From: Betaproteobacteria bacterium
Lineage (GTDB): Bacteria > Pseudomonadota > Gammaproteobacteria > Burkholderiales > SG8-41
Direction of reading: 5' to 3'
DNA: 64,000 nucleotides
Assembly: GCA_947486575.1 (NCBI GenBank)
Contig: CANKUB010000004.1
Coordinates: 22,304-86,303, forward strand
Shown: positions 1 to 64,000 of the stretch, piece after piece
Layout of the letters: each line of letters begins with the position of its first letter
Position numbering within the stretch: the stretch's first letter is position 1
Program-made: the position numbers and the translations under genes
Notes under the pieces: model-generated
Told to the model about the DNA's origin: nothing
Seen by the model: the letters and a program-made list of their open reading frames with translations, nothing else
Database searches by the model: none

Positions 1-542
1 ACACTGCGTCAGCCTTGCGCATCATCGCGCATGTGCAAGAGCTGCGCCCGGGCTTGCCGGTGGTAGTGCGTACCCACGAAGACACCGACATCGACAAACT
101 CAAAACCGCCGGTGCCGCCGAAGTGGTGGCTGAAATCATGGAAGGCAGTTTGATGCTGGCATCCACCACGTTGATGCTGATCGGCACGCCGCTAAACCGC
201 GTGCTGCGACGTATACGTGAAACACGCGAGCATCATTATCATTTGTTTCGCGGATTCTTTCGCGGCGTAACCGATGGCCGCGATGACCTTACCGATGAAA
301 ATCACGCACAGCATCCGCGTCTGCATTCGGTGATGGTGACACCCGGTGCTGCGGCCATTGGCAAAACGTTTGCTGCGTTAAACCTTGTCGCGCTGCATGT
401 AGAAGTCAGCGCCGTGCGCCGTCGCAATGTACGCACCGTGGAGCCGGGGCCGGATACCGTTATTGACGAGGGTGATGTGGTGGTAATGCTGGGGACGGAA
501 GAAGCGGTTGCGGCAGCGGAGATGCAGTTGTTGCAGGGGTAG
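1..542 (+). CDS. 3' part of a Kef-type cation:proton antiporter (RCK/TrkA-N and TrkA-C regulatory domains); 5' end lies outside the window
   Basis: The frame is open from base 3 to the stop at 540-542. The 'M' at 15 is a TTG inside the open frame. The sequence resembles the C-terminal K+ efflux regulatory domain (…VVRTHEDTDIDKLKTAGAAEVV… and a TrkA-C-like tail). Confidence 0.6.
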   Translation, partial: TASALRIIAHVQELRPGLPVVVRTHEDTDIDKLKTAGAAEVVAEIMEGSLMLASTTLMLIGTPLNRVLRRIRETREHHYHLFRGFFRGVTDGRDDLTDENHAQHPRLHSVMVTPGAAAIGKTFAALNLVALHVEVSAVRRRNVRTVEPGPDTVIDEGDVVVMLGTEEAVAAAEMQLLQG

Positions 543-560
543 CGATGACTCGTTTCCCAT

Positions 561-596
561 AAAAAAACCCGCAGAAAGTTCTGCGGGTTTTTGTTT
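561..596. terminator. Bidirectional rho-independent terminator between convergent genes
   Basis: Hairpin ACCCGCAG-aaagtt-CTGCGGGT, flanked by an A-run on the left and a T-run on the right. Confidence 0.7.
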
Positions 597-612
597 AAAA
601 ACAAATACTTAG
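593..612 (+). repeat. AT-rich dispersed motif copy
   Basis: GTTTAAAAACAAATACTTAG matches 15/20 of the consensus CAATAAAAACAAATAGTTAC. Its CTTA supplies the stop codon of the minus-strand pilin gene. Confidence 0.55.
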
Positions 613-1298
613 AATAAGCTGGCGGCACCGCAGTTGGTTTCGCTTTTGGTCGCATGCCATTGACCAGTAGCATCAGAGCATACACCCGCCGCATACGCGC
701 CGACATCAGGTAAACCTGTAGCGCTGGCATTGGTGTAACGTGAGAAGCGGAAACTGCCTTGTATGGCATTGCCATCATCACTCTTGCGATCAACTTCAGC
801 AAGAATTTCAACGGGTATTTGGTTCCCAGACTTCAAATTATGCTTGATGACAGCAGTGCCTGAGTAATTGTTGTCAAACACCAACTGAAGATACGTGCTG
901 TACGGATTCTTCGGAGTGTTCGCATCGAGCACCCCCTGGTTAGCCGTTGCCATAGTATAACTGCCGTTTAGGAAGCCCGCCGCCGTCAAGTGGTTCCAGG
1001 CAATCGTTTGTTCGTTATTTCCACCTGAATTTAAGAGCTGGCCGTTGCCGTCGCCGCCAAACAAGACGTTCGCGATGTTCTGAGTTGCACTTGCAGTCGC
1101 GTAATCACCCGGCAACGCCCGAAACCGATCCTGAAACCCAAAATAAGCCGCCTTGATACCATCCTGCTGCGAAATCAAATTACGCACCCGCGCACTGGTA
1201 ATCAGCTCTTGACCTTTCAGCACACCGCCGAGCAGCAGGCCGATAATCACCAGCACAATTGCAATTTCAATCAGTGTAAAACCGCTTTGCTTCTTCAT
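609..1298 (-). CDS. Prepilin-type N-terminal cleavage/methylation domain protein (type IV pilin-like / pseudopilin)
   Basis: Internal ATG at 1298 with a GGGAGA RBS. The N-terminus MKKQSGFTLIEIAIVLVIIGLLLGG is the class III signal (G/FTLIE). There is a C-terminal Cys pair (GVCSD…ETNCG). The longer ORF-track start at 1511 was rejected. Confidence 0.8.
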   Translation of the reverse strand: MKKQSGFTLIEIAIVLVIIGLLLGGVLKGQELITSARVRNLISQQDGIKAAYFGFQDRFRALPGDYATASATQNIANVLFGGDGNGQLLNSGGNNEQTIAWNHLTAAGFLNGSYTMATANQGVLDANTPKNPYSTYLQLVFDNNYSGTAVIKHNLKSGNQIPVEILAEVDRKSDDGNAIQGSFRFSRYTNASATGLPDVGAYAAGVCSDATGQWHATKSETNCGAASLF

Positions 1299-1442
1299 TA
1301 CCGTTCTCCCTTGGTACTTGGTTCGTGGTATTTGCCAGAAATAAGTGTCTGGCTGTGCCAATATAAACGCAAGCTTTGTACCTGCTTGTTGCAGCAATAA
1401 ATGCCTTATACGCATGTTAATAAAACCACAGCATGGAACTCT

Positions 1443-1462
1443 ATAACTATATGGTTTTATTA
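1443..1462 (-). repeat. AT-rich dispersed motif copy
   Basis: The reverse complement TAATAAAACCATATAGTTAT matches 16/20. It lies in the pilin upstream region, which holds further fragments (about 1359-1485). Confidence 0.55.
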
Positions 1463-1574
1463 ACTTATTATTGTTTCGTTGTTGGTTTATTACTACAGAA
1501 ATTATTGACATTTCAGAGGCATTTTGCTGAACCCTTAGGCACGATACCGTCTTTTGCTTAACGAGGTTTCAACA

Positions 1575-2321
1575 CTATTGTCGATTTTTCGACACCTCTT
1601 TGATGCCTTTGAGTTTTTCCAACTGCTCCGTCAAGAAATGCAATTCCTGCGGGTCACTTACTTCTTTGTTGGCCAGCAGACCGCCCAATAGCACGGCTGC
1701 GCGTTCAGCTTCACCCATGTCTTCCAGCAAAAAAATGCGCATTTGCCGCGCCCAGCCCGATGCCTTGCCCGCATGGCGCGCAATGTCTTCGGCGTAACGC
1801 AATGCCAGCGGCAGATCTTTCATGCGATGCCGCGCCATGATTGCGCAGTGCGCGAGCCAGCGCCAGCGCGCGTTGGGGCGATCTAAAAACTCGCGATGCA
1901 CGAATTCACACATGCTGCGCTGGCGCGCTTCGTCGAGCACCTGCCCGTAGAGCTGCGAGGCCATCATCAGCGGATATTGTGCCGCGGGGTCGAGCGCTAA
2001 CGCAGCCCGCAACCACGCGCTTACGCGCGCGTAATCCAGCTCGGCAAACGGAATGCTTACACCGGGCTGGTTGTCGAACGCCTGCAAATACAGCGTGAGC
2101 ATTTGCGACAACGCTTGCGGCTCGCCCACACTCATTACGCGTAGCGCCGCCACCGGTAACGGCGCTTCGAGTGCTGCGGCTGTAGCCTGTGGCCGTGCTT
2201 CAATAAATCGCATGGTGCCGTGTGCCGCTAATGCGAGCAAAAATACCGCCAACACCCAGCGCGGTACGGCGCTGAAACTGCGTTCGGGTTCAAACAGGCC
2301 GATGTGCTTCAAGCGGCGCAC
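1575..2321 (-). CDS. Hypothetical membrane-anchored protein (one N-terminal TM helix, helical repeat-like body)
   Basis: A GTG at 2321 lies one nucleotide after the stop of the upstream gene (TGAaGTG), which suggests translational coupling. I recognise no family. Confidence 0.4.
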   Translation of the reverse strand: MRRLKHIGLFEPERSFSAVPRWVLAVFLLALAAHGTMRFIEARPQATAAALEAPLPVAALRVMSVGEPQALSQMLTLYLQAFDNQPGVSIPFAELDYARVSAWLRAALALDPAAQYPLMMASQLYGQVLDEARQRSMCEFVHREFLDRPNARWRWLAHCAIMARHRMKDLPLALRYAEDIARHAGKASGWARQMRIFLLEDMGEAERAAVLLGGLLANKEVSDPQELHFLTEQLEKLKGIKEVSKNRQ

Positions 2322-2322
2322 T

Positions 2323-3117
2323 TCAAAAGTTACGCCGCTGAAAATCCACCATTGCAGCCCCTGCCAGCAGCACCACGTACAGCGCTGCCTGCGCCAACAG
2401 CAGGCCAAACAACGGCCACGGTACCATCGCATCGGCCAGCCATGTAGTTTGCGGCCAGCGGTCGAGCGCTGGCATCACCAGCGCCAGAGCATCCACCAGC
2501 CAGCGGCCAACCTCGTGCGACAGCGTGCCCGCGCCAGTCAATGGGTGTGCGCTGATGAGTTGTATCGCGGTCAAGCTGCGCGCCAGCAGGTAAAACGCCA
2601 GCACCAGCGCCGCTGCTGGAATAAACTGGCCAAACGCAATCACGCAAAACAGCGAAAATGCCGCCACCACCGATAGCTCCAGCACCAGCGCAACACCCCA
2701 TTGCGCTACAGCTGCCACCGGCGCTTGCAGCAGCAACGGCACACAGGTGATGGCCGCAACCAGCGCGGCAATCGCCAGAAACCCGCCGAGTTTGCCGAGG
2801 ATATAATGCGAGCGCGGCAAATCCAGCGCGAGCAGGGCATCAATGCCCTTATCGTTGAATTCGCGGGTGATGCTGCCCAGCACGTGCGTAGCCACAATGA
2901 ATACCGCAGCAAAACGCGCGCCAGCGGCGTAAAAGGTCAGTTGCAGGCGCGCGCTTTCGATCACCGCCAGTTCAGACACAAAAAAAGCCAGCGCCAGCAT
3001 CAGCGCGAGCGCGGCGGCGAGTAGTAAAGGCAAGCGTGTACGCCGCGCTTCGAGCAGGGTGTAGTGTGAAATAGCTAGAATCTGTTGCATGGCAGGCGAA
3101 GTATAGCGATTTTGCAA
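2323..3117 (-). CDS. Polytopic membrane protein, ABC-2-type permease-like
   Basis: Six or more hydrophobic segments. The start is either TTG at 3117 or ATG at 3090. No ATPase partner is present in the window. Confidence 0.45.
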   Translation of the reverse strand: MQNRYTSPAMQQILAISHYTLLEARRTRLPLLLAAALALMLALAFFVSELAVIESARLQLTFYAAGARFAAVFIVATHVLGSITREFNDKGIDALLALDLPRSHYILGKLGGFLAIAALVAAITCVPLLLQAPVAAVAQWGVALVLELSVVAAFSLFCVIAFGQFIPAAALVLAFYLLARSLTAIQLISAHPLTGAGTLSHEVGRWLVDALALVMPALDRWPQTTWLADAMVPWPLFGLLLAQAALYVVLLAGAAMVDFQRRNF

Positions 3118-3155
3118 GAGCGGTTTTTCCCCGGATACCCATCACGTCCATATTC

Positions 3156-4871
3156 ATGCCCGTAGGTTCGATGCCGCAGACACAGAATGCGAAAAGTAGT
3201 TTCATCGCGCGCCACGCCCATATCTGGCTGGGGCTGATGCTGCTGACACTGCATGCGGCCACCGCATGGGGCACGGGCACGGTTTGGGCTTCTGCATTGC
3301 TGCTGGCGCACTTTGGCTTGTTTCTAATGTGGCAGCCTTTATGGCAGGGCGACGGCGAACTGCGCCCCGCGCAGGCATTGCTGGTTATATTGTTCGGTTT
3401 ACTGTTGGCCACGTTCAGCAGTTGGTGGTTGATTGCGGTGTGGCTGGCGGTGCTGACAGCGTTGATTGGCGGTGGCGTGCCCAGCCTTACGCGTGGCCGT
3501 CAGCGCCTGGCGTCGATGATGGCCGCACTCTATTTGCTGGCACTGCTGCTGATGTGGGTGGTGCCGCAATTGGCGGGGCAGCTATCCACCGACGTTATGC
3601 AACCCGCACTGGTGCCGGTGGTGCGCTATGGCCTGCTGCTGATTGCACTGGCTATTCTGTTTGTGCGTGCTGCACCGGCACGTAACGTCACCCATGTTGC
3701 GGTGGATGTGTTTTACAGCCTCATGTTGTTTCTGCTGGTGGCGGCGCTGGTGTTGGGCAGCCTGGTGCTGGTCAAAACCAATCAAGGGCAATACTTGGTG
3801 GCGTTGGCGCAAACACTCATCATGATTGCGGTGGCGCTGGTGGGGTTATCGTGGCTGATGAGTCCGACGGCAGGGTTCGCCGGTTTTGATCAATTGCTGT
3901 CGCGTTACCTGATGAGCGTAGGTTTGCCGTTCGAGCAATGGGTGCAGCGGCTGGCGCAGATCGCGGAGCACGAAAGCGCGCCGCAGCAATTTCTCGATGC
4001 TGCACTGGAGCACATGCTGGCGCTGCCGTGGGTGATCGGCCTGCGCTGGGAAACGCCGCTGGGTTCAGGCCACTACGGGCGGCTGAATGAACACTACGCG
4101 GATTTTACCTTTGACGATTTGACGCTGCGCATTCATACGCGCTGGGCGCTGTCGCCCGCAATGTTGTTGCATGTAAAGTTGCTGGCGCAGATGATCGGCC
4201 ACTTTCACGCCGCCAAATTACGCGAACAGATGCAGCGCAAAAATGCCTATACGCAGGCGATTCATGAAACGGGTTCGCGTCTGACGCACGATGTCAAGAA
4301 TCTGCTGCAATCGCTGCATGCACTCTGCACGCTGAGTGCCACAGCGCAAGACAACACACCCGAACAATCGGCCGCATTGCTGGCGTTGATGCAGCGGCAG
4401 TTGCCGCAGATCACGCAACGGTTAAGCGCCACGCTGGATAAACTGGGCACGCCCGATCAGATTGAATCGCGCCACACCGACGCGGCGGACTGGTGGCGCG
4501 CGCTGCAACAACGTTACGCCTATCGCAATGTGCGCCTGATATTGCAGGGCGAGTTGAATGAACGCAGCGTGCCCGTTGAGGTATTCGACAGCATTATCGA
4601 CAATCTGATTGAAAACGCGCTGCGCAAAGCTTCGGAAGTTCAAGTCACATTTGCGCCCGCACGCATGACATTAACCGTCTGCGACGCCGGTGAGGCAATA
4701 CCCAAAGCGCTGGCAGTGCAGTTATTTAGCGCGCCAGTGGCATCCAACGCCGGTTTGGGCGTGGGGCTGTATCACGCGGCTCGCCTGGCTGCACAACACG
4801 GTTACGCATTGACGTTGGCGAACAATGAACCGGGTGAGGTTTGTTTCAGGCTGGTGCCCGATGAAAAATAA
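3156..4871 (+). CDS. Sensor histidine kinase with a large polytopic N-terminal membrane domain
   Basis: About 8 TM segments are followed by an H-box (THDVKNLLQSL), an N-box (IDNLIENALRKA) and a G-box (NAGLGVGLYHAARLA). No response regulator gene is adjacent. Confidence 0.75.
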   Translation: MPVGSMPQTQNAKSSFIARHAHIWLGLMLLTLHAATAWGTGTVWASALLLAHFGLFLMWQPLWQGDGELRPAQALLVILFGLLLATFSSWWLIAVWLAVLTALIGGGVPSLTRGRQRLASMMAALYLLALLLMWVVPQLAGQLSTDVMQPALVPVVRYGLLLIALAILFVRAAPARNVTHVAVDVFYSLMLFLLVAALVLGSLVLVKTNQGQYLVALAQTLIMIAVALVGLSWLMSPTAGFAGFDQLLSRYLMSVGLPFEQWVQRLAQIAEHESAPQQFLDAALEHMLALPWVIGLRWETPLGSGHYGRLNEHYADFTFDDLTLRIHTRWALSPAMLLHVKLLAQMIGHFHAAKLREQMQRKNAYTQAIHETGSRLTHDVKNLLQSLHALCTLSATAQDNTPEQSAALLALMQRQLPQITQRLSATLDKLGTPDQIESRHTDAADWWRALQQRYAYRNVRLILQGELNERSVPVEVFDSIIDNLIENALRKASEVQVTFAPARMTLTVCDAGEAIPKALAVQLFSAPVASNAGLGVGLYHAARLAAQHGYALTLANNEPGEVCFRLVPDEK

Positions 4872-4872
4872 C

Positions 4873-4893
4873 TTATTTAAAACAATAGCTTAC
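4873..4893 (+). repeat. AT-rich dispersed motif copy (indel variant)
   Basis: TTATTTAAAACAATAGCTTAC lies between the convergent histidine kinase and mutY genes and overlaps the mutY stop. Confidence 0.5.
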
Positions 4894-5934
4894 GATAAGC
4901 TTCCTCACGGGTGTTGGCAGCGCTGCGCGAACCGCGTCTTCCATGGATAACCATATTACTTTCGGCACGCGCGCTGTGGATTTTTTCACATCCAGCAGCA
5001 GCGGTTCGATGTTCAGCTTGAAATGCGTGAAACTATGCGCAAGCGTAGGTAGTGTTTTGGACGCCAGCACTGTAGCGCCATGGCGCTTGGCCGCTGCTGA
5101 TACTTCGCGCGCGTGACTTACTTCCGGCAGCGACCACAGTCCGCCCCAGATGCCTTTCGCTTCACGCTTTTCGAGCAGAATTTCTCCGGCGTTGCGCATC
5201 AGCAGCATCACGGTTTCGCGCTGCGGCAATGCTGCGCGCGGTTTTTTACCCGGCAAAATTTCAGTAAGCCCACTTAAGTGAGCCACACAATCGGCGCCCA
5301 ATGGACAGCTTGCACACTGCGGCTTGCTGCGCGAACAGAGGCTAGCGCCTAAATCCATCAGGCCTTGGGTGTACGCCACGATGCCGCTTCGGGGAGGCAA
5401 CAGCGCTTCGGCGTGTTGCCACAGTTTTCGCTGCACCTTTGTTTCACCGGGATAGCCGTGCACGCCGCAATAACGCGCCAGCACGCGCTTGACGTTGCCA
5501 TCGAGTATCGCGTGACGTCCGCCATAGGCAAACACGCAAATTGCAGCCGCCGTAGAGCGTCCGATGCCGGGAAGTTCCTGCACCGCTTCAGGATCGTTCG
5601 GCATAACGCCGCCGTGTCGCTCGACAATCAAATCAGCCGCCTTGTGCAGATTGCGCGCGCGCGAGTAGTAACCGAGACCGCTCCAAAGCGTTAACACCGC
5701 ATCCAGCGGTGCAGCAGCCAGCGCGTTTACATTGGGGAATTTTTTAAGAAAGTTTTTGTAATACGGAATGACGGTGCCGACCTGCGTTTGCTGCAACATG
5801 ATCTCCGACAGCCATATCCGATAGGCGTCGCGCGTGCCCTGCCAGGGTAAATCATGTCGTCCGTGGCGCTTGTGCCACGCGATGAGGCGCGTGGACGCGC
5901 TGCGCTCAGCGGCCAAAAATTCCCTTGAGCACAT
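4873..5934 (-). CDS. mutY: A/G-specific adenine DNA glycosylase
   Basis: HhH-GPD core (LPWQ…YRIWLSEIMLQQTQV), an Fe-S cluster loop (CSRSKPQCASCPLGADC) and a NUDIX-like C-terminus. The start is uncertain (5934, 5946 or 6012) and overlaps the asmA 3' end. Confidence 0.85.
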   Translation of the reverse strand: MCSREFLAAERSASTRLIAWHKRHGRHDLPWQGTRDAYRIWLSEIMLQQTQVGTVIPYYKNFLKKFPNVNALAAAPLDAVLTLWSGLGYYSRARNLHKAADLIVERHGGVMPNDPEAVQELPGIGRSTAAAICVFAYGGRHAILDGNVKRVLARYCGVHGYPGETKVQRKLWQHAEALLPPRSGIVAYTQGLMDLGASLCSRSKPQCASCPLGADCVAHLSGLTEILPGKKPRAALPQRETVMLLMRNAGEILLEKREAKGIWGGLWSLPEVSHAREVSAAAKRHGATVLASKTLPTLAHSFTHFKLNIEPLLLDVKKSTARVPKVIWLSMEDAVRAALPTPVRKLIVSYCFK

Positions 5935-8206
5935 CCTTGGCGGCATCGCGACCGGAGGGAGCAGGCGCGGGTGTTGCGCCCGGTGTTGTTGGTGTAGCGG
6001 GCTTTTTGCCAAACAGGCTTTCTTCGATTTTGCTTTTCACCATATCTTCGGCTTTTTGCTTCACGGTGTCGGTCAACAGCGAATTGAAATCCAGGCTAAA
6101 GGAAGGTGTCGCCAGCGGCCCGCTTACACGCACCGGCACTGTAACGCCTTTTAATTCATTGACGCTGCGTCCATCCTGCCCGGTCAGCGTGCCGACGATC
6201 GCAGCTTTTACCAGGTAATTGACGGTATCGGCGCCGATGTTGATATCGCCTTCGCCGGAGACCCGCAGCAGCGGCGATTTGAGTGAGAGATCATTGTTGT
6301 GCGCCACGCCGTTGTTAATCGCGAAGGTGCTGCTTAGCTCGGAGAATTCCGTTTTCTTGGTGTTATCCGCCGCTTGCGTTTGCTGGCCTTTGAGTGAACC
6401 CAACTTGGCTTTGGCGTCGTTGATGGTGCGCGCAATGTCGATGCCTTTGATGGCGCCGTCACGCAGATTCACTGCGGCGCTTCCGTTCAATGCGCGTTTT
6501 AATGCGCCGACGGTTGCGCCTGTTGTGCGCACGTCCACGTTGACCGTGCCTTTGCCATCCAGCATGTCTTTGTTGGCGAGGTCTTTGAGCAGCGGGCCGA
6601 TGGAGACGCCGCTCAAATTCTGTTTGATGGCGAATGAGGGTGTTGCCTGTGCGGCATTGACCGTTGCCGCGCCATTCATCGCGCCGCCATACAAATTTGC
6701 TGACAGCGGGCTTACCGTTACCTGACCGCCACCGGCTTTGATTTCCAGCCGTACATTGCTGGCCTTGAGGTTCGATGCCTTGAGCGTGCCAATGCTGATT
6801 TTGCCGTTAGCACGCAGGCTGCGCAGGGCCGTGACGTCGATGGGTTTTTCTGCGCCACCACCACCGCTACCCGCGGATTTGCCGTCGCCCGGTGGCGCAT
6901 ATTTGTCGATGTCTAATTGATCGATATCAATATCGAAGGTCAATCCCGGCGGCGCAAAACCGTTGACGCCGAGTTGCGCTTTGATGGTGCTGTCCGCGAC
7001 TTTGCCAGCAAGATTTGCCTGCACCTGCTGCTTGCTGCCATTGACGCTGGCGTTGCCGGTGAGGTTGCCGCTGATGCGTTTGCCCGGCAGATTCGGCCCG
7101 GTGGCGGTGATATTCACGCCGAGCTGCGATAACGTAATTTGCTGCGTTTGAAAGTTGCCCGACAGGGGCGAAGTTACGCGCGCTTTGACGCTTTGCTCGC
7201 CGTGTTTCATATCCAGATCCAGTGTCATGCCTGCGGCCTTGAACGCCTGTGCTGTGCCTTCAATACCGGGCAGCACCACATTCGCCTGCGTGACACCTTG
7301 GGCGTTGGTGATTTTGGCCGCGATAGTCACTTTATCACCGGAGGCTTTATCTTTAGTAATCAATAACTTGGGCGCATCAAATTTAATATCGAGATTGTCC
7401 TTGCCGCTCACCGCTGTCAGCGCCAGCGACAAACCGTTGGTCGTGAATTCGCCCGCTTTGAGTTTGGCGGTGACACCACCCGACGCCTTGGCATTGAGAT
7501 TGCTGATGTCGGCAGCCTGACCTTTCGCTTCAAGCTCCAGGTTCTCCAGGGAAAACACCTGATTTTCAAGATCAAACGTGAGCCTGGTCTTGAGCGATAT
7601 GCCAAGATTGACCTTAGGCTTATCGCCTTGCACTGTTACCGATAAATCAATTTTGCCTGGCACGTTAGGTGCAATTCGCCCAGTGCTAAGGTTCATATTG
7701 GATAGCGAGTAGGACGCACGCTGCGCTTCGTCACGATAGGTCAGGGTGGTTTTTTCGATTTTGACATGATCGATATCGAATTCAACCTGCTGCTGCTTTT
7801 TGTCGTCATCCTTGGTGAGCAGGTCGTCGATATTCAGGTGGCCATCTTTGTATTTAATGACGGTAGCACGCACGCCGCTGATTTCAACCTCATCCACTAC
7901 GACTTTCTTCGACAGTAGCGGCATCAATTTGAGCGACACACGGGCACTTTCAACTGCGGCAAACTCTGCATCGCTCTTGAATTCAGACAACGCCAGCTTG
8001 CCGAGATCGGCGCCGATGCTGGGCCAGAATTTGAGCTTGATTTCGCCATCAAGCTTCAGCGTGCGCTGCTTTTTATCTTTGACCAGTTGAATGATTTGCG
8101 GCTTGTACGAATTGGGATCGAAGGTGGCCGCAATGTAGGCTACGACACCGCCCAGTAGCACTGCCACACCTGCGAACGCCATTAACAGATATTTGACGAT
8201 TTTCAT
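5906..8206 (-). CDS. asmA: AsmA family outer-membrane biogenesis protein
   Basis: N-terminal anchor MKIVKYLLMAFAGVAVLLGG. The body is long and rich in beta-strand-type repeats, with a typical AsmA C-terminal region. Confidence 0.8.
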   Translation of the reverse strand: MKIVKYLLMAFAGVAVLLGGVVAYIAATFDPNSYKPQIIQLVKDKKQRTLKLDGEIKLKFWPSIGADLGKLALSEFKSDAEFAAVESARVSLKLMPLLSKKVVVDEVEISGVRATVIKYKDGHLNIDDLLTKDDDKKQQQVEFDIDHVKIEKTTLTYRDEAQRASYSLSNMNLSTGRIAPNVPGKIDLSVTVQGDKPKVNLGISLKTRLTFDLENQVFSLENLELEAKGQAADISNLNAKASGGVTAKLKAGEFTTNGLSLALTAVSGKDNLDIKFDAPKLLITKDKASGDKVTIAAKITNAQGVTQANVVLPGIEGTAQAFKAAGMTLDLDMKHGEQSVKARVTSPLSGNFQTQQITLSQLGVNITATGPNLPGKRISGNLTGNASVNGSKQQVQANLAGKVADSTIKAQLGVNGFAPPGLTFDIDIDQLDIDKYAPPGDGKSAGSGGGGAEKPIDVTALRSLRANGKISIGTLKASNLKASNVRLEIKAGGGQVTVSPLSANLYGGAMNGAATVNAAQATPSFAIKQNLSGVSIGPLLKDLANKDMLDGKGTVNVDVRTTGATVGALKRALNGSAAVNLRDGAIKGIDIARTINDAKAKLGSLKGQQTQAADNTKKTEFSELSSTFAINNGVAHNNDLSLKSPLLRVSGEGDINIGADTVNYLVKAAIVGTLTGQDGRSVNELKGVTVPVRVSGPLATPSFSLDFNSLLTDTVKQKAEDMVKSKIEESLFGKKPATPTTPGATPAPAPSGRDAAKDVLKGIFGR

Positions 8207-8250
8207 GGCTTTTAACCCTTGTCCGTTATCCCGCGATTCAAGGTTGGGGT

Positions 8251-8324
8251 TGGAGCGGGTGAAGGGAATCGAACCCTCGTATGCAGCTTGGGAAGCTGCC
8301 GTTCTACCATTGAACTACACCCGC
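8251..8324 (-). tRNA. tRNA-Gly (anticodon CCC), CCA encoded
   Basis: The reverse complement GCGGGTGTAGTTCAATGGTAGAAC…GCAGCTTCCCAAGCTGC…GGTTCGATTCCCTTCACCCGCTCCA folds as a cloverleaf. The anticodon loop is TTCCCAA. Confidence 0.9.
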
Positions 8325-8430
8325 GCGGAATTGCTGGTTACCCGTGACTGACTGGTGCGTCTGATTCTACCATCGCAGCATTGCGGGTACTGGTTTGTGT
8401 TACAGGGGGCCGCGATTGAAACGTAAAGTG

Positions 8431-9984
8431 TTACGACTCGATGCCCACCACCGTAAAACGCAGGCGCGCGCAGGCGGCAGTCTTTTCCACCACGTCCTGT
8501 ATGTGCAGCAGCAATACGTAATCACCCACTGTCATGTGTACGCTGCCCTCGTCATAGCGCGTCGGATCGGCAACCAGTACTTCAATATCTTTTTGATGGG
8601 TGGGATCGGCAGTGAGCAATATGCCTTGATCCAGCGGCATACGCTGCGTGATGCGCAAATCCGTGTCGGCGTAGTCTTCACGCATGATACGCACTGCCTG
8701 CGCATTGCGGCACAACACCTGCACGCCGATTTGTTGTTGGCCATCATCAAGTCGTTGCACGCGGCGCACCATGCCGACCGACCACTCGCCGGCGACTTCG
8801 GTCTCGATGCCTGCGACATTGCCGACACTCACCCAGTCGGCGTTCACCGACGGGATCACCGCGCCAAACCCGCCCGCACTCATGTCGTTGGCAAGCCAGC
8901 TTTCAGCGTTGGATTTTTCAGTGAAATCAAATGGATCCGCTTCAGCGTGTTCGAGTACGCCGATAATTTGCGCAAAGCCCGGCACTACCGTAATGCGGGC
9001 ATTGCTTTTTTGCCGTTCGTGTTGCCGCGCCTGAGGCTTGCCCGACCAATCGCGGTGTATCTGCGTCAGCACCGGCGTCAAAAACTCCAGATCAATGGGG
9101 TAGCTGAAGCCGAGTTCCACCGGCACCTTGGCGGTGTCCTCGATGTAACACAGCGCCTGACACAGTGATTCGCTCGCTGCACCCGCGCCGAAATATCGTA
9201 GATCCGAATCTGCGGCTGGCGCGCGCGATAGCGGCAATGGCGGCTTCGGGTTTTTCAGGTCAAAGCAGTGCGTGCAGCCCTCATCGGCAGTCTTGGACAG
9301 CACAAAATTCGATGAATAGCGGCTGACGATAAACGTTGCCAGATCCTGTCCCGGCGGTTGTAGATTCTCTGTGGAAATGGACGATTGCAGCAGCACCTTG
9401 AGAAATTCACGTTTGATGGAGGATGTATCGCCGGGATACATCAGCATTTCTTCGTCGATGTTTTCAGCTTCGATATACGTGTACAAATTGGCGAGGCCCA
9501 TCCAGATCGACGGCACCGGCGCCGCATAACGCAGGCGCAACCACTGCAACTGGCGGCGTAACGCCCGCATCGAACGCGCTACGGCGACGCGTGCGGGCTT
9601 GCGAAAACCAGCCGCCGCCGCCGGATCAGCAGCATAGTGCTGCGCGCAGATGGCATACGCGGTGGCGAGCTCGTTCCAGCAGTTGTAGGCGCCATTCCAC
9701 AGGTCGGCTTCACGCTGCCGGGTTTGCCGCGAAGTTTGCAGATATTCACGCAATAAAAGGCGCGTGCGTTCTACGGTCGCCGCATCGAGCAGATAGATGT
9801 CGTCGTAGCGTTCTTCCAGTGTCAGCGTATCGGTGCAGTTGATTGCAGCGAGTGCTTCGGTGATTTGCACCACTGCCGATACAGCATCTTCTGCCGATAA
9901 AGCCGCGATCACGTCGTGAGGGTCACGCAGCAGCGACATCCCATCCGCAGTCTTTTGTGTCCCCATCCAGTTCAACATACGCAC
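8431..9984 (-). CDS. Large hypothetical protein with a C-terminal PilZ-like (c-di-GMP binding) domain
   Basis: RQHER (RxxxR) is followed about 45 aa later by NDMSAGGFG (D/NxSxxG). I do not recognise the roughly 330 aa N-terminal region. Confidence 0.5.
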   Translation of the reverse strand: MRMLNWMGTQKTADGMSLLRDPHDVIAALSAEDAVSAVVQITEALAAINCTDTLTLEERYDDIYLLDAATVERTRLLLREYLQTSRQTRQREADLWNGAYNCWNELATAYAICAQHYAADPAAAAGFRKPARVAVARSMRALRRQLQWLRLRYAAPVPSIWMGLANLYTYIEAENIDEEMLMYPGDTSSIKREFLKVLLQSSISTENLQPPGQDLATFIVSRYSSNFVLSKTADEGCTHCFDLKNPKPPLPLSRAPAADSDLRYFGAGAASESLCQALCYIEDTAKVPVELGFSYPIDLEFLTPVLTQIHRDWSGKPQARQHERQKSNARITVVPGFAQIIGVLEHAEADPFDFTEKSNAESWLANDMSAGGFGAVIPSVNADWVSVGNVAGIETEVAGEWSVGMVRRVQRLDDGQQQIGVQVLCRNAQAVRIMREDYADTDLRITQRMPLDQGILLTADPTHQKDIEVLVADPTRYDEGSVHMTVGDYVLLLHIQDVVEKTAACARLRFTVVGIES

Positions 9985-10184
9985 TCCGATCCTCCATCGG
10001 CCAGCGGAAATTTTAGCAAGAAATCATGTATTTACCTACACATATCGGGTGCGGGCCTGTAACTTGACTGCCACGGCAGTTCACAGACCCGGTAAAATGC
10101 AGATGCCTGCACTGCGATCTGCGCAACTGTCGGTCAATTCCGTAAATCTGTATGGAATCCGGTAAATTTAATACCCATAGTTCC

Positions 10185-10403
10185 GTGATTACACTCACCG
10201 TCAATGGCGAAGCGCGCCAATTCTCGCAACCCGCGCCGTTGGCGTGCTTAACCTGTGCGGGCCTGATCGACGCGCTCGGACTGACCGGTAAACGCGTGGC
10301 GCTCGAACGCAATGGCGAAATCGTGCCGCGCGGACGCCACGCCGAAGAAGCGCTCGTCGACGGTGATAAAATTGAAATCGTGGTGGCCGTTGGCGGCGGC
10401 TAA
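10185..10403 (+). CDS. thiS: Sulfur carrier protein ThiS
   Basis: Ends in …VVAVGGG (C-terminal GG). The GTG start at 10185 gives a typical size of about 72 aa. It lies immediately upstream of thiG. Confidence 0.8.
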   Translation: MITLTVNGEARQFSQPAPLACLTCAGLIDALGLTGKRVALERNGEIVPRGRHAEEALVDGDKIEIVVAVGGG

Positions 10404-10424
10404 AATCCACAAAAAGGACGCAAC

Positions 10425-11228
10425 ATGACTGTGCATGACAATCTGGATTCGCTGCTGATCGGCGGCAAGGCGTACCACTCGCGTTTGATGGTGGGCACTG
10501 GCAAGTACAAGGATTTTGCAGAAACCCGTGCGGCAGTCGATGCCAGCGGCGCGCAAATCATAACGGTGGCGATACGCCGTACCAATATTGGCCAAAATCC
10601 CAACGAGCCGAGCTTGCTGGACGCGCTGCCACCGTCGCAATTTACCCTGCTGCCGAATACGGCGGGATGTTATTCCGCAGACGACGCCGTGCGCACCTTG
10701 CGTCTTGCGCGTGAGTTGCTCGACGGCCACGATCTGGTCAAACTCGAAGTGCTGGGCGATCCCAAAACGCTGTATCCCAATGTGGTCGAAACCATCGCTG
10801 CCGCCAAGACCCTGGTGAAAGACGGCTTCAAAGTGATGGTCTACACCTCGGATGACCCCATCATCGCCAAACAACTTGAAGAAATCGGCTGCGTCGCGGT
10901 TATGCCGCTGGCTTCGCTGATCGGCTCTGGCATGGGCATTCTGAATCCGTGGAATCTGCAAATTATCATCGAAAACGCCAAGGTGCCGGTGGTGGTGGAT
11001 GCCGGTGTGGGCACAGCGTCGGATGCAGCGATTGCGATGGAACTCGGCTGCGACGCGGTGCTGATGAACACCGCAATTGCTGCTGCGCGCGACCCGGTAT
11101 TGATGGCGTCTGCGATGAAAAAAGCAGTGGAGGCCGGGCGTGATGCGTGGCGCGCAGGGCGTATGCCTAAAAAGCTGTATTCAGCTTCGCCAAGTTCACC
11201 GACGGGCGGTATGATCGGCAAGGCCTAG
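10425..11228 (+). CDS. thiG: Thiazole synthase
   Basis: Full-length match to the ThiG pattern (…GTGKY…NTAGC…KLEVL…PLASLIGSG…). Confidence 0.95.
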
Positions 11229-11236
11229 AAAAATAT

Positions 11237-11256
11237 CAATAAAAACAAATAGTTAC
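11237..11256 (+). repeat. AT-rich dispersed motif copy
   Basis: CAATAAAAACAAATAGTTAC matches 20/20 and is preceded by AAATAT. It sits in the thiG-trmB spacer. Confidence 0.85.
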
Positions 11257-11279
11257 AGTTCTCTGTGTAACTACCTAGT

Positions 11280-11957
11280 ATGACAGCGGTTTCTCGTCAC
11301 ATTCGCAGCTACGTGCTGCGCCAGGGTCGCGTTTCCAACGCACAGCAGCGCGCGTGTGAAACGCTGCTGCCGCGCTATGGCGTGTCATTTTCCGAAGCGC
11401 GCCTTGATCTGGAAAAATTATTCGGACGCAACGCACCGAAAATTCTCGAAATCGGTTTTGGCATGGGCGAATCCACCGCAGTCATCGCCGCCGCGCAGCC
11501 GGGCAACGATTATCTCGGTATCGAAGTACACACGCCCGGCGTGGGTAACCTACTCAAGCTGATTGACGTACAAGCGCTTACCAATGTGCGCATCATTCAG
11601 CACGACGCGGTGGAGGTGTTGCGTCACATGATTGCGCCGGGAACGCTTGACGGCATACACATTTTTTTCCCCGACCCGTGGCCTAAAAACCGCCACCACA
11701 AGCGGCGGCTGATACAAGCGCCGCTGGTCAGCGTGCTGACTGAGAAATTGAAGCCCGGCGGCTATCTGCACGCTGCCACCGATTGGCACGAGTATGCGGA
11801 GCAGATACTGGCGGTGTTTGCGGCGACGCCTGCTTTAAAAAATACCGCAGCAGATTACGCACCGCGACCTGAGTACCGGCCACGCACCAAGTTTGAGACG
11901 CGTGGGTTAAGGCTGGGGCATGGCGTGTGGGATATTGTGTTTATTCGTGACGCGTAA
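11280..11957 (+). CDS. trmB: tRNA (guanine-N7)-methyltransferase
   Basis: [13 protein letters not shown]-binding motif and [16 protein letters not shown] motif. Confidence 0.9.
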
Positions 11958-11963
11958 ATTGTT

Positions 11964-14063
11964 TCACGATGGATTCCGCGCCAGCAAAAACGCCCGCAGC
12001 GCCTGCGGGTCCAGCGGACGCGAAAAGAAATATCCCTGAATTTCGTCGCATTCGTTTTCGCGCAGAAAATCAAGTTGATCTTCGGTTTCAACGCCTTCCG
12101 CGATCACCTTCAAATCGAGCGCATGGCCCAACTGAATAACCGCGCGCGCGATTGCTGCGCCGTCGCTGGATGAATTCACTTCGCGCGTGAACGATTGATC
12201 GATCTTCAATCGATCAATGGGAAACCGCCGCAGATAACTCAGGCTGGAATAGCCGGTGCCGAAATCATCGATCGCCATCATCAGGCCCAGGCTTTTCAGC
12301 TCTTTGAGTTTGGTGACTACCGAATCGACATCTTTCATTGCCAGACCTTCGGTGATCTCCAGTTCCAGGTGTCTGGCGTCAAGGCCGGTGTGCGACAGAA
12401 TGTCAGCCACTTTGAGTATCAGCCGCTCGTCACGAAACTGGCGCGGCGACAGGTTGACGGCCACATGGCCAATCGCAAAGCCTTCGTCCAGCAGCGCTTT
12501 GGTTTCACGGCAGGCCTCTTCCATTACCCAACTGCCTATGGTCACAATCAGATCCGACTCTTCCGCTACCGGAATAAAACGGCCCGGTGACACCATGCCC
12601 ATCTCCGGGTGCTTCCAGCGTACCAGCGCCTCCATGCCGATGACGCGATCATCCTTTGCGTCGACCTGCGGCTGGTAATGCAGCTGCAACTCGCTGTTGT
12701 CCACGGCGCGGCGCAAGTGCGCCTCCATCTGCAGGCGTTCCTCGGTAAAGCGGTCGCTGTCAGCCGAGTAAAAATAATAACAGTCACCCCCCAGCGTGCG
12801 TGCGTGCCGCATCGCGGTATCGGCACGGCGCAATAAAGTTTCAGGGTCGGGGCCGTCATTCGGATACAGCGCGCACCCCACACTGCAGGTAACGACGACT
12901 TCCTGTTCGCCGATCATGAACGGCGCACGCACGGCGCTCAGTACGCGTTTCATCGCCTGAGATGCACCACCGAGGTTATCGATATCAATCAGCGTCATGG
13001 CAAATGAATCAGCACCCAGCCGCGCCACGGAATCATGGTCGCGCAAAGCGCTGCGCAACCGCAGCGCCACGCCCTTTAATAACTCATCACCGGCGTCGTG
13101 GCCGAGGCTTTGATTGACGTACTTGAAGTGATCCACGTTAACCACGAAAGTGGCGACCATGCGTTCATAACGCTGGCCGTAGGCGATGCCGTGCCGCAGA
13201 TGGTCCACCAGCAACGGACGGTTGGCCACACCGGTCAGACTATCGTGCGTATCACGAAGCACCATCTCGTCAAGATAGTGCCGCGTCTGGGTAAAATCCG
13301 TCACCGTGCCCACCAGCGAAGTCAGTTCACCCTTGGCGTTGGACAAGCCCACGCCGCGTTCAGTGACCCAGCGCGGTGAGCCATCCGGCGATAACACGCG
13401 GTATTCGATGTTGTAGCGTGCGCCTGTGGCGAGCTGATTCTGCACATCGTGCCAGGTGATGGTGAAATCTTCCGGCGCAATAATCGATGCCCAGGTGCGC
13501 GTCGCGTTATTGACAAAATCCGCTGGCGGATAACCGGTTAAATCCAGGCAACCATCGCTGATAAATTGCATGCTCCAGCGTTCGTCAGGCAAGCGCTGGT
13601 AGACAGCCAGCGGCAGATTTTGCATAAGCGTCGACAGCATGGCCTCACTATCGCGCACCTGTGTGCGGCGTACGGCTTGTTGGGTGACATCAACCGCGAC
13701 CCCCAGCGTGCCCGTGACGCCGCCATTGCCATCGAGCAACGCCATGCGATGCGTCTCGAAATGACGGGATTGCCTCGCCGGATTAAAAATAAACAGCTTG
13801 CCGTGCCGGGCGGTTTTTGTGGCAATGACTTCGCGGTCTTGCAGCAGTGATTGCTCCGCCATTTCCAGCGGAAAAAGATTAAAGTCAGTTACATCAATAA
13901 CATCAATCTCGCCACCGGATTGGCCCAACTGAAACTCGCACATTCGGCGAAACGCGGCGTTCACCACCACGTAGCGATGCCCGGCGTCTTTCACCCACGC
14001 CGGGTCTGGCATCGCTTCGAGAAAGCTGACTGAAATCGTTTGCGCGAGGCTCTTGATATCCAT
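11964..14063 (-). CDS. PAS-PAS-GGDEF(degenerate)-EAL signalling protein, probable c-di-GMP phosphodiesterase
   Basis: Two PAS-like regions. The GGDEF position reads GADSF. The EAL domain carries EALVRW and DDFGTGYSSLSYL. Confidence 0.9.
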   Translation of the reverse strand: MDIKSLAQTISVSFLEAMPDPAWVKDAGHRYVVVNAAFRRMCEFQLGQSGGEIDVIDVTDFNLFPLEMAEQSLLQDREVIATKTARHGKLFIFNPARQSRHFETHRMALLDGNGGVTGTLGVAVDVTQQAVRRTQVRDSEAMLSTLMQNLPLAVYQRLPDERWSMQFISDGCLDLTGYPPADFVNNATRTWASIIAPEDFTITWHDVQNQLATGARYNIEYRVLSPDGSPRWVTERGVGLSNAKGELTSLVGTVTDFTQTRHYLDEMVLRDTHDSLTGVANRPLLVDHLRHGIAYGQRYERMVATFVVNVDHFKYVNQSLGHDAGDELLKGVALRLRSALRDHDSVARLGADSFAMTLIDIDNLGGASQAMKRVLSAVRAPFMIGEQEVVVTCSVGCALYPNDGPDPETLLRRADTAMRHARTLGGDCYYFYSADSDRFTEERLQMEAHLRRAVDNSELQLHYQPQVDAKDDRVIGMEALVRWKHPEMGMVSPGRFIPVAEESDLIVTIGSWVMEEACRETKALLDEGFAIGHVAVNLSPRQFRDERLILKVADILSHTGLDARHLELEITEGLAMKDVDSVVTKLKELKSLGLMMAIDDFGTGYSSLSYLRRFPIDRLKIDQSFTREVNSSSDGAAIARAVIQLGHALDLKVIAEGVETEDQLDFLRENECDEIQGYFFSRPLDPQALRAFLLARNPS
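13781..13801 (+). repeat. AT-rich dispersed motif copy (indel variant), intragenic
   Basis: GATTAAAAATAAACAGCTTGC lies inside the minus-strand GGDEF/EAL gene, where it encodes …KLFIFN…. Confidence 0.45.
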
Positions 14064-14128
14064 TTTGATTTAAGCCCGTGCCACCGATGGCGCACGCGTT
14101 AATGCATCGATCCACGGCATGACGTTGA

Positions 14129-15106
14129 TTATTTTTCTACGCGAAGATTCGCGTCCTTGATTAATTTGCCCCACCGCGTAGTCTCGCTCGCCATGAAGGC
14201 GCCGAACTGCTCCGGCGTACTGGAAATCGCGGCAACGCCGAGTTCGCCCAGGCGGGATTTCACATTTTGCGTGGCCAGTGCCTTGACCAGATCGGCATTT
14301 ACTTTGTCGATAATCGGACGCGGCACGCCTGCCGGGAACAAAATGCCCCACCAGTTCACCGCAGCAAATCCTTTCAAGCCGGCCTCGGCGAGCGTGGGCA
14401 GTTCCGGCGTAAATGGCCAGCGCTCCTCGCTGGTAACTGCCATGGCGCGCAACTTGCCGGTTTTCATCGCCTGCATCGCAGGCAATGCATCGGAGAACAT
14501 GGTGGTGATCTGCCCGCCCATGATGTCGGTAATTGCCAGTGCGTTACCTTTGTACGGAATGGTAATCAGCTTGACGCCAGCGATCTGCTGAAACATCTCA
14601 CCGGCAAAATGCGACATGCTGCCAGGGCCGCTGGTGCCATACGTCAACTCGCCGGGGCGCGCCTTGGCGAGCGCCACCAGATCCTTGATGGTTTTCACCG
14701 GCATCGTCACCGGCACCACCAGAATATTGGCGGAGTTGGTAATACGCGATACCGGCGCGAAATCTTTTTGCCAGTCGTAATTCACCTTGGCCAGCAATGG
14801 CTTGGCCACCACCGGGCCGAAATTGCCGAGCAAAAATGTATAGCCATCAGCGGGCTGGCGCGCGGCATATTCCATGCCGATGGAACCATCGGCGCCGGGC
14901 CGTGATTCGACGATCACTTGCTGGCCCCAGTATTCAGAAAGTTGCTGGCCGATAATTCGCGCCATCACATCGGAGCTGCCGCCCGCCGGATAGGTGACGA
15001 TAAAGCGCACCAGCTTACTGGGATAGTTTTGCGCTTGCGCAAATCCGCAACCCAACATCAGTGCCGGAACCGCAGCGCTCAACCCAATCCTGATGAATCG
15101 ATTCAT
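14129..15106 (-). CDS. Bug/TctC-family periplasmic substrate-binding protein
   Basis: Signal peptide followed by the family N-terminal block (YPSKLVRFIVTYPAGGSSD). Confidence 0.85.
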   Translation of the reverse strand: MNRFIRIGLSAAVPALMLGCGFAQAQNYPSKLVRFIVTYPAGGSSDVMARIIGQQLSEYWGQQVIVESRPGADGSIGMEYAARQPADGYTFLLGNFGPVVAKPLLAKVNYDWQKDFAPVSRITNSANILVVPVTMPVKTIKDLVALAKARPGELTYGTSGPGSMSHFAGEMFQQIAGVKLITIPYKGNALAITDIMGGQITTMFSDALPAMQAMKTGKLRAMAVTSEERWPFTPELPTLAEAGLKGFAAVNWWGILFPAGVPRPIIDKVNADLVKALATQNVKSRLGELGVAAISSTPEQFGAFMASETTRWGKLIKDANLRVEK

Positions 15107-15212
15107 TTCTCATCCTTATTTTATTGACGGCAAATTTAACATGTAATTTACCGCAAGCCCCGCTACCGGTGCATCAACCCCACCGTTAACCTGACATCAA
15201 GTTGAAGAAACC

Positions 15213-15232
15213 GTAACTTATTGTATTTATTG
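15213..15232 (-). repeat. AT-rich dispersed motif copy
   Basis: The reverse complement CAATAAATACAATAAGTTAC matches 17/20, with flanks CCG… and …AGATATT. It lies downstream of hemW. Confidence 0.75.
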
Positions 15233-15248
15233 AGATATTCTCAGTATA

Positions 15249-16454
15249 TTAAGTACCGCTATCCGGTAGGAACGTCTGTAGCAGTTCGTTTAAAAACCGC
15301 CGCCCCTGTAGCGTGGGTGAGACGCGTTGATGATCGCGCGTAATGAATCCGCGCCGCTCAGCGTCTTCCAGCGCGCGCAAAAGTCTTGTCAGCGGCACAC
15401 CCGCGCGCTCGGCAAACAGGCTCACTTCAAAGCCGCCCGTTAAACGTAACGCGTTCATCATGAACTCAAAGCCGATATCAGTGGCGCTGACCTCATGGGA
15501 TTCCTGGACTGCGTTGCCCGCAATTGCTTTTTCCATGAATTGCTTCGGCTGGCGGTAACGTACTTCGCGCAGCACGCGATCGGGAAATGAAATTTTGCCA
15601 TGCGCGCCTGCGCCGATGCCGACGTAATCACCGAACAGCCAGTAATTCAAATTGTGTTTGCAGCGCGCGCCAGGCCGCGCGAAGGCGGATGTTTCATAGT
15701 TATCATAACCATGTGAGGCAAGCAGGGCTTCGATTTCAATTTGCATCTCGGCAGACGTATCATCATCCGGCAACTTGGGCGGATAACGATGAAAGTACGT
15801 ATTCGGCTCCAGCGTCAGGTGATACGCCGAAAGATGCGGTGGTTTAAAAGTCAGTGCCGTTTTGATATCGGCCAGCGCTTCTTTGATGCTTTGCTGCGGC
15901 AGGCCGTACATTACATCCAGATTGAAATTATCAAAATGCTCGCACGCGATGTCGATGGCGCGTCGCGCCTGCGTGTCGTCGTGGATGCGCCCCAGCGCTT
16001 TCAAATGCTGAGGATTAAAACTTTGGATGCCGAGCGATAAACGATTCACACCCGCTGCGCGATAATCACGAAAGCGCGCCGCTTCAACCGTGCCGGGATT
16101 CGCCTCCAGCGTAATTTCCGCATCGGGCGTCAATGGCAAGCGTGCGCGCACGGCGGCGAGAATGTCATCCACTGTCGCACCGGACAGCAAACTCGGCGTG
16201 CCCCCACCGAAAAACACTGTGCTGATGCGTCGCCCCCATACGCGCGGCAATGTCTGCTCGAAATCCGCAATCAGCGCGGCGATGTAATTTTGCTCCGGGA
16301 TTTCTGTGCCAGCGCTCTTGACCTCATGCGAATTAAAATCGCAGTAAGGACACTTTTTCAGGCACCACGGAACATGAATATAGAGAGACAGCGGCGGTAG
16401 TGCGCTGAATTTCAGCGCAGAATGATCAACAACAATGGCCGGTTGAACGCTCAT
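15249..16454 (-). CDS. hemW: Radical SAM heme chaperone HemW (HemN-like)
   Basis: CxxxCxxC motif (CLKKCPYCDF) and a HemN C-terminal domain. The 4-nt overlap with rdgB matches the conserved rdgB-hemW pairing. Confidence 0.9.
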   Translation of the reverse strand: MSVQPAIVVDHSALKFSALPPLSLYIHVPWCLKKCPYCDFNSHEVKSAGTEIPEQNYIAALIADFEQTLPRVWGRRISTVFFGGGTPSLLSGATVDDILAAVRARLPLTPDAEITLEANPGTVEAARFRDYRAAGVNRLSLGIQSFNPQHLKALGRIHDDTQARRAIDIACEHFDNFNLDVMYGLPQQSIKEALADIKTALTFKPPHLSAYHLTLEPNTYFHRYPPKLPDDDTSAEMQIEIEALLASHGYDNYETSAFARPGARCKHNLNYWLFGDYVGIGAGAHGKISFPDRVLREVRYRQPKQFMEKAIAGNAVQESHEVSATDIGFEFMMNALRLTGGFEVSLFAERAGVPLTRLLRALEDAERRGFITRDHQRVSPTLQGRRFLNELLQTFLPDSGT

Positions 16455-17068
16455 GCGACGATATTCAATCTGCCCAGTTTTACGGCAAGTTCCGCCAGCG
16501 CTTTGCCGCGATGACTGATTTTATTTTTTTCTGCCGCAGGCAATTCCGCCGCCGTTTTGTTCAACGCAGGCAGAAAAAAATACGGGTCGTAACCAAAGCC
16601 GCCGTCGCCACGCGGCGTATCGATTATTTTGCCATGCCAGCGCCCTTCAGCAATCAACGGTTCAGGATCATCCGCATGGCGCACCAACGCGATCACGCAG
16701 ACGTAGTGCGCGCCAAGGTCGCCTTTGCCAGCAAGCGACGCCATCAACTTTGCATTGTTGCGTGCATCCTGTGCTTCCCGATCGCCGGCCGCATCAGCAA
16801 AACGGGCTGAATGTACGCCTGGCGCACCACCCAGTGCATTCACGCAAATTCCTGAATCGTCTGCGAACGCGGGCAAACCCGATGCACGGCTGGCGTGTCG
16901 CGCTTTGGCCAGCGCATTTTCAATAAAGGTGCAATGCGGTTCTTCCGCCTCTGCAATGCCTAACGCCGCCTGCGAAAGTAATGTCAGCCCCAACGGCTCG
17001 CACAGTTGCTGAAACTCACGCAGCTTGCCGGGGTTGCCCGAGGCCAGAACGAGCTTATCGAATGTCAC
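16451..17068 (-). CDS. rdgB: dITP/XTP pyrophosphatase
   Basis: GNPGKLREF, FADDSG and KISHRG motifs. GTG start at 17068. Confidence 0.9.
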   Translation of the reverse strand: MTFDKLVLASGNPGKLREFQQLCEPLGLTLLSQAALGIAEAEEPHCTFIENALAKARHASRASGLPAFADDSGICVNALGGAPGVHSARFADAAGDREAQDARNNAKLMASLAGKGDLGAHYVCVIALVRHADDPEPLIAEGRWHGKIIDTPRGDGGFGYDPYFFLPALNKTAAELPAAEKNKISHRGKALAELAVKLGRLNIVA

Positions 17069-17076
17069 AAAATAAT

Positions 17077-17096
17077 CAATAAAAACAAATGCTTAC
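17077..17096 (+). repeat. AT-rich dispersed motif copy
   Basis: CAATAAAAACAAATGCTTAC matches 18/20. The 23 nt at 17076-17098 are identical to 27467-27489. The copy overlaps the rph stop codon. Confidence 0.85.
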
Positions 17097-17818
17097 GGCG
17101 CATCGAATGCGGCGTGCTGTTTAGCGATTAACGCACGGATTCCGCTTTGAGCTAACTCAATCAGTGCATCCATTTCCGCGCGCGAAAACGGCGCGCCTTC
17201 GGCAGTGCCCTGAATTTCGATCATGCCGCCGCTGCCGGTCATCACCACATTCATGTCGGTATCGCAGGTGGAGTCCTCTGCGTAATCCAGATCCAGCAGC
17301 GGCGTGCCCGCGTGTATGCCCACCGAAACCGCCGCAACGTGTTCGCGTATCGGCGATGCTGCAATCAATTTTTTTGCCAGCAATCCACTGACCGCATCAT
17401 GCAGCGCAACGAACGCCCCAGTGATGCTCGCGGTGCGCGTGCCACCATCGGCTTGCAGCACATCACAATCCAGATGAATCGAGCGCGGCCCCAGCGCATT
17501 TAAATCCACTACCGCGCGCAGCGACCTGCCGATCAGGCGTTGTATCTCTTGCGTGCGCCCCGATTGTTTGCCGCGTGCCGCTTCACGATCCATACGTGTG
17601 TGCGTGCTTCGCGGCAGCATGCCGTACTCTGCCGTCACCCAGCCTTGCTGCGTGCTACGCAAATGCGGCGGCTGTTTTTCCAGCACGCTTGCCGTACACA
17701 ATACCTTGGTGTTGCCGCTTTCGATCAGCACGGATCCTTCGGCGTGACACGTATAGTTGCGCGTGATGCGGATGGTGCGCAATTCGTCGGGTTTTCTACC
17801 GCTGTGACGTGTGCTCAT
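17093..17818 (-). CDS. rph: Ribonuclease PH
   Basis: [14 protein letters not shown]…HAEGSVL… and the rest follow the RNase PH pattern. The internal ATG at 17818 is preferred over the ORF-track start. Confidence 0.9.
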
Positions 17819-17856
17819 GCTATCTTCTCGTTTCAATCAATGAAAGCGGATTATAC

Positions 17857-18738
17857 GTGAGCACTCCTCAAACGATTTACAGCATGACCGGTTATGGCAT
17901 CGCCACCCGCGAACTGCAAAGCGGCACGCTCACGGTGGAAATCCGTGCGGTGAACAACCGCTACCTCGACATACAGTTCCGTCTGCCGGAAGAATTGCGC
18001 GCGGTTGAGCCCACGCTGCGGGAATTGCTGGCCGCCAAATTGACGCGCGGCAAGATCGAATGCCGCATCGCCATGGCCGCATCAACGGCCACACCTGCCG
18101 CAGCCGAATTAAACCAGATCATGCTGCAACAACTCGCCACACTCAATGCGCAAGTGCTGAAAGTATTTCCGCAGGCCGGTAGTCTGCGCGCAGCCGACGT
18201 GCTGCGCTGGCCCGGCATACTGGGCGCGGACACCCTGCCCGCCGACGCATTGCGCAACGCCTGTCGCGATGCCACTGCTGCAGCGCTCGAAGAATTCATG
18301 GCAGCGCGCGCGCGCGAAGGCGCAAAACTGAAAGACGCGATTCTGCAACACGCCGGCGCCATTGAAACGTGCGTCGCGGGGCTCGCGCCGCGCATGCCAG
18401 CAGCTATCGCCGCGTTCCAGGAAAAACTCAATCTGCGCCTGAAAGAGGCATTGATTAACATTGACGACGAACGCATTCGTCAGGAAGTGGTGCTCTATGC
18501 CGGCAAAATCGATGTCGATGAAGAGCTAACCCGGCTGAAAACCCATATGAGCGAATTGCGACGCATCCTTGCCAATGGGGGCGCAGCGGGCAAGCGGCTG
18601 GATTTTCTGATGCAGGAATTAAACCGCGAAGCCAATACACTGGGGTCAAAAGCCGCTGACATTGAAATCACGCAGGCGGCTATGGATTTGAAATTGCTGA
18701 TCGAGCAGATGCGCGAGCAAATACAAAATATCGAGTGA
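17857..18738 (+). CDS. yicC: YicC family stress-induced protein
   Basis: …IYSMTGYG… N-terminus and the conserved C-terminal NREANTLGSKA motif. The start is GTG 17857 or ATG 17884. Confidence 0.8.
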   Translation: MSTPQTIYSMTGYGIATRELQSGTLTVEIRAVNNRYLDIQFRLPEELRAVEPTLRELLAAKLTRGKIECRIAMAASTATPAAAELNQIMLQQLATLNAQVLKVFPQAGSLRAADVLRWPGILGADTLPADALRNACRDATAAALEEFMAARAREGAKLKDAILQHAGAIETCVAGLAPRMPAAIAAFQEKLNLRLKEALINIDDERIRQEVVLYAGKIDVDEELTRLKTHMSELRRILANGGAAGKRLDFLMQELNREANTLGSKAADIEITQAAMDLKLLIEQMREQIQNIE

Positions 18739-18795
18739 CATTTCACAACGGAACGCACAATCACCCTGCTACTTGTGCCGATTGCCATTCAATCC

Positions 18796-19842
18796 ATGAC
18801 GAAAAATATCACCTCACTTACGATCACCCGCCCCGACGATTGGCACCTGCATTTGCGCGATGGCGACTATCTGCGCGCGGTGTTGCCCGATACGGCAAAA
18901 CGGTTTGCGCGCGCCATCGTGATGCCCAATCTCAAACCGCCCGTAACAACGGTTGCGCGGGCGTTGGCTTATCGGCAACGCATTCTTGATGCGCTGCCAG
19001 CGCAGTTACGCTTTGAACCGCTGATGACGTTATACCTCACTGACAACACGCGGCCTGAAGAAATTATTCAATCAAAACAAATAGATAGTATTAAGGCTGT
19101 CAAGTATTACCCGGCCGGTGCGACCACTAACTCTGACGCGGGCGTGACCGATCTGGCGCGTTGTGCCGCCGTGCTCGAAGCGATGCAGGAAACGGGCTTG
19201 CCACTGCTGGTGCATGGCGAAGTGACGGACGCGGCGGTGGATATTTTTGATCGTGAGCGGGTGTTCCTGGAGCGTGAACTTGCGCCACTGATGGCGCGTT
19301 ATCCGCGCCTGAAAATTGTCGTCGAACATATCACCACGCGCGAGGCGGCGCAGTTTGTGATGGCTGCACCCGCAAATATCGCGGCGACGATTACGTCGCA
19401 TCACCTGTTACTCAATCGCAATGCGTTGTTTGCGGGCGGCATGCGGCCACACAATTATTGTTTGCCGGTGTTAAAGCGCGAGGTGCATCGTGAAGCACTG
19501 GTGGCGGCGGCAATCTCTGGCAATGCAAAGTTTTTTCTGGGCACTGACAGCGCGCCGCACGCGCGGCATACCAAAGAAGTGGATTGCGGTTGCGCGGGCT
19601 GCTATACGGCGCACGCGGGCATTGAGCTTTATGCTGAGGCGTTTGAGGCAGCGGGGGCGCTGCATAAATTGGAGGGTTTCGCCAGTCACTTCGGTGCGGA
19701 TTTTTATGGCCTGCCGCGCAACAGTGAGACCATCACGCTGGTAAAAGAAGCGTGGCGCGTGTCGATGGATGTGGCGTATGGGGATGACCGGCTGACGCCG
19801 TTTCGTGCGGGCGGCGAAATCAGTTGGACGTTGACGGTTTGA
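18796..19842 (+). CDS. pyrC: Dihydroorotase (homodimeric type)
   Basis: DDWHLHLRD metal-binding motif, [11 protein letters not shown] and FLGTDSAPH. Confidence 0.9.
19069..19088 (+). repeat. AT-rich dispersed motif copy, intragenic (pyrC)
   Basis: CAATCAAAACAAATAGATAG matches 17/20 and encodes …IQSKQIDS…. Confidence 0.6.
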
Positions 19843-19892
19843 TGCCGTAGATTTGTAGGTTGGCCAACCGTGGCTGCGTGCTACCATCGCCC

Positions 19893-20246
19893 GTGAAGTC
19901 AGCCAGACAGTCGCTGTGTACAGGTAATGCTGTGCATGGAGGAAAGTCCGGGCTCCATAGAGCAGGGTGGCGGGTAACACCCGTCCGTTATAAGCCGTGG
20001 GCGCAAGCCTGCGGTGAAGGCGAGGAATAGGGCCACAGAGACGAGTCCTGGCGCGCAAGCGTCAGGGGTGAAACGCGGCAACCTCCACCCGGAGCAACAT
20101 CAAATAGGCAAGCGTTGAGGTGGCTCGCTGAGCTTGCGGGTAGGTGGCTAGAGCCGTGGAGTAATTCACGGCCCAGAGGAATGGCTGTCAGGGTCTGCGT
20201 CATTGGGGCCCCATACAGAACCCGGCTTACCGGCTGACTTCACTTC
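19893..20246 (+). ncRNA. rnpB: RNase P RNA, bacterial type A
   Basis: The P1 stem pairs GTGAAGTCAGCC with GGCTGACTTCAC. Universal blocks GGAAAGTCCGGGCTCCATAG, CCACCCGGAGCAA and ACAGAACCCGGCTTA are present. Confidence 0.88.
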
Positions 20247-20292
20247 ACGCTAATTTCCGCGCGGGTGTCGGTTGCTCGTGCACCGCCGCGAT

Positions 20293-21264
20293 TCAATCCA
20301 GCTTCAGCCCCGTAGCCTTGATAACCTTCGCCCACTTCGTCACATCATCCCGAATGGTGCGGGCGAATTCATCGGGGGTGGTGGTGATCGGCTCAGCGCC
20401 CTGACTCGAAAAGCGCTCGGCGATCTCCGGATTTTTCATGGTTTTTGTAATTTCTGCGTGCAAACGATCGATGATTTCGCGCGGCGTGCCTGCGGGCGCG
20501 AGCACGCCGTACCAGGTGCTTACGGATGCCTCAGCCAGACCGCCTTCGCTGATGGTCTGCAACTGCGGCAGCGTGGGCAGTCGTTTGGTTCCGGTCGTCG
20601 CCACTGCGCGCAGCCTACCCGCCTGTATCTGCGCGAGCGCGGGCGGCAGGCCGGTGAATACAATATCCAACTGTCCGCCCATCAGATCGGTTAACGCTTC
20701 GGCGTTGCCTTTATACGGCACATGCACGAGCTTAATACCGGCAGCCAGATTGAGTAATTCACCCGCCATGTGATTGGTGGTGCCGATGCCCGGCGAACCG
20801 TAGTTGAGTTTGCCGGGGCGTGCTTTCGCTACCGCAACCAGCTCTTTTATATTACGCGCGGGCACGTTCGGATGCACCACCACGATCATCGGCCCGGTGG
20901 CGAGCGTGGTGATGGGCGCAAAGTCTTTCACCGGATCAAAGGGCTTGCGCGCATACAGGCTGGGGTTGACCGCCAACGGCCCCAACGCGCCGATCACCAG
21001 CGTATAGCCGTCCTTGCCCGACTTGGCCACTGATTCAAGACCAATCGCGCCGCCCGCGCCGGAGCGGTTTTCGACAATCACCGGCTGGCCCAGCGCTTCT
21101 GAAAGTTTGGGGGCAATCGTGCGCCCCATGATGTCAATGGTGCTGCCGGGCCCGAATGGCACAACGATGCGCACCGGCTTAGCGGGAAACGGTTGCGCGT
21201 GCGTCAAGTCGGCGAACCCTGCGGCGGCGGCTGCCGCGCACAGAAATTTGAGCGTGATGTTCAC
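20293..21264 (-). CDS. Bug/TctC-family periplasmic substrate-binding protein
   Basis: Signal peptide plus PAKPVRIVVPFGPGSTID block. Confidence 0.85.
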   Translation of the reverse strand: MNITLKFLCAAAAAAGFADLTHAQPFPAKPVRIVVPFGPGSTIDIMGRTIAPKLSEALGQPVIVENRSGAGGAIGLESVAKSGKDGYTLVIGALGPLAVNPSLYARKPFDPVKDFAPITTLATGPMIVVVHPNVPARNIKELVAVAKARPGKLNYGSPGIGTTNHMAGELLNLAAGIKLVHVPYKGNAEALTDLMGGQLDIVFTGLPPALAQIQAGRLRAVATTGTKRLPTLPQLQTISEGGLAEASVSTWYGVLAPAGTPREIIDRLHAEITKTMKNPEIAERFSSQGAEPITTTPDEFARTIRDDVTKWAKVIKATGLKLD

Positions 21265-21528
21265 GGTAATCCTTATGAGTTGCGGTGAGTGATTTTAAGG
21301 CCGCGGCACGGCATCGCCTGCCAAATCCTGCTAACAGGCGAGCAAGGATGGACAGGGTAACCAGGATATTTCGACAAAATCCGGCGAGCGCACACTAAAT
21401 CCTGCTGGTTTTGTGCCGCGAAACTTTCGCGCGTCGAATTTTATGTTGCAGTACCGCAACGTACCGCAATTCCCCATGTTTTCGTACGCTCAGCGTACAT
21501 ACTTAAAGCGTTACTTTTGGAAATATTT

Positions 21529-21548
21529 GTAACTTATTGTTTTTATTG
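21529..21548 (-). repeat. AT-rich dispersed motif copy
   Basis: The reverse complement CAATAAAAACAATAAGTTAC matches 18/20. It lies in the dcw upstream region, about 270 nt before mraZ. Confidence 0.8.
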
Positions 21549-21662
21549 TATTTAATTTTTCTGAAACAAGCTTGTTTTAGGCTTCATTTTTGCACTTAAG
21601 TCATTGTCAACAAAAAGAAAATCCCTATTTTTGAGGGCTTGTAAAAATGTACCTTCCCCAAG

Positions 21663-21687
21663 GTGGTAAATAGTGGTAAAAAGTGGG
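21663..21687 (+). promoter_or_regulatory. Putative MraZ operator: three direct GTGG(T/G) repeats at 10-bp spacing
   Basis: The sequence GTGGTaaataGTGGTaaaaaGTGGG lies about 115 nt upstream of mraZ. It matches the known arrangement of MraZ-binding direct repeats in dcw promoters. Confidence 0.6.
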
Positions 21688-21799
21688 AAACACCGCTGGA
21701 AATCGCTTAGTTGCAGTACCGGGGCGGCGTTTGTGAGTGAGTACACACATAAGCGGCATAAACGGTTATTTGCGCGGTCAAATCAGTTCGGGGAATTCA

Positions 21800-22242
21800 G
21801 TGTTTCGCGGTATTTCGCCACTTACGCTTGACACCAAAGGCAGGCTCGCAGTTCCGTCGCGGCATCGCGATGCGCTGCTGGAGCGTTGCGGCGGGCATCT
21901 GGTCATCACGGCCGATGCGGATCGCTGCCTGCTGGTATATCCGCTGCCTGAGTGGGAAGTCATTCAGCAAAAACTCGAAGGTTTGTCCAATCTGGATCCG
22001 CGCGTGCGTGAGCTGCAGCGGCGGCTGATCGGATTTGCCGTGGATACGGAAATGGACACCGCAGGCCGTTTGCTGGTTGCGCCTGCGTTGCGCAAATACG
22101 CAGAACTGGAAACCAAAGTGGCGTTGGTGGGCCAGGGCAAAAAATTTGAACTGTGGAATCAGGAGCATTGGGATGGCCGCATGCAGGCGCCCGGTGGCCT
22201 CACACCTGATGGATTGCCAGCGGAGCTGGAGGGATTCTCTTT

Positions 22243-22246
<4 letters not shown>
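21800..22246 (+). CDS. mraZ: Transcriptional regulator MraZ
   Basis: Two halves with [10 protein letters not shown] and [11 protein letters not shown] motifs. GTG start at 21800 after a GGGGAA RBS. Confidence 0.9.
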
Positions 22247-23198
<952 letters not shown>

Positions 23199-23202
<4 letters not shown>

Positions 23203-23480
23203 TCACCCGGATTAATCTCGTGTTGCTGCTGGTGCTAATTTTGTGCGCGCTGGCGGTGGTCACATCGCAGCACCGTTCGCGCAAGTTGTATGTGGAACTG
23301 CAGCAGGAACAGGAGCAGGAAAAGCGCTATGAATTGGCGTGGAATCAGTTGCAACTGGAGCAGGGCGCATGGTCCATTCATGCCCGCGTCGAACAGATAG
23401 CAACCCAGCAGTTGCGCATGCGCGCACCCTCTGCGGCGCGCACGCAGGTCGTGCCACACACCACGGAAGCGGCGCGATGA
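23199..23480 (+). CDS. ftsL: Cell division protein FtsL
   Basis: Small bitopic protein with one TM helix and a coiled coil, located between rsmH and ftsI. Confidence 0.8.
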
Positions 23481-25231
23481 ATACGACAGCGCTTAACGCC
23501 GCCACGCGGTCCCCGCGATCACAATTGACGCCGCGTCTAACCGGCTGGCGCTCATGGCTGGTGTTAAGCAGTTTGCTGCTGTGTTTTGGCGTGCTGATCG
23601 CGCGCGCAGTGTATTTGCAGGGCCTGAATAACGCGTTTCTGCAGGCCAAGGGGGAAGCACGCTACACGCGCTCGATGGATATCACCGCCACGCGCGGCGT
23701 AATCGTCGACCGCAACAATGATTTGCTGGCGATCTCCACCCCGGTGGAGTCCGTTGCGGCAAGTCCGGCGGCCACCATCGACATCACTGAAGATCAGCAG
23801 CGCAAACTGGCCAAACTGCTGCAAATGGATGTGGCCGAGGTGCAACGCAAACTCGAAGATACGCAGCGCGAATTCGTCTATCTCAAGCGGCAATTGCCGC
23901 CGGAGCAGGCAGCCAAGGTGGTCGAGCTGAATATTCCGGGTGTGTTTTTACGGCGTGAATTCCGCCGTTTTTACCCTGCGGCAGAAGAGCTGGCGCATGT
24001 CATCGGCTTCACCAATATCGATGATGAGGGGCAAGAGGCGCTGGAACTCGCGTTCGATGGCCGGCTGCGCGGAGAGGCGGGTGCGCGGCGTGTGCTGAAA
24101 GACCGCAAAGGTCGTATCGTTGAAGACATCGACGACATTCAGCCGCCACAGCATGGTGAGCGCATCACACTTACCATCGATGCCAAAATTCAGCATCTGG
24201 CATTTCGTGAACTAAAAAAAGCGATGGCCGATCATCGTGCCAAAGCGGGCGGCATCGTGGTGCTCGATGCGGTCACGGGCGAAGTGCTGGCAATGGCGAA
24301 TTTCCCCACGTATAACCCGAACCAGCGCGGCGCGGTTGAGCCTGCGCGCATGCGCAATCGCACGGTCACCGATTTGTTTGAACCCGGTTCTACGTTGAAG
24401 CCGTTTACTGTCGCCACCGCGCTCGAGCTGGGCGTGGTGACGCCCGCCACGATTATCGATACTGCTGCCGGGCAACTGACCATCGGCAAAGCCACCATAC
24501 ACGATGCGCATCCGTCGGGCGCGTTGACGGTGGCGCAAGTGATTCAAAAATCCTCCAACGTCGGCAGCGCCAAACTCGCCTTGCGTTTGCCGCCGGAAAA
24601 AATGTGGAATGTATTCAACGCAGTGGGCTTTGGCACGCAACCGCAAAGCGGCTTTCCCGGCGAAGTATCGGGGCGCCTGCGTGCGCACGCCAACTGGAAG
24701 CCGATTGAGCAGGCCACCATGTCGTACGGCCATGGCATATCAGTGTCTCTGCTGCAATTGGCACGGGCGTACACCATCTTCGCAGGCGACGGTGAACTGA
24801 AGTCCCCCACGCTGATCAAACAAGACGGCGCGCCAGACGCCAGGCGCGTGATTTCCAAAGAAACGGCCGAGGCGGTGCGCAAAATGCTCGAAATGGCGGT
24901 GCAGTCCGGCGGCACGGCGCCGCGCGCACAGGTGGCGGGCTACCGTGTTGCGGGCAAAACCGGTACTGCACACAAGCTCGAAGGGCGAGGCTACGCGGCC
25001 AACCGCTATATATCGTCGTTCGTGGGATTCGCGCCGGTATCGAATCCGCGCATCGTGGTGGCGGTGATGGTGGATGAACCCACTGCGGGTCAGTACTACG
25101 GCGGTGCGGTGGCGGCACCGGTATTCAGCGAAGTGGTGGGCGGCGCGCTGCGCCTACTGGGCGTGGCACCCGATGCGCCGGTGGAAAAAATCGTGTTGCC
25201 ACCCGCGCCGGAGATCAAGGAAGAAGTGTGA
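23477..25231 (+). CDS. ftsI: Peptidoglycan D,D-transpeptidase FtsI (PBP3)
   Basis: STLKP (SxxK), SSN and KTGT motifs. The ATG at 23477 overlaps the ftsL stop (ATGA). Confidence 0.92.
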   Translation: MNTTALNAATRSPRSQLTPRLTGWRSWLVLSSLLLCFGVLIARAVYLQGLNNAFLQAKGEARYTRSMDITATRGVIVDRNNDLLAISTPVESVAASPAATIDITEDQQRKLAKLLQMDVAEVQRKLEDTQREFVYLKRQLPPEQAAKVVELNIPGVFLRREFRRFYPAAEELAHVIGFTNIDDEGQEALELAFDGRLRGEAGARRVLKDRKGRIVEDIDDIQPPQHGERITLTIDAKIQHLAFRELKKAMADHRAKAGGIVVLDAVTGEVLAMANFPTYNPNQRGAVEPARMRNRTVTDLFEPGSTLKPFTVATALELGVVTPATIIDTAAGQLTIGKATIHDAHPSGALTVAQVIQKSSNVGSAKLALRLPPEKMWNVFNAVGFGTQPQSGFPGEVSGRLRAHANWKPIEQATMSYGHGISVSLLQLARAYTIFAGDGELKSPTLIKQDGAPDARRVISKETAEAVRKMLEMAVQSGGTAPRAQVAGYRVAGKTGTAHKLEGRGYAANRYISSFVGFAPVSNPRIVVAVMVDEPTAGQYYGGAVAAPVFSEVVGGALRLLGVAPDAPVEKIVLPPAPEIKEEV

Positions 25232-25237
25232 GCAGTC

Positions 25238-26767
25238 GTGCGGTGTGAGGAGTCAGGCGTGAGGCGTGAGAGTACTGAACCGATTGATTGGCTTGCCATC
25301 GACGCGCTGAAAATTCAGCGTTTGACGAGCGACAGCCGTACGCTGCGCGCGGGCGATACCTTTGTGGCGTACGCCGGTGAAAGCCGCGACGGGCGTGATT
25401 TTATTGCGTCGGCGATTGCTGCAGGTGCCTCCAGCGTGCTGTGGGAATCTGCTGATTTTAAGTGGAAAAATTCCTGGCGCGATTCGCGGCACGTGCGCCA
25501 TTTGGGATTACGCGGATTGCGCCACAAGATTGGCCGTATCGCGAGCCACGTGTATGGGCGGCCGAGTTCGCGGATGTGGGCCGTGGGCGTGACGGGTACC
25601 AATGGCAAGACCTCCTGCACGCAGTGGATCGCACAGGCATTGAATGGCAGCGCACGACGTTGCGTGATGGCAGGTACTCTGGGCAATGGCTACCCGGACT
25701 CCCTCGAAGCAGGCATTAATACCACCCCCGACGCCGCGTGGCTGCATGGCAAACTCAACGATTGGTATCGCGATGGCGCGCGCGCAGTGGCCATGGAGGT
25801 GTCATCACACGGCCTTGAACAAGGGCGCGTGGCGGGCGTGGAATTTGATGTGGCGATGTTTACCAATCTGACCCGCGACCATCTGGATTATCACGGCACG
25901 ATGGCGAACTACCGCCGCGCCAAAGCAAAATTGTTTGCGTGGGAAACGCTGAAGTGGTCGGTGTTCAATCTCGACGATCGCTTCGGTCGCGTACTGGCGG
26001 GTCAGCCGCCTGTGGCAAGCGTGCTGGGCTATGGTTTTGAACCACGCGCGACGCGTCTGGTGCGCACGCAGGGACGGCAATTAGCCTGCCTCGAAGGTCG
26101 CAATCTGCGGCTGGGTCTGGATGGCATACGCTTTGACGCAGCCACGCCGTGGGGACTGGTGCGCGTGAAAAGTGCTGCGCTGGGGCGGTTCAATGCTTCA
26201 AACCTGCTTGGCACGCTGGCCGTGTTGCTGGCTAGTGATGTCAGCGTAGCGGATGCCGAACGCGCGCTGGTTGCGCTTAAACCCGTGCCGGGGCGCGCGC
26301 AATGTTTTGGTGGCGGACTGCGTCCGCTGGTAGTGGTGGACTATGCGCATACCCCCGATGCGTTGGAAAAAATGCTGCTGACGCTAGGCGAAATTCGCAA
26401 TCGCTCAAAGCAGGCCAGGCTCATCTGTGTTTTCGGTTGTGGCGGAGATCGTGATCGTGGCAAGCGCGCCATCATGGGCCGGATTGCGTCGCGTTATGCA
26501 GACCAGGTTATCGTCACCAGCGATAATCCGCGCAGCGAAAATCCCCTGGCGATTATCGCGGATATCCTCGACGGCGCAGTGCGCAAGTGCAAGGTTATCG
26601 AATCGCGGCCGCGTGCGGTGGATGAGGCCATCAGGCACGCGCGGCGCGGCGATATCGTGCTGGTCGCAGGTAAAGGCCACGAGGCGTATCAGGAAATCAA
26701 AGGCGTGCGTCATGCCTACAGCGACGCTGCTGCCGTTGCAGCGGCACTCACGAGGTACCGCGCATGA
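25238..26767 (+). CDS. murE: UDP-N-acetylmuramoyl-L-alanyl-D-glutamate--2,6-diaminopimelate ligase
   Basis: GVTGTNGKTS P-loop and DNPR motif. GTG start at 25238, with an alternative GTG at 25259. Confidence 0.9.
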   Translation: MRCEESGVRRESTEPIDWLAIDALKIQRLTSDSRTLRAGDTFVAYAGESRDGRDFIASAIAAGASSVLWESADFKWKNSWRDSRHVRHLGLRGLRHKIGRIASHVYGRPSSRMWAVGVTGTNGKTSCTQWIAQALNGSARRCVMAGTLGNGYPDSLEAGINTTPDAAWLHGKLNDWYRDGARAVAMEVSSHGLEQGRVAGVEFDVAMFTNLTRDHLDYHGTMANYRRAKAKLFAWETLKWSVFNLDDRFGRVLAGQPPVASVLGYGFEPRATRLVRTQGRQLACLEGRNLRLGLDGIRFDAATPWGLVRVKSAALGRFNASNLLGTLAVLLASDVSVADAERALVALKPVPGRAQCFGGGLRPLVVVDYAHTPDALEKMLLTLGEIRNRSKQARLICVFGCGGDRDRGKRAIMGRIASRYADQVIVTSDNPRSENPLAIIADILDGAVRKCKVIESRPRAVDEAIRHARRGDIVLVAGKGHEAYQEIKGVRHAYSDAAAVAAALTRYRA

Positions 26768-28146
26768 TGCGCGTATCCGAAGCCGCGTTTGCCCTTGGTG
26801 TTGATCATCGCGGCGATAACCCGACGTTCACATCGGTCGGCACGGATAGCCGCAACGTCAAACCCGGTGAACTGTTTATCGCCCTGCGCGGCGAACATTT
26901 TGACGCGCATCAACATATTGCAGCGGCGCGGGCCGCTGGCGCCATAGCGGCAATAGCCGATGTGGCAGGCGCACCCCTTGCACCAGCCGATATGCCGCTC
27001 ATCACCGTAAACAATACGCGCAGCGCACTCACGCAACTGGCGTATGCGTGGCGCAGCCGCTTCAGCATGCCGCTGGTGGCGCTCACTGGTAGCAGCGGCA
27101 AAACGACCGTGAAGGAAATGCTGGCCGCTATTTTGCGTGAGCACGTGGGCGATGCGGTGCTCGCCACACGCGGCAATCTGAATAACGAAATCGGTGTGCC
27201 ATTGATGTTGCTGGAACTCAACGCATCGCATCGTTATGCAGTGATTGAGCTCGGCATGAATCACAGCGGTGAAATCAGCCGGCTCACGCAATTGGCGTGT
27301 CCGAATGTGGCGCTGATTAACAACGCGGGCCGCGCGCACATTGAGTATCTGGGTAGCGAGGACGCTATCGCGCGCGCCAAGGGCGAAATTTTCGAAGGAC
27401 TGTCGAGCCAGGGCGTTGCCGTGATCAATGCGGATGATGCGCACGCTACGCTATGGCAGAAATTAGTCAATAAAAACAAATGCTTACGGTTTGGCATTGA
27501 ACAACCCGCAGACATCAGCGCGCGTTACACACTAAGTGCGACTGCGACTGCGAGTGAGATGATGATCACTGCACCCACCGGCTCGGTCAACGTCACGCTT
27601 AACGCGCCGGGTTTGCACAATGTGCGTAACGCGCTGGCGGCGTGCGCGGCAGCAGTGGCGCTGAACGTACCTATAGCCGTAATCCAATCGGGCTTGTCGC
27701 GTTACAGCGGATTCAAAGGCCGTTTGCAACGCAAAGCCGCGCCGGGTGGCGCGACCATCATTGACGACACCTACAACGCCAATCCGGAATCGGTACGTGC
27801 GGCGATAGACGTGTTGGCGCACGTGCCGGGCAAACGGTTACTGGTGCTGGGCGATATGGGTGAACTGGGCGAGCGTGCGGCTGCCTGCCACACCGAGATC
27901 GGTGCCTACGCACGTCAGGTGCGTATCGAAAAGCTGTATGCGCTGGGCGAAATGTCCGCACTGACTGCGGTGGCGTTCGGCGCAGGCGCGCGCCATTTTG
28001 AGAGTATCGAAGCCCTGCAAGCGGCATTGAAGGCGGAACTCGCGCCCGACGTTACGGCACTGGTGAAGGGTTCGCGCTTCATGAAAATGGAGCGTGTTGT
28101 GGAGGCTTTGATCGCCGGTGCAAAGGAGGATTACGTATGCTCCTAG
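26764..28146 (+). CDS. murF: UDP-N-acetylmuramoyl-tripeptide--D-alanyl-D-alanine ligase
   Basis: [14 protein letters not shown]-loop and position in the dcw cluster. Confidence 0.92.
27468..27487 (+). repeat. AT-rich dispersed motif copy, intragenic (murF)
   Basis: CAATAAAAACAAATGCTTAC matches 18/20 and encodes …[10 protein letters not shown]…. Confidence 0.85.
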
Positions 28147-29222
28147 ACCTCGCACAATGGCTGGCGAAAGACATACGTTCGTTCAACGTGTTTAACTACA
28201 TCACGTTACGTGCAGTGCTGGCGTGCCTGACTTCGCTGGTCATTTCGTTCATGATCGGCCCGGCGATGATCCGCAAGTTGACTGCCTACAAAATCGGTCA
28301 GTCAGTGCGCGACGACGGTCCGCAAACACACCTAGTGAAAGCCGGCACGCCGACGATGGGTGGTGCGCTGATACTGGTGTCGATCGCGGTGACGACCTTG
28401 CTGTGGGCCGATCTGCAAAACCGCTTTGTGTGGACAGTGCTGCTGGTGACGCTGGGTTTCGGCGCTGTGGGCTGGGTGGACGATTACCGCAAAGTGGTGC
28501 ATCGCAATCCCAAGGGCCTGTCGGCGCGCGCCAAGTTTTTCTGGCAATCGGTGGTCGGTTTGGCTGCGGCGCTTTACATCGCGTATTCCAGCAATTTGCC
28601 CGCGCAAACGCTGCTGATCGTGCCGTTTTTCAAAACCATTGCTTACCCCTTGGGCATCGTGGGCTTTGTGGTGATGACCTACTGTGTGATCGTCGGCACC
28701 AGCAACGCAGTAAATTTGACTGACGGACTCGACGGTTTGGCCACCATGCCGCTGGTGATGGTGTGCAGTGCGCTGGGCGTGTTTGCCTATGTGGCAGGTA
28801 ACGCGATCTTTGCCAGGTATCTGGGCTTTCCGTTCATACCCGGTGCAGGCGAACTGCTGGTGATTTGCGCCGCCATTGCGGGATCGGGCCTCGCTTTCCT
28901 GTGGTTCAACGCCTATCCCGCAGAAGTATTCATGGGCGATGTGGGCGCGCTGGCACTCGGCGCGGCACTTGGCGTGATCGCCGTTATTGTGCGCCAGGAA
29001 ATCGTGCTGTTCATCATGGGCGGCGTGTTCGTGATGGAAACGCTGTCGGTGATTATCCAGGTAGCCTCGTTCAAGATGACAGGCAAACGGGTGTTTCGCA
29101 TGGCGCCGCTGCATCATCACTACGAACTCAAAGGCTGGAAAGAGAATCAGGTGGTGGTGCGTTTCTGGATTATCACCATGATGCTGGTGCTTGTCGGGCT
29201 GTCAACTTTAAAGTTGCGTTGA
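28137..29222 (+). CDS. mraY: Phospho-N-acetylmuramoyl-pentapeptide transferase
   Basis: Polytopic protein with an [13 protein letters not shown] motif. Confidence 0.95.
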
Positions 29223-30601
29223 TGCTGTTGAAAGGAAAGAAGGTTCTGGTGCTCGGTCTCGGTGATACAGGTTTGTCGATGACGCGCTGGCTGGCGCGGC
29301 AGGGCGCTGTTGTCTCTGCGGCCGACACACGGGATACGCCGCCACACGCGCCGCTGCTTGCGCGCGAATTGCCCGATGTGCGCGTGAGCGCAGGCGCATT
29401 CAGGCGTGATGATTTTGCGCACATTGACATGATTGCGGTCAGCCCCGGCGTTGACCCCCGCGTGGGCGAGTTGGCGGCGGCGCTCAAACGTGGCGTGCCG
29501 GTAGTGGGCGATGTAGAGTTATTCGCGAAGGCTTTGCAAGTAGGCAATGCCACGCCGGAGGTGATTGCCATTACCGGCTCCAATGGCAAAAGCACTGTCA
29601 CCGCGATGTGCGGTGCAATGTGCGTAGCCGCTGGGCGCGACACTGTGATGGCAGGCAACATCGGGCTGCCAGTGCTGGATGTGTTGACAGAAATTGAAGA
29701 CGGCACGCGCGTGATGCCCGATACCTTTGTGCTGGAGCTATCGAGTTTTCAGCTTGAAACCACGGTGAGTCTCGCGCCGGTTGCCGCAACCATGCTGAAT
29801 TTAAGTGAAGATCATCTTGATCGTTACGACAGCTACGCGGACTACGGTGCAACCAAGGCACGCATTTTTGATGGCGGTGGTGTGCAGGTGTTGAATCGTG
29901 ATGATGAACATAGCCTCGCTATGTGGCGTGCGAGGCGACGGATGACGACGTTTGGTTTGTCTGCACCGTTATCCCGTGATGAATGGGGACTGTCAGGCGT
30001 GCAGGACACCTTGTCGCTGGCGCAGGGCGAAGCCACGTTGATGCGTGTGGCCGAGTTGCCGCTGGCAGGGCTGCACAATGCCGTCAACGCGCTGGCTGCC
30101 GCCGCGCTGTGCAATGCAGCGGGCGTTCCGCACACGGCGATTACAGGCGCGCTGCGCGCCTTTAAAGGACTGCCGCATCGCGTAGAAAATATCAATAAAA
30201 TCAATAACATAACATTTTTTGATGATTCCAAGGGCACCAACGTCGGGGCAACGGTTGCAGCATTGCGCGGGATGCAGCAACCGGTGGTGCTGATCGCGGG
30301 TGGTGATGGCAAAGGGCAGGATTTTGCGCCGTTGGCAGCCGTGGCGGCGCGCGCACGTGCCGTGGTGTTGATCGGACGCGACGCGAATTTGATCGCGCGT
30401 GCGATTGAAGCCACTGGCGTAACGCTGCTGCGTGCGGGCGATATGTTTGATGCGGTAGACGTGGCGTATCGCGCAGCCAGGCCGGGCGATGCCGTGCTGT
30501 TGTCGCCGGCCTGCGCCAGCTACGACATGTTCCGCAGTTATGTGCATCGCGCCGAAGTATTTGTCGAAGCGGTGTCGCAACTCGCGCGGCGGGTGTCCTG
30601 A
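29222..30601 (+). CDS. murD: UDP-N-acetylmuramoylalanine--D-glutamate ligase
   Basis: The ATG at 29222 overlaps the mraY stop (TGATG). [11 protein letters not shown]-loop and DDSKGTN motif. The longer ORF-track start was rejected. Confidence 0.92.
30193..30213 (+). repeat. AT-rich dispersed motif copy (degenerate), intragenic (murD)
   Basis: CAATAAAATCAATAACATAAC is preceded by AAAATAT and encodes …[12 protein letters not shown]…. Confidence 0.5.
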
Positions 30602-31770
30602 TGGCGACGGCGACGCTTAAAATGCATACGGCGCCATCAGCCGTTGCGGAATTTGACCGCAGTGTCGTGTGGATCACGATACTGCTGCTGGCGCTGGGAC
30701 TGGTGATGGTGTATTCGGCGTCCATTGCCATTGCCGAAGCAGGTCGCAGCACTGGCCAGCAATCAATGTATTACCTGATGCGCCATGCGATTTTTCTGGC
30801 GGTCAGCGTGACGGCGGGATTGATTGCATTTCAGATTCCTGTCGCCACATGGCAACGATTTGCGCCGTACCTTTTTGTCGTGGGGCTGGTGTTGATTGCG
30901 CTGGTGTTGATACCGGGTATCGGGCGCGAGGTGAATGGTGCCCGGCGCTGGATTCCGCTGATATTTTTTAACTTGCAGCCGTCGGAGCTGATGAAAGTGT
31001 TTGCCGTGCTGTATGCAGCGGATTACACCGTGCGCAAGGCCGCGTTCATGCACAGTCTGCGCAAGGGGTTTCTGCCGATGTTCAGCGTGATGCTGCTGAC
31101 CGGCGGTTTGCTGCTGCGTGAGCCGGATTTTGGTGCGTTCGCCGTGATTACAGTGATCGCGATGGGCATTCTGTTCCTCGGCGGCATGAACTGGAAGCTC
31201 TTCGCTGGCCTGTTTGTCATGCTGGTGGCGGGCTTTGTGGCATTGATCTGGTTTTCGCCCTATCGCATGCAACGTGTGATCGGTTTCATGGATCCGTGGG
31301 CGGATGAATATGGCAAGGGCTATCAGTTGTCACACTCGCTGATTGCCTTCGGGCGTGGCGAATGGTTTGGCGTGGGGCTGGGTGGCAGTGTGGAAAAACT
31401 GTTTTATCTGCCCGAAGCGCACACTGATTTTCTGCTGGCGGTGATCGCTGAAGAACTCGGCTTTGTTGGCGTGCTGGCAATTGTGCTGATGTTCGTGTGG
31501 ATTGTGCAGCGCGCGTTTGCCATCGGGCGGTGTGCGGTGCTGCAAGAGCGTTACTTCGCGGCGCTGGTGGCGCAGGGCATTGGTCTGTGGATCGGCGTGC
31601 AGGCGATTATCAACATGGGCGTCAACATGGGCGTCTTGCCGACCAAAGGCCTGACGCTGCCGCTGCTATCGTTCGGTGGCAGCGCGATTGCGGCGACGTG
31701 TGTGGCGATTGCGGTGCTGCTGCGCATCGATTGGGAAGGGCGGCAGTTGGCGCGCGGGTTCAAAGTATGA
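30601..31770 (+). CDS. ftsW: SEDS peptidoglycan glycosyltransferase FtsW
   Basis: Ten-TM SEDS pattern and position in the dcw cluster. Confidence 0.9.
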
Positions 31771-32843
31771 GCCGCACCCTGATGATCATGGCAGGCGGTA
31801 CCGGCGGCCACATCTACCCTGCGATTGCGGTGGCGGATTATTTGCGCGACAAAGGCTGGCAAATTGTGTGGCTGGGTTCGCAGGCAGGCATGGAAGCGCG
31901 CATTGTGCCGCCGAAGGGTTACGCACTGGCGTGGATACGCTTTTCAGGTTTACGCGGCAAAGGCCTGTTGCGCGCGTTGATGCTGCCGTTTAATTTGCTG
32001 ATAGCGTGCGCGCAAAGCGCAGCTGCGATTTTTACGCACCGGCCCGATGTGGTGCTGGGCATGGGTGGTTATGTGGCGTTTCCCGGTGGTCTGATGGCAG
32101 CGCTGATGCAGCGTCCGTTAGTGATACACGAGCAAAATTCGGTGGCAGGTTTGACCAATCGCATGCTGGCGCGGTTTGCCAATTCCGTTTTGATGACTTT
32201 CCCAAATGCATTTAAAAACAATAAGTTAGCTAAATGGGTGGGCAATCCAACACGCGCGGATATCGGCGCGCTGGCGGCGCCTGACGCGCGCTTTGCCGCG
32301 CGCAGCGGCAAGCTGAATGTGATGGTGTTGGGCGGCAGTCAAGGTGCGGCGGTGCTGAATGACACATTACCCAAAGCGCTGGCGTTGATGTCGGAAAATG
32401 CGCGTCCGCAGGTCACGCATCAATCGGGCGCAGCGCACATTGAGGCCTTGCGTACCGCGTATGCGGCGGTGGGTGTGCAGGCGGAAGCGCTGCCGTTTAT
32501 TGACGACATGGCGGCGCGTTATGCGGCGGCTGATCTGGTGATATGCCGCGCGGGCGCATCCACAGTGACCGAAATCGCCAACGTCGGTGTGGCGTCCGTT
32601 ATGGTGCCGTTGCCGTGGGCGGTTGACGATCATCAAACCACCAATGCGCGTTATCTGGCTGATCGCGGTGCTGCGATTTTGATTCCGCAGGCAGAATTTA
32701 CGGCGGAGAAAGTCGCGGCGCTATTGCAAAGTTTCACGCGCGACAAGCTGCTGGAAATGGCTCGTGCCGCGCGCACCGCGGCCAAGCCTGACGCCACGCG
32801 CACAGTCGGCGATATTTGTGTGGAGTTGGCGCATGCGGCATAA
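31767..32843 (+). CDS. murG: UDP-N-acetylglucosamine--N-acetylmuramyl-(pentapeptide) pyrophosphoryl-undecaprenol GlcNAc transferase
   Basis: The ATG at 31767 overlaps the ftsW stop. [12 protein letters not shown] motif. Confidence 0.92.
32210..32229 (+). repeat. AT-rich dispersed motif copy, intragenic (murG)
   Basis: ATTTAAAAACAATAAGTTAG matches 14/20 of the consensus and 16/20 of the 21529 variant. It encodes …FKNNKLAK…. Confidence 0.5.
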
Positions 32844-34224
32844 AGTCAAAAGAATCCACTTCGTCGGTATCGGCGGCTCCGGCATGAGCGGCATTGCCGA
32901 GGTGCTGCTCAACCTGAATTACGATATCAGCGGGTCTGATTTATCGTCGAATACGGCCACGCGGCGGCTGGTGAGCCTGGGCGCCAAAGTGTTCGAGGGG
33001 CATGCTGCGCAAAACATTGCAACGGCCGATGCGGTAGTGGTGTCTACGGCCGTGAAAGCGGATAACCCCGAAGTGATCGCCGCGCGCGAAAAACACATCC
33101 CCGTCGTGCCGCGCGCGCTGATGCTGGCCGAATTGATGCGTCTGAAGCAGGGCATCGCCATCGCAGGCACGCACGGCAAAACCACCACCACCAGCTTGGT
33201 GGCGAGTGTGTTGGCGGAAGGCGGGCTCGATCCGACATTCGTGATTGGCGGACGGTTGAACAGCGCCGGCGCCAATGCGCGGCTCGGCAGTGGCGAGTTT
33301 ATTGTGGTCGAGGCCGATGAATCGGATGCGTCGTTCCTGCATTTGCAGCCGGTGATGTCGGTGATCACCAATATCGACGCCGATCACATGGAAACCTACG
33401 GCCATTCGCTGGAAAAATTAAAAGATGCGTTTATTGATTTCACCCAGCGCCTGCCGTTTTACGGCATGGTGGTGCTGTGTCAGGACGACGCCAATGTGCG
33501 TGACATCCTGCCCAGAATCACCAAGCCGGTGCTGACGTATGGCTTTTCGCCGGATGCGCAATTGCGCGCGGTGGATGTGCAACACAGCGGCGGGCAGATG
33601 CGCTTTCGCGCCGTTCGTAACAATGGCGAAGGTGCTACCGATTTAAATGTGGCGCTCAATCTGCCGGGCATGCACAACGTATTGAATGCGCTGGCGGCAA
33701 TTGCAGTGGCCAGCGAAGTGGGTGTGGCGGACGAAAAAATCGTCAAAGCGCTGGCGGAGTTCAAGGGCGTGGGGCGGCGTTTTCAGCGTTATGGCGAGGC
33801 CGCGCTGCCTGGCGGCGGCAAAGTATCCGTGATCGACGACTACGGTCACCACCCGGCAGAAATGGCGGCTACCGTGGCGGCGGCGCGCGGTGCATTTCCG
33901 GGGCGGCGGCTGTTGCTCGCATTTCAGCCGCACCGCTACACCCGCACCCGCGATTGCTTTGAGGATTTCGCCCACGTGCTATCCATCGTGGACGCCCTGG
34001 TGCTGACCGAAGTGTACGCTGCGGGTGAAGCGCCCATTGTTGCCGCCGATGGCCGTGCGCTGGCACGCGCTGTGCGTTTGCAAGGCAAAGTCGAACCGAT
34101 CTTTGTCGATACCGTGACCGCAATGCCGGACGCCATACGCAACGCGGCGCGGGACGGCGATGTGGTGCTGGTGATGGGGGCGGGTTCGATTGGTGGTGTG
34201 GCGGGCGCGGTGGTTGGGCAATGA
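32833..34224 (+). CDS. murC: UDP-N-acetylmuramate--L-alanine ligase
   Basis: [14 protein letters not shown] and [11 protein letters not shown] motifs. ATG at 32833. Confidence 0.92.
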
Positions 34225-35159
34225 ATATGGCAGACGCCACAAATCTGCAAAGCTTGCGTGGGGCACTGCGGCTCAACGAGCCGATGTCGAAGCACGTCAG
34301 TTGGCGCGCCGGTGGCGTGGCCGCGCGCACTTACGCGCCAGCCGATTTGGATGATCTTTGTGCATTTTTGCGCTCGATTTCACGTACAGAGGGCTTGTAC
34401 TTTGTTGGACTTGGCAGTAATCTCCTGGTACGCGACGGTGGGGTGCGAGCCACCGTCGTGTTTACGCATTGGGCGCTAAGGCAAATTACATTGCTGAGCA
34501 CGGGAGAAAGCAACATCGAAATTCATGCCGGGGCAGGCGTTGCCTCCCCCAAGGTGGCACGTTTTGCAGCGCTACATGGCGCGCAAGGGGCTGAATTTCT
34601 CGCGGGAATCCCTGGTACCATCGGCGGCGCGCTGGCGATGAACGCCGGGTGCTATGGTGGCGAGACTTGGGAGCTCGTTTCGAGCGTGACCACGATTGAC
34701 CGTGCGGGTGGTTTGCATCAGCGCGCGCCCAATGAATTTCACATCGGCTATCGCAGTGTCAAAAGTATCAGCGGTTTGGCGGACGAGTGGTTTGTGTCGG
34801 CGAACTTTAAAGTGCCGCATGGCGATGCGGATAACGCAAGTGAGAAATCTCGCAATAAAATCAAACAGTTACTATCAAAACGCATTGCCAGCCAGCCGTT
34901 GCAGCAGCCCAACGCGGGTTCGGTGTTTCGCAATCCGCTGAATGATCACGCAGCGCGCTTGATTGAAGTGTGCGGGCTCAAAGGCACACGTATCGGCGGC
35001 GCTGAAATCTCGTTGAAGCACGCCAACTTCATCGTCAACACCGGCGACGCTACTGCAGCGGATATCGAATCACTGATCGATCTGGCGCAAAACACCGTAC
35101 GCGAAAAATTCGGCATTACGCTTGAGCGCGAAGTGCGCATCATCGGGGAACACGCGTGA
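34221..35159 (+). CDS. murB: UDP-N-acetylenolpyruvoylglucosamine reductase
   Basis: FAD-binding PCMH-type N-terminus and the MurB C-terminal domain (NAGSVFRNP). Confidence 0.9.
34853..34872 (+). repeat. AT-rich dispersed motif copy, intragenic (murB)
   Basis: CAATAAAATCAAACAGTTAC matches 18/20 and encodes …RNKIKQLL…. Confidence 0.7.
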
Positions 35160-36076
35160 GTAACCCAGGCGACTTGGGCAAGGTAGCCGTGCTCATGGGC
35201 GGTCGCTCAGCGGAACGGGAGATTTCGCTGCGCAGCGGCAACATGGTACTGGCCGCCTTGCAACGCAAGGGTATCGACGCGCGCGCCTTCGATCCACGGG
35301 ACCAGGGTTTCGAGCAGTTGCAGACACAGCGGTTTAATCGCGTGTTCATTGCATTGCACGGTCGTTTTGGTGAAGACGGCACGGTACAGGGTGCGCTCGA
35401 AGTGATGGGTATCCCTTACACCGGTAGTGGCGTGATGGCGAGCGCGTTGGCGATGGATAAATGGCGCACCAAGCTGGTGTGGCTGGCTTCCGGCATAGCC
35501 ACGCCCGCGTATGAAATGCTGACGGCGGATTCTCAAGCCGCGGATGTGACGGCACGGCTGGGCTTGCCGCTGATGGTAAAGCCCGCGCACGAAGGCTCCA
35601 GCATCGGCATCACCAAAGTGGAATCGATTGAGAAATTTGATGCGGCGTACGAACTGGCCGCCAAACACGATGGCAGTGTCATTGCCGAGCAATTTATCGC
35701 GGGGCGTGAAGTCACTGCGGCGATTCTGAATGATCAAGCCCTGCCGCTGGTGCGCATAGAGGCGCCACAGGGCAATTACGATTATCACAATAAATATTTT
35801 GGTGAGGCGACCAAATACCATTGCCCGAGCGGCTTGCCGGCAGCGCTTGAGGTGCGCATACAACAAGAAGCGCTGGCTGCGTTTCGTGTGCTGGGCTGTC
35901 AGGGTTGGGGGCGGCTGGATGTGATGCTCGATGCAAAAGACCAGCCGTGGTTTCTCGAAATGAACACCGTACCCGGCATGACCGATCACAGCCTGGTACC
36001 GATGGCAGCGCGTGCGAGCGGCGTGCCGTTTGATGACGTGGTGGTGCAAATTCTGGAGGCGGCGCATGTGGGATAG
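35156..36076 (+). CDS. ddl: D-alanine--D-alanine ligase
   Basis: [15 protein letters not shown]-terminus and an ATP-grasp body. Confidence 0.92.
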
Positions 36077-36818
36077 CCCGTCCGCGTTGAATCGCCTGTC
36101 AGATTTGCTGTTCGCGGCGGCGCTGCTGCTGGCACTGTATGGCGTGGTGCGTTTCGCCATCCATCAGCCGGTGTTTGCGCTGAGTGAACTGCGGGTGGTG
36201 GGCGCGCCCGGGTTTGTTACGCTGGATCAGGTTGAGGCCATCACCAAACGTGATTTTCGCGGCACGTTTTTTACGCTGGATATTGTACGGTTGCGCACCT
36301 CGTTTGAAAAATTGCCTTGGGTGCGCAAGGCCGACGTACGGCGCCAATGGCCAGATCGCGTGGATGTGGTGATCGAAGAGCACAAGCCACTCGCCCGCTG
36401 GGGCACCGACGCCTTGGTGAATACGCAGGGCGAGGTATTTAAGGCCGCGTATGACGCGACGCTGCCGCAGTTTAGCGGGCCCACTGGCACGGCGAAAGAT
36501 GTCGCCATCCAATATGACGTGTTTCGCCGTGAATTCGCCGCCATCGGGCGCGAGCCGGTGCAGGTGCATGTATCGCCCCGGCGCGCGTGGCAGGTGCGTC
36601 TGGACAATGGTCTGACGCTTGAAGTAGGGCGCGAACAGATCGCAGCGCGTGTTGCACGCTTTTTGTCGGCGTATTCGAACACGATCGCGCCCCTGGGGCG
36701 GCGTGCCGACAGCGTGGATTTACGCTACGCCAATGGTTTTGCCGTGCGCGTGCCGGGACTGGCTCAGTCAAAAATCCCCGGTGCGGCAGCAACGCCCACG
36801 CCGAAGCCGAAAGCGTAA
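36066..36818 (+). CDS. ftsQ: Cell division protein FtsQ
   Basis: The ATG at 36066 overlaps the ddl 3' end. One TM helix followed by a POTRA-like region. Confidence 0.85.
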
Positions 36819-36840
36819 CCAGCGCAATGAACCAGATGCC

Positions 36841-38079
36841 ATGAACAAAACGCGCGAAAATAAAAACATCATCGTCGGTCTCGACATTGGTACGTCGAAG
36901 ATCGTGGCGATTGTTGCCGAGATGAAAGCCGATGGCGGCTTTGAGATCATCGGCATGGGCACGCATCCGTCGCGCGGGTTAAAAAAAGGCGTGGTGGTGA
37001 ATATCGAAACCACCGTGTCGGCGATACAGCGCGCGCTGGAAGAAGCCGAGCTGATGGCGGATTGCAAGATCAGCCACGTCAACACCGGCATTGCGGGCAG
37101 CCATGTGAAAAGTTTTAACTCGCAGGGCATGGTGGCGATCAAGGATAAGGAAGTTGCGCAGATCGACATTGATCGCGTGCTCGAAACCGCCAAGGCGGTG
37201 CAGATTCCGAATGATCAGCAAATCCTGCACATACTGGAGCAGGAATACATCATCGACGGTCAGGACGATGTGCGTGAGCCGCTGGGCATGGCCGGCGTTC
37301 GGCTTGAAGTGAAGGTGCATATCGTTACCGGTGCCGTGTCAGCGGCGCAGAACATCATCAAGTGCGTGCGCCGCTGCGGGCTGGAAGTGAGTGATCTGGT
37401 ATTGCAACCGCTGGCCTCTGCCATTGCAGTGGTGTCGGATGACGAAAAAGATCTGGGTGTGTGCCTGATTGATATCGGCGGCGGTACTACGGATATTGCG
37501 GTGTTCACGCATGGCGCGATTCGTCATACGGCAGTGATCCCCATCGCGGGCGATCAAATCACCAGTGATATCGCCATGGCGCTGCGCACGCCGACCAAAG
37601 ACGCTGACGACATCAAGATGAAGCACGGTTGTGCGTTGTCACAGTTGGCTGACCCGCAGGAAATGATCGAAGTGCCCGGCGTTGGTGATCGTGGCACCAA
37701 GCAGTTATCGCGCAAGACGCTGGCTGAGGTGATTGAGCCACGCGTCGAGGAACTGTATTCGCTGATACAGGCCGAGCTGCGCCGCAGTGGTTACGAAGAG
37801 TTGCTGTCGTCGGGCATTGTGCTTACCGGCGGCTCCAGCATGATGCAGGGCATGGTCGAACTCGGCGAAGAAATTTTTCACATGCCGGTACGCGTGGGCC
37901 AGCCTTCGTACAGCGGCGGTCTGGCTGAAGTGGTGCGTCACCCGCGGTACTCGACGGCAATGGGCTTGTTGATCGAAGGCATGCAGCAATACCGCGCGCA
38001 GGAACTCGCGCGGACGCAAACCGGCGCGTTGCAACAATTGGTGGATCGCATGAAGGCCTGGTTCAAGGGTAATTTTTAG
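36841..38079 (+). CDS. ftsA: Cell division protein FtsA
   Basis: Actin-like ATPase with GLDIGTSK and DIGGGTTD motifs. ATG at 36841. Confidence 0.92.
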   Translation: MNKTRENKNIIVGLDIGTSKIVAIVAEMKADGGFEIIGMGTHPSRGLKKGVVVNIETTVSAIQRALEEAELMADCKISHVNTGIAGSHVKSFNSQGMVAIKDKEVAQIDIDRVLETAKAVQIPNDQQILHILEQEYIIDGQDDVREPLGMAGVRLEVKVHIVTGAVSAAQNIIKCVRRCGLEVSDLVLQPLASAIAVVSDDEKDLGVCLIDIGGGTTDIAVFTHGAIRHTAVIPIAGDQITSDIAMALRTPTKDADDIKMKHGCALSQLADPQEMIEVPGVGDRGTKQLSRKTLAEVIEPRVEELYSLIQAELRRSGYEELLSSGIVLTGGSSMMQGMVELGEEIFHMPVRVGQPSYSGGLAEVVRHPRYSTAMGLLIEGMQQYRAQELARTQTGALQQLVDRMKAWFKGNF

Positions 38080-38096
38080 GCATGACATTTGATATT

Positions 38097-38116
38097 GTAA
38101 ATATTTGTTTTTAAAC
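38097..38116 (-). repeat. AT-rich dispersed motif copy
   Basis: The reverse complement GTTTAAAAACAAATATTTAC matches 16/20. It sits in the 78-nt ftsA-ftsZ spacer. Confidence 0.65.
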
Positions 38117-38157
38117 GGTTTTAATTTTAACAATCGACGCAAAAACGGAGGCACAAA

Positions 38158-39312
38158 ATGATAGAGCTGATCGATGCGCAATCGCAGGAAGCAGTGATCA
38201 AGGTAATTGGCGTGGGTGGTTGCGGCGGCAACGCTGTGGATCACATGATTTCGCAAGGTGTGGCGGGCGTGGAGTTCATCTGCGTCAACACCGATGCACA
38301 GGCGTTGAAACGCAATCAGGCCAAAGTGCAGTTGCAGCTCGGTACCGGCGTCACCAAGGGTCTGGGTGCAGGTGCCAACCCTGAAATCGGTCGCCAGGCG
38401 GCAATGGAAGATCGTGAGCGCCTTGCCGAGCTGATCAGTGGTGCGGACATGTTGTTCCTCACCGCAGGTATGGGTGGCGGCACCGGCACCGGCGCTGCGC
38501 CGGTGGTGGCGGAAATTGCCAAGGAGCTGGGTGTGTTAACCGTGGCCGTGGTGACTAAACCTTTTGCCTTTGAAGGCAAGCGTCAGCGCATTGCCATGGA
38601 GGGTCTCGAAGCGCTGTCGCAACACGTTGACTCGCTGATCGTGATTCCCAATGACAAGTTGACGCAGGTATTGGGCAACACCGTCACGCTGGACGAGGCC
38701 TTCAAAGCTGCCAACGACGTGCTGCACGGCGCAGTGGCCGGCATTGCGGAGATCATCAGCAACCCCGGCTTGATCAACGTCGACTTCGCCGACGTGCGCA
38801 CCGTGATGGCCGAAATGGGCATGGCGATGATGGGTTCTGCCAAAGCGGCAGGCCCGGATCGCGCACGCGCCGCAGCCGAGCAGGCGGTGGCGTGCCCGCT
38901 GCTGGAAGACATCAACATTCAGGATGCGCGCGGCGTGCTGATTAATATTTCCGCTAGCAAGGCGAGCTTCCAGTTGCAGGAAATGTATGACGTAATGGAT
39001 ACCATCAAGGCCTTCGCGGCAGAATCGGCCACGGTCATCGTCGGCACCGTCTACGACGAAGCGCTTGAGGACAGCTTGCGGGTGACCATTGTAGCGACCG
39101 GTCTGGGCAAACCTTCTGCGCGTCCGCAAATGAAACCGCTGCAAATGGTGGCGCAAAAAACCGGCACCGATGATTTGCCGGTGAACTACGATGACCTCGA
39201 TCAACCGGCCGTCATGCGCCGCCGCAATCGCGACGCCACCGTGGAAGCGTTGAAACAATCGGGCGTGGAAACGCTCGACATTCCGGCGTTTTTGCGCAAG
39301 CAGGCAGACTGA
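38158..39312 (+). CDS. ftsZ: Cell division GTPase FtsZ
   Basis: GGGTGTGAAP tubulin signature and a GGAGG RBS. Confidence 0.97.
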   Translation: MIELIDAQSQEAVIKVIGVGGCGGNAVDHMISQGVAGVEFICVNTDAQALKRNQAKVQLQLGTGVTKGLGAGANPEIGRQAAMEDRERLAELISGADMLFLTAGMGGGTGTGAAPVVAEIAKELGVLTVAVVTKPFAFEGKRQRIAMEGLEALSQHVDSLIVIPNDKLTQVLGNTVTLDEAFKAANDVLHGAVAGIAEIISNPGLINVDFADVRTVMAEMGMAMMGSAKAAGPDRARAAAEQAVACPLLEDINIQDARGVLINISASKASFQLQEMYDVMDTIKAFAAESATVIVGTVYDEALEDSLRVTIVATGLGKPSARPQMKPLQMVAQKTGTDDLPVNYDDLDQPAVMRRRNRDATVEALKQSGVETLDIPAFLRKQAD

Positions 39313-39365
39313 CTGCACTACGGCGTCAGCGCCAGCTCACGCTGACTTCGGTAGATTTATCCTTT

Positions 39366-39401
39366 AACCGGGTCGCGGCGTAAGCTGCGCCCCGGTTTTT
39401 T
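39366..39401 (+). terminator. Rho-independent terminator after ftsZ
   Basis: AACCGGG…CCCGGTT stem followed by a T-run. Confidence 0.7.
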
Positions 39402-39415
39402 ATTTAAAAATAACT

Positions 39416-39435
39416 GAATAAAAACAACAGGTTAA
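39416..39435 (+). repeat. AT-rich dispersed motif copy
   Basis: GAATAAAAACAACAGGTTAA matches 15/20. It lies just after the ftsZ terminator. Confidence 0.5.
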
Positions 39436-39520
39436 TTTGGGTTTGCGGTGGGTGTTCCATTGGCGCTGAACGACCGTAGCGAACAACCGCGGTATGCTTT
39501 GCGTTTCAGGAGTGAGCGAC

Positions 39521-40498
39521 ATGCGACTGGGCTTCCAGCTTGTTGCCGTGATTGCCGCGGCTATGACGACCGGTAAACCGTACGCGCAGCGTGTTGACGA
39601 TTACCCATCGCGCGCCGTGCGCGTGATCGTGCCGTTTTCGCCCGGTGGCCCGCCGGACGTGATTGGCCGACCACTGCTGCAAAAATTGTCTGAAGCGTTC
39701 AATCAACCTTTTGTGTTTGATAACCGCCCCGGTGCCAGCGGCTCGCTTGGCACCGACATTGTTGCGAAAAGCCCGCGTGACGGTTACACGCTGCTCTACA
39801 CCACTGGCTCGCACAATACGAATTCGCTGCTGATCCGCAAACTGCCGTACGATGGTCGGCGTGACTTTGCGCCGATTTCGCAGATCACGCTGTCGTACGG
39901 GCAGGTCCTCGTTGCGCACCCTTCCGTGCCCGCGAAAACACTGCCGGAACTGATTGCCCTGGCACGGGCACGTCCCGGCGCGCTGCACTTTGGCACAGCG
40001 GGCGTGGGCAACATTACGCATGTGGGCATTGAAATGTTGATGGCTGCAGCCACTATCAAGCTGATCCACGTGCCATACAAAGGTGCGGGTCTTGCGCAAA
40101 ATGATTTACTGGGCGGGCACATCGAATTAATGTTTCCCAGCATTTCGCAGATCGGCCCCTCTTTGCAGGCAAAGCGCGTTCGCGCCATTGCGCTCGGCGG
40201 CCCGGTGCGCGCACCGGTACTGCCGGATGTGCCAACGTTCGCCGAGCTTGGCTACCCGCAAGTGGATACGCCGGGCTGGCAGGCCGTGTGGGCGCCTGCA
40301 GGCACGCCACGCGAGCGCATTGTCCGCTTGAACACCGAGATCGTGCGCGTACTGAAATTGCCGGACATGCGCACGCGCATTGAAGAATCGGGATTGCGGC
40401 CCATCGGTAGCACACCCGAGGAATTTACGGCATTCATCGAACGCGACTACGCTTTTTTTGAGAAAGCGATACGCGCTGCAAAAATAGAGCCGCAGTAG
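39521..40498 (+). CDS. Bug/TctC-family periplasmic substrate-binding protein
   Basis: ATG at 39521 after an AGGAG RBS. Signal peptide plus SRAVRVIVPFSPGGPPD block. Confidence 0.85.
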   Translation: MRLGFQLVAVIAAAMTTGKPYAQRVDDYPSRAVRVIVPFSPGGPPDVIGRPLLQKLSEAFNQPFVFDNRPGASGSLGTDIVAKSPRDGYTLLYTTGSHNTNSLLIRKLPYDGRRDFAPISQITLSYGQVLVAHPSVPAKTLPELIALARARPGALHFGTAGVGNITHVGIEMLMAAATIKLIHVPYKGAGLAQNDLLGGHIELMFPSISQIGPSLQAKRVRAIALGGPVRAPVLPDVPTFAELGYPQVDTPGWQAVWAPAGTPRERIVRLNTEIVRVLKLPDMRTRIEESGLRPIGSTPEEFTAFIERDYAFFEKAIRAAKIEPQ

Positions 40499-40560
40499 GT
40501 TAGACTTTTTGCATGCGCCCGACATCATTGCGGTGCGGGCGATGCGGCTTCATGTAGTTT

Positions 40561-40580
40561 ATAACGTATTGTTTTTATTG
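40561..40580 (-). repeat. AT-rich dispersed motif copy
   Basis: The reverse complement CAATAAAAACAATACGTTAT matches 16/20, with an ATATT flank. It abuts the ATG of a Bug gene. Confidence 0.7.
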
Positions 40581-40586
40581 ATATTT

Positions 40587-41582
40587 ATGTCAAAATTGCG
40601 AATGCCCTTTGGGGCCATTGCTACAGTTGTTACTGTCGCTGCTGCATGGCTTGCGGCAGCGCTGCCACTGCATGCGCAGTCTTACCCCACGCGCCCGATC
40701 CGGTTGATTATTCCATTGCCACCTGGCGGCGGCGCTGATTTTATCGGGCGTGTTGTCGGGCAGAAACTGTCTGAGCAGTTCGGCCAGCCCGTGGTGGCCG
40801 ATAACCGTGGCGGTGCCAGTGGCGCCATCGCGGGCGAGCTCGCTGCACGCGCAGCGCCTGACGGCTACACACTGTTTCTTGCCTATGCCGCTTCGCACGG
40901 CATCAACCCGGCGATGAGCAAACTGCCGTACGACGCGCTCAATGACTTCACTGCGATCACGCATATGGCGTCGTCGCAGAACGTTGTCACTTCGCACCCC
41001 TCTTTTGCTGCGCGCTCGATCAAGGAGCTTGTAGCCGCTGCGCGCGCCAAGCCCGGACAAATCACCTACGCTTCGGCGGGCTTTGGCAGTTCAACGCATC
41101 TATCGGCTGTGCTACTGGGGCAAATGTCAGGTGTAACGTTCAACCACGTGCCGCACAAAGGTGCTGGCCCTGCGCTGATTGATTTGCTGGGTGGGCACGT
41201 GCACTTTGCGTTCTCAAGTCTGCCAGCCGCACTGCCGCACACGCGCACGGGCAAACTGCGCGCGCTGGCGGTGAGCGGTCTCAAACGCTCATCGATTGTG
41301 CCTGATCTGCCCACCGTGGCAGAAGGCGGACTGCCCGGCTTCGATACCAATCAGTGGTACGCGCTGCTGGGCCCGGCAAAACTGCCGACGCCTATCGTGA
41401 AGCGGCTGCACGACGAAACCCTGCGCGCAATGAACGTGCCCGATGTGCGCGCCAGGCTCGATCAGCAGGGCTTTGAGATCGAAGGTTCAACGCCCGAAGC
41501 GTGCCGCGAGTACATCCGCAGCGAACTCGCCAAATGGGCGAAGCTCGTGGTGGCTGCGGGCCTGACGGCAGACAGGCCATAA
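40587..41582 (+). CDS. Bug/TctC-family periplasmic substrate-binding protein
   Basis: Signal peptide plus TRPIRLIIPLPPGGGAD block. The start is ATG 40587 or 40602, with no clear RBS because a motif copy abuts the start. Confidence 0.8.
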   Translation: MSKLRMPFGAIATVVTVAAAWLAAALPLHAQSYPTRPIRLIIPLPPGGGADFIGRVVGQKLSEQFGQPVVADNRGGASGAIAGELAARAAPDGYTLFLAYAASHGINPAMSKLPYDALNDFTAITHMASSQNVVTSHPSFAARSIKELVAAARAKPGQITYASAGFGSSTHLSAVLLGQMSGVTFNHVPHKGAGPALIDLLGGHVHFAFSSLPAALPHTRTGKLRALAVSGLKRSSIVPDLPTVAEGGLPGFDTNQWYALLGPAKLPTPIVKRLHDETLRAMNVPDVRARLDQQGFEIEGSTPEACREYIRSELAKWAKLVVAAGLTADRP

Positions 41583-41711
41583 GCTGGCAAGCAATACGGT
41601 GCCGTCCGGTGTAGTCTGTCGGGCACGCGAGCCTTTCGATGGCTGAGCATGGTCTTAAATCGCTTCACCTGATCGACCCGGCATCATTTCTCTTTGAAGG
41701 AAGGAATCCTG

Positions 41712-42797
41712 ATGAACAATCCCGTCACAACCCTTATTCGTGTCCCCGCACTTGCAGTGCTGATCGCCCTGGTCATCGGCATAACCGCTCCCACCGCCAG
41801 CGCGCAAGGTACTTCAGGTACATTGCCGGGCCGCGACGTGCCCGCGCGCACGCTGCCGGTGCCCGCTACGGTCAGCCCGCAGATGCAAAAAATTATTGCA
41901 ACGCCCATCAGCCCCAACTGGCGCACCGTTCCGCAATCGCCCGATGAATGGCGAGCATCGGTTGCCACTGCCGCAGCCGCCGCGGTAAAAAATCTGCCCG
42001 CAATGCGCGACGCGCTCAAAGTCAAAATCGAGCCGATGACCATTGATGGCGTAAAAGCGTTCATGCTGACACCTGCCGTGATCCCGCCGCAAAACCGCAA
42101 TCGCCTGCTGATCCACGTACACGGCGGATGCTTTGTCAGCGGCCCCGGCGAATCCGGCACCAGCGAGGCCACCATGATGGCCGGGTTTGGCGGCTTCAAA
42201 GTGCTGTCGGTCGATTACCGCATGCCACCCGATCACCCGTTCCCCGCAGCGCTCGACGACGTGATGACCATCTGGAAAGCCGCGCAAAAAATGGCCCCCG
42301 CCAAAAACATGGCAGTCATTGGCTCATCGGCTGGCGGCGGACTGACACTCTCGATGGTGCTCAAAGCCAAAATGGACAAGCTGCCGTTGCCTGCGGCCAT
42401 CGCCCCCGGCACGCCGATGTCGGATTTAACCGGTGCAGGCGATTCATTTCAGACTAATGCCTTGATCGACAACGTGCTGATCTCCTACGGCGCGAGCTGC
42501 GACGTGCGCGCGGCGATGTACGCCAATGGCCGCGATCTGAAAGACCCGCTGCTCTCGCCGGTGTACGGCGACATGGCGGGCTTTCCGCCGACGATACTCA
42601 ACACCGGCACCCGCGATCTGCTATTGAGCAACACCGTGCGCGTGCACCGCAATCTGCGGCGCGCCGGTGTGATCGCTGATCTGCATGTGCACGAAGGCCA
42701 GGCGCATGGTGGCTGGTACCGTGATTACACCGCGCCGGAAGCCAAAGAGACGTTTGAGGAGATTGCGCGATTTTTCGACCGGCATTTGGGGAAGTAG
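41712..42797 (+). CDS. Secreted alpha/beta hydrolase (esterase/lipase, HSL-like fold-3 family)
   Basis: Signal peptide, an oxyanion HGGCF block (HGGG-type) and a nucleophile elbow GSSAGG. Confidence 0.75.
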   Translation: MNNPVTTLIRVPALAVLIALVIGITAPTASAQGTSGTLPGRDVPARTLPVPATVSPQMQKIIATPISPNWRTVPQSPDEWRASVATAAAAAVKNLPAMRDALKVKIEPMTIDGVKAFMLTPAVIPPQNRNRLLIHVHGGCFVSGPGESGTSEATMMAGFGGFKVLSVDYRMPPDHPFPAALDDVMTIWKAAQKMAPAKNMAVIGSSAGGGLTLSMVLKAKMDKLPLPAAIAPGTPMSDLTGAGDSFQTNALIDNVLISYGASCDVRAAMYANGRDLKDPLLSPVYGDMAGFPPTILNTGTRDLLLSNTVRVHRNLRRAGVIADLHVHEGQAHGGWYRDYTAPEAKETFEEIARFFDRHLGK

Positions 42798-43015
42798 CTC
42801 TCAGCCCCCTGTTCCCGGCAACGCCAAAATTCAGCGATCGATTTCAATCTGGATGTGAAGCCGCACCGCATTTTAGTCGCGAAGACTTTGCAGGCAATGT
42901 CAGAATTACGTTCGCGGTGACTGACTGATATCACGCATGAGCGGACGCAGTCGCTGATATCGCTCCCAGACGTTCGCATGCTTCCCCTCTGAAGGAAAAG
43001 CGGGAGGCTGCGCCG

Positions 43016-43576
43016 TTAAAAAGGATCGTACACAATGCTGTGCCGCATTAAAACCAGGCGGATAAAATCTATCCAGGGTGGGTCTGGCTCCCAGATCGAC
43101 GTGACATTTTGCCAAGCGAGATCCGGCGAAACGCCTTCATGAATTACCCGATAGAGAAATGTGAAAACAGATGCTCGCTTGTTTACCTGGCAATGAACGA
43201 GCACACGCCTGGATCCTGATTGACTGAGTATGTTGCTGAACAGTTCAAAGTCTTCGTGGCCAGGTTTCCTGAAATCCACAGGTATATTCAGGTAACTGAT
43301 GCCTGTCTTGGCAATTAGCATACCTTCTTCGGGAATAGCGCCGGACGAAGCCGGTGTAGCCAGATTGATGATTAAAGCGTAACCCTTTGCCCTCAACTGC
43401 CCCAGTTGAACCTTCGACGGTTGTCCTGACGTGTGAATCCGCTCTGAAACAGCCACGAAGTTGACAGGCACCTCCTGATTTGGCGGGTACTGATTTTCGG
43501 CTGAACGCGCCGACAAAACCGAATTGAGCATAACAACGGCAGAAACGAGGATAGCGATACAGGTTGTTTTTTTCAT
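43016..43576 (-). CDS. Secreted protein-tyrosine/dual-specificity phosphatase-like protein (DUF442-like)
   Basis: Signal peptide MKKTTCIAILVSAVVML. HCQVNKRAS matches the HCx5R(S/T) P-loop. GGGGAG RBS. GC is lower than in the neighbouring genes. Confidence 0.65.
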   Translation of the reverse strand: MKKTTCIAILVSAVVMLNSVLSARSAENQYPPNQEVPVNFVAVSERIHTSGQPSKVQLGQLRAKGYALIINLATPASSGAIPEEGMLIAKTGISYLNIPVDFRKPGHEDFELFSNILSQSGSRRVLVHCQVNKRASVFTFLYRVIHEGVSPDLAWQNVTSIWEPDPPWIDFIRLVLMRHSIVYDPF

Positions 43577-43690
43577 CCAACGACTCCCCATGCGAACCTC
43601 AGTCGGTTACAGGAATTTTACACACTACTATTTTTGCTGACGGGCGATCGAAGTCAGCCTAATCCTGGCGCGACAGGTCGTCAACCGCGC

Positions 43691-44695
43691 TTAGTCGATC
43701 TGGATGTTTTCCCGTTTGATTACCTCGCCCCACGCGGCCGTCTCGGCGCGGATGCGCACGGCAAACGTCTTCGGGTCCATCAGTTCCACGGCGCCCTGCA
43801 CGCGCAACTGACGTGACGCGTTTGCGTCGTCGCGCATCGACGCGAGTGCGCTGTAGAGCGTTTGTATCACCGGTGCCGGAGTTTGTGCAGGCACCATCAG
43901 GCCCAGCCAGAACGGCACATCGAAGCCTGCGAATCCGGCGTCGATCATCGTCGGCACATCCGGCAGGTCTGGCCAGCGCTTGGCGCTGGTTACGGCCAAT
44001 GCCCGCAACTTTCCGGACTTGATGGTGGGCACCGCCGACGGCGTAGCGAGGTGCGCATCAACTTCGCGCGCGAGCAGCGCAAGGTGTGCTGCCGAACCGC
44101 CCTTGTATGGCACGTGCACCGTACGAATCCCCGCGCGGTTGTTAATCATCTCGAAACCAAGGTGGCCCAGATTGCCGGCACCTGCCGAGCCGTACGTCAA
44201 CTGGCCGGGCCGGGCGCGTGCCAGCGCCACCAGATCCGCGACGGTGTTTACCGATGCCGTGCGCTCGCCGGATGGGTTGATGGTCAGGATGAACGGCGCC
44301 GACACGGACATCGTCAACGCAGCGAAGTCACGCTCGGGCTGATAGGTGATTTTTTTGTAGATCTGCGGGTTAACAGTGATGCCGCTTGAGTTGGTCGCCA
44401 GCAGTGTGTAGCCGTCAGCGGCTGCGCGCGCGGCCTCCGTTGCCCCCAGCACGCCGTTGGCCCCGGGGCGGTTATCGACCACCACCGGCTGTCCGAGCTT
44501 GAGCCGCAGGTGTTCGGCCGATGCGCGCGCGATCGAGTCGGTTGAACTGCCGGGTGGAAAGCCGACAATGATGCGCAGCGGCCTGCCGGGAAACGCCGTG
44601 GTCTGCGCGTGTACCTGTCCGGCAACACTGGCGGCAAGCATCGCCACCGTTGCGGCACGAAGAAAACGTCGGTGGATGTCTGAAGCGCGATTCAT
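43691..44695 (-). CDS. Bug/TctC-family periplasmic substrate-binding protein
   Basis: Signal peptide plus GRPLRIIVGFPPGSSTD block. Confidence 0.85.
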   Translation of the reverse strand: MNRASDIHRRFLRAATVAMLAASVAGQVHAQTTAFPGRPLRIIVGFPPGSSTDSIARASAEHLRLKLGQPVVVDNRPGANGVLGATEAARAAADGYTLLATNSSGITVNPQIYKKITYQPERDFAALTMSVSAPFILTINPSGERTASVNTVADLVALARARPGQLTYGSAGAGNLGHLGFEMINNRAGIRTVHVPYKGGSAAHLALLAREVDAHLATPSAVPTIKSGKLRALAVTSAKRWPDLPDVPTMIDAGFAGFDVPFWLGLMVPAQTPAPVIQTLYSALASMRDDANASRQLRVQGAVELMDPKTFAVRIRAETAAWGEVIKRENIQID

Positions 44696-44888
44696 CAATA
44701 GTCGAGAGTTTGAAGACAGAATGCCCAGTGTATCCCATAACACCGCGACCACGGTTCATCGCTCATGGCCGAATCCGGGCATGGCGCACCGCCTCAACCG
44801 CGTCAAGCGGTAATTGTTCTTGACTTGCACAGGAGTGCGGGTATCGTTTGTGCTAGTCAGTCACGTCATTCCTGGGGAGGATCTATCC

Positions 44889-46640
44889 GTGAAAATCAGC
44901 ACATCAATCTGTGTCGCGTGTATTGTGGTCGCGTCGTCTGTCATGGTTTCTTCGTGTGCGACCGTGCAACAGCCGGACGCTGCAACCTCGATGGATTGGC
45001 CGCTGCATAACTTCGATCTGGCCGGGAGCCGCTTCTCCAGGCTGGATCAGATCAACCCATCCAACGTCAAGACGCTCGCGCCGCGCTGGCTGTTTCAGCA
45101 TGGCGTTATTGATGGCGTCAGTAATCAGACGACGCCGGTCGTCGTCAATGGAACGATGTACGTGACTGATTCCCGCGGCAGCGTCTACGCGGTTGATGCG
45201 GCCGATGGACATTTGCGCTGGATATTTGACGTTACCCAATTGATCGGCGGGCGAGGGTGCCGGGCGGGACTGGATTGCTACGTTTTTCGCAACCGTGGCG
45301 TTACCTATGCGGACGGTGTGATTTACACCGCAGCGGGTTCGTTTATTTTTGCGCTTGATGCCAGGACTGGTGCGCCGATCAAAGGCTTTGGCAAGGACGG
45401 TCAGGCCAGCACCATACTCGACGTACTGAGGCTGCGCTTTCCTAATGTGAAGGACGCCATCAGTATGGGTTACTGGTTCACCACGCCGCCCCAGGTACAC
45501 AATGGCGTGTTGTATGCGGTCAGCACCCGCAGCGAAAGCCACATCCCCGGCGGACATGTGATTGCCGTGGATGCCAAAAGCGGCAAGGTGCTTTGGCATT
45601 TCAACACTGTCCCGCAAGACGCACGTGATCAGGGCTGGGAAATTGCAGGGCCCACCTGGGTCGGCGGTGAACGTCACGGCGGCGGTATCTGGGAAACGCC
45701 GTCAATCGACCCTGAACTGGGATTGCTGTATGTGGCCGTTGGCAATCCGTTCGGTGACAGCACCAAGCGCGCCGGCATCAACCTATTCACGGATTCGATC
45801 GTCGCGCTCGAGCTTGGCACCGGCAAATTACGGTGGCACTACCAGCAAACCCACCATGACGTGTGGGATTACGATTCCGGCAACCCGCCGATCCTGTTTG
45901 ACATGACTGTTAACGGGCAGCGTGTCAAAGCGCTGGCCGAAGCCAGCAAGAACGGGTTTCTCTACATCCTGAATCGCGAGACCGGGCAGCCCGTACACCC
46001 GATCAAGGAAATGCCGGTGCCCACTGAAACATCGCGCGCGGGTGAGCAACCTTGGCCGACGCAGCCGATTCCGTTTACCGCAAAGGGCGAGCCGATGCAG
46101 CCGGTGAGCCCGGTATTTCCGATCGATATTCCGCCAGAGAGCATGGTGGGCAAAACGCTGGTGCCGATGTTTACACCGCCGGGCCCGAACCAGATTCGTG
46201 CCCCTGGCTTCGGCGGCGGCGGCAACTACGGCCCGCTGTCCTACAGCCCACTCACGGGGCTGCTGTATGTAACAGCCATCGACAGCCCGTTTGGCGTGAC
46301 CAACCGCCCGCCCAAAGGTTACGTCTCTGCATACGATCCGACGACCGGTGAGTTGGTGTGGCGGAAAATTTTTGACGGATGGGCGCAAGCCGGATCCGTG
46401 GTCACCGCCAGCGGCCTGCTGTTTGTCGGCAGCGGCAGCAACACGGCGGGCTATTTCTACGCCTATGACGCGAAAACCGGCGAAGAACTGTGGAAGTTCA
46501 ATACCGGTGCAGGCATATTTTCTTCGCCTGCGATATACAGATTGAACGGCGAGGACTTCGTTACCGTTGCATCGGGCGGCGGTGATAGAGGACGCCGGGG
46601 TGGTGACCTGATACTGAGTTTTGCGTTGCCCAAGCGATGA
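44889..46640 (+). CDS. PQQ-dependent dehydrogenase (quinoprotein beta-propeller), probable lipoprotein
   Basis: GTG at 44889 after a GGGGAGGA RBS. Lipobox-like MVSSC. Repeated W-containing propeller motifs (…GTMYVTD…VYAVDAADGHLRW…). Confidence 0.8.
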   Translation: MKISTSICVACIVVASSVMVSSCATVQQPDAATSMDWPLHNFDLAGSRFSRLDQINPSNVKTLAPRWLFQHGVIDGVSNQTTPVVVNGTMYVTDSRGSVYAVDAADGHLRWIFDVTQLIGGRGCRAGLDCYVFRNRGVTYADGVIYTAAGSFIFALDARTGAPIKGFGKDGQASTILDVLRLRFPNVKDAISMGYWFTTPPQVHNGVLYAVSTRSESHIPGGHVIAVDAKSGKVLWHFNTVPQDARDQGWEIAGPTWVGGERHGGGIWETPSIDPELGLLYVAVGNPFGDSTKRAGINLFTDSIVALELGTGKLRWHYQQTHHDVWDYDSGNPPILFDMTVNGQRVKALAEASKNGFLYILNRETGQPVHPIKEMPVPTETSRAGEQPWPTQPIPFTAKGEPMQPVSPVFPIDIPPESMVGKTLVPMFTPPGPNQIRAPGFGGGGNYGPLSYSPLTGLLYVTAIDSPFGVTNRPPKGYVSAYDPTTGELVWRKIFDGWAQAGSVVTASGLLFVGSGSNTAGYFYAYDAKTGEELWKFNTGAGIFSSPAIYRLNGEDFVTVASGGGDRGRRGGDLILSFALPKR

Positions 46641-47608
46641 AGTTGCATGTCTTACAGCTTTCAACCGCAGCCGCGGTGCTCGGCTGTGCGGGCGCGCCGT
46701 GGGCACAGCCCGCATTCCCAACCAAGCCGCTGCGCATGATCGTTGCCTTCCCCGCTGGCGGCCCCACCGATCTTCAGGCACGTCTGATCGCGCGCAAGCT
46801 CACCGATGCGCTCGCCCAGCCGGTGGTGGTGGATAACCGCGGTGGCGCGGGCGGTGTGATCGGCGCGGAGCTCGCGGCCAAGGCACCACCCGATGGCCAC
46901 ACGATGTTCTTTGCCAGCATTAGCGTGGTGATGGCGCCGCTGCTGATGCAAAAGCCGCCCGTCGACGCCGTGCGCGATTTCGCCTCCATCGGCATGGTCT
47001 CCACCAACCCGTATGTGATGCTGGTCCATCCCTCGCTGCCGGTGAAAACGCTGCGGGACTTTGTGGCGCTGGCAAAAGCACGCCCCGGACAAATGAACTA
47101 TTCCTCCTCCGGTACTGGCACGCCGCCCCACCTGGGCGTCGAACTGCTGAAGCTCGCCGCAGGCCTATCGATCACCCACATCCCGCACAAAGGGGCCGGG
47201 CCCGCGCTCACCGATTTGCTGGCGGGCCACGTGGCGATGGTGTGGATGAACCCGCTGACCGCACTGCCGCAACATCGCAGCGGCAAGGCGCGCGCGCTGG
47301 CGGTAACCACCCTGCGGCGCTCACCCGCCGCGCCGGAAATTCCGACGCTGGCCGAAGGCGGCGTGAACGGCGTGGATGTAGGCTCATGGTTCGCCATGCT
47401 CGCGCCCGTGGGCACGGCAAAAGACATCACCGCACGCCTGCACAGCGAAATCACACGGTCAGTCAGCGCGCCCGATTCAAGGGCGCGGCTCGATGCCGAC
47501 GGCTCGGAACCCTTCAGCATGCCGCCGGAGGAAACCGCCGCCTTTATTCGCAATGAAGTGGTGAAATGGCAAAAGGTGGTGAAAGCCATTAACCTTCGTA
47601 TTGAATGA
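46637..47608 (+). CDS. Bug/TctC-family periplasmic substrate-binding protein
   Basis: Signal peptide plus TKPLRMIVAFPAGGPTD block. Overlaps the stop of the PQQ dehydrogenase gene. Confidence 0.85.
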   Translation: MKLHVLQLSTAAAVLGCAGAPWAQPAFPTKPLRMIVAFPAGGPTDLQARLIARKLTDALAQPVVVDNRGGAGGVIGAELAAKAPPDGHTMFFASISVVMAPLLMQKPPVDAVRDFASIGMVSTNPYVMLVHPSLPVKTLRDFVALAKARPGQMNYSSSGTGTPPHLGVELLKLAAGLSITHIPHKGAGPALTDLLAGHVAMVWMNPLTALPQHRSGKARALAVTTLRRSPAAPEIPTLAEGGVNGVDVGSWFAMLAPVGTAKDITARLHSEITRSVSAPDSRARLDADGSEPFSMPPEETAAFIRNEVVKWQKVVKAINLRIE

Positions 47609-48191
47609 CAGAATTACAAAAATAGAAATTTGTGATCGCGGGACCTGTCGCCTATTTTTGCGGAACCTCATCTTGCCTCTCTATCCAGACCTCGCGCACG
47701 CCATCGACACTCTCAGCTACGAGGGCTTTGCCGTGCTGCCCGCATATCTCGACCGCAACGGTCACATGAACATCGGCTATTACTCGGTGATCTTCGATCA
47801 GGCGCTGGACCTGCCGTGGCCGCTGCTGGGGCTGGGGTACGACAATATCGGCCAGGATGGGCGCAGCGGCCACAGTACGTTTGCGCTGGAAAGCCACGTC
47901 ACCTACCAGCGCGAAGTGCGCGAGGGCGACCCGCTCGACTTCACTTTTCAGATCATCGACATCGACGCCAAACGCATTCACTACTTTATGACCATGCTGC
48001 ACCGGCGTGAGCGCTGGCTCGCGGCGACGCTGGAATCCATCTCGATGTGCATCAACATGACTACCCGGCGCAGCGCCCCGTGGCCCGACGAACCGGCTGC
48101 GCGCCTGCGTGTGGTGTACGAGGCGCATCGGCAGCGCCCGCGGCCCGCGGAGGTTGGGCGAACGGTAGGCATTCGGCGTAACGCAGCTTAA
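47601..48191 (+). CDS. Hotdog-fold thioesterase-like protein
   Basis: The YLDRNGHMNIGYY block is typical of 4HBT/YbgC-like thioesterases. The start is uncertain. Confidence 0.6.
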   Translation: MNDRITKIEICDRGTCRLFLRNLILPLYPDLAHAIDTLSYEGFAVLPAYLDRNGHMNIGYYSVIFDQALDLPWPLLGLGYDNIGQDGRSGHSTFALESHVTYQREVREGDPLDFTFQIIDIDAKRIHYFMTMLHRRERWLAATLESISMCINMTTRRSAPWPDEPAARLRVVYEAHRQRPRPAEVGRTVGIRRNAA

Positions 48192-48265
48192 GCGGCGGTG
48201 CAGACCGGCATGCCCTGCGCTATGATCAACATCTTTAAATCCATTGTGTTTTTCGGGAATTCACC

Positions 48266-49066
48266 ATGCAAGTTGTTTCCAGCCTCGATGTTGCCGCGCT
48301 GAAGCGCGAGATTACGCTGCCGATGGGCGGCGGCAAAGCCACCAAGACGTTGTACCTGGGTACGTGGGAGAAACCGCGAACGCCCGAGCCCGGCGTCTCG
48401 CCGCAGGCTTACACCGTGCGACAGGAACACCAGAACATCACCCACGCGCATTACCACCAGACGGAACAGTGGCAAGTCATCGTCAAGGGCACGGGTAAGC
48501 TGGGGCGCGCCAACGTGGCGCCCGTGGCACTGCATTTTACCGACCCGTATACCGCGTACGGCCCCATCGTGCCGGAACTGGAAGGCGTAACCTACTTCAC
48601 CCTGCGCGCCCGCTCCGACCCCGGCGCCTGCATGCTGGCCGCCCCTGGTGTCAAGGAGGCAATCCGCCCATCGAAACGGCGCTTTATTCTCAAGGGCGCA
48701 AGCGAACTGCGTATCGGCACACCCGAAGCGATGCGCGCGCGCGAAGAAACCGCGCTGGATGTCATCGTTGAACAGCATACGGATGGACTCGCCGCCTGGA
48801 TGCTGCGCTTGCCGCCGGGCGCGCCAGCCGCATGGCCTGCGGAATGCGGCGGCGCCGGACGTCATCTGATGGTTGCTGCGGGGACACTGATACACGAAGG
48901 CAAGCCGTTGCCCTACGAATCGCTGGCATTCGCCTGCGCTGGCGAGGGCGGACCGGACGCAAGCGCCGGACCGGAAGGCGCTGAAGTGCTGATCATGCAG
49001 TATCCGCAGCCGGATCCGACATTGCTCGATGGGGTATCGGCGCCCTATTCGACGGACGGACGCTGA
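48266..49066 (+). CDS. Hypothetical protein, possibly bicupin-like
   Basis: HAHYHQTEQWQVIVKG resembles a cupin metal-binding motif. I recognise no firm family. Confidence 0.4.
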   Translation: MQVVSSLDVAALKREITLPMGGGKATKTLYLGTWEKPRTPEPGVSPQAYTVRQEHQNITHAHYHQTEQWQVIVKGTGKLGRANVAPVALHFTDPYTAYGPIVPELEGVTYFTLRARSDPGACMLAAPGVKEAIRPSKRRFILKGASELRIGTPEAMRAREETALDVIVEQHTDGLAAWMLRLPPGAPAAWPAECGGAGRHLMVAAGTLIHEGKPLPYESLAFACAGEGGPDASAGPEGAEVLIMQYPQPDPTLLDGVSAPYSTDGR

Positions 49067-49150
49067 TTTTTCGATTGTGGGTACGATATGAAAGACCCCC
49101 TCCCTGCCTGCTCCCTCGGGCCTTTAAAGTTTTGTGAATAGGTGGTCAAC

Positions 49151-49873
49151 ATGAAAATAGAAACGCTTAGCATCTCGAATTTTAGAGGGATAACAGATGT
49201 TCGCCTAGAGAATTTGGGAAACATGGTGATCATTGCAGGTCAAAATGGGTCGGGAAAATCATGCATATTCGACGCGATTAGACTTTTGAAGTCGCTATAT
49301 GGCGGCTACCAAGCCAATGAATGGCAACAATGGATGGGCGAATTCCAAATTAGCTTGACGAATCGCGCGAGCGACTTTGCCCTAATGATGAACGATGTAA
49401 CTCGTGAACTCCGAGTGTCCTGTGATTTTCGCTTAGCTAATGAAGAGCGCGCATATATTCAGTCCCACGCTGATGAATTACTAAGAGACGAAATTTCTGA
49501 CTATGCAAACAGAACATTGGTAAGTGCGATAGATACCGGAACTGATCCAAAAGGCTCAGACTTAGCCAGTCTGTTGTTTACAGCAATAGAAAATTCTGCG
49601 GCAAGATTGGAAAAAGCAAGAACAAAACATCTCAGCAAGAACGCTTTGATTGAACAGGCGGAGAAAATAAATGCCAAATATGTTGAGGGACTAGCAAATG
49701 GGACATGGACGTCCATTTTTCGAGGGCGCGACGTATTGAAGCGATTTGCGGGAAAGCACGCCCCTTCTATCTCTTACGAAGTGTTCCGCAATCTAGTGCT
49801 CTCTAAAATGAAGGATGACGGTTATCGCCCGGAGGGCATGGAATCAGTGGTAAAAAAAATCCTTACTTCGTGA
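49151..49873 (+). pseudogene. N-terminal fragment of an AAA/SMC-like ATPase (AAA_15/AAA_23-type); no Walker B or signature region seen
   Basis: MKIETLSISNFRGI… and a Walker A GQNGSGKS. The ORF stops after 240 aa with no C-terminal ATPase half. GC is markedly lower. AGGTGG RBS. Confidence 0.5.
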
Positions 49874-49906
49874 ATGTAGAGCAAATAGGGTCAGACACGA
49901 TATATC

Positions 49907-49926
49907 GTAACTATTTGTTTTTATTA
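49907..49926 (-). repeat. AT-rich dispersed motif copy
   Basis: The reverse complement TAATAAAAACAAATAGTTAC matches 19/20. It lies between the AAA-ATPase fragment and the GST gene. Confidence 0.85.
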
Positions 49927-49995
49927 ATATATTTTCAGAAACGCATCGTATAGCATCGCGCCCAAGGACGACGTGTTGGCAGACGCCTGATCCCA

Positions 49996-50616
49996 CTAGT
50001 TTCGCGGCGGCGGCAAAGTCTCCACGATGGAGGCGTAGCCGCCCATGCGCTCGACCCAGGCGCGCAGGTTTGGGCGGCCGTCCTGCCAGCGAAATCCTTG
50101 CGGGCGGTCGTTCGTGCGGCCGTGGAGGGCGCAAGCGAGTGTGATTTGCGCCATGTTCAGGGGGCCGGAGAGTACCTTGCCCTGCACTTCCTTCTCGAAC
50201 ACATCGGCAAGACGCAGGGCGCGCGCCTGCTCGTGCGCGATGATCGTCGCGGAGCGGATTTCCGCTTCCCGGTAAAGATACTCGCGCCCCCACAGGCTGA
50301 GCCCGTCGAGCATGCTGCGCGCTGTCGCCTCGATGCGCCGATGCTCAAGCCCCGCCATGCCTGCCGGCGGATGCAGGGTCGGGGCACCGTCGAGATGATC
50401 CATGAACCAGCAGACAAGCGTCGAATCCTCCAACACGGCCCCGTCATTGAGGATCAACGACGGCACCCGGCCGGATGGATTGACTGCGTAGTACGGATTG
50501 TCAGCGCCCCGCGTCTTCAGCGGATGGAGGGCGATGCGGTCCGCCAATCCCTTTTCGAGGCGGACGATCCGGGCGATGCGGCCGTACGGGCTGGTGAGCG
50601 AGGTATAGAGCTTCAT
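49996..50616 (-). CDS. Glutathione S-transferase family protein
   Basis: MKLYTSLTSPYGR… thioredoxin-like N-terminal domain (RVPSL) and a helical C-terminal domain. Confidence 0.75.
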   Translation of the reverse strand: MKLYTSLTSPYGRIARIVRLEKGLADRIALHPLKTRGADNPYYAVNPSGRVPSLILNDGAVLEDSTLVCWFMDHLDGAPTLHPPAGMAGLEHRRIEATARSMLDGLSLWGREYLYREAEIRSATIIAHEQARALRLADVFEKEVQGKVLSGPLNMAQITLACALHGRTNDRPQGFRWQDGRPNLRAWVERMGGYASIVETLPPPRN

Positions 50617-50650
50617 GGTGCGCTGCTGATCCTTCCAAGGAGCGACATAA

Positions 50651-50971
50651 CTAAAGGGGCCAGGCTCGAATTTCCCACTCACGCGGCAGATCGCCCGCCG
50701 CCACCGTATCCACGCGCATCGGTAAATCACTTTCGCTAAACGCTTCCCTGAGCGCATAAGCCTGATGAGGCTTCAGTGGAGGGCCTTCCAACGCCAGATC
50801 AAGGTCCGAGTGCGGCTTCAGGCGTGCGCGATCCGCAGCATCTAACACGACGCGCGATCCAAACACATAGGCACGGTGATGTGGGGCGTGGGTTCGCAAC
50901 ACGGCACGCACCAGCGCCAGGTGCTTGGGTGCCAGCATGAGTTTGCCACCTTTTTTTGCAACGCGGATCAT
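50651..50971 (-). CDS. Minimal nucleotidyltransferase (MNT/MntA-like antitoxin)
   Basis: The GSRV…(x)…DLDLAL pattern of Pol-beta-fold NTases. The ATGA overlaps the upstream HEPN gene. An alternative start lies at 50938. Confidence 0.8.
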   Translation of the reverse strand: MIRVAKKGGKLMLAPKHLALVRAVLRTHAPHHRAYVFGSRVVLDAADRARLKPHSDLDLALEGPPLKPHQAYALREAFSESDLPMRVDTVAAGDLPREWEIRAWPL

Positions 50972-51372
50972 TTGGCGGCCTTGGCCAGACGCGCATGCAG
51001 TTCCTGCGCATCACGCAGAAAGCGGCTTAGCCCGCCAAAGACCTTTCTGGCTTTAGCCGGATCATAAACGTGACTGGTTATATTGCGCAGCTCGCGATAA
51101 CCAAACCAGGCAGTTTCGGATTTAATCAGCCCGCGTTCGATACCCATGCGTATCATGTCGCGATAACCCAGCGCATCGATTTCCGAAGGTGAGTCGGACA
51201 TGGCGGTTAACTGCCGCCGCAATGATTTGACACACAATTCATAGGTGTATTCAAAGCGTTGAATCGATGCATCGCGCACATACTCGTCCTTCGGGCGCAG
51301 CTTGGCGGCGTCCAGCGCTTTTGCGAGCGTGGCAATTGCCTTGCGTAACGATGTAAAGTCGAGCCGATTCAT
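50968..51372 (-). CDS. HEPN-domain protein (HI0074 / NTase substrate-binding family, HepT-like toxin)
   Basis: RNITSH matches the Rx4-6H HEPN motif. The protein is helical and about 134 aa long. Confidence 0.8.
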   Translation of the reverse strand: MNRLDFTSLRKAIATLAKALDAAKLRPKDEYVRDASIQRFEYTYELCVKSLRRQLTAMSDSPSEIDALGYRDMIRMGIERGLIKSETAWFGYRELRNITSHVYDPAKARKVFGGLSRFLRDAQELHARLAKAAK

Positions 51373-51435
51373 GGCGCTATTTTGCAGAATATCAGGTGAT
51401 TAATCCAGGGTGGCAAGGGCGACAGTCAGTATAAC

Positions 51436-51455
51436 GCAAGTATTTGTTTTTATTG
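51436..51455 (-). repeat. AT-rich dispersed motif copy
   Basis: The reverse complement CAATAAAAACAAATACTTGC matches 18/20. It lies upstream of the HEPN gene. Confidence 0.8.
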
Positions 51456-51657
51456 AATTTTTATAAAATACTGATCACACCGATATCCCCGAATTCTGCA
51501 AAAACGCCCGTTGCAAATCCCACCGCGTGGCACCCGCCTATCAACGCACGGAACCGGGAACCCAGGGACAGGTCTTGCAATCTAGCAAAACCGACGATCT
51601 TCGCGTCATAGCCCCCGATGTTACCGACCGCGAAAGTCAGTTGCGCAATGGCAATTT

Positions 51658-52431
51658 TCAGGCCTGCGGCCGCCCCGGAAACACCTGCCCCAGCACATCC
51701 CCCGCTGCCTTGATCATCAGCTTCGCCGCATAACCCACCGACACCAGCGCAAAGCCCTTGGCCACTGCGGCCTTCGCGACATCCACACTGCCCGCATAAG
51801 TGCCCGCGACGATGCCGTGTTCCTTGGCAATGGCAATGGAGTCGTCCATCGCTTTGATCACGCGCGGGTCGCTGGCGATATAGGTGGGTGCGCCGCCGTG
51901 GTCTATGGTGAGGTCGTTGGGGCCAACGTAAATCATGTCCAGGCCCGGCACTGCGGCAATGGCGCGCATGTTTTCGACACCCTTGATGGTTTCGATTAGT
52001 GCGACTTTGACAATCTGTTTTTCATACTGCCGGAAGTAATCCGGCCCGCCGTAGAGCAGGCCGCGCACCGGTCCCCAACTGCGTGTGCCGCGCGGCGCGT
52101 AGCGGCAGGCGGCGACAAAGCGCTCGCAGTCTTCCACCGTTTCAATCTGCGGGCAGATCACACCATAGGCACCTGCGTCGAGCACAAAGCCAATTTCAGC
52201 GGGGTCATTCTGTGTCACGCGCACCAGCGGCGCGCCCTGCCCCAGCGAGATGGCTTGCAGTACATTCACCGCCGTGGCGCGGTCGATCAGGCTGTGTTGC
52301 AAGTCCAGTACGAAGCTGTCGTATGGCAGCTTGACCAGACCTTCCACCGACACCGGCCAGCCGATGTCGATCCACAGGCAAGACGCCACTTCGCCGCGCG
52401 ACCAGCGTTCACGCAAGGGGTTAATGCGCAT
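51658..52431 (-). CDS. HpcH/HpaI-family aldolase
   Basis: The ATG at 52431 is preferred. The layout is class II aldolase/citrate-lyase-beta-like (…VRV…D…IETxxG…IGPNDL…). Confidence 0.75.
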   Translation of the reverse strand: MRINPLRERWSRGEVASCLWIDIGWPVSVEGLVKLPYDSFVLDLQHSLIDRATAVNVLQAISLGQGAPLVRVTQNDPAEIGFVLDAGAYGVICPQIETVEDCERFVAACRYAPRGTRSWGPVRGLLYGGPDYFRQYEKQIVKVALIETIKGVENMRAIAAVPGLDMIYVGPNDLTIDHGGAPTYIASDPRVIKAMDDSIAIAKEHGIVAGTYAGSVDVAKAAVAKGFALVSVGYAAKLMIKAAGDVLGQVFPGRPQA

Positions 52432-53272
52432 GAACGGGCTCGCTGCCGAATTCAAAAATGGAGGTGCGATAAAACTTGCGCAACTGGTTCTTGGGATAAT
52501 CCCCGCGCCCGGTGTGCCACGCACAGCGGTTTTCCCAGATGATGGTGTCACCTACCTGCCATTCCTGCTCCCACTGAAACTCGGGACGTTCGCACCAGGC
52601 AAAAATCTCTTCGAGCAGTGCGTCGCTTTCCTCACGCGTCATACCTTCGATTTGCAGCGTGTGATGCGGATTGACGAACACCGCCTTTTTGCCGGTTTCT
52701 GGATGCGCGCGCACCACCGGGTGGCGCACCTCGCCCATCCGCTTCATTTCCTCGGCGGTGACGATGCCTTGCGTATACGCCTTTCGGCCGCGCAGCCGGT
52801 GTAGCGCAGTGAGGCCATCAATGCGTTTTTTCAATGCATCAGGCATGGTGTCCCACGCCAGGTACATATTGGCAAATGCGGTATTGCCGCCACGATCGGG
52901 CAACGCCACCGCATGCAGAATGGTGGCTTTGGTCGGGTCTTGCTGAAACGTGCCATCCACGTGCCAGCCAAACCCGCGCTCCGCGCCGACTTTGTCGTAA
53001 TTACCGTTGGCATCGAGGTTGGTCATGATCACCACTTCGGGCACCTCCTTGTCGTGATAGGCCTTGGCTGCGTGCGGACGCAGCACGCCAAAGTAGCGGC
53101 TGAAATCGCGCAGTTGCGGCACGGTCAGCGGCGCGCCCCTGAAACGCAATACCAAGTTATCGAGAAACGCGTCGTGCACGGCCTTGGCTTCCGCCGCGCT
53201 CAAGGGTGCACGCGGATCGACACCCCGTATTTCCGCGCCCAATGGCCCACCCAGTTTGATGACTTCAATCAT
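52421..53272 (-). CDS. TauD/TfdA-family Fe(II)/2-oxoglutarate dioxygenase
   Basis: WHVDGTF (HxD facial triad), a distal His and AGGAG RBS. Confidence 0.8.
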   Translation of the reverse strand: MIEVIKLGGPLGAEIRGVDPRAPLSAAEAKAVHDAFLDNLVLRFRGAPLTVPQLRDFSRYFGVLRPHAAKAYHDKEVPEVVIMTNLDANGNYDKVGAERGFGWHVDGTFQQDPTKATILHAVALPDRGGNTAFANMYLAWDTMPDALKKRIDGLTALHRLRGRKAYTQGIVTAEEMKRMGEVRHPVVRAHPETGKKAVFVNPHHTLQIEGMTREESDALLEEIFAWCERPEFQWEQEWQVGDTIIWENRCAWHTGRGDYPKNQLRKFYRTSIFEFGSEPVHAH

Positions 53273-53281
53273 GGTCCACTC

Positions 53282-54292
53282 CTACAGTGAAGAACCGGCC
53301 ATTGCGATAAGCTGCCGGTAACGTGCAATTTCAGCCATTGTAAAGGCCGCAAACTCGCGTGGCGACGCGAGGTCCACATCTATGCCTGTCGCTATCAGAC
53401 TCGCCATCACCTTGGGGTCCGCCATGGTCTTAGCCGCTGCCGCGTAGATCACATCCACCACTTTTTGTGGTGTGCGCGCGGGGCCGTAAAAGCCATGCCA
53501 CGCCAACGCCGAAAAATCCGCCAAGCCTGCCAAGCCCGCCTCGGCCACAGTTGGCACGTTGGGCAAATACGAAGCGCGCTTGATGCCCGTGGTCGCCAGC
53601 ATGCGCGCCTTTTGTGTTTGGATCAGCGGAATCAAAGGTTGATACGGATAAAACATCACCGCAACCGCTCCACTCGCGATATCCACAAAGGCCTGCGGCA
53701 CATTGTTGTAGGGGATGTGTTTCATGTCCACCCCCGCCTTGTGGTTGAACAAAGTGCCTGACAAATGCGCGGTGGTGCCATTTCCGGATGAAGCGTAGTT
53801 CAGCAGCCCCGGTTTCGACTTCGCGTACGTCACCAACTCCGCTACCGACTGCACCGGCAACCCCGCCGACACCACCAACACAAAGCTTGCGCTGTCGATG
53901 CGTCCGATAGGCGTGAAATCCTTCACTGGATCGTACGCGAGATTCTTGTAGAGATGCGGCGCCATGCCGTGCGTGGGTGCATTGCCCATCAGGACGGTGT
54001 AGCCGTCGGGCTGCGCCCGCGCCGCCAGCGTTGCGCCTATGGTGCCACCCGCGCCGCCTCTATTATCGACAACGATTTGCTGCCCCAACACCTCGGACAA
54101 TTTGGGCGCAATCTGCCGCGCAGTGCCGTCGATATTGGAGCCCGCCGCGAACGGCACGATCAGGCGCACGGGGCGCACGGGGTAATCCGCGGCGTGTGCA
54201 ATGGGGTGCGCGGCCAAGTGGACCAAGAGGGCCAAGGCCGCCAAGGCCGCTATGGGTGGTATTCGCGCGACGGTTGTGAACACAAGATTCAC
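53282..54292 (-). CDS. Bug/TctC-family periplasmic substrate-binding protein
   Basis: Signal peptide plus VRPVRLIVPFAAGSNID block. The start codon is uncertain; GTG at 54292 was chosen because it lies downstream of the upstream gene's stop. Confidence 0.8.
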   Translation of the reverse strand: MNLVFTTVARIPPIAALAALALLVHLAAHPIAHAADYPVRPVRLIVPFAAGSNIDGTARQIAPKLSEVLGQQIVVDNRGGAGGTIGATLAARAQPDGYTVLMGNAPTHGMAPHLYKNLAYDPVKDFTPIGRIDSASFVLVVSAGLPVQSVAELVTYAKSKPGLLNYASSGNGTTAHLSGTLFNHKAGVDMKHIPYNNVPQAFVDIASGAVAVMFYPYQPLIPLIQTQKARMLATTGIKRASYLPNVPTVAEAGLAGLADFSALAWHGFYGPARTPQKVVDVIYAAAAKTMADPKVMASLIATGIDVDLASPREFAAFTMAEIARYRQLIAMAGSSL

Positions 54293-54317
54293 GCGCCTGA
54301 GCCCCGCGAAATGGATA

Positions 54318-55172
54318 TCACGGTTTTGTCCCCGCAACCGTCACCCGATGCCCGTACCGCTTCTGCGGATAATAGTCCCACATCGCCTGATGCATGGTGC
54401 AGCGGTTGTCCCAGAACGCGATGGAGTTCGGACGCCACTTGAAGCGGCATTTGAAGTCGTCGCGCTCCGAGTGACGATAGAGCATGTCGAGGATGGCGTC
54501 ACTTTCGAGCCGCGATAGGCCGACGATCTGCTCGGTGAAGTTGCGGTTGACGTAGAGCGCCCTGCGGCCAGTGACGGGGTGAATGCGCACCACCGGATGC
54601 TCCGAGCGCGGCAGCTCGCCCGGCACGGTCTTCTTTTGTCGTCCGCGCCACACGCGGTCGCCGTCGTGGATGGCCGTCAGGCCATCGATCATCTTGCGTA
54701 CGGGTTCGGCCAGGGTCTCGTAGGCCCGGTACATGTTGACGAAGAGAGTATCGCCGCCACCGTTGGCCGGCGTCTGGTGCATATAGAGTATGGAACCCAT
54801 CGGCGGCGTGGGGCTTGCGGTGACATCAGAGTGCCAGACTTCGCCTGCGATGTATTTGGAGTTTTCGTCCGCCTTGATCTCGATGACTTCGGGGTGGCCT
54901 GCCATGCGCGAGGTGGGGTGAATGTCGAGCTCGCCAAAGCGCCGGCCGAAAGCCTTGTGTTGTTCGATGGTGAGCTGCTGATCGCGGAAGAAGATAACCG
55001 CGTGGCGCATCAGCGCAGCGTGGATTTCGTCGAACTGCTGCGCGGTGAGCGTCTGGGCGAGATCGATGTCGAAGATTTCGGCGCCGATGGTCGGGGTGAG
55101 CGGTTCGACGCGGATCGTCTTATAGACGATGCGGTCGTTATCGAAATGACGGTCGGGGCGGTCGTCGGGCAT
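54318..55172 (-). CDS. TauD/TfdA-family Fe(II)/2-oxoglutarate dioxygenase (taurine dioxygenase-like)
   Basis: VWHSDVT (HxD) and DNRCTMH C-terminal motif. ATG at 55172. Confidence 0.8.
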   Translation of the reverse strand: MPDDRPDRHFDNDRIVYKTIRVEPLTPTIGAEIFDIDLAQTLTAQQFDEIHAALMRHAVIFFRDQQLTIEQHKAFGRRFGELDIHPTSRMAGHPEVIEIKADENSKYIAGEVWHSDVTASPTPPMGSILYMHQTPANGGGDTLFVNMYRAYETLAEPVRKMIDGLTAIHDGDRVWRGRQKKTVPGELPRSEHPVVRIHPVTGRRALYVNRNFTEQIVGLSRLESDAILDMLYRHSERDDFKCRFKWRPNSIAFWDNRCTMHQAMWDYYPQKRYGHRVTVAGTKP

Positions 55173-55471
55173 GGCGTGTATCCTCCGGTATCGTGATGCT
55201 CGCCAGTGACTGTCCGACAAGCGCCTTGGTGGATGTCATTGTAGCGAAGTTCTCGCGGGCTAGCCGCGATGCGCTGCTTGTCGTGAAACGGCCAGCAGAA
55301 GGCGCGGCGCGTGCGTGATGCGGTCTGCGCATCCGGTGCAACGGTACAATTGACCGGCAGGTGGGGCGGCGATATATTGGATTTCATGCACACCCGTGGT
55401 TTGAAATCCTTCTCGGTCGCCTGCGCCGCAGGCGCGCGTGGTGCCGTTTGATCCCGGCGGGCCACCCTTTG

Positions 55472-56296
55472 ATGCGGGGCATCACCTCTGCGCTGGCGCC
55501 GGGCTTGCTCATGATGGCGTTCACCGTGTCCGGCGCTGACTTTGCGGCCTACAAGCAGGCGCTCGCGGAGGGCGACACGGCTGCGGTAATGGCCCATCTG
55601 CGGGCCGATGGCGGGCGCGCGCCGGCGGCACCGCACGGGGCATCGTTGCTGCACCTGGCCTGTTCTTACCTTTACGCCAAGAATCAGGCCGCGATCGTCA
55701 GCGCCCTGATCGCCGCCGGTGCCGACCTTGAGGCACGCGACCAATACGGTGCCACGCCCTTGAACTGGGCGGCGGGTTACGGCTGTGCGGAGTGCGTCAC
55801 GCTGTTGCTTAAGGCCGGTGCCAAGGTGATGGCGCGCAACCTGAAGGGGGTTACGCCGTTGCATGTGGCCGGCCCCAAGATTGCGCCGCTGTTGATTGCC
55901 GCTGGTGCTGACATCAACGGGGTGGATTCAAACGGCAACAAGCCGCTGCACCGCCAGTTTCACAGCGCTTTTCTGCCGGTCGGGGTGAATGTGCGCAACA
56001 ACCAGGGGTTCACGCCACTGCACTTTGCCGCACTCGACGGCAACGAAGAAGCGGTGCGCTGGTTGCTGTCGCAGGGCGCCGATCCCTCGGCGGCCAGCAC
56101 CGCGCCCTACGAGTACCGCGATGGGCTGGGTGCTGAGTGGGGCCGTGAGCAAGTGCAACTGATCGAGGCAGGGGTGCGTGCGTACGATGTGGCGCTGTGG
56201 CGACATAACGCCACCAAATTCTCCACCGGGCGTTATCGGCCCACGATGGAACTGCTGGATCAGGCTACACCGCGAAGGGCGTGGCACTCACGATAA
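55472..56296 (+). CDS. Secreted ankyrin-repeat protein
   Basis: Signal peptide MRGITSALAPGLLMMAFTVSGA. At least four ANK repeats (…GATPLNWAA…, …GVTPLHVAG…, …GNKPLHR…, …GFTPLHFAAL…). Confidence 0.8.
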   Translation: MRGITSALAPGLLMMAFTVSGADFAAYKQALAEGDTAAVMAHLRADGGRAPAAPHGASLLHLACSYLYAKNQAAIVSALIAAGADLEARDQYGATPLNWAAGYGCAECVTLLLKAGAKVMARNLKGVTPLHVAGPKIAPLLIAAGADINGVDSNGNKPLHRQFHSAFLPVGVNVRNNQGFTPLHFAALDGNEEAVRWLLSQGADPSAASTAPYEYRDGLGAEWGREQVQLIEAGVRAYDVALWRHNATKFSTGRYRPTMELLDQATPRRAWHSR

Positions 56297-56370
56297 GAAC
56301 ACGTGTTTCCAGGTCCATCACGAGTGGATGGACACTGGGGCCACTGTGGCCAGAGGGCGAAGCAGTTATA

Positions 56371-56982
56371 TCAGATGGCTTTACGCAGCTCGCCACCCAG
56401 TGTGCCGTCAGACATTGAGCGCGCCAGCCATCCTTGGGCAAGTGGCGGCACCACCGCCTTCAGAAGCGCCGCGTCATATAAGGAAATATGTTCAATGTCT
56501 TCCGCACGCGTTAGCGATTCGTTGCTCATGGGCTGAATCGGCAACAAAGGCGTGTTTTCGGGGGCGGTTGTAATAACCTTTATGCCCAGCGATGCTGCAA
56601 TACGAATGACGCCGCAATTTTGGGCCAGATTTTGCATAAACAGCGTTGCAATACCACAATTCCTGGCATGTAATGCCGCGCGCGAAACCAGTGCACTGCC
56701 GATGCCTAACCCGCGCGCTGGCGCCAATACCGACACACCGATCTCGGCATGATTCCATGCTAACGCCAAGTGCACGACACCATCGAATGCGTGCGTCGAA
56801 TCGGTCGATTGCCTGAAACCAAATACCGCGTCGCGCTCAAAATCGATATCGTTCACATAGCGCTCGATGGAAGAATCTCGCGCGACAAAGCCAAAACGCA
56901 TTTGACGTTCCTCACGGCTCAATGAAAGCAGGTGTGTCTGCATGGCGATACGATCGCTTTTTTTCAGTCGTTCGGTAAGCAT
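56371..56982 (-). CDS. GNAT-family N-acetyltransferase-like protein
   Basis: ATG at 56982 with a GGAGA RBS. Acetyl-CoA binding-like segment ARGLGIGSALV. Confidence 0.6.
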   Translation of the reverse strand: MLTERLKKSDRIAMQTHLLSLSREERQMRFGFVARDSSIERYVNDIDFERDAVFGFRQSTDSTHAFDGVVHLALAWNHAEIGVSVLAPARGLGIGSALVSRAALHARNCGIATLFMQNLAQNCGVIRIAASLGIKVITTAPENTPLLPIQPMSNESLTRAEDIEHISLYDAALLKAVVPPLAQGWLARSMSDGTLGGELRKAI

Positions 56983-57678
56983 GTTTGCATCTCCAGTAAG
57001 TTGCAGGCCAGGCTGAGAATTAGTCATCGATAAACCCGGACAAATCGCATTGAATCGGACTCGCGCACGTGCGCTGTTTCCTTGAATGTCATTATATTGC
57101 AACGCAGCAATATGGCAAGGGGAGAATATCCATATTTTTGTGGTAGTAACCATCCCACATTAGCGAAATATCAAAACTGGAAAGTAGCCAATAAAAATTT
57201 AATTGCGCCCAGAGTGGCCTGATAAAGCGGCTCAAGCGCATTTTTATGCCCGAGCCTATGGTGTCCGCCGACTGCGGATCGACAATCCCGGTTACAACCG
57301 GTTTGACCAGAATCTCGCGGTTCGCGGCAATGGTCTCTGGCATAGCGGGATGTCGCCGTTGGAATAGGCACTTTTTCAATGACCTTCGACCCGCATTTAG
57401 TGGGGCTACCCTGATTGTCGGTGCCTTCTTATCGCAGGCAAATTGCGTTACGGCAGGTTCTTGGTGATGCATTCCTATCAAACTGCCAGCAAGCTGAAGA
57501 CGCCAAATAGCGAATGTCGGTTTCAAGTTACATTCTTTAGGTAAAAACGTGAAAAAATATACTATTGCGACGCAGCATTTGCGCTTGAAATCGATCAATG
57601 CATTGCGCACACTGAGCGCTTGGAATGCCATGGCCGGATCGCGCCATTGATGGCATGCGCAAAACGAAGGAGCGAGTA

Positions 57679-57915
57679 ATGCCAAGTGAACATTGCCCGA
57701 ATTGCGGTAGCGGTACTGTAGTAGTGCGAACAGTCAATGACCGGCTAAGGGTCGCCAATCCCCGTGGACAATCATTCGAAATAGCGCTGCGATTGCCTAT
57801 GTGCCGGTGCAAAGCCTGTAAATTCAGTTGGCAAGGACAAGAAGCATTTGCCGCCAAAGAAGTCGCATACCAGCATGCACTTCTACAGGGTGCCTTGCTG
57901 GATCTGCATACGTGA
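57679..57915 (+). CDS. Small zinc-ribbon protein (YgiT/MqsA-N-terminal-type CxxC…CxxC)
   Basis: ATG at 57679 after an AAGGAG RBS. CPNCGSG…CRCKAC four-Cys pattern. No HTH domain follows. Confidence 0.55.
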   Translation: MPSEHCPNCGSGTVVVRTVNDRLRVANPRGQSFEIALRLPMCRCKACKFSWQGQEAFAAKEVAYQHALLQGALLDLHT

Positions 57916-58097
57916 TTTGCAATAGCGATTAGGCGCGAACCGCTTCATGTAGTTATTCGACCACGCATTTCGTGAATACGGAAATCGTGATTCCCGATCA
58001 ATCTCAAGCAAAAACAGGCTTGGATATCGGCACGCGATGGCGCTTCATGCGCATTGGCACGGCACTTCATGGAATCCAGGGTCAGATGAGATAGAGT

Positions 58098-58117
58098 GTA
58101 ACTATCTGTTTTTATTA
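58098..58117 (-). repeat. AT-rich dispersed motif copy
   Basis: The reverse complement TAATAAAAACAGATAGTTAC matches 18/20. It lies between the zinc-ribbon gene and the small 89-aa gene. Confidence 0.8.
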
Positions 58118-58205
58118 ATTATTTTTATATTTCCTTGGCTTGCTTTGTAAGCCATCAACCTAGGTAACAACGTGACTTCTGCTGCGCACCGCGCGCCTAA
58201 AAACG

Positions 58206-58475
58206 TTATGCAAGACCTTTCTTCAACAGCGCGGCGACCATTTCATTCATCCCCAGTTTTTGTGCAGCCGCCGCTTCTGTGAGTGCGGCCACCAGCTCAC
58301 CCGGCAGCTTGCAGGCAAAAGGCGCCAGCCCGGCTGCTTGATCGAGTTTGCGCTGTTCCTTGCGATTGAGTACCACGCTACCCTTGCCGAATCGATCGGT
58401 GCGTGCTTCCTGCTTCATATGGCCGCTGGCTTTGGACATGTTGCCTTTGGCGATGTCAGATATTTTCATGCTCAT
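58206..58475 (-). CDS. Small hypothetical protein, possible ribbon-helix-helix-like C-terminus
   Basis: An 89 aa ORF. The C-terminal KLPGELVAALTEAAAAQKLGMNEMVAALLKKGL resembles a strand-helix-helix DNA-binding fold. This assignment is weak. Confidence 0.4.
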   Translation of the reverse strand: MSMKISDIAKGNMSKASGHMKQEARTDRFGKGSVVLNRKEQRKLDQAAGLAPFACKLPGELVAALTEAAAAQKLGMNEMVAALLKKGLA

Positions 58476-58792
58476 GGTGCACCTGTAAAGTTGTGATGGC
58501 CTGCAAAAGCACGAATGGGTGTTGCCGGGTCGTACCGGGACGCAAATCTGACCCGAACCAGTGTAACCCGGCGCAGAGCGTACAGCACCATGCGCCGCTC
58601 AAATTTGCGAGTGAATAACGGCAAACCGGCTACGTTCTTACCGGGCGGGCCGGTCGAGGGGGGTATTCAGCGCACAGGTGCACCGCACCGGTACTGCCAT
58701 GTTGCACCAAGCTGGCACGGCGATTGCTAGGTAAATGCCCGGGTGTAATGTATTCTTTCGGTGCAGTCTGCACAGACCAACAAGAGGAAACC

Positions 58793-60085
58793 ATGTTCAA
58801 ACCGATGTCTACCGTAGTAACCACTCTGGCAGCCGTGGCTGCGATTTGCGCTGCTTCTTACCTGCAGGCGCAGTCTGTAGCGCTGCCGGGCAAAAAACTG
58901 CCGGGCAAGTTTCATCTACTGCCGGCCACGCTGGAAACCACGCAGTGGGGCTGGTTCAACAACGCGCAGCCGCCGGTGCTGCGCGTGGATTCAGGCGACA
59001 CCATCATGATCGAAACCATGATGCACTCACACAATCAGGTGGTACCGGGCAGGACCATCGAAGAAATCAAAAAGATGCGCACCGATCATCCGGGGCGCGG
59101 CCCGCACACGCTGACCGGCCCGATTTATGTGAATGGCGCGGAGCCGGGCGATGTGCTCAAGGTGCGGCTGAACAAAATCGTGCCTCGCGCCTATGCCACC
59201 AACTTCAACGTGCCGGGCATGTTCGGGCAGTTCCCGAAGGAGTATCAGGACGGGCAGGTGAAGTATCTTTATCTTGATCTGGAACGCAAGGTCACCGAAT
59301 TTCTGCCCGGCGTGTTTGTGCCGCTCAAGCCGTTCCCCGGCACACTGGGCGTGGCGCGCAAAGAGTCCGGCCAGTACAGCTCGGTGCCGCCCGGTGAATA
59401 CGCGGGCAACATGGATATTCGTGATTTCGTCGAGGGCACTACACTGTATGTGCCGGTGCATGTATCCGGCGCACTGTTATGGACCGGTGACTCGCATGCG
59501 GCGCAGGGTAACGGCGAGGTCAATCTGACCGCGCTTGAGACCGCGTATCGCGAACTCAATGTCACCGTTGAAGTGGTCAAGAACCTGAAGTTCGACATGC
59601 CGCGCATTGAAACGCCGACGTCGTGGATAACCATGGGCTTTGATAGCGACCTGAACAAGGCGCTGGAAATCGCGATGGAGCAGACCGCGAAGTTTCTGGC
59701 CGAGCAGCGCAAGCTGCCGGTGGACGAGGCGGCGAAGCTGATGAGCCGCGTATCGGACTGTCGCGTGTCGCAGGTGGTGAACATCAAAAAAGGCATACAC
59801 TGCCTCAATCCGAAGAACCCCGCCTCGCGCGAAGACATGGAACGTCCCGAGCGCGAAACCACGCAATATTACGTCACGCATTTCAAGGACAAGGATATGA
59901 ACCGCGCCATGGACGACGCCTCGCGCGCGATGATCAAGTTGCTGGAAGAGAAAAAGGGCGTTGCGCGGCTGGATGCCTACGGGCTCGCCAGTGTCGCGAT
60001 GGATTGCCGCGTCGGTAACGTGTGGGGCGCTGAGAAAAACGTGCATTGCCTGGTGCCCAAAAGTCTCTGGCGGGCGCCGAAATAA
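58793..60085 (+). CDS. Acetamidase/formamidase-family amidohydrolase with an N-terminal signal peptide
   Basis: ATG at 58793 after an AGAGGAAA RBS. MFKPMSTVVTTLAAVAAICAASYLQAQ signal peptide. Family block GPIYVNGAEPGDVLKVRL. Confidence 0.8.
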   Translation: MFKPMSTVVTTLAAVAAICAASYLQAQSVALPGKKLPGKFHLLPATLETTQWGWFNNAQPPVLRVDSGDTIMIETMMHSHNQVVPGRTIEEIKKMRTDHPGRGPHTLTGPIYVNGAEPGDVLKVRLNKIVPRAYATNFNVPGMFGQFPKEYQDGQVKYLYLDLERKVTEFLPGVFVPLKPFPGTLGVARKESGQYSSVPPGEYAGNMDIRDFVEGTTLYVPVHVSGALLWTGDSHAAQGNGEVNLTALETAYRELNVTVEVVKNLKFDMPRIETPTSWITMGFDSDLNKALEIAMEQTAKFLAEQRKLPVDEAAKLMSRVSDCRVSQVVNIKKGIHCLNPKNPASREDMERPERETTQYYVTHFKDKDMNRAMDDASRAMIKLLEEKKGVARLDAYGLASVAMDCRVGNVWGAEKNVHCLVPKSLWRAPK

Positions 60086-60090
60086 TCATC

Positions 60091-61029
60091 GTGGGTCGAT
60101 GGGCAGGCGCCGCTCCCGTGGGAGCGGCGCTGCGATTTTTGGCGGTGCTTGCGGTGGCGCTGTGGACCGCTGGCGCGGCCGGCCAGCAGCCCTTGCGGGT
60201 GGTGGCCACCACCACCGATCTGAAAAGCCTGATGGAAGCCGTCGGTGGCAACCGCGTGCAGGTGGTGAGCCTGGTGCCGCCGCAACTCGATGCCGAGGAC
60301 TACCAGCCCAAGCCGCAGGATGTGGCGCGGCTGCGCGACGCCGCCCTGCTGCTGCGCGTGGGTGCCGACTACGATTTGTGGGCCGACAAACTCGTGCGGC
60401 AAAGCGGCCGGCGCGAGCTGGCACGCGGCGGCGAGCGTTATGTCGATTGCTCGTTCAGCATTGCGCTGCTGGATGTGCGCGGCACCGAGGTCGGCGCCTC
60501 CGGCGGGCACGCGCATGGCAACGGTAACCCGCACTACTGGCTGGACCCCGCCAACGCCGAAATCATCACCGGCACGATGCTCGAAGCGCTGGCACGCGTG
60601 GATGCGCCCAACGCCAAATTTTACGAAGCCGGGCGCACTCAATTCTTGCAACGTCTGCGTGACAAAATGCGCGCGTGGGACCAAGCCGTTGCACCTGCGC
60701 AGGGCAAGCCGATGATCGCGTATCACAACACCTGGGCGTATTTCGCGCGCCGTTTCCGGCTGAATTTCGCCGCCACCATCGAGCCGCGTCCCGGTGTGCC
60801 GCCTACTCCGTCGCATCTGGCAGGGTTGAAAAATATCATTAAAAAACAAAATGTTATGGCCATCGTGCGGCAACCGAACGAGCCGCTGAAGCACGTGCAG
60901 TTTCTCGCCGGCAAGAGTGGCGCGAAGGTGCTGGTGCTGGCGGCCAGCGTGGGTGCGGTGCCCGAGGCCGGCGATTACCTGTCGCTGTTTGATTACAACA
61001 TCGGCGTGCTGGCGCAGGCGTTCAAGTAA
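60091..61029 (+). CDS. Metal (Zn/Mn-type) ABC transporter substrate-binding protein, ZnuA/TroA-like
   Basis: Signal peptide followed by LRVVATTTDLKSL and GNPHYWLDP motifs. The GTG start at 60091 is uncertain. Confidence 0.8.
   Translation: MGRWAGAAPVGAALRFLAVLAVALWTAGAAGQQPLRVVATTTDLKSLMEAVGGNRVQVVSLVPPQLDAEDYQPKPQDVARLRDAALLLRVGADYDLWADKLVRQSGRRELARGGERYVDCSFSIALLDVRGTEVGASGGHAHGNGNPHYWLDPANAEIITGTMLEALARVDAPNAKFYEAGRTQFLQRLRDKMRAWDQAVAPAQGKPMIAYHNTWAYFARRFRLNFAATIEPRPGVPPTPSHLAGLKNIIKKQNVMAIVRQPNEPLKHVQFLAGKSGAKVLVLAASVGAVPEAGDYLSLFDYNIGVLAQAFK
60837..60857 (+). repeat. AT-rich dispersed motif copy (1-nt insertion variant), intragenic (metal SBP)
   Basis: CATTAAAAAACAAAATGTTAT is preceded by AAAAATAT and encodes …KNIIKKQNVM…. 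Confidence 0.5.
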
Positions 61030-61040
61030 GCGTGGTCAAC

Positions 61041-62342
61041 ATGTCTGACGCCATCGCCCTGTTGTGGCTGCCGTTTTGCATCTCGGTGGCGCTGGTGGGC
61101 ATCCACACCGCGCTCGGGCTTCACGTGCTCCGGCGCAACATCATTTTTGTCGATCTCGCGTTGGCGCAGATCGCGGCACTCGGCGCCACGGTTGCCTTCA
61201 TGCTGGGGCATGCGGTCAACAGCAGCGGTTCGTACGCCTACTCGCTGCTGTTCACGCTGATCACGGCGATGGTGTTGGCGTCCACCCGCGCGTGGTCCGG
61301 GCGCATCTCGCAAGAGGCGCTGATCGGCGTGATCTATGTGGTGGCGGCTGCGGCGGCTTTCCTGCTGGTGGAAAAAGCGCCGCAGGGTACCGAGCACATC
61401 AAGCAGGTGCTGACCGGCAACATACTCACTGCGGGGCTGGACGAGCTGATGGTGGTGGCGCCCGTGTATGCGGTGATCGGCGCCGCGCTGTGGTTCGCAC
61501 GTGCGCGCCTCGCGCACCAGGCCAGCGGCGTGGCGGGCTGGTGGTGGGATTTCTTTTTTTATGCCTGCTTTGGCGTGGTGGTCACCAGCTCCGTTGCGCT
61601 GGCTGGTGTGCTGCTGGTGTTTGTGTTTTTGATTGTGCCCGCAGCCATCGGTCTGCTGTATGCCGATGGCGCTCGCTCGCTGGTCATTGGATGGGCTGTG
61701 GGCGTGGTGGCCAGCGTGGCTGGTCTTGCACTCTCCTATGCGTGGGATCTGCCCACCGGCAGCACCATGGTGTGCGTGTTCGGCGCTGTGCTGGCGGTGG
61801 CAGGTGCATTGCGGCCGCTGCTGCGCGGCAGGCAGGCACTTGCGCGCAGCGTTACGGTGCTGCGCGTCGTAATTACGGGCGTGCTGGTGTTATCGGGCAT
61901 TTGGCTGTGTGCATTGCCGCGTGCCGATCAACCGCTGTTGGACGTGGTGGAGCGCGTGGTGCCCGAAGCGCGCACACTGTATCTGACCGCTCAGGAACGC
62001 ACGATCCATGACGAAGCGGAGGCCTACGCCGAGCGCTACCGGCGGCAGGCCGAACAACTCAATGCGCGTGAAGCCGCCAGCCGCTGGCAGGGCGCGGCAC
62101 TGGACGATAACGAAGTGCGCCGTATCTCGTCGTTTCTCAAGTCCTACAACGAAATGCGCAAAGGAGAGGAATTCGTGCAGCGCGAGGTGCGCAGCCGCGC
62201 GCGAACGCGCAACCGGTGGGTGCTGGGGCTGGCACTCGTGTTATGCGGTGCGCTGATCGTACCGTGGCCGTGGTGGCGCTTGAGAGGGCGACAGCATACC
62301 GGTGACGGGCAGGAACGTGGACGAACAGCTGGCCTTGGCTAA
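61041..62342 (+). CDS. ABC-3 (ZnuB-like) metal transporter permease with a roughly 150 aa C-terminal extension
   Basis: The N-terminal ~280 aa is a typical ABC-3 permease. The extension carries an extra TM helix, a charged coiled-coil-like segment and a final TM helix. The start is ATG 61041 or GTG 61032. Confidence 0.7.
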   Translation: MSDAIALLWLPFCISVALVGIHTALGLHVLRRNIIFVDLALAQIAALGATVAFMLGHAVNSSGSYAYSLLFTLITAMVLASTRAWSGRISQEALIGVIYVVAAAAAFLLVEKAPQGTEHIKQVLTGNILTAGLDELMVVAPVYAVIGAALWFARARLAHQASGVAGWWWDFFFYACFGVVVTSSVALAGVLLVFVFLIVPAAIGLLYADGARSLVIGWAVGVVASVAGLALSYAWDLPTGSTMVCVFGAVLAVAGALRPLLRGRQALARSVTVLRVVITGVLVLSGIWLCALPRADQPLLDVVERVVPEARTLYLTAQERTIHDEAEAYAERYRRQAEQLNAREAASRWQGAALDDNEVRRISSFLKSYNEMRKGEEFVQREVRSRARTRNRWVLGLALVLCGALIVPWPWWRLRGRQHTGDGQERGRTAGLG

Positions 62343-62412
62343 AGCCTCACGGGCGGGCTGACGGTTGCCACCAGCCGCCGTACGGTGCAGAAACGGTGAT
62401 CCCCTGTTGGCA

Positions 62413-62958
62413 TCAAACCGCAGCTGGTTCGGGAATCGGTACGCGATGGAGCTTCATGCCCATCGACACTGCGCTGTAGTAGCCCAGCAACCCGACCACT
62501 TCGGCAATGCCGTTGCGCCCCAACAGCTTCTCTGCGCGCTCGAACACTTCGTCCGAGCCGCCGCCGGGCGCCATGGAGATAACAGCAAGATCGTAAATCG
62601 ACCGCTCGCGGTCGTTGTCAAACGTCGGCGTTTGCCCGGCGCGCATGGCATCGAACACAGCCGGTTTGTAGCCAAGCTCAAGGCAGCGCTTGACATGCGC
62701 CGCCCAGACATACTCGCCGCGCCAGTGGTTGGCGATGATGCAAATGATAAGCTCGACTTCGCGCTCGCTGAGGGAACCTGCCTTGTTAAGAAACGTGCCA
62801 ATGGTTTCCATAGCCGCCGCCAGTTTCGGCGAATGGATCCAGATCTTGTACGGCGCGAGCAATCGGCCCCGCCCGGCCACCAGATCCGCAAACACTTTCT
62901 TCTGCGCATCCGTCATTTCGTTTTCGGGTATTTCCTTGACGCGATTTGTTTCCGCCAT
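62413..62958 (-). CDS. Carboxymuconolactone decarboxylase (AhpD-like) family protein
   Basis: ATG at 62958. The CMD-family helical core carries …ELIICIIANHWRGEYVWAAH…. Confidence 0.7.
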   Translation of the reverse strand: MAETNRVKEIPENEMTDAQKKVFADLVAGRGRLLAPYKIWIHSPKLAAAMETIGTFLNKAGSLSEREVELIICIIANHWRGEYVWAAHVKRCLELGYKPAVFDAMRAGQTPTFDNDRERSIYDLAVISMAPGGGSDEVFERAEKLLGRNGIAEVVGLLGYYSAVSMGMKLHRVPIPEPAAV

Positions 62959-63291
62959 GATGCCTGCCTTTTCATTTTCAGGGGGGGGCGCGCACGGGTT
63001 CAAGTTTCATGCTGCGCTTTGGGTTGAACGATAGCACAGCGTGTTGAAGTTATCCCGGATACCGGTGAACCGGGTCGACGCGGCCAGCAAAGACGCTCCA
63101 CTGGCGTACCTGGCGTTGCCGCAATTTTGACACCGTATCGTGGCAGGCGGTGTAGCATTGCCAACCTCAATGCCCTGAGCGCCTGACACCATGAACCGTG
63201 CGGACGCTCACGGTTCGACACGCCCGCCGCGCATCGGTTCGGGCGAAACAGGCAATGCACGTCGCGCGGACGGCAACAACAACGGGAGAAA

Positions 63292-64000
63292 ATGGAAATG
63301 GATATGGGTCTAAAGGGTAAGTCGGTACTGGTCACTGGCGGCAACCGGGGCGTGGGCCTCGCCATCGCGCTCGCCTTCGCGGATGAAGGTGCGAACGTCG
63401 TCGTCTGCGGTCGCGACAAGGTGGCGCTCGCGGAGGCGGAAGCGAAGCTCCTGGCGAAGGGTATCAAGGCGAAGGCCGTCGCGGTTGATCTCTTCACGGC
63501 TGCGGGTTGCTCGGGCGCGGTGCAGGCGGCGGTGGACGCGTTTGGCGGGCTCGACATTCTGGTCAACAACGCGTCAACAGCGGTCAGCGGCAACATCGAG
63601 ACGCTCGACGACGAGGGGCTGATGGAACGGCTGCAAGGCAAAACGCTGGCCTATATGCGCTGCTGCCGCGCTGCGCTGCCACACCTGCGCAAGTCGTCGC
63701 GCGGGCGCGTGATTTGCATCGGGGGCTCCGCTGTGCGTCAGGCCGGTGCCACGGCGCTGCCCAGCGCGCTCGGTAACTCGTCCATTGTTGCCTTCGTCAA
63801 GCAGTTCAGCACCACGGTGGCCGCCCAGGGCATTACGGCGAACACCGTCCATCCGCCTTTCACCAAGACTGACCGTTATCCGAAACGCCTCGCCGCGCGC
63901 GCTAAGGAGCTGGGCGTGAGCGAAGCGCAAGCCGAGGCGAGCTTTGTCAAGCAGTTTCCGATAGGCCGTCTTGTCGAGCCCTCGGACATCGCGCCGATGG
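63292..64000 (+). CDS. Short-chain dehydrogenase/reductase, 3' end outside the window
   Basis: Not in the ORF track because no stop is reached. VLVTGGNRGVGLAIA Rossmann motif, and NNAS stands in place of the canonical NNAG. The start is ATG 63292, 63298 or 63304. Confidence 0.8.
   Translation, partial: MEMDMGLKGKSVLVTGGNRGVGLAIALAFADEGANVVVCGRDKVALAEAEAKLLAKGIKAKAVAVDLFTAAGCSGAVQAAVDAFGGLDILVNNASTAVSGNIETLDDEGLMERLQGKTLAYMRCCRAALPHLRKSSRGRVICIGGSAVRQAGATALPSALGNSSIVAFVKQFSTTVAAQGITANTVHPPFTKTDRYPKRLAARAKELGVSEAQAEASFVKQFPIGRLVEPSDIAPM

Follow-up and report, generated by a model that had tools for sequence, protein, structure and literature searches.

The window, the whole 64-kb stretch of DNA that was analysed, carries pyrC, mraZ, murF, murD, murG, murB, ftsA and ftsZ together with thiG, trmB and two tctC genes, and among them lie 16 robust and about three degenerate copies of one oriented motif of ~32-34 nt, ATAAAATATTCAATAAAAACAAATASTTACGW. 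The best copy (11227..11258, +, PWM score 52.6) begins at the thiG stop codon, upstream of trmB, and a strong copy (49905..49936, -, 50.7) lies right behind the stop codon that ends an AAA_15/21 ATPase gene. The antisense copy at 17067..17098 (+, 47.9) occupies the 24-nt RNase PH/rdgB-like spacer of two (-) genes, overlapping one stop and one start codon. Further copies were detected at 1441..1472 (-, 31.6; sense, in the spacer ahead of the pilin-like gene 609-1298(-)), 15211..15242 (-, 40.7; intergenic, sense), 21527..21558 (-, 41.7; ~240 nt upstream of mraZ), 38095..38126 (-, 21.3; antisense, in the ftsA-ftsZ spacer, with orthologs in L214 and L215), 39406..39437 (+, 31.5; downstream of ftsZ, with a strain polymorphism G/T at 39416), 40559..40590 (-, 34.5; antisense, between the tctC genes), 51434..51465 (-, 43.7; upstream of a HI0074/MntA-like gene pair) and 58096..58127 (-, 45.6; intergenic). 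The 49905 and 58096 copies have 49 nt in common at 84% identity, reaching past the motif. The copy at 4864..4895 (+, 33.7), between convergent genes, overlaps 3156-4871(+) at its stop codon and also encodes C-terminal residues of 4873-5916(-); it has an ortholog in L068, where the flanking genes show 68-72% nucleotide identity. The weak copy at 583..614 (+, 14.6), also between convergent genes, is fused to a terminator hairpin at the hairpin's T-run, and the core of the copy, AAACAAATACTTA, conforms to WAACAAN4TTR.

Several copies are intragenic. The pyrC copy (19059..19090, +, 43.3) is in sense orientation, and homologues without the motif are equal in length with different residues. The murF copy (27458..27489, +, 47.4; codon ~235) encodes a 14-residue peptide where motif-less relatives have LWRELAxGRRxIEF. 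The core of the murD copy (30183..30214, +, 29.6; codon ~324), AATCAATAAC, is the ATCAA form without TTR, while that of the murB copy (34843..34874, +, 39.6; codon ~211), AATCAAACAGTTA, is a perfect WATCAANNNNTTR, as is the copy in L121. The degenerate murG copy (32200..32231, +; codon ~148), which departs from the PWM by a 1-nt indel, was rescued by orthology, its L215 counterpart being stronger. A weak sense copy with a 1-nt indel lies at 60828..60859 (+, 12.6).

The over-representation of the motif in the window is real. Allowing at most three mismatches to the 20-nt core CAATAAAAACAAATAGTTAC, we found 10 matches against 0.01 expected from dinucleotide-preserving shuffles, at the places and on the strands where an earlier note on this DNA had reported them; its counts of 16/20, 15/20 and 14/20 (1443-, 38097-, 40561-, 593, 39416, 32210) were also correct on hand recount. 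The 32-nt PWM scan gave 16 copies at score >=20 in the window and none in shuffled windows, whether shuffled as a whole or in 40-nt blocks preserving local AT-richness. In the weak-score range (e.g. 14.6 and 12.6, the 583 and 60828 copies) block shuffles themselves yield 0-3 matches. Among the proposed indel variants, those at 4873 and 30193 have the scores given above, 60837 is the weak copy just mentioned, and 13781 is not supported above chance, nor are the weaker fragments at 1359-1485 (except the 1441 copy), 15111-15137, 36857-36870, 43625-43645 and 57163-57210. The density given before is borne out, at ~1 copy per 3.4-4 kb, but the motif is longer than the 20-27 nt originally described, holding roughly 40 bits with nearly all of ~30 positions conserved.

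The motif is AT-rich, asymmetric, non-palindromic and uniform between copies, in clade genomes of 58-68% GC. A loose direct repeat, CAATAAAAA / CAAATAGTT, is visible inside it by eye. Dyad symmetry and hairpins were absent from the motif (folding energy near 0, not better than shuffles), none of 144 copies had a partner copy within 150 nt or formed an inverted pair or terminator, no conserved flanks were seen around copies, and the called genes of the window include no transposase. Together with an origin by substitution without indels (below), this agrees with the earlier view that the motif is not a REP/BIME, ERIC, MITE or terminator-type repeat. Copies are spaced somewhat more evenly than expected at random (CV 0.63, P=0.04). 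The literature searched held no paper describing this sequence, as the note had supposed.

The motif is limited to one clade of uncultured freshwater Burkholderiales, represented by at least 30 species-level MAGs. No copy was seen in ~860 kb of dcw regions from bacteria outside the clade, the PWM had no match in ~880 kb of other GC-rich Betaproteobacteria, and the sister lineage L218 has none. Related species of the clade carry copies at orthologous positions, a check that had been proposed, although their dcw proteins are merely 65-82% identical; the sites persist, some having been gained or lost patchily. Upstream of mraZ, the copy is found in the same place and orientation in 5 of 6 related species, its distance to the MraZ boxes is constant in 6 species while the adjacent sequence diverges, and several further orthologous spacers behave likewise. 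L218 has a GC-rich stretch of equal length in place of the mraZ-upstream motif. In murF, murD, murG and murB, GC-rich codons are replaced one for one with no indels, so the motif is not mobile, and the intragenic copies fall at poorly conserved residues and reshape the peptides. The copies tested arose by substitution, not insertion.

About 80% of copies lie in non-coding DNA, which makes up roughly 10% of the DNA, contradicting the indifference to coding status claimed at first; of the intragenic copies, 18 are sense and 2 antisense. Between co-directional genes we counted 33 sense and 33 antisense copies, with 11 copies between convergent and 9 between divergent genes. The motif strand relative to local GC skew is 68:56 (124 copies; 40:28 where skew is strong), and adjacent copies have the same orientation in 22 cases and the opposite in 24. 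Along the window, the copies form a mostly + run and then a mostly - run.

The canonical IHF site spans ~34 bp and consists of WATCAA, TTR 4 nt on, AA steps 9 bp apart and a 5' A4-6 tract (PMC1874591). Scored against the frequency matrix built from 136 copies, an IHF template spaced like the lambda H' site reached 14.3 of 17, compared with 11.1 +/- 0.68 for column-shuffled matrices (maximum 13.75 in 5000, P<2e-4). The 5' A-tract, a pair of AA steps 9 bp apart, WA(A/T)CAA, N4 and TTA all stand at the exact IHF spacing, a match to a canonical four-element site that the earlier note missed. Within the core, conservation is lowest in N4 (0.6-1.3 bits, versus 1.6-2.0 for the flanking CA and TTA), and the sole deviation from WATCAA is A for T in 79% of copies, T being second commonest (19%). 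The in-vivo IHF 33-mer consensus of E. coli, ...AAAnnCAnnnnTTT... (PMC10380432), leaves the two positions in question free and accommodates AAAAACA...TT. The density of the motif (~1 per 3.5-4 kb) is comparable to that of the E. coli IHF-bound regions, 1042/1022 (PMC3333857). The strong intergenic preference without orientation bias is what a double-stranded DNA architectural site predicts. Full-length matches were also detected in unrelated GC-rich genomes and viral contigs at classic IHF contexts: adjoining a phage integrase at a dusA junction (L042), beside TraG and 10 nt past a tRNA-Lys (L041), ahead of terminase gpA (L329), and beside Prim-Pol and AAA_25 replication genes (L229/L281/L308, L317/L320).

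Since the motif reproduces the IHF-site architecture, an architectural protein-binding site is no less likely than an uptake signal. We suggest, with about an even chance of being right, that each copy is a putative ~34-bp site of an IHF-type (DNABII) DNA-bending protein, the IHF of the clade or a paralogue; such predicted sites are unusually uniform and 10-25 times expanded in the clade. What the sequences show is over-representation, the anatomy of the motif, its orientation statistics, substitution origin, conservation at orthologous places and confinement to one clade, whereas which protein binds it and what this does in the cell are inferred. The 5' A-tract (AAAAWA) would flank the protein on one side, the protein's two proline-tipped arms would kink the DNA at the AA steps CAAT and CAA, which lie exactly 9 bp from each other, and WA(A/T)CAA-N4-TTA would form the sequence-specific half; binding would bend the DNA sharply. 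Sites in either orientation at this density may act as architectural punctuation of the chromosome, with candidate roles in folding the nucleoid, setting topological boundaries or shaping local promoter geometry. Selection would hold them at fixed places, and in an operon without spacers the site may be written into tolerant protein segments via AT-rich codons. If this is true, nearly identical bending sites are set every 3.5-4 kb, even in essential genes.

In the window, enrichment is seen for the WAACAA form (14 versus 1.4 expected) but not for the E. coli-type core WATCAAN4TTR (4 versus 1.4), and the WAACAA form occurs at 0.008/kb in other GC-rich Betaproteobacteria versus 0.09-0.22/kb in the clade. 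Both form and density being absent from these other Betaproteobacteria, the copies are not ordinary IHF sites, and the IHF reading must explain a specificity change together with a 10-25-fold expansion. The ~30 conserved positions are far above the 15-17 known to be required by IHF. We know of no report of IHF sites overwriting coding sequence at conserved positions, and the copies showed no link to sigma-54 promoters, which also speaks against IHF sites.

The uniformity and clade-wide expansion would come more naturally from molecular drive, as with uptake sequences, than from site-by-site selection. The motif may be a DNA uptake signal and would then be the third DUS/USS-like system to have arisen independently, in which a surface or periplasmic competence receptor prefers motif DNA and uptake with homologous recombination amplifies it in the core genome of the clade; we consider this unlikely, yet a live rival. 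High copy number in one clade, equal use of both strands without transcription or replication bias, persistent orthologous sites and somewhat even spacing are all consistent with it, as are the substitutions at poorly conserved residues with reshaped peptides (PMC2817400) and the one-orientation bias of intragenic copies (PMC2346458). An AT-rich tag would be maximally distinctive at this GC content, and a prepilin-type gene in the window is weakly consistent. The likeness to DUS/USS drawn in the earlier note thus stands for copy number, strands, tolerant segments, orthology and clade restriction, but not for coding indifference. Against an uptake signal, the motif has 30-34 nt and fits the IHF template, while known uptake sequence cores have 9-12 nt. 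At 0.1-0.3 per kb it is several times sparser than in known DUS/USS genomes, which hold roughly 1 uptake sequence per kb. About half of known DNA uptake enhancing sequences (DUES) sit in terminators (bioRxiv 10.1101/2025.10.24.684340), compared with none of our 144 copies in inverted pairs or terminators, and the non-coding share is 80% versus 35-65% for DUS/USS. Nor does an uptake tag account for the isolated copies that unrelated bacteria carry in the att, cos and ori regions of their mobile elements.

Somewhat more doubtful still is a site of another clade-specific DNA-binding protein, such as a tandem winged-helix regulator, a nucleoid-occlusion- or partition-like factor, or a self/non-self marker for defence or repair, the IHF likeness being coincidental. 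An oriented, non-palindromic ~40-bit motif with a loose internal direct repeat, confined to one clade, absent from L218 and with a core preference unlike E. coli IHF, would suit such a protein, but the four-element spacing match is improbable by chance, no candidate protein was found, and hundreds of sites per genome are unusual for a specific regulator.

A transcription or RNA element (promoter, UP element, or Hfq/Crc (ARN)n motif in mRNA leaders, AAU AAA AAC AAA) is very improbable. The core is a perfect (ARN)4, many copies adjoin start codons, and a similar string is present in the P. aeruginosa estA leader of a Hfq-Crc study (PMC9890229). The equal sense and antisense numbers between co-directional genes contradict this reading, so that the motif is not an RNA or promoter element, and copies between convergent genes and antisense in 24-nt operon spacers also speak against it; sigma-70-like hexamers at a fixed distance were not found by inspection, and no sigma-54 promoter association was seen. 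Just as improbable is a leading-strand co-oriented replication-polarity or recombination motif (KOPS, Chi, AIMS type), an alternative raised before: the motif is oriented and over-represented, with the two runs in the window, yet the GC-skew check, also proposed earlier, gave no link, neighbouring copies share orientation about as often as they differ, and no known polarity signal resembles the motif in its length of 30 nt. A miniature mobile element or IS/MITE terminus spread by transposition, the least probable of all, would account for dispersed, similar copies and for the common 49 nt, but is refuted for the copies tested by equal-length replacement (murF, murD, pyrC and the L218 mraZ region), and terminal inverted repeats, hairpins, conserved flanks and a transposase in the window are lacking.

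Among known systems, HIP1 of cyanobacteria, the highly iterated palindrome GCGATCGC, is likewise dispersed, evolves through substitutions both in genes and in spacers, is kept at orthologous positions and has a debated function, but it is an 8-bp palindrome, whereas the motif has ~32 nt and no dyad symmetry. RIB/RIP elements of E. coli BIMEs and Neisseria Correia elements are repeats that carry an IHF site, and they resemble the motif in repeating IHF-type sites often and mostly between genes. Their IHF site lies within a palindromic REP cluster or an insertion-spread MITE with terminal inverted repeats, while the motif is a solitary, non-palindromic site of substitution origin. Neisseriaceae DUS (12 nt) and Pasteurellaceae USS (9-nt core in ~29-32 nt, the extended form being about as long as the motif) are also clade-specific and high-copy on both strands, of substitution origin in coding and non-coding DNA, with peptides shaped at poorly conserved residues (PMC2817400), intragenic orientation bias and persistent orthologous sites. 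The motif differs from them in its unrelated, entirely AT-rich sequence, its sparseness, the lack of inverted pairs and terminator copies, a much stronger avoidance of coding DNA, and a host order, Burkholderiales, that has no known uptake sequence. From IHF sites the motif differs in the core A for consensus T, in ~30 conserved positions versus ~15, in near-identical copies within one clade, 10-25 times commoner than in other GC-rich Betaproteobacteria, and in being written into essential genes and conserved there. Like IHF sites (e.g. lambda attP H', WATCAANNNNTTR with a 5' A-tract), it is ~34 bp, asymmetric and AT-rich, with the four canonical elements at exact spacing and N4 least conserved, has the density of E. 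coli IHF-bound regions, is mostly non-coding and orientation-independent, and has isolated copies on mobile elements, in their att, cos and ori regions.

We detected ten matches to the 20-nt motif core with at most three mismatches in the window, against 0.01 expected, and a 32-nt position weight matrix (PWM) built from the core copies identified 16 window copies scoring at least 20. Shuffling of the whole window, or of 40-nt blocks preserving local AT-richness, left no copy scoring at least 20. The coordinates, strands and mismatch counts in the earlier note, made from the sequence alone, were all correct on recheck; the extent that it assigned to the motif was too short, since conservation spans ~32-34 nt (consensus ATAAAATATTCAATAAAAACAAATASTTACGW, ~40 bits against the GC-rich background), and the indel variant claimed at 13781, together with the weaker fragments, was no better than chance in the block shuffles. 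The copies at 583 and 60828 are degenerate, with scores inside the block-shuffle range, and orthology supports the copy at 32210, which is degenerate with a 1-nt indel. The ATAC and ATAG variants seem to have unequal frequencies among MAGs, in numbers too low for a firm call. The copies at 49888-49936 and 58078-58126 have 49 nt in common at 84% identity, and their likeness extends ~17 nt past the motif (GGGTCAGAYGA...). They represent a local duplication or else a motif sub-variant of greater length. Dyad symmetry and predicted structure were found on neither strand, and folding revealed no hairpin or terminal inverted repeats (MFE -0.5 to -0.1 kcal/mol, not below shuffles), which confirms the lack of a dyad reported previously. 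In the literature searched with the motif sequence and its variants the exact motif is undescribed, and nothing relevant appeared on new uptake sequences in Burkholderiales/Betaproteobacteria or on repeated IHF-site elements; a P. aeruginosa estA leader primer resembles the motif coincidentally (PMC9890229).

The window host is an uncultured freshwater Burkholderiales member. The window contains a complete dcw (cell-division/wall) cluster at 21.8-39.3 kb and many TctC genes, and MAG GCA_947472555.1 and contigs from lake metagenomes encode an FtsZ identical to its own. According to a scan with one genome per species, the motif is recurrent, among the matches listed, in at least 30 MAGs at species level, with a GC content of 57-68%. 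Their sources are lakes, reservoirs, groundwater and streams fed by glaciers, and their records bear the names Betaproteobacteria or Burkholderiales, or in some cases, wrongly, "Bordetella parapertussis". This label is clearly wrong for hypolimnion MAGs (L005, L011-L013, L017, L031, L051, L053, L054 and others), since the GC content, habitat and gene content of such freshwater MAGs are not those of Bordetella parapertussis, a taxonomy labelling problem of the public record. The motif was found across many studies and assemblers and is thus not an artefact. The scans covered contigs, loci and MAGs, and the related loci were fetched with a strict pattern, giving a bias to good, mostly intergenic copies. 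As a negative control, 80 dcw regions of other bacteria (~880 kb, 36-73% GC) had no match at a PWM score of at least 25 except in L121, a motif-bearing locus that is the nearest relative among them (MurF 68% identical). The related lineage L218 (JGI Ga0604939_0000061, a 332-kb contig, GC 66%; FtsW 81% identical), about as distant as L121, lacks the motif throughout 21 kb, each orthologous site being taken up by GC-rich sequence of the same length; it is a natural motif-less comparator. In the viral contig scan the matches were mostly chance ones in AT-rich phages, and a 35-mer BLAST against phage records gave matches at chance level only. Motif-like copies cluster in twos or threes, within 50-150 nt and in direct or inverted arrangement, in L269 (12050-12350), L224 (7140-7290) and L109 (1989-2065), of which two are viral contigs and one is a MAG of 55% GC.

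The copies in murF, murD, murG, murB and pyrC occupy the same codons as a GC-rich stretch in motif-less relatives, with no indels; 14 motif-encoded residues replace LWRELAxGRRxIEF of the relatives in MurF, and 15 replace HRVEKVAEVAGVTFY in MurD. Upstream of mraZ in L218, a GC-rich stretch of equal length stands in the motif's place between conserved blocks. Orthologous positions, a check proposed in the earlier note, were compared in six related dcw clusters, whose concatenated proteins are mutually 65-82% identical, and the motif was found at the same sites, patchily, with codon, frame and orientation unchanged. Of the compared clusters, L218 alone lacks the site upstream of mraZ; the window shares the murF site with L213, L214, L215 and L121, the murD site with L213, L214, L216 and L217, and the murB site with L214 and L216. 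Intergenic orthologous copies are retained although their flanks are randomised. The same-length replacement without indels and the orthologous recurrence indicate spread by substitution, not insertion, and the sequence comparison argues that individual sites are long maintained, with occasional loss. Strain polymorphism (10 contigs, 97.8-99.99% identity) revealed no drift toward or away from the consensus. The synonymous-site argument has little force, since TTA (5%) and ATA (10%) are the only rare codons at issue in this genome; neither AAT nor AAA is rare. Upstream of mraZ (window 21660-21700; alignment A1 columns 303-331) the direct repeat GTGG(G/T)A occurs three times, invariant in seven species and preceded by a conserved TAAGTCnTTGTCA block; these are the expected MraZ operator boxes.

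Copy location was counted in the window and 82 high-GC loci (620 kb, 89% coding), with genes called by our own codon-usage caller, which matches the database calls within the window and was used alone outside it. The 86 intergenic copies comprise 33 sense and 33 antisense copies between co-directional genes, 11 between convergent and 9 between divergent genes; many copies occupy very short spacers, overlapping stop or start codons. Eighteen of 20 intragenic copies are sense and two antisense, a bias due to coding constraints, as the sense direction has two open frames (hydrophilic K/N/I peptides) and the antisense direction only one. Copies in the window are spaced a little more evenly than at random (CV 0.63, P ~0.04), and in the dcw operon, without spacers, the intragenic copies are 2.0-3.3 kb apart.

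The canonical site of IHF, a DNABII-family bending protein, is ~34 bp long and has four elements: WATCAA, TTR 4 nt on, two AA steps 9 bp apart, which are the proline intercalation points, and an A4-6 tract in the 5' half (PMC1874591). The motif has counterparts of all four elements at the exact lambda H' spacing, with a single deviation, in WATCAA. AAACAA agrees with WATCAA at five of six positions, the T position being A in 79% of copies and T, the second commonest base, in 19%; TTA stands at the required TTR positions (T 86%, T 98%, A 95%), and the N4 between AAACAA and TTA is the weakest-conserved stretch of the core. The AA of CAAT (84%, 79%) precedes that of CAA (98%, 79%) by exactly 9 bp, and AAAAWA occupies the H' A-tract position, the conserved span being ~32-34 nt. 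Against the frequency matrix built from 136 copies, the IHF template scored 14.3 of 17, against 11.1 +/- 0.68 for column-shuffled matrices (maximum 13.75 in 5000 shuffles). A perfect WATCAANNNNTTR is present in the murB and L121 copies, and the murD copy has the ATCAA form without TTR. The E. coli in-vivo IHF 33-mer consensus (...AAAnnCAnnnnTTT...) leaves the T position of WATCAA free (PMC10380432). A first register, TATCAA-TAAA-AAC, fails at TTR and was replaced by AAACAA-N4-TTA, which fits and was found from the contexts of single matches outside the clade of motif-bearing freshwater Burkholderiales. We suggest that the motif is a putative site for a bending protein of the IHF/DNABII type, the best-supported mechanism, to which we give an even chance of being right; such sites would serve as architectural punctuation of the chromosome.

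The single full-length matches, which were the source of the IHF lead, occur in unrelated GC-rich bacteria and viral contigs. One adjoins a phage integrase at a dusA junction (L042 6640-6800), another is located 10 nt after tRNA-Lys beside TraG at an ICE junction (L041 3350-3470), a third is upstream of terminase gpA (L329 2180-2250), and those of L229/L281/L308 and L317/L320 are beside Prim-Pol and AAA_25 replication genes (L281 2250-2340; L317 1400-1470). The att, cos and ori regions are classic locations of IHF sites. Nearly all the outside matches are of the CAATA(A/G)(C/G)TTAC variant, and the clade form is CAAATA(C/G)TTAC.

In the window WATCAAN4TTR (T-form) is not enriched (4 vs 1.4 expected), whereas WAACAAN4TTR (A-form) is (14 vs 1.4 expected); other GC-rich Betaproteobacteria have the T-form at 0.015/kb and the A-form at 0.008/kb, and the clade has the A-form at 0.09-0.22/kb. 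Nearly all of ~30 motif positions are conserved, compared with the 15-17 required by IHF. The unenriched T-form, the A-form enrichment in the clade and the ~30 conserved positions argue, at the level of sequence, that the clade sites are not ordinary IHF sites: their core preference is shifted, they are expanded 10-25-fold and their uniformity is unusual. A tblastn search of the DNA analysed with IhfA, IhfB and HupA found no clade gene.

The main rival explanation, a DNA-uptake signal, appears unlikely to us. The motif is over-represented on both strands in one taxon (10 core matches vs 0.01 expected; 75 copies on the plus and 69 on the minus strand; at least 30 species-level MAGs), and copies arise by substitution in coding DNA at tolerant positions (murF, murD, murG, murB, pyrC). 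Peptides are reshaped at poorly conserved residues (PMC2817400), intragenic copies have an orientation bias (PMC2346458), and the motif is restricted to the clade; molecular drive, as proposed for uptake sequences, would naturally yield the 10-25-fold expansion and the uniformity. The likeness to DUS/USS put forward in the earlier note thus holds for substitution origin, peptide reshaping, intragenic bias and clade restriction, but not for core, density and pairing. Known DUS/USS have a density of ~1 per kb, and the motif is below this density and has no short core. Inverted-repeat terminator pairs, frequent among DUS/USS (bioRxiv 10.1101/2025.10.24.684340), are missing from the main set, none of whose 144 copies is paired within 150 nt; one pair was seen in L109. 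It is doubtful that the motif is a third, independently evolved uptake signal, a ~32-nt AT-rich tag in a GC-rich genome whose extreme, IHF-like bendability would ease DNA into the uptake pore; that a sharply bending sequence could in principle serve uptake too is speculation.

Binding by another clade-specific DNA-binding protein is improbable in our judgement. Fis, H-NS, LysR-type, OmpR-type, DnaA, dif/Xer, Ter/Tus and iterons were dropped for misfit or wrong copy number, as were single-subunit RNA polymerase promoters. Orientation, pairing and spacing led us to reject RNA-level, promoter, terminator and polarity readings: an Hfq (ARN)n mRNA motif is at odds with the equal sense and antisense counts (33 each) and the 11 copies between convergent genes; a promoter, with the lack of -35/-10 hexamers at a fixed distance (by eye) and of sigma-54 association; and a KOPS/Chi/AIMS motif, the chromosome-polarity alternative proposed initially, with the lack of relation to GC skew (68:56, local skew only) and with neighbouring copies that are parallel in 22 cases and opposed in 24. 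MITE, REP/BIME and ERIC elements, rightly set aside from the start, are rejected for want of a palindrome, hairpin, terminal inverted repeats, filled/empty insertion sites or target-site duplications, the motif being unstructured and the motif-less orthologues equally long without indels; we assign MITE, RNA/promoter and polarity readings a negligible probability each.

The Rfam scan of the window matched only an ordinary class A RNase P RNA (19895-20245, +; 233 bits) and one ordinary tRNA gene (8254-8324, -), so the motif is no known RNA. The 609-3090 region (-) encodes a 229-aa protein that has an N-terminal methylation motif of the prepilin type (MKKQSGFTLIEIAIVLVIIGLL...) and a pair of C-terminal Cys residues; two genes without family match follow. 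A motif copy (1441) is directly upstream of this pilin-like gene, whose product may be part of a type IV pilus, of a competence pilus or of a type II secretion pseudopilus. As regards an uptake receptor, the window showed only this generic prepilin-type gene. Strong motif copies (49905, 51434) flank a small accessory-looking island (49142-51372), which carries a gene for an ATPase of the AAA_15/AAA_21 (OLD/RecF-like) kind, its coding score being low (49142-49873, +), and an HI0074-family nucleotidyltransferase substrate-binding subunit with its MntA-like partner (50651-51372, -), a pair that looks like a type VII toxin-antitoxin.

Under either reading, the motif is a simple, highly specific lineage marker for metagenomes and an annotation hazard, as it runs across start and stop codons, lengthening ORFs or giving rise to new ORF ends. 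The MutY-like gene (4873-5916, -) has the C-terminus ...VRKLIVSYCFK* encoded by the antisense motif (4873-4895), and its L068 orthologue ends just before the motif, demonstrating that the motif alters ORF ends. If the motif were an uptake signal, self-recognising transformation would reach a new order and environmental bacteria, with no earlier case beyond Neisseriaceae and Pasteurellaceae or among uncultured environmental bacteria; natural transformation with a preference for self DNA would then be routine in abundant freshwater Burkholderiales. Should the IHF-type reading be true, the clade shows that an architectural site can be brought to near-identity at many positions (in the sampled DNA, ~1 per 3.5-4 kb), forced upon essential genes at an amino-acid cost and retained across deep divergence. 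The clade would then be a natural system for the role of regularly spaced DNA bends in the chromosome, and the co-evolution of nucleoid-protein specificity and its sites would be open to study via the motif-less sister lineage. E. coli has ~1000 IHF-bound regions (PMC3333857), and the density of the motif resembles that of these regions.

Follow-up and report, generated by a model that had tools for sequence, protein, structure and literature searches.

The 64,000-nucleotide stretch of DNA analysed here (the window) carries 19 copies of a ~30-nt motif, GAAAAATATC-AATAAAAACAAATAGTTA-C, where ~0.03 would be expected by chance, and we consider it very probable that this is a selected, positionally conserved motif operating at the level of the DNA. 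This ~30-base AT-rich signal is preserved so strongly that enzymes of cell-wall and pyrimidine synthesis have been re-coded and carry it at fixed positions. The consensus of this ~30-bp site, G-AAAAA-TAT-C-AA-T-AAAA[A/T]-CAA-ATA[G/C]-TTA-Y, is constrained at ~24 of 30 positions. Its core 18-mer, AATAAAAACAAATAGTTA, has 15 matches with three mismatches or fewer in the window (0.01 expected), and a 32-nt PWM detects 18–19 copies with scores of at least 20 (0.03 expected). A second PWM, trained solely on copies from other species (the independent PWM), scores all 19 window copies at 13.9 or above, and its null returned no match of 5 or more in 1 Mb. The two highest-ranking direct-repeat families reported by an independent repeat finder likewise correspond to the motif. 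The motif recurs about once per 3–4 kb in a clade of Burkholderiales MAGs from uncultured freshwater bacteria with 58–67% GC, and a search with the exact 18-mer gave 117 stretches, 78 of them from ~30 Burkholderiales/Betaproteobacteria MAG species. The motif contains no hairpin and matches no Rfam family. Inverted pairs that would form terminators were not seen, and the flanks of the copies are unique, with no terminal inverted repeats around them.

The motif is mainly intergenic, with ~15–30% of copies lying within genes, and copies are concentrated no more than 10 bp from stop codons, which they often adjoin or supply. In the window, the copy at 582..613 (+; PWM 28.4, independent PWM 21.8) lies in a convergent spacer directly 3′ of a terminator-like hairpin, and its TTA, read on the minus strand, is the stop codon of the gene at 609–1298. 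The copy at 4863..4894 (+; PWM 34.2, this copy being outside the PWM training set, independent PWM 31.1) supplies the stops of both members of a convergent gene pair, a histidine-kinase gene (3156–4871, +) and a Pfam-checked mutY-like gene (4873–5796, −), running antisense through the final codons of the latter (SYCFK followed by the stop); it had been overlooked in the initial annotation. At 11226..11257 (+; PWM 51.9), an intergenic copy whose 18-mer core is perfect (0 mismatches) begins at the TAG stop of the gene at 10425–11228, and that at 17066..17097 (+; PWM 45.5) occupies the whole 24-bp spacer between rph and rdgB (Pfam RNase_PH and Ham1p_like, respectively), antisense to both and overlapping the rdgB start and rph stop codons. 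Pairs of minus-strand genes are separated by the intergenic copies at 1442..1473 (−, the same orientation as the genes; PWM 39.3, independent PWM 34.8), 15212..15243 (−; PWM 40.5, independent PWM 30.2) and 51435..51466 (−; PWM 43.6). A second perfect core (0 mismatches) is found in the convergent spacer at 49906..49937 (−; PWM 49.5), and the intergenic copy at 58097..58128 (−; PWM 45.4) has one mismatch to the core. The copy at 21528..21559 (−; PWM 41.4) precedes the mraZ start by ~240 bp and lies farther upstream than the conserved Pmra promoter and the MraZ boxes. Further copies separate ftsA from ftsZ, running antisense to the operon (38096..38127, −; PWM 36.1), ftsZ from the first tctC gene (39405..39436, +; PWM 41.0) and two tctC genes from each other, antisense to both (40560..40591, −; PWM 39.4).

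Seven copies had initially been placed inside open reading frames; those in the pyrC-like, murF, murD, murB and znuA-type genes and, more weakly, in murG were upheld, with gene identities confirmed using Pfam. The copy in the pyrC-like amidohydrolase gene (19058..19089, +; PWM 40.2, independent PWM 32.8) is read in frame +1. This site is present in relatives L204, L205 and L208 and absent from the outgroup L210, the outgroup peptide at this patch being AEIMRAKQSGA. In murF (27457..27488, +; PWM 44.4, independent PWM 41.3), the patch forms a helix-to-strand turn in the AlphaFold model; NKNK[CY]L is found in 62 of 62 homologues that are at least 68% identical and LAGxxRRVEF in more distant ones, and in six species the copies in the DNA lie at +693/+705. 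The murD copy (30182..30213, +; PWM 27.5, independent PWM 27.4) is a AAAATCAA variant with an ATA 3′ element and is found at the same codons in at least 11 taxa (58–68% GC). As had been described, it replaces, with no change in length, the peptide preceding the DDSKGTN block, which is EKVAEIGGV in outgroups. The murG copy (FKNNKLA; 32199..32230, +; PWM 12.1, independent PWM 13.9) is degenerate and falls in an indel-prone loop of MurG; we accept it because better copies are found at the identical +432 position in L206, L207 and L209. In murB (SRNKIKQLL; 34842..34873, +; PWM 34.4, independent PWM 26.2), the core AATCAAACAGTTA is a perfect WATCAANNNNTTR, and the copy is kept in L124 and L204–L210, with the TTA fixed in 8 of 8. 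Finally, the copy in the znuA-type binding protein gene (LKNIIKKQNV; Pfam ZnuA; 60827..60858, +; PWM 21.0, independent PWM 26.5) is read in frame +1 and has its A-run shifted by 1 nt in register. The shared frame of the four mur copies and their avoidance of stops were borne out in the window: all are read in frame 0 as AAT AAA AAC AAx xxx TTA, with TAG replaced by TGC, AAC, AAG and CAG in murF, murD, murG and murB, respectively, as the consensus TAA is by TCA in the pyrC-like gene. The seventh supposed copy, at 13781 in the EAL gene, scored −17.6 to −40.6 with the independent PWM and was rejected.

At these patches, ~45–60 outgroup orthologues carry different, GC-rich peptides, and alignment established the K/N/I-rich segments as lineage-specific, equal-length replacements; no distant orthologue among those compared encodes such a peptide with GC-rich codons. 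Six related species (MurF 68–90% identical) have the motif at the same codons, and the pyrC, murF, murD, murG, murB and mraZ-upstream copies are all conserved in position among them. The outgroup pattern is nested, the intragenic copies having accumulated stepwise along the lineage. Codon identity inside the patches is 0.83 versus 0.58, an unusual degree of conservation at synonymous sites and a difference that none of 20,000 permutations reached (p < 5e-5); for murD alone the values are 0.84 in the patch versus 0.52. The rare codons TTA, ATA and GTA within the patches are also conserved between species. The DNA itself is therefore under constraint, and the earlier proposal of a DNA-level force competing with protein constraint is sustained by this codon-level test, by the lineage-specific peptides of equal length and by the tolerant sites in the MurF turn and MurG loop. 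The copies are not recent write-ins, as had been implied, since they are positionally conserved across the clade; a site related to the motif is found upstream of Pmra/mraZ in Betaproteobacteria well beyond it, and this site and the murD copy are older than the clade. Selection on the DNA itself holds the motif at fixed chromosomal positions, with most copies taking up any non-coding space on offer, in both orientations and every type of spacer. The dcw operon is long and free of spacers; there, as in a few other genes, the site has been built into the coding sequence by exchanging amino acids, at constant length, in turns and loops that tolerate change, and it has been retained since.

The distribution of orientations and frames does not follow the pattern proposed initially. 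Copies in the window are not all on the plus strand (10 on +, 9 on −), and the suggestion that orientation follows the chromosome strand had the EAL sequence, which is not a copy, as its sole evidence. Across 78 loci from ~30 species, intergenic copies in tandem spacers are split evenly with respect to transcription (34 sense, 34 antisense). Only inside genes is the coding strand preferred (22 sense versus 6 antisense copies, the latter in signal peptides or at gene ends). Translation explains this preference, as the antisense reading contains stops in two frames and gives the hydrophobic NYLFLLIFF in the third. The shared frame seen in the window is no general rule either, as the 22 sense intragenic copies fall into frames 0, 1 and 2 in a ratio of 8/7/7. 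Copies occur at similar densities in convergent (~1.8 per kb of spacer), divergent (~1.2) and tandem (~2.2) spacers, and the motif is therefore not promoter-bound.

Judged on sequence, the best overall reading, which we hold with about even confidence, is a selected IHF-type bending site; that the protein reading the motif is itself of the IHF type we rate as a little short of even. The canonical IHF site is defined by four elements (PMC1874591). All four are present in the motif: an A-tract at the 5′ end, an ApA/TpT step lying 9 bp before the core ApA, the AA[A/T]CAA core and a TTA four bases further on. Their spacing is that of lambda H′; in our alignment to H′, the A-tract likewise starts 17 nt before the C. 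The invariant positions of the motif, namely the C (99%), the A that follows it (100%) and the TTA at +7 to +9 (95/99/96%), are the best-conserved positions of WATCAANNNNTTR. The C is preceded by A (79%) or T (20%), hardly ever by another C and never by G. In 87% of non-ascertained copies the step 9 bp upstream is AA or TT, and TA does not occur there at all. The motif thus resembles IHF sites such as lambda H′ in its asymmetry, its length (~30–34 bp), its 5′ A-tract, its two ApA steps 9 bp apart and its C-A-A core with TTR four bases downstream, and the related site upstream of Pmra beyond the clade fits a ubiquitous binding protein. An IHF-type nucleoid-associated protein would use the site for high-affinity docking and bending, and the sites would set local DNA bends and so the architecture of the nucleoid or of operons; local regulation may be a task of older members such as those inside murD and upstream of mraZ. 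Dispersed repeats bearing IHF sites include RIP/BIME-1 of E. coli and the Correia elements of Neisseria. Like these and IHF sites in general, the motif is mostly intergenic, often at gene 3′ ends, and present in many copies per genome; unlike the repeats, it stands alone, with no flanking REP or TIR, and it differs from all of them in being embedded and conserved inside essential coding sequences. Other features fit IHF less well. Enrichment in the window falls not on the canonical WATCAANNNNTTR (4 versus 1.4 expected) but on AAACAANNNNTTR (14 versus 0.9 expected), so the major variant, with a core of AAACAA rather than WATCAA, breaks one position of the IHF consensus. Many more positions are fixed than in E. 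coli IHF sites, where 15–17 of 34 are constrained (PMC1874591), and the information in the motif exceeds the known needs of IHF binding. Moreover, the equal density in convergent spacers and the near-identical copies across species are also expected from uptake-type drive.

Molecular drive of this kind is a live rival, although we think it rather unlikely that the motif is a DNA uptake signal, which would make it a third family besides the USS of Pasteurellaceae and the DUS of Neisseriaceae. A putative competence receptor preferring the motif would, through uptake and recombination, spread it wherever tolerated, including the codons of essential genes. The motif shares with USS and DUS its shortness, a clade-specific excess of orders of magnitude common to ~30 related species and its presence in both orientations; the even use of the two orientations in spacers, with no preference for promoter-bearing ones, the nested, progressive build-up of intragenic copies and an information content beyond the needs of a nucleoid protein point the same way. 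Its length and phased A-tracts also resemble those of the extended USS. The genic copies lie at poorly conserved residues, in tolerable frames and orientations, and shift local peptide composition, as do the USS of Haemophilus and Actinobacillus and the DUS of Neisseria in coding DNA (Findlay & Redfield 2009; PMC2817400). However, the genic share of only ~15–30% compares with 35–65% for USS/DUS (PMC2817400), inverted-pair terminators were not seen and the motif has no hairpin. Nor does this ~30-bp sequence of A and T bar one or two cytosines contain a GC-rich core. The related mraZ-upstream and murD sites outside the exact-motif group would not be predicted from a clade-specific receptor, and the invariant positions are those of IHF sites. 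The proposed uptake analogy is compatible with our data; the anatomy of the motif fits an IHF-type binding site at least as well.

We attach a similarly low probability to recognition by another sequence-specific DNA-binding protein, with the likeness to IHF being coincidental. Hypothetical candidates are a nucleoid or segregation factor that has expanded in the clade, or a tandem winged-helix protein that recognises WCAAW units repeated at ~9–10 bp (TATCAAT / AAACAAAT / GTTAC). Cytosines do recur at positions 10, 19 and 29, ATCAATAAA / AACAAATAG forms a 9-bp tandem, and both the AAACAA core, as opposed to WATCAA, and the surplus of constrained positions would be accommodated; but C10 and C29 are merely 42–64% conserved versus 99% for C19, and four IHF elements at the right spacing are unlikely by chance.

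An RNA-level function is far less probable. As an (AAN)4 tract, the sense transcript AAUAAAAACAAAUAG could be bound by S1 or by the distal face of Hfq, or provide an RNase E entry site in the processing of long operon mRNA. The run AAT AAA AAC AAA follows an (AAN)n pattern, deep intragenic copies are nearly all sense and many copies adjoin start or stop codons. Against this, copies in operon-like tandem spacers are evenly split between sense and antisense, convergent spacers are equally rich in copies, translation explains the genic sense bias, antisense copies exist in signal peptides, and neither an Rfam match nor a structure was found for the motif. A self-inserting miniature mobile or repeat element (REP, MITE or RPE-like) is the least probable reading of all: its many near-identical copies recall the in-frame repeat insertions known from genes of Rickettsia, but intragenic copies swap residues at constant length, the ftsA-ftsZ spacer is no longer than the similar spacers of copy-free relatives, terminal inverted repeats and hairpins are lacking around unique flanks, and positions are orthologous across species. 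The Rickettsia palindromic elements, 100–150-bp palindromic in-frame insertions that add residues, similarly place repeated DNA in surface-exposed segments of conserved genes that are not destroyed by it, whereas the motif is not palindromic, leaves protein length unchanged and is conserved at orthologous positions.

Against the IHF-type reading, motif spacing is only slightly more regular than random (CV 0.69, P = 0.056). In its favour, though anecdotally, the motif is centred 46–50 bp upstream of the GG element at two good sigma-54 promoters, an arrangement that is statistically indistinguishable from co-occurrence in the same spacer.

The core of the motif, AATAAAAACAAATAGTTA, was derived from the copies at the sites cited in the initial annotation, and alignment of the copies revealed a conserved block of approximately 30 nt, GAAAAATATC-AATAAAAACAAATAGTTA-C. 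In the window, which has a GC content of 58%, 15 matches to the core with three or fewer mismatches were observed where 0.01 would be expected. A 32-nt position weight matrix (PWM) recovered 18 copies with scores of at least 20 (0.03 expected), together with a weak copy in murG, giving 19 copies per 64 kb against an expectation of approximately 0.03. When the PWM was trained solely on copies from other species, all 19 scored at least 13.9 and nothing in a 1-Mb null sequence scored above 5, and an independent repeat finder returned the motif family as the two largest direct-repeat families in the window. The copy previously assigned to the EAL gene is not an instance of the motif, as it scores -17.6 or lower.

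Gene context was assigned from a codon-usage gene map, precomputed Pfam calls on identical contigs and a Pfam scan. Six copies are intragenic, all on the coding strand, and lie in murF, murD, murG, murB, a gene for a ZnuA-type binding protein and the pyrC-like gene, which encodes a 348-aa amidohydrolase. The copy at 4863-4894 (+ strand) supplies both stop codons of a convergent gene pair and extends, in antisense orientation, through the final codons of mutY, while the remaining twelve are intergenic (four on the + strand and eight on the - strand). The copy at 17066-17097 fills the entire 24-bp rph-rdgB spacer. In very short spacers the motif and the gene ends are interlocked: the TAA, TAG and TTA triplets of the motif supply stop codons of flanking genes (4863-4894, 17066-17097 and 582-613, and the clade loci L030, L044 and L091), some C-termini are motif-derived (e.g. 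...IKTNS*) and the TTATG at the motif 3' end often holds the start codon of the next gene. Three - strand copies (49887-49935, 58078-58126 and 51416-51464) form a 49-nt subfamily with a common extra 3' flank of approximately 20 nt, GTTAC-N4-TATC-N3-TCTGACCCT, and in one case the flank is contained in the 3' end of a gene transcribed convergently.

The intragenic copies replace protein sequence without changing its length. In an alignment of MurD from 50 metagenomic relatives, ordinary members read LPHRVEKVAEIGGVxYYDDSKGT in GC-rich codons, and eleven taxa (58-68% GC, with 61-91% mutual identity) read V(K/E)NINKINNI over the same length, using the codons GTA AAA AAT ATC AAT AAA ATC AAT AAY ATA. 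The ordinary MurF peptide LAGxxRRVEF is likewise replaced at its patch: the motif form NKNK[CY]L is present in 62 of 62 homologues that are at least 68% identical, and those of lower identity have LAGxxRRVEF. TAC (Tyr) in place of TAG is also the variant most often seen among natural copies of the motif. PyrC changes from MRAKQSGAV to IQSKQIDSI and MurB from SRARIKALL, which already lay near the motif, to SRNKIKQLL. The proposal that the K/N/I-rich patches are lineage-specific substitutions is borne out by the MurD alignment, where they replace outgroup peptides of equal length, and no K/N-rich peptides written in GC-rich codons were found in distant orthologues, an outcome that the initial annotation had named as refuting its proposal. 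The frames and the avoidance of stop codons described for the window copies were also confirmed on the sequences and their translations. Coding copies sit at variable turns and loops, as had been suggested; this applies to the indel-prone MurG loop and to MurF, where an AlphaFold model (pLDDT 92.9) places V-N-K-N in the turn from helix 228-234 to strand 239-243. At a locus of a relative (L130), the murG loop aligned to window positions 32199-32230 carries a low-complexity insertion of approximately 23 residues (…SSLIPHPSSLIL…), confirming that this loop tolerates large changes. A motif-like patch in an ilvA-like threonine dehydratase gene, HAK(I/N)IEQKQ(Q/R)(F/L)TFVHPYD, is kept in two species (L030 2900-2931 and L036 6370-6401) and is written almost wholly in A/T-ending codons. 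The homologous E. coli peptide is already Q-rich, which would suggest that some copies grow from pre-adapted peptides.

A within-genome test for codon-usage outliers, which the initial annotation proposed, gave only a weak signal (z from +0.2 to -1.6), because AAA, AAT and GAA are not rare codons in this genome; the patches arise mainly by amino-acid replacement. The informative comparison is the synonymous one across species. At columns with an invariant amino acid, codon identity was 0.83 in the patches (26 columns) compared with 0.58 elsewhere (1085 columns), and 20,000 permutations yielded no value as high as that of the patches, although the sequences are phylogenetically related and the p-value is consequently optimistic. 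For murD alone, in 11 taxa, the values were 0.84 and 0.52, with the rare codons GTA and ATA nearly fixed, and TTA, which accounts for 5% of leucine codons, is fixed in 8 of 8 murB and 6 of 7 murF copies.

We compared the cell-wall and division (dcw) regions of six species with a MurF of this type, including JAKFYK, a motif-rich MAG of the 18-mer scan described below, and of one outgroup. Copies occur at matching positions in pyrC (~+260), murF (+693/+705), murD (~+960), murG (+432) and murB (~+620), and a - strand copy upstream of mraZ is common to the compared regions. The outgroup has solely the mraZ-upstream, murD and murB sites, and in taxa further away the murD site occurs either alone or together with that in murB. 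This nested presence implies that the sites were gained in a nested order, with the mraZ-upstream and murD sites first, then murB, then murF, pyrC and murG. A conserved TAAGTCnTTGTC box is present upstream of mraZ in the window (21597-21690) and at the loci of relatives (L125-L210), where three GTGG[GT]A repeats come after a CTTGACC...TATAGT promoter; the corresponding window stretch, GGTGGTAAATAGTGGTAAAAAGTGGGAAA, resembles MraZ operator boxes. The motif-like site that lies 5' of this promoter region is conserved far more widely than the motif-rich clade. Betaproteobacteria that fall well outside the clade carry a related site (AAAAACAA-N4-ATA) ahead of the Pmra promoter, which suggests that the putative reader protein is old and widespread. 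Taken as a whole, our analysis shows that the motif is a selected, positionally conserved site that acts at the level of DNA.

The exact 18-mer was sought in one genome per species and matched at least 117 stretches. Among the matches listed, 78 stretches come from approximately 30 uncultured Burkholderiales or Betaproteobacteria MAG species that inhabit lakes, glacier streams and groundwater, and 6-13 stretches each were matched in several of these MAGs; the other listed matches are single hits, mostly in AT-rich genomes. One contig of GCA_947470465.1, a TctC-rich MAG labelled Betaproteobacteria, is 99.97% identical to the window. Motif density is approximately 1 per 3-4 kb in the dcw regions of six further species. 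Placement was analysed in 78 clade loci covering 571 kb and 144 copies, of which only 22 are genic even though coding sequence makes up 87% of the DNA. In tandem spacers sense and antisense copies are equally frequent (34 each), and a further 18 copies lie in convergent and 25 in divergent spacers, corresponding to ~2.2, ~1.8 and ~1.2 copies per kb of spacer, respectively. Since these densities are similar, the motif is independent of promoters. The chromosome-strand bias inferred from the window copies is not sustained, given the 34:34 ratio in tandem spacers, the 10 + and 9 - copies in the window and the spurious EAL copy. Stop codons adjoin the copies, with 27 of 60 copies that have a stop codon on the A-tract side overlapping it, and distances to start codons are broadly spread across the clade loci.

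Intragenic copies in the clade loci and the window comprise 22 sense and 6 antisense, and those deep within genes are nearly all sense. This bias is attributable to translation of the motif frames: the sense frames read N-K-N-K-x-L, (Q/S)-K-Q-I and I-K-T-N-S-Y, while the antisense reading contains stops in two frames and gives NYLFLLIFF in the third. The antisense copies are confined to N-terminal signal peptides (KYLFLL...) and gene ends. A shared reading frame, as noted for the four mur genes of the window, does hold for those copies but is not a rule, since sense frames are used 8/7/7 among species. Spacing between window copies has a coefficient of variation of 0.69 with the intragenic copies (P=0.056) and 0.95 without them, so evenness is marginal. 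Removal of the intragenic dcw copies leaves a copy-free gap of 16.6 kb over the dcw cluster, and the filling of this gap hints weakly at selection for density.

The reading we favour is that an IHF-type protein would dock at the motif and bend it, a prediction based on its resemblance to known sites. The canonical 34-bp IHF site comprises WATCAA, TTR, two ApA steps 9 bp apart and a tract of 4-6 A in the 5' half (PMC1874591). The motif logo (A99 A98 [A79/T20] C99 A100 A82) matches five of the six WATCAA positions; the C is preceded by A, A and A/T (79/20), so that the motif corresponds to WATCAANNNNTTR with A preferred over T once. The T variant, as in murB (AATCAAACAGTTA), murD and many other copies, is a perfect match to the IHF core. 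In itself WATCAANNNNTTR is not enriched (4 against 1.4 expected), whereas AAACAANNNNTTR is (14 against 0.9). In the unascertained logo the near-invariant positions are the C (99%), the next A (100%) and the TTA that occupies +7 to +9 relative to the C (T95, T99, A96/G4), which agrees with TTR, and the older copies (murD, mraZ-upstream and pyrC) show ATA where TTR is expected. The dinucleotide 9 bp 5' of the core AA is AA (n=129), TT (n=22), AT (n=8) or other (n=3), and never TA; AA or TT occupies this step in 87% of unascertained copies, a preference that explains why there are two main variants, CAATAAAAAC and TTTAAAAAC. An AAAAA tract (64-92% A per position) begins 17 nt before the C, as it does in the lambda H' site in our alignment. 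TTR, the dual ApA steps and the A-tract are present and the major core differs at one position, but the motif fixes more positions than are known to be needed for IHF. The consensus sequences of H-NS, Fis, OmpR/PhoB, EbfC and Ter/Tus each fit less well than that of IHF. At two good sigma-54 promoters the centre of the motif lies 46-50 bp 5' of the GG element, an anecdotal observation. A sigma-54-type match, GGCACGGCGATTGCT, is also present at 58714-58728 (+ strand), approximately 65 bp upstream of the gene at 58793-60085.

The main alternative, which derives from the uptake-signal-like drive described by Findlay & Redfield (PMC2817400), is that the motif is a putative DNA uptake signal, or the product of an equivalent molecular drive, new to uncultured freshwater and glacier-stream Burkholderiales. 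Such drive would account just as well for the clade specificity and symmetry of the motif, its use of any tolerated space and its excess information. As in uptake signal sequences (USS/DUS), the motif is over-represented by orders of magnitude throughout the clade regions sampled (the window, the dcw loci and the 18-mer scan), shows no orientation preference (34:34 in tandem spacers) and places its coding copies at weakly conserved residues. Unlike USS/DUS, for which inverted pairs are typical though not obligatory, the window copies form no close inverted pairs and the motif has no hairpin potential, its folding energy of -0.5 kcal/mol being no better than that of shuffles. We regard this alternative as less likely than the IHF reading, as related sites exist outside the motif-rich clade and the invariant positions coincide with those of IHF.

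The motif is not a promoter or UP element, given that convergent spacers are no poorer in copies than divergent ones, start distances are broad and both orientations occur; visual inspection downstream of the copies showed no consistent -10 element. Nor is it a REP, MITE or in-frame RPE insertion, because replacements are of the same length, palindromes and terminal inverted repeats are lacking and spacer length is unchanged, the ftsA-ftsZ spacer measuring 78 bp where a copy is present, compared with 84 bp in a relative that lacks it. An RNA element is dismissed on the lack of an Rfam family match to the motif, the absence of structure and the symmetric orientation in spacers.

We place the motif among dispersed functional DNA motifs whose evolution is coupled to that of proteins; in the literature searched, we found no report of its sequence, of uptake signals or of such repeats in Burkholderiales. 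Its retention inside essential enzymes, while MurF diverged to 68% identity, indicates that protein sequence can give way to non-coding DNA signals. Should IHF be the reader, these genomes would hold unusually explicit, position-conserved bending sites at approximately 1 per 3 kb, which could be read from MAG sequence and would make constraints on chromosome architecture testable in uncultured bacteria. If the motif is instead an uptake signal, the phenomenon would extend beyond the two known families as a third independent origin of specificity, with an AT-rich, bendable signal of 30 bp and a drive strong and old enough to recode loops of MurF, MurD, MurG, MurB and PyrC. The motif is also a strong taxon marker for binning, and it calls for caution in annotation, being a source of stop codons, start regions and low-complexity K/N peptides.

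Other features in the window include a class A RNase P RNA (19895-20245, + strand, 233 bits) directly downstream of the pyrC-like gene and a tRNA-Gly(CCC) at 8251-8324 (- strand). Four or five paralogs of TctC-family (Bug-type) binding proteins surround a PQQ-dehydrogenase gene at 39521-47608, and coding segments common to these paralogs constitute the direct-repeat family D3.
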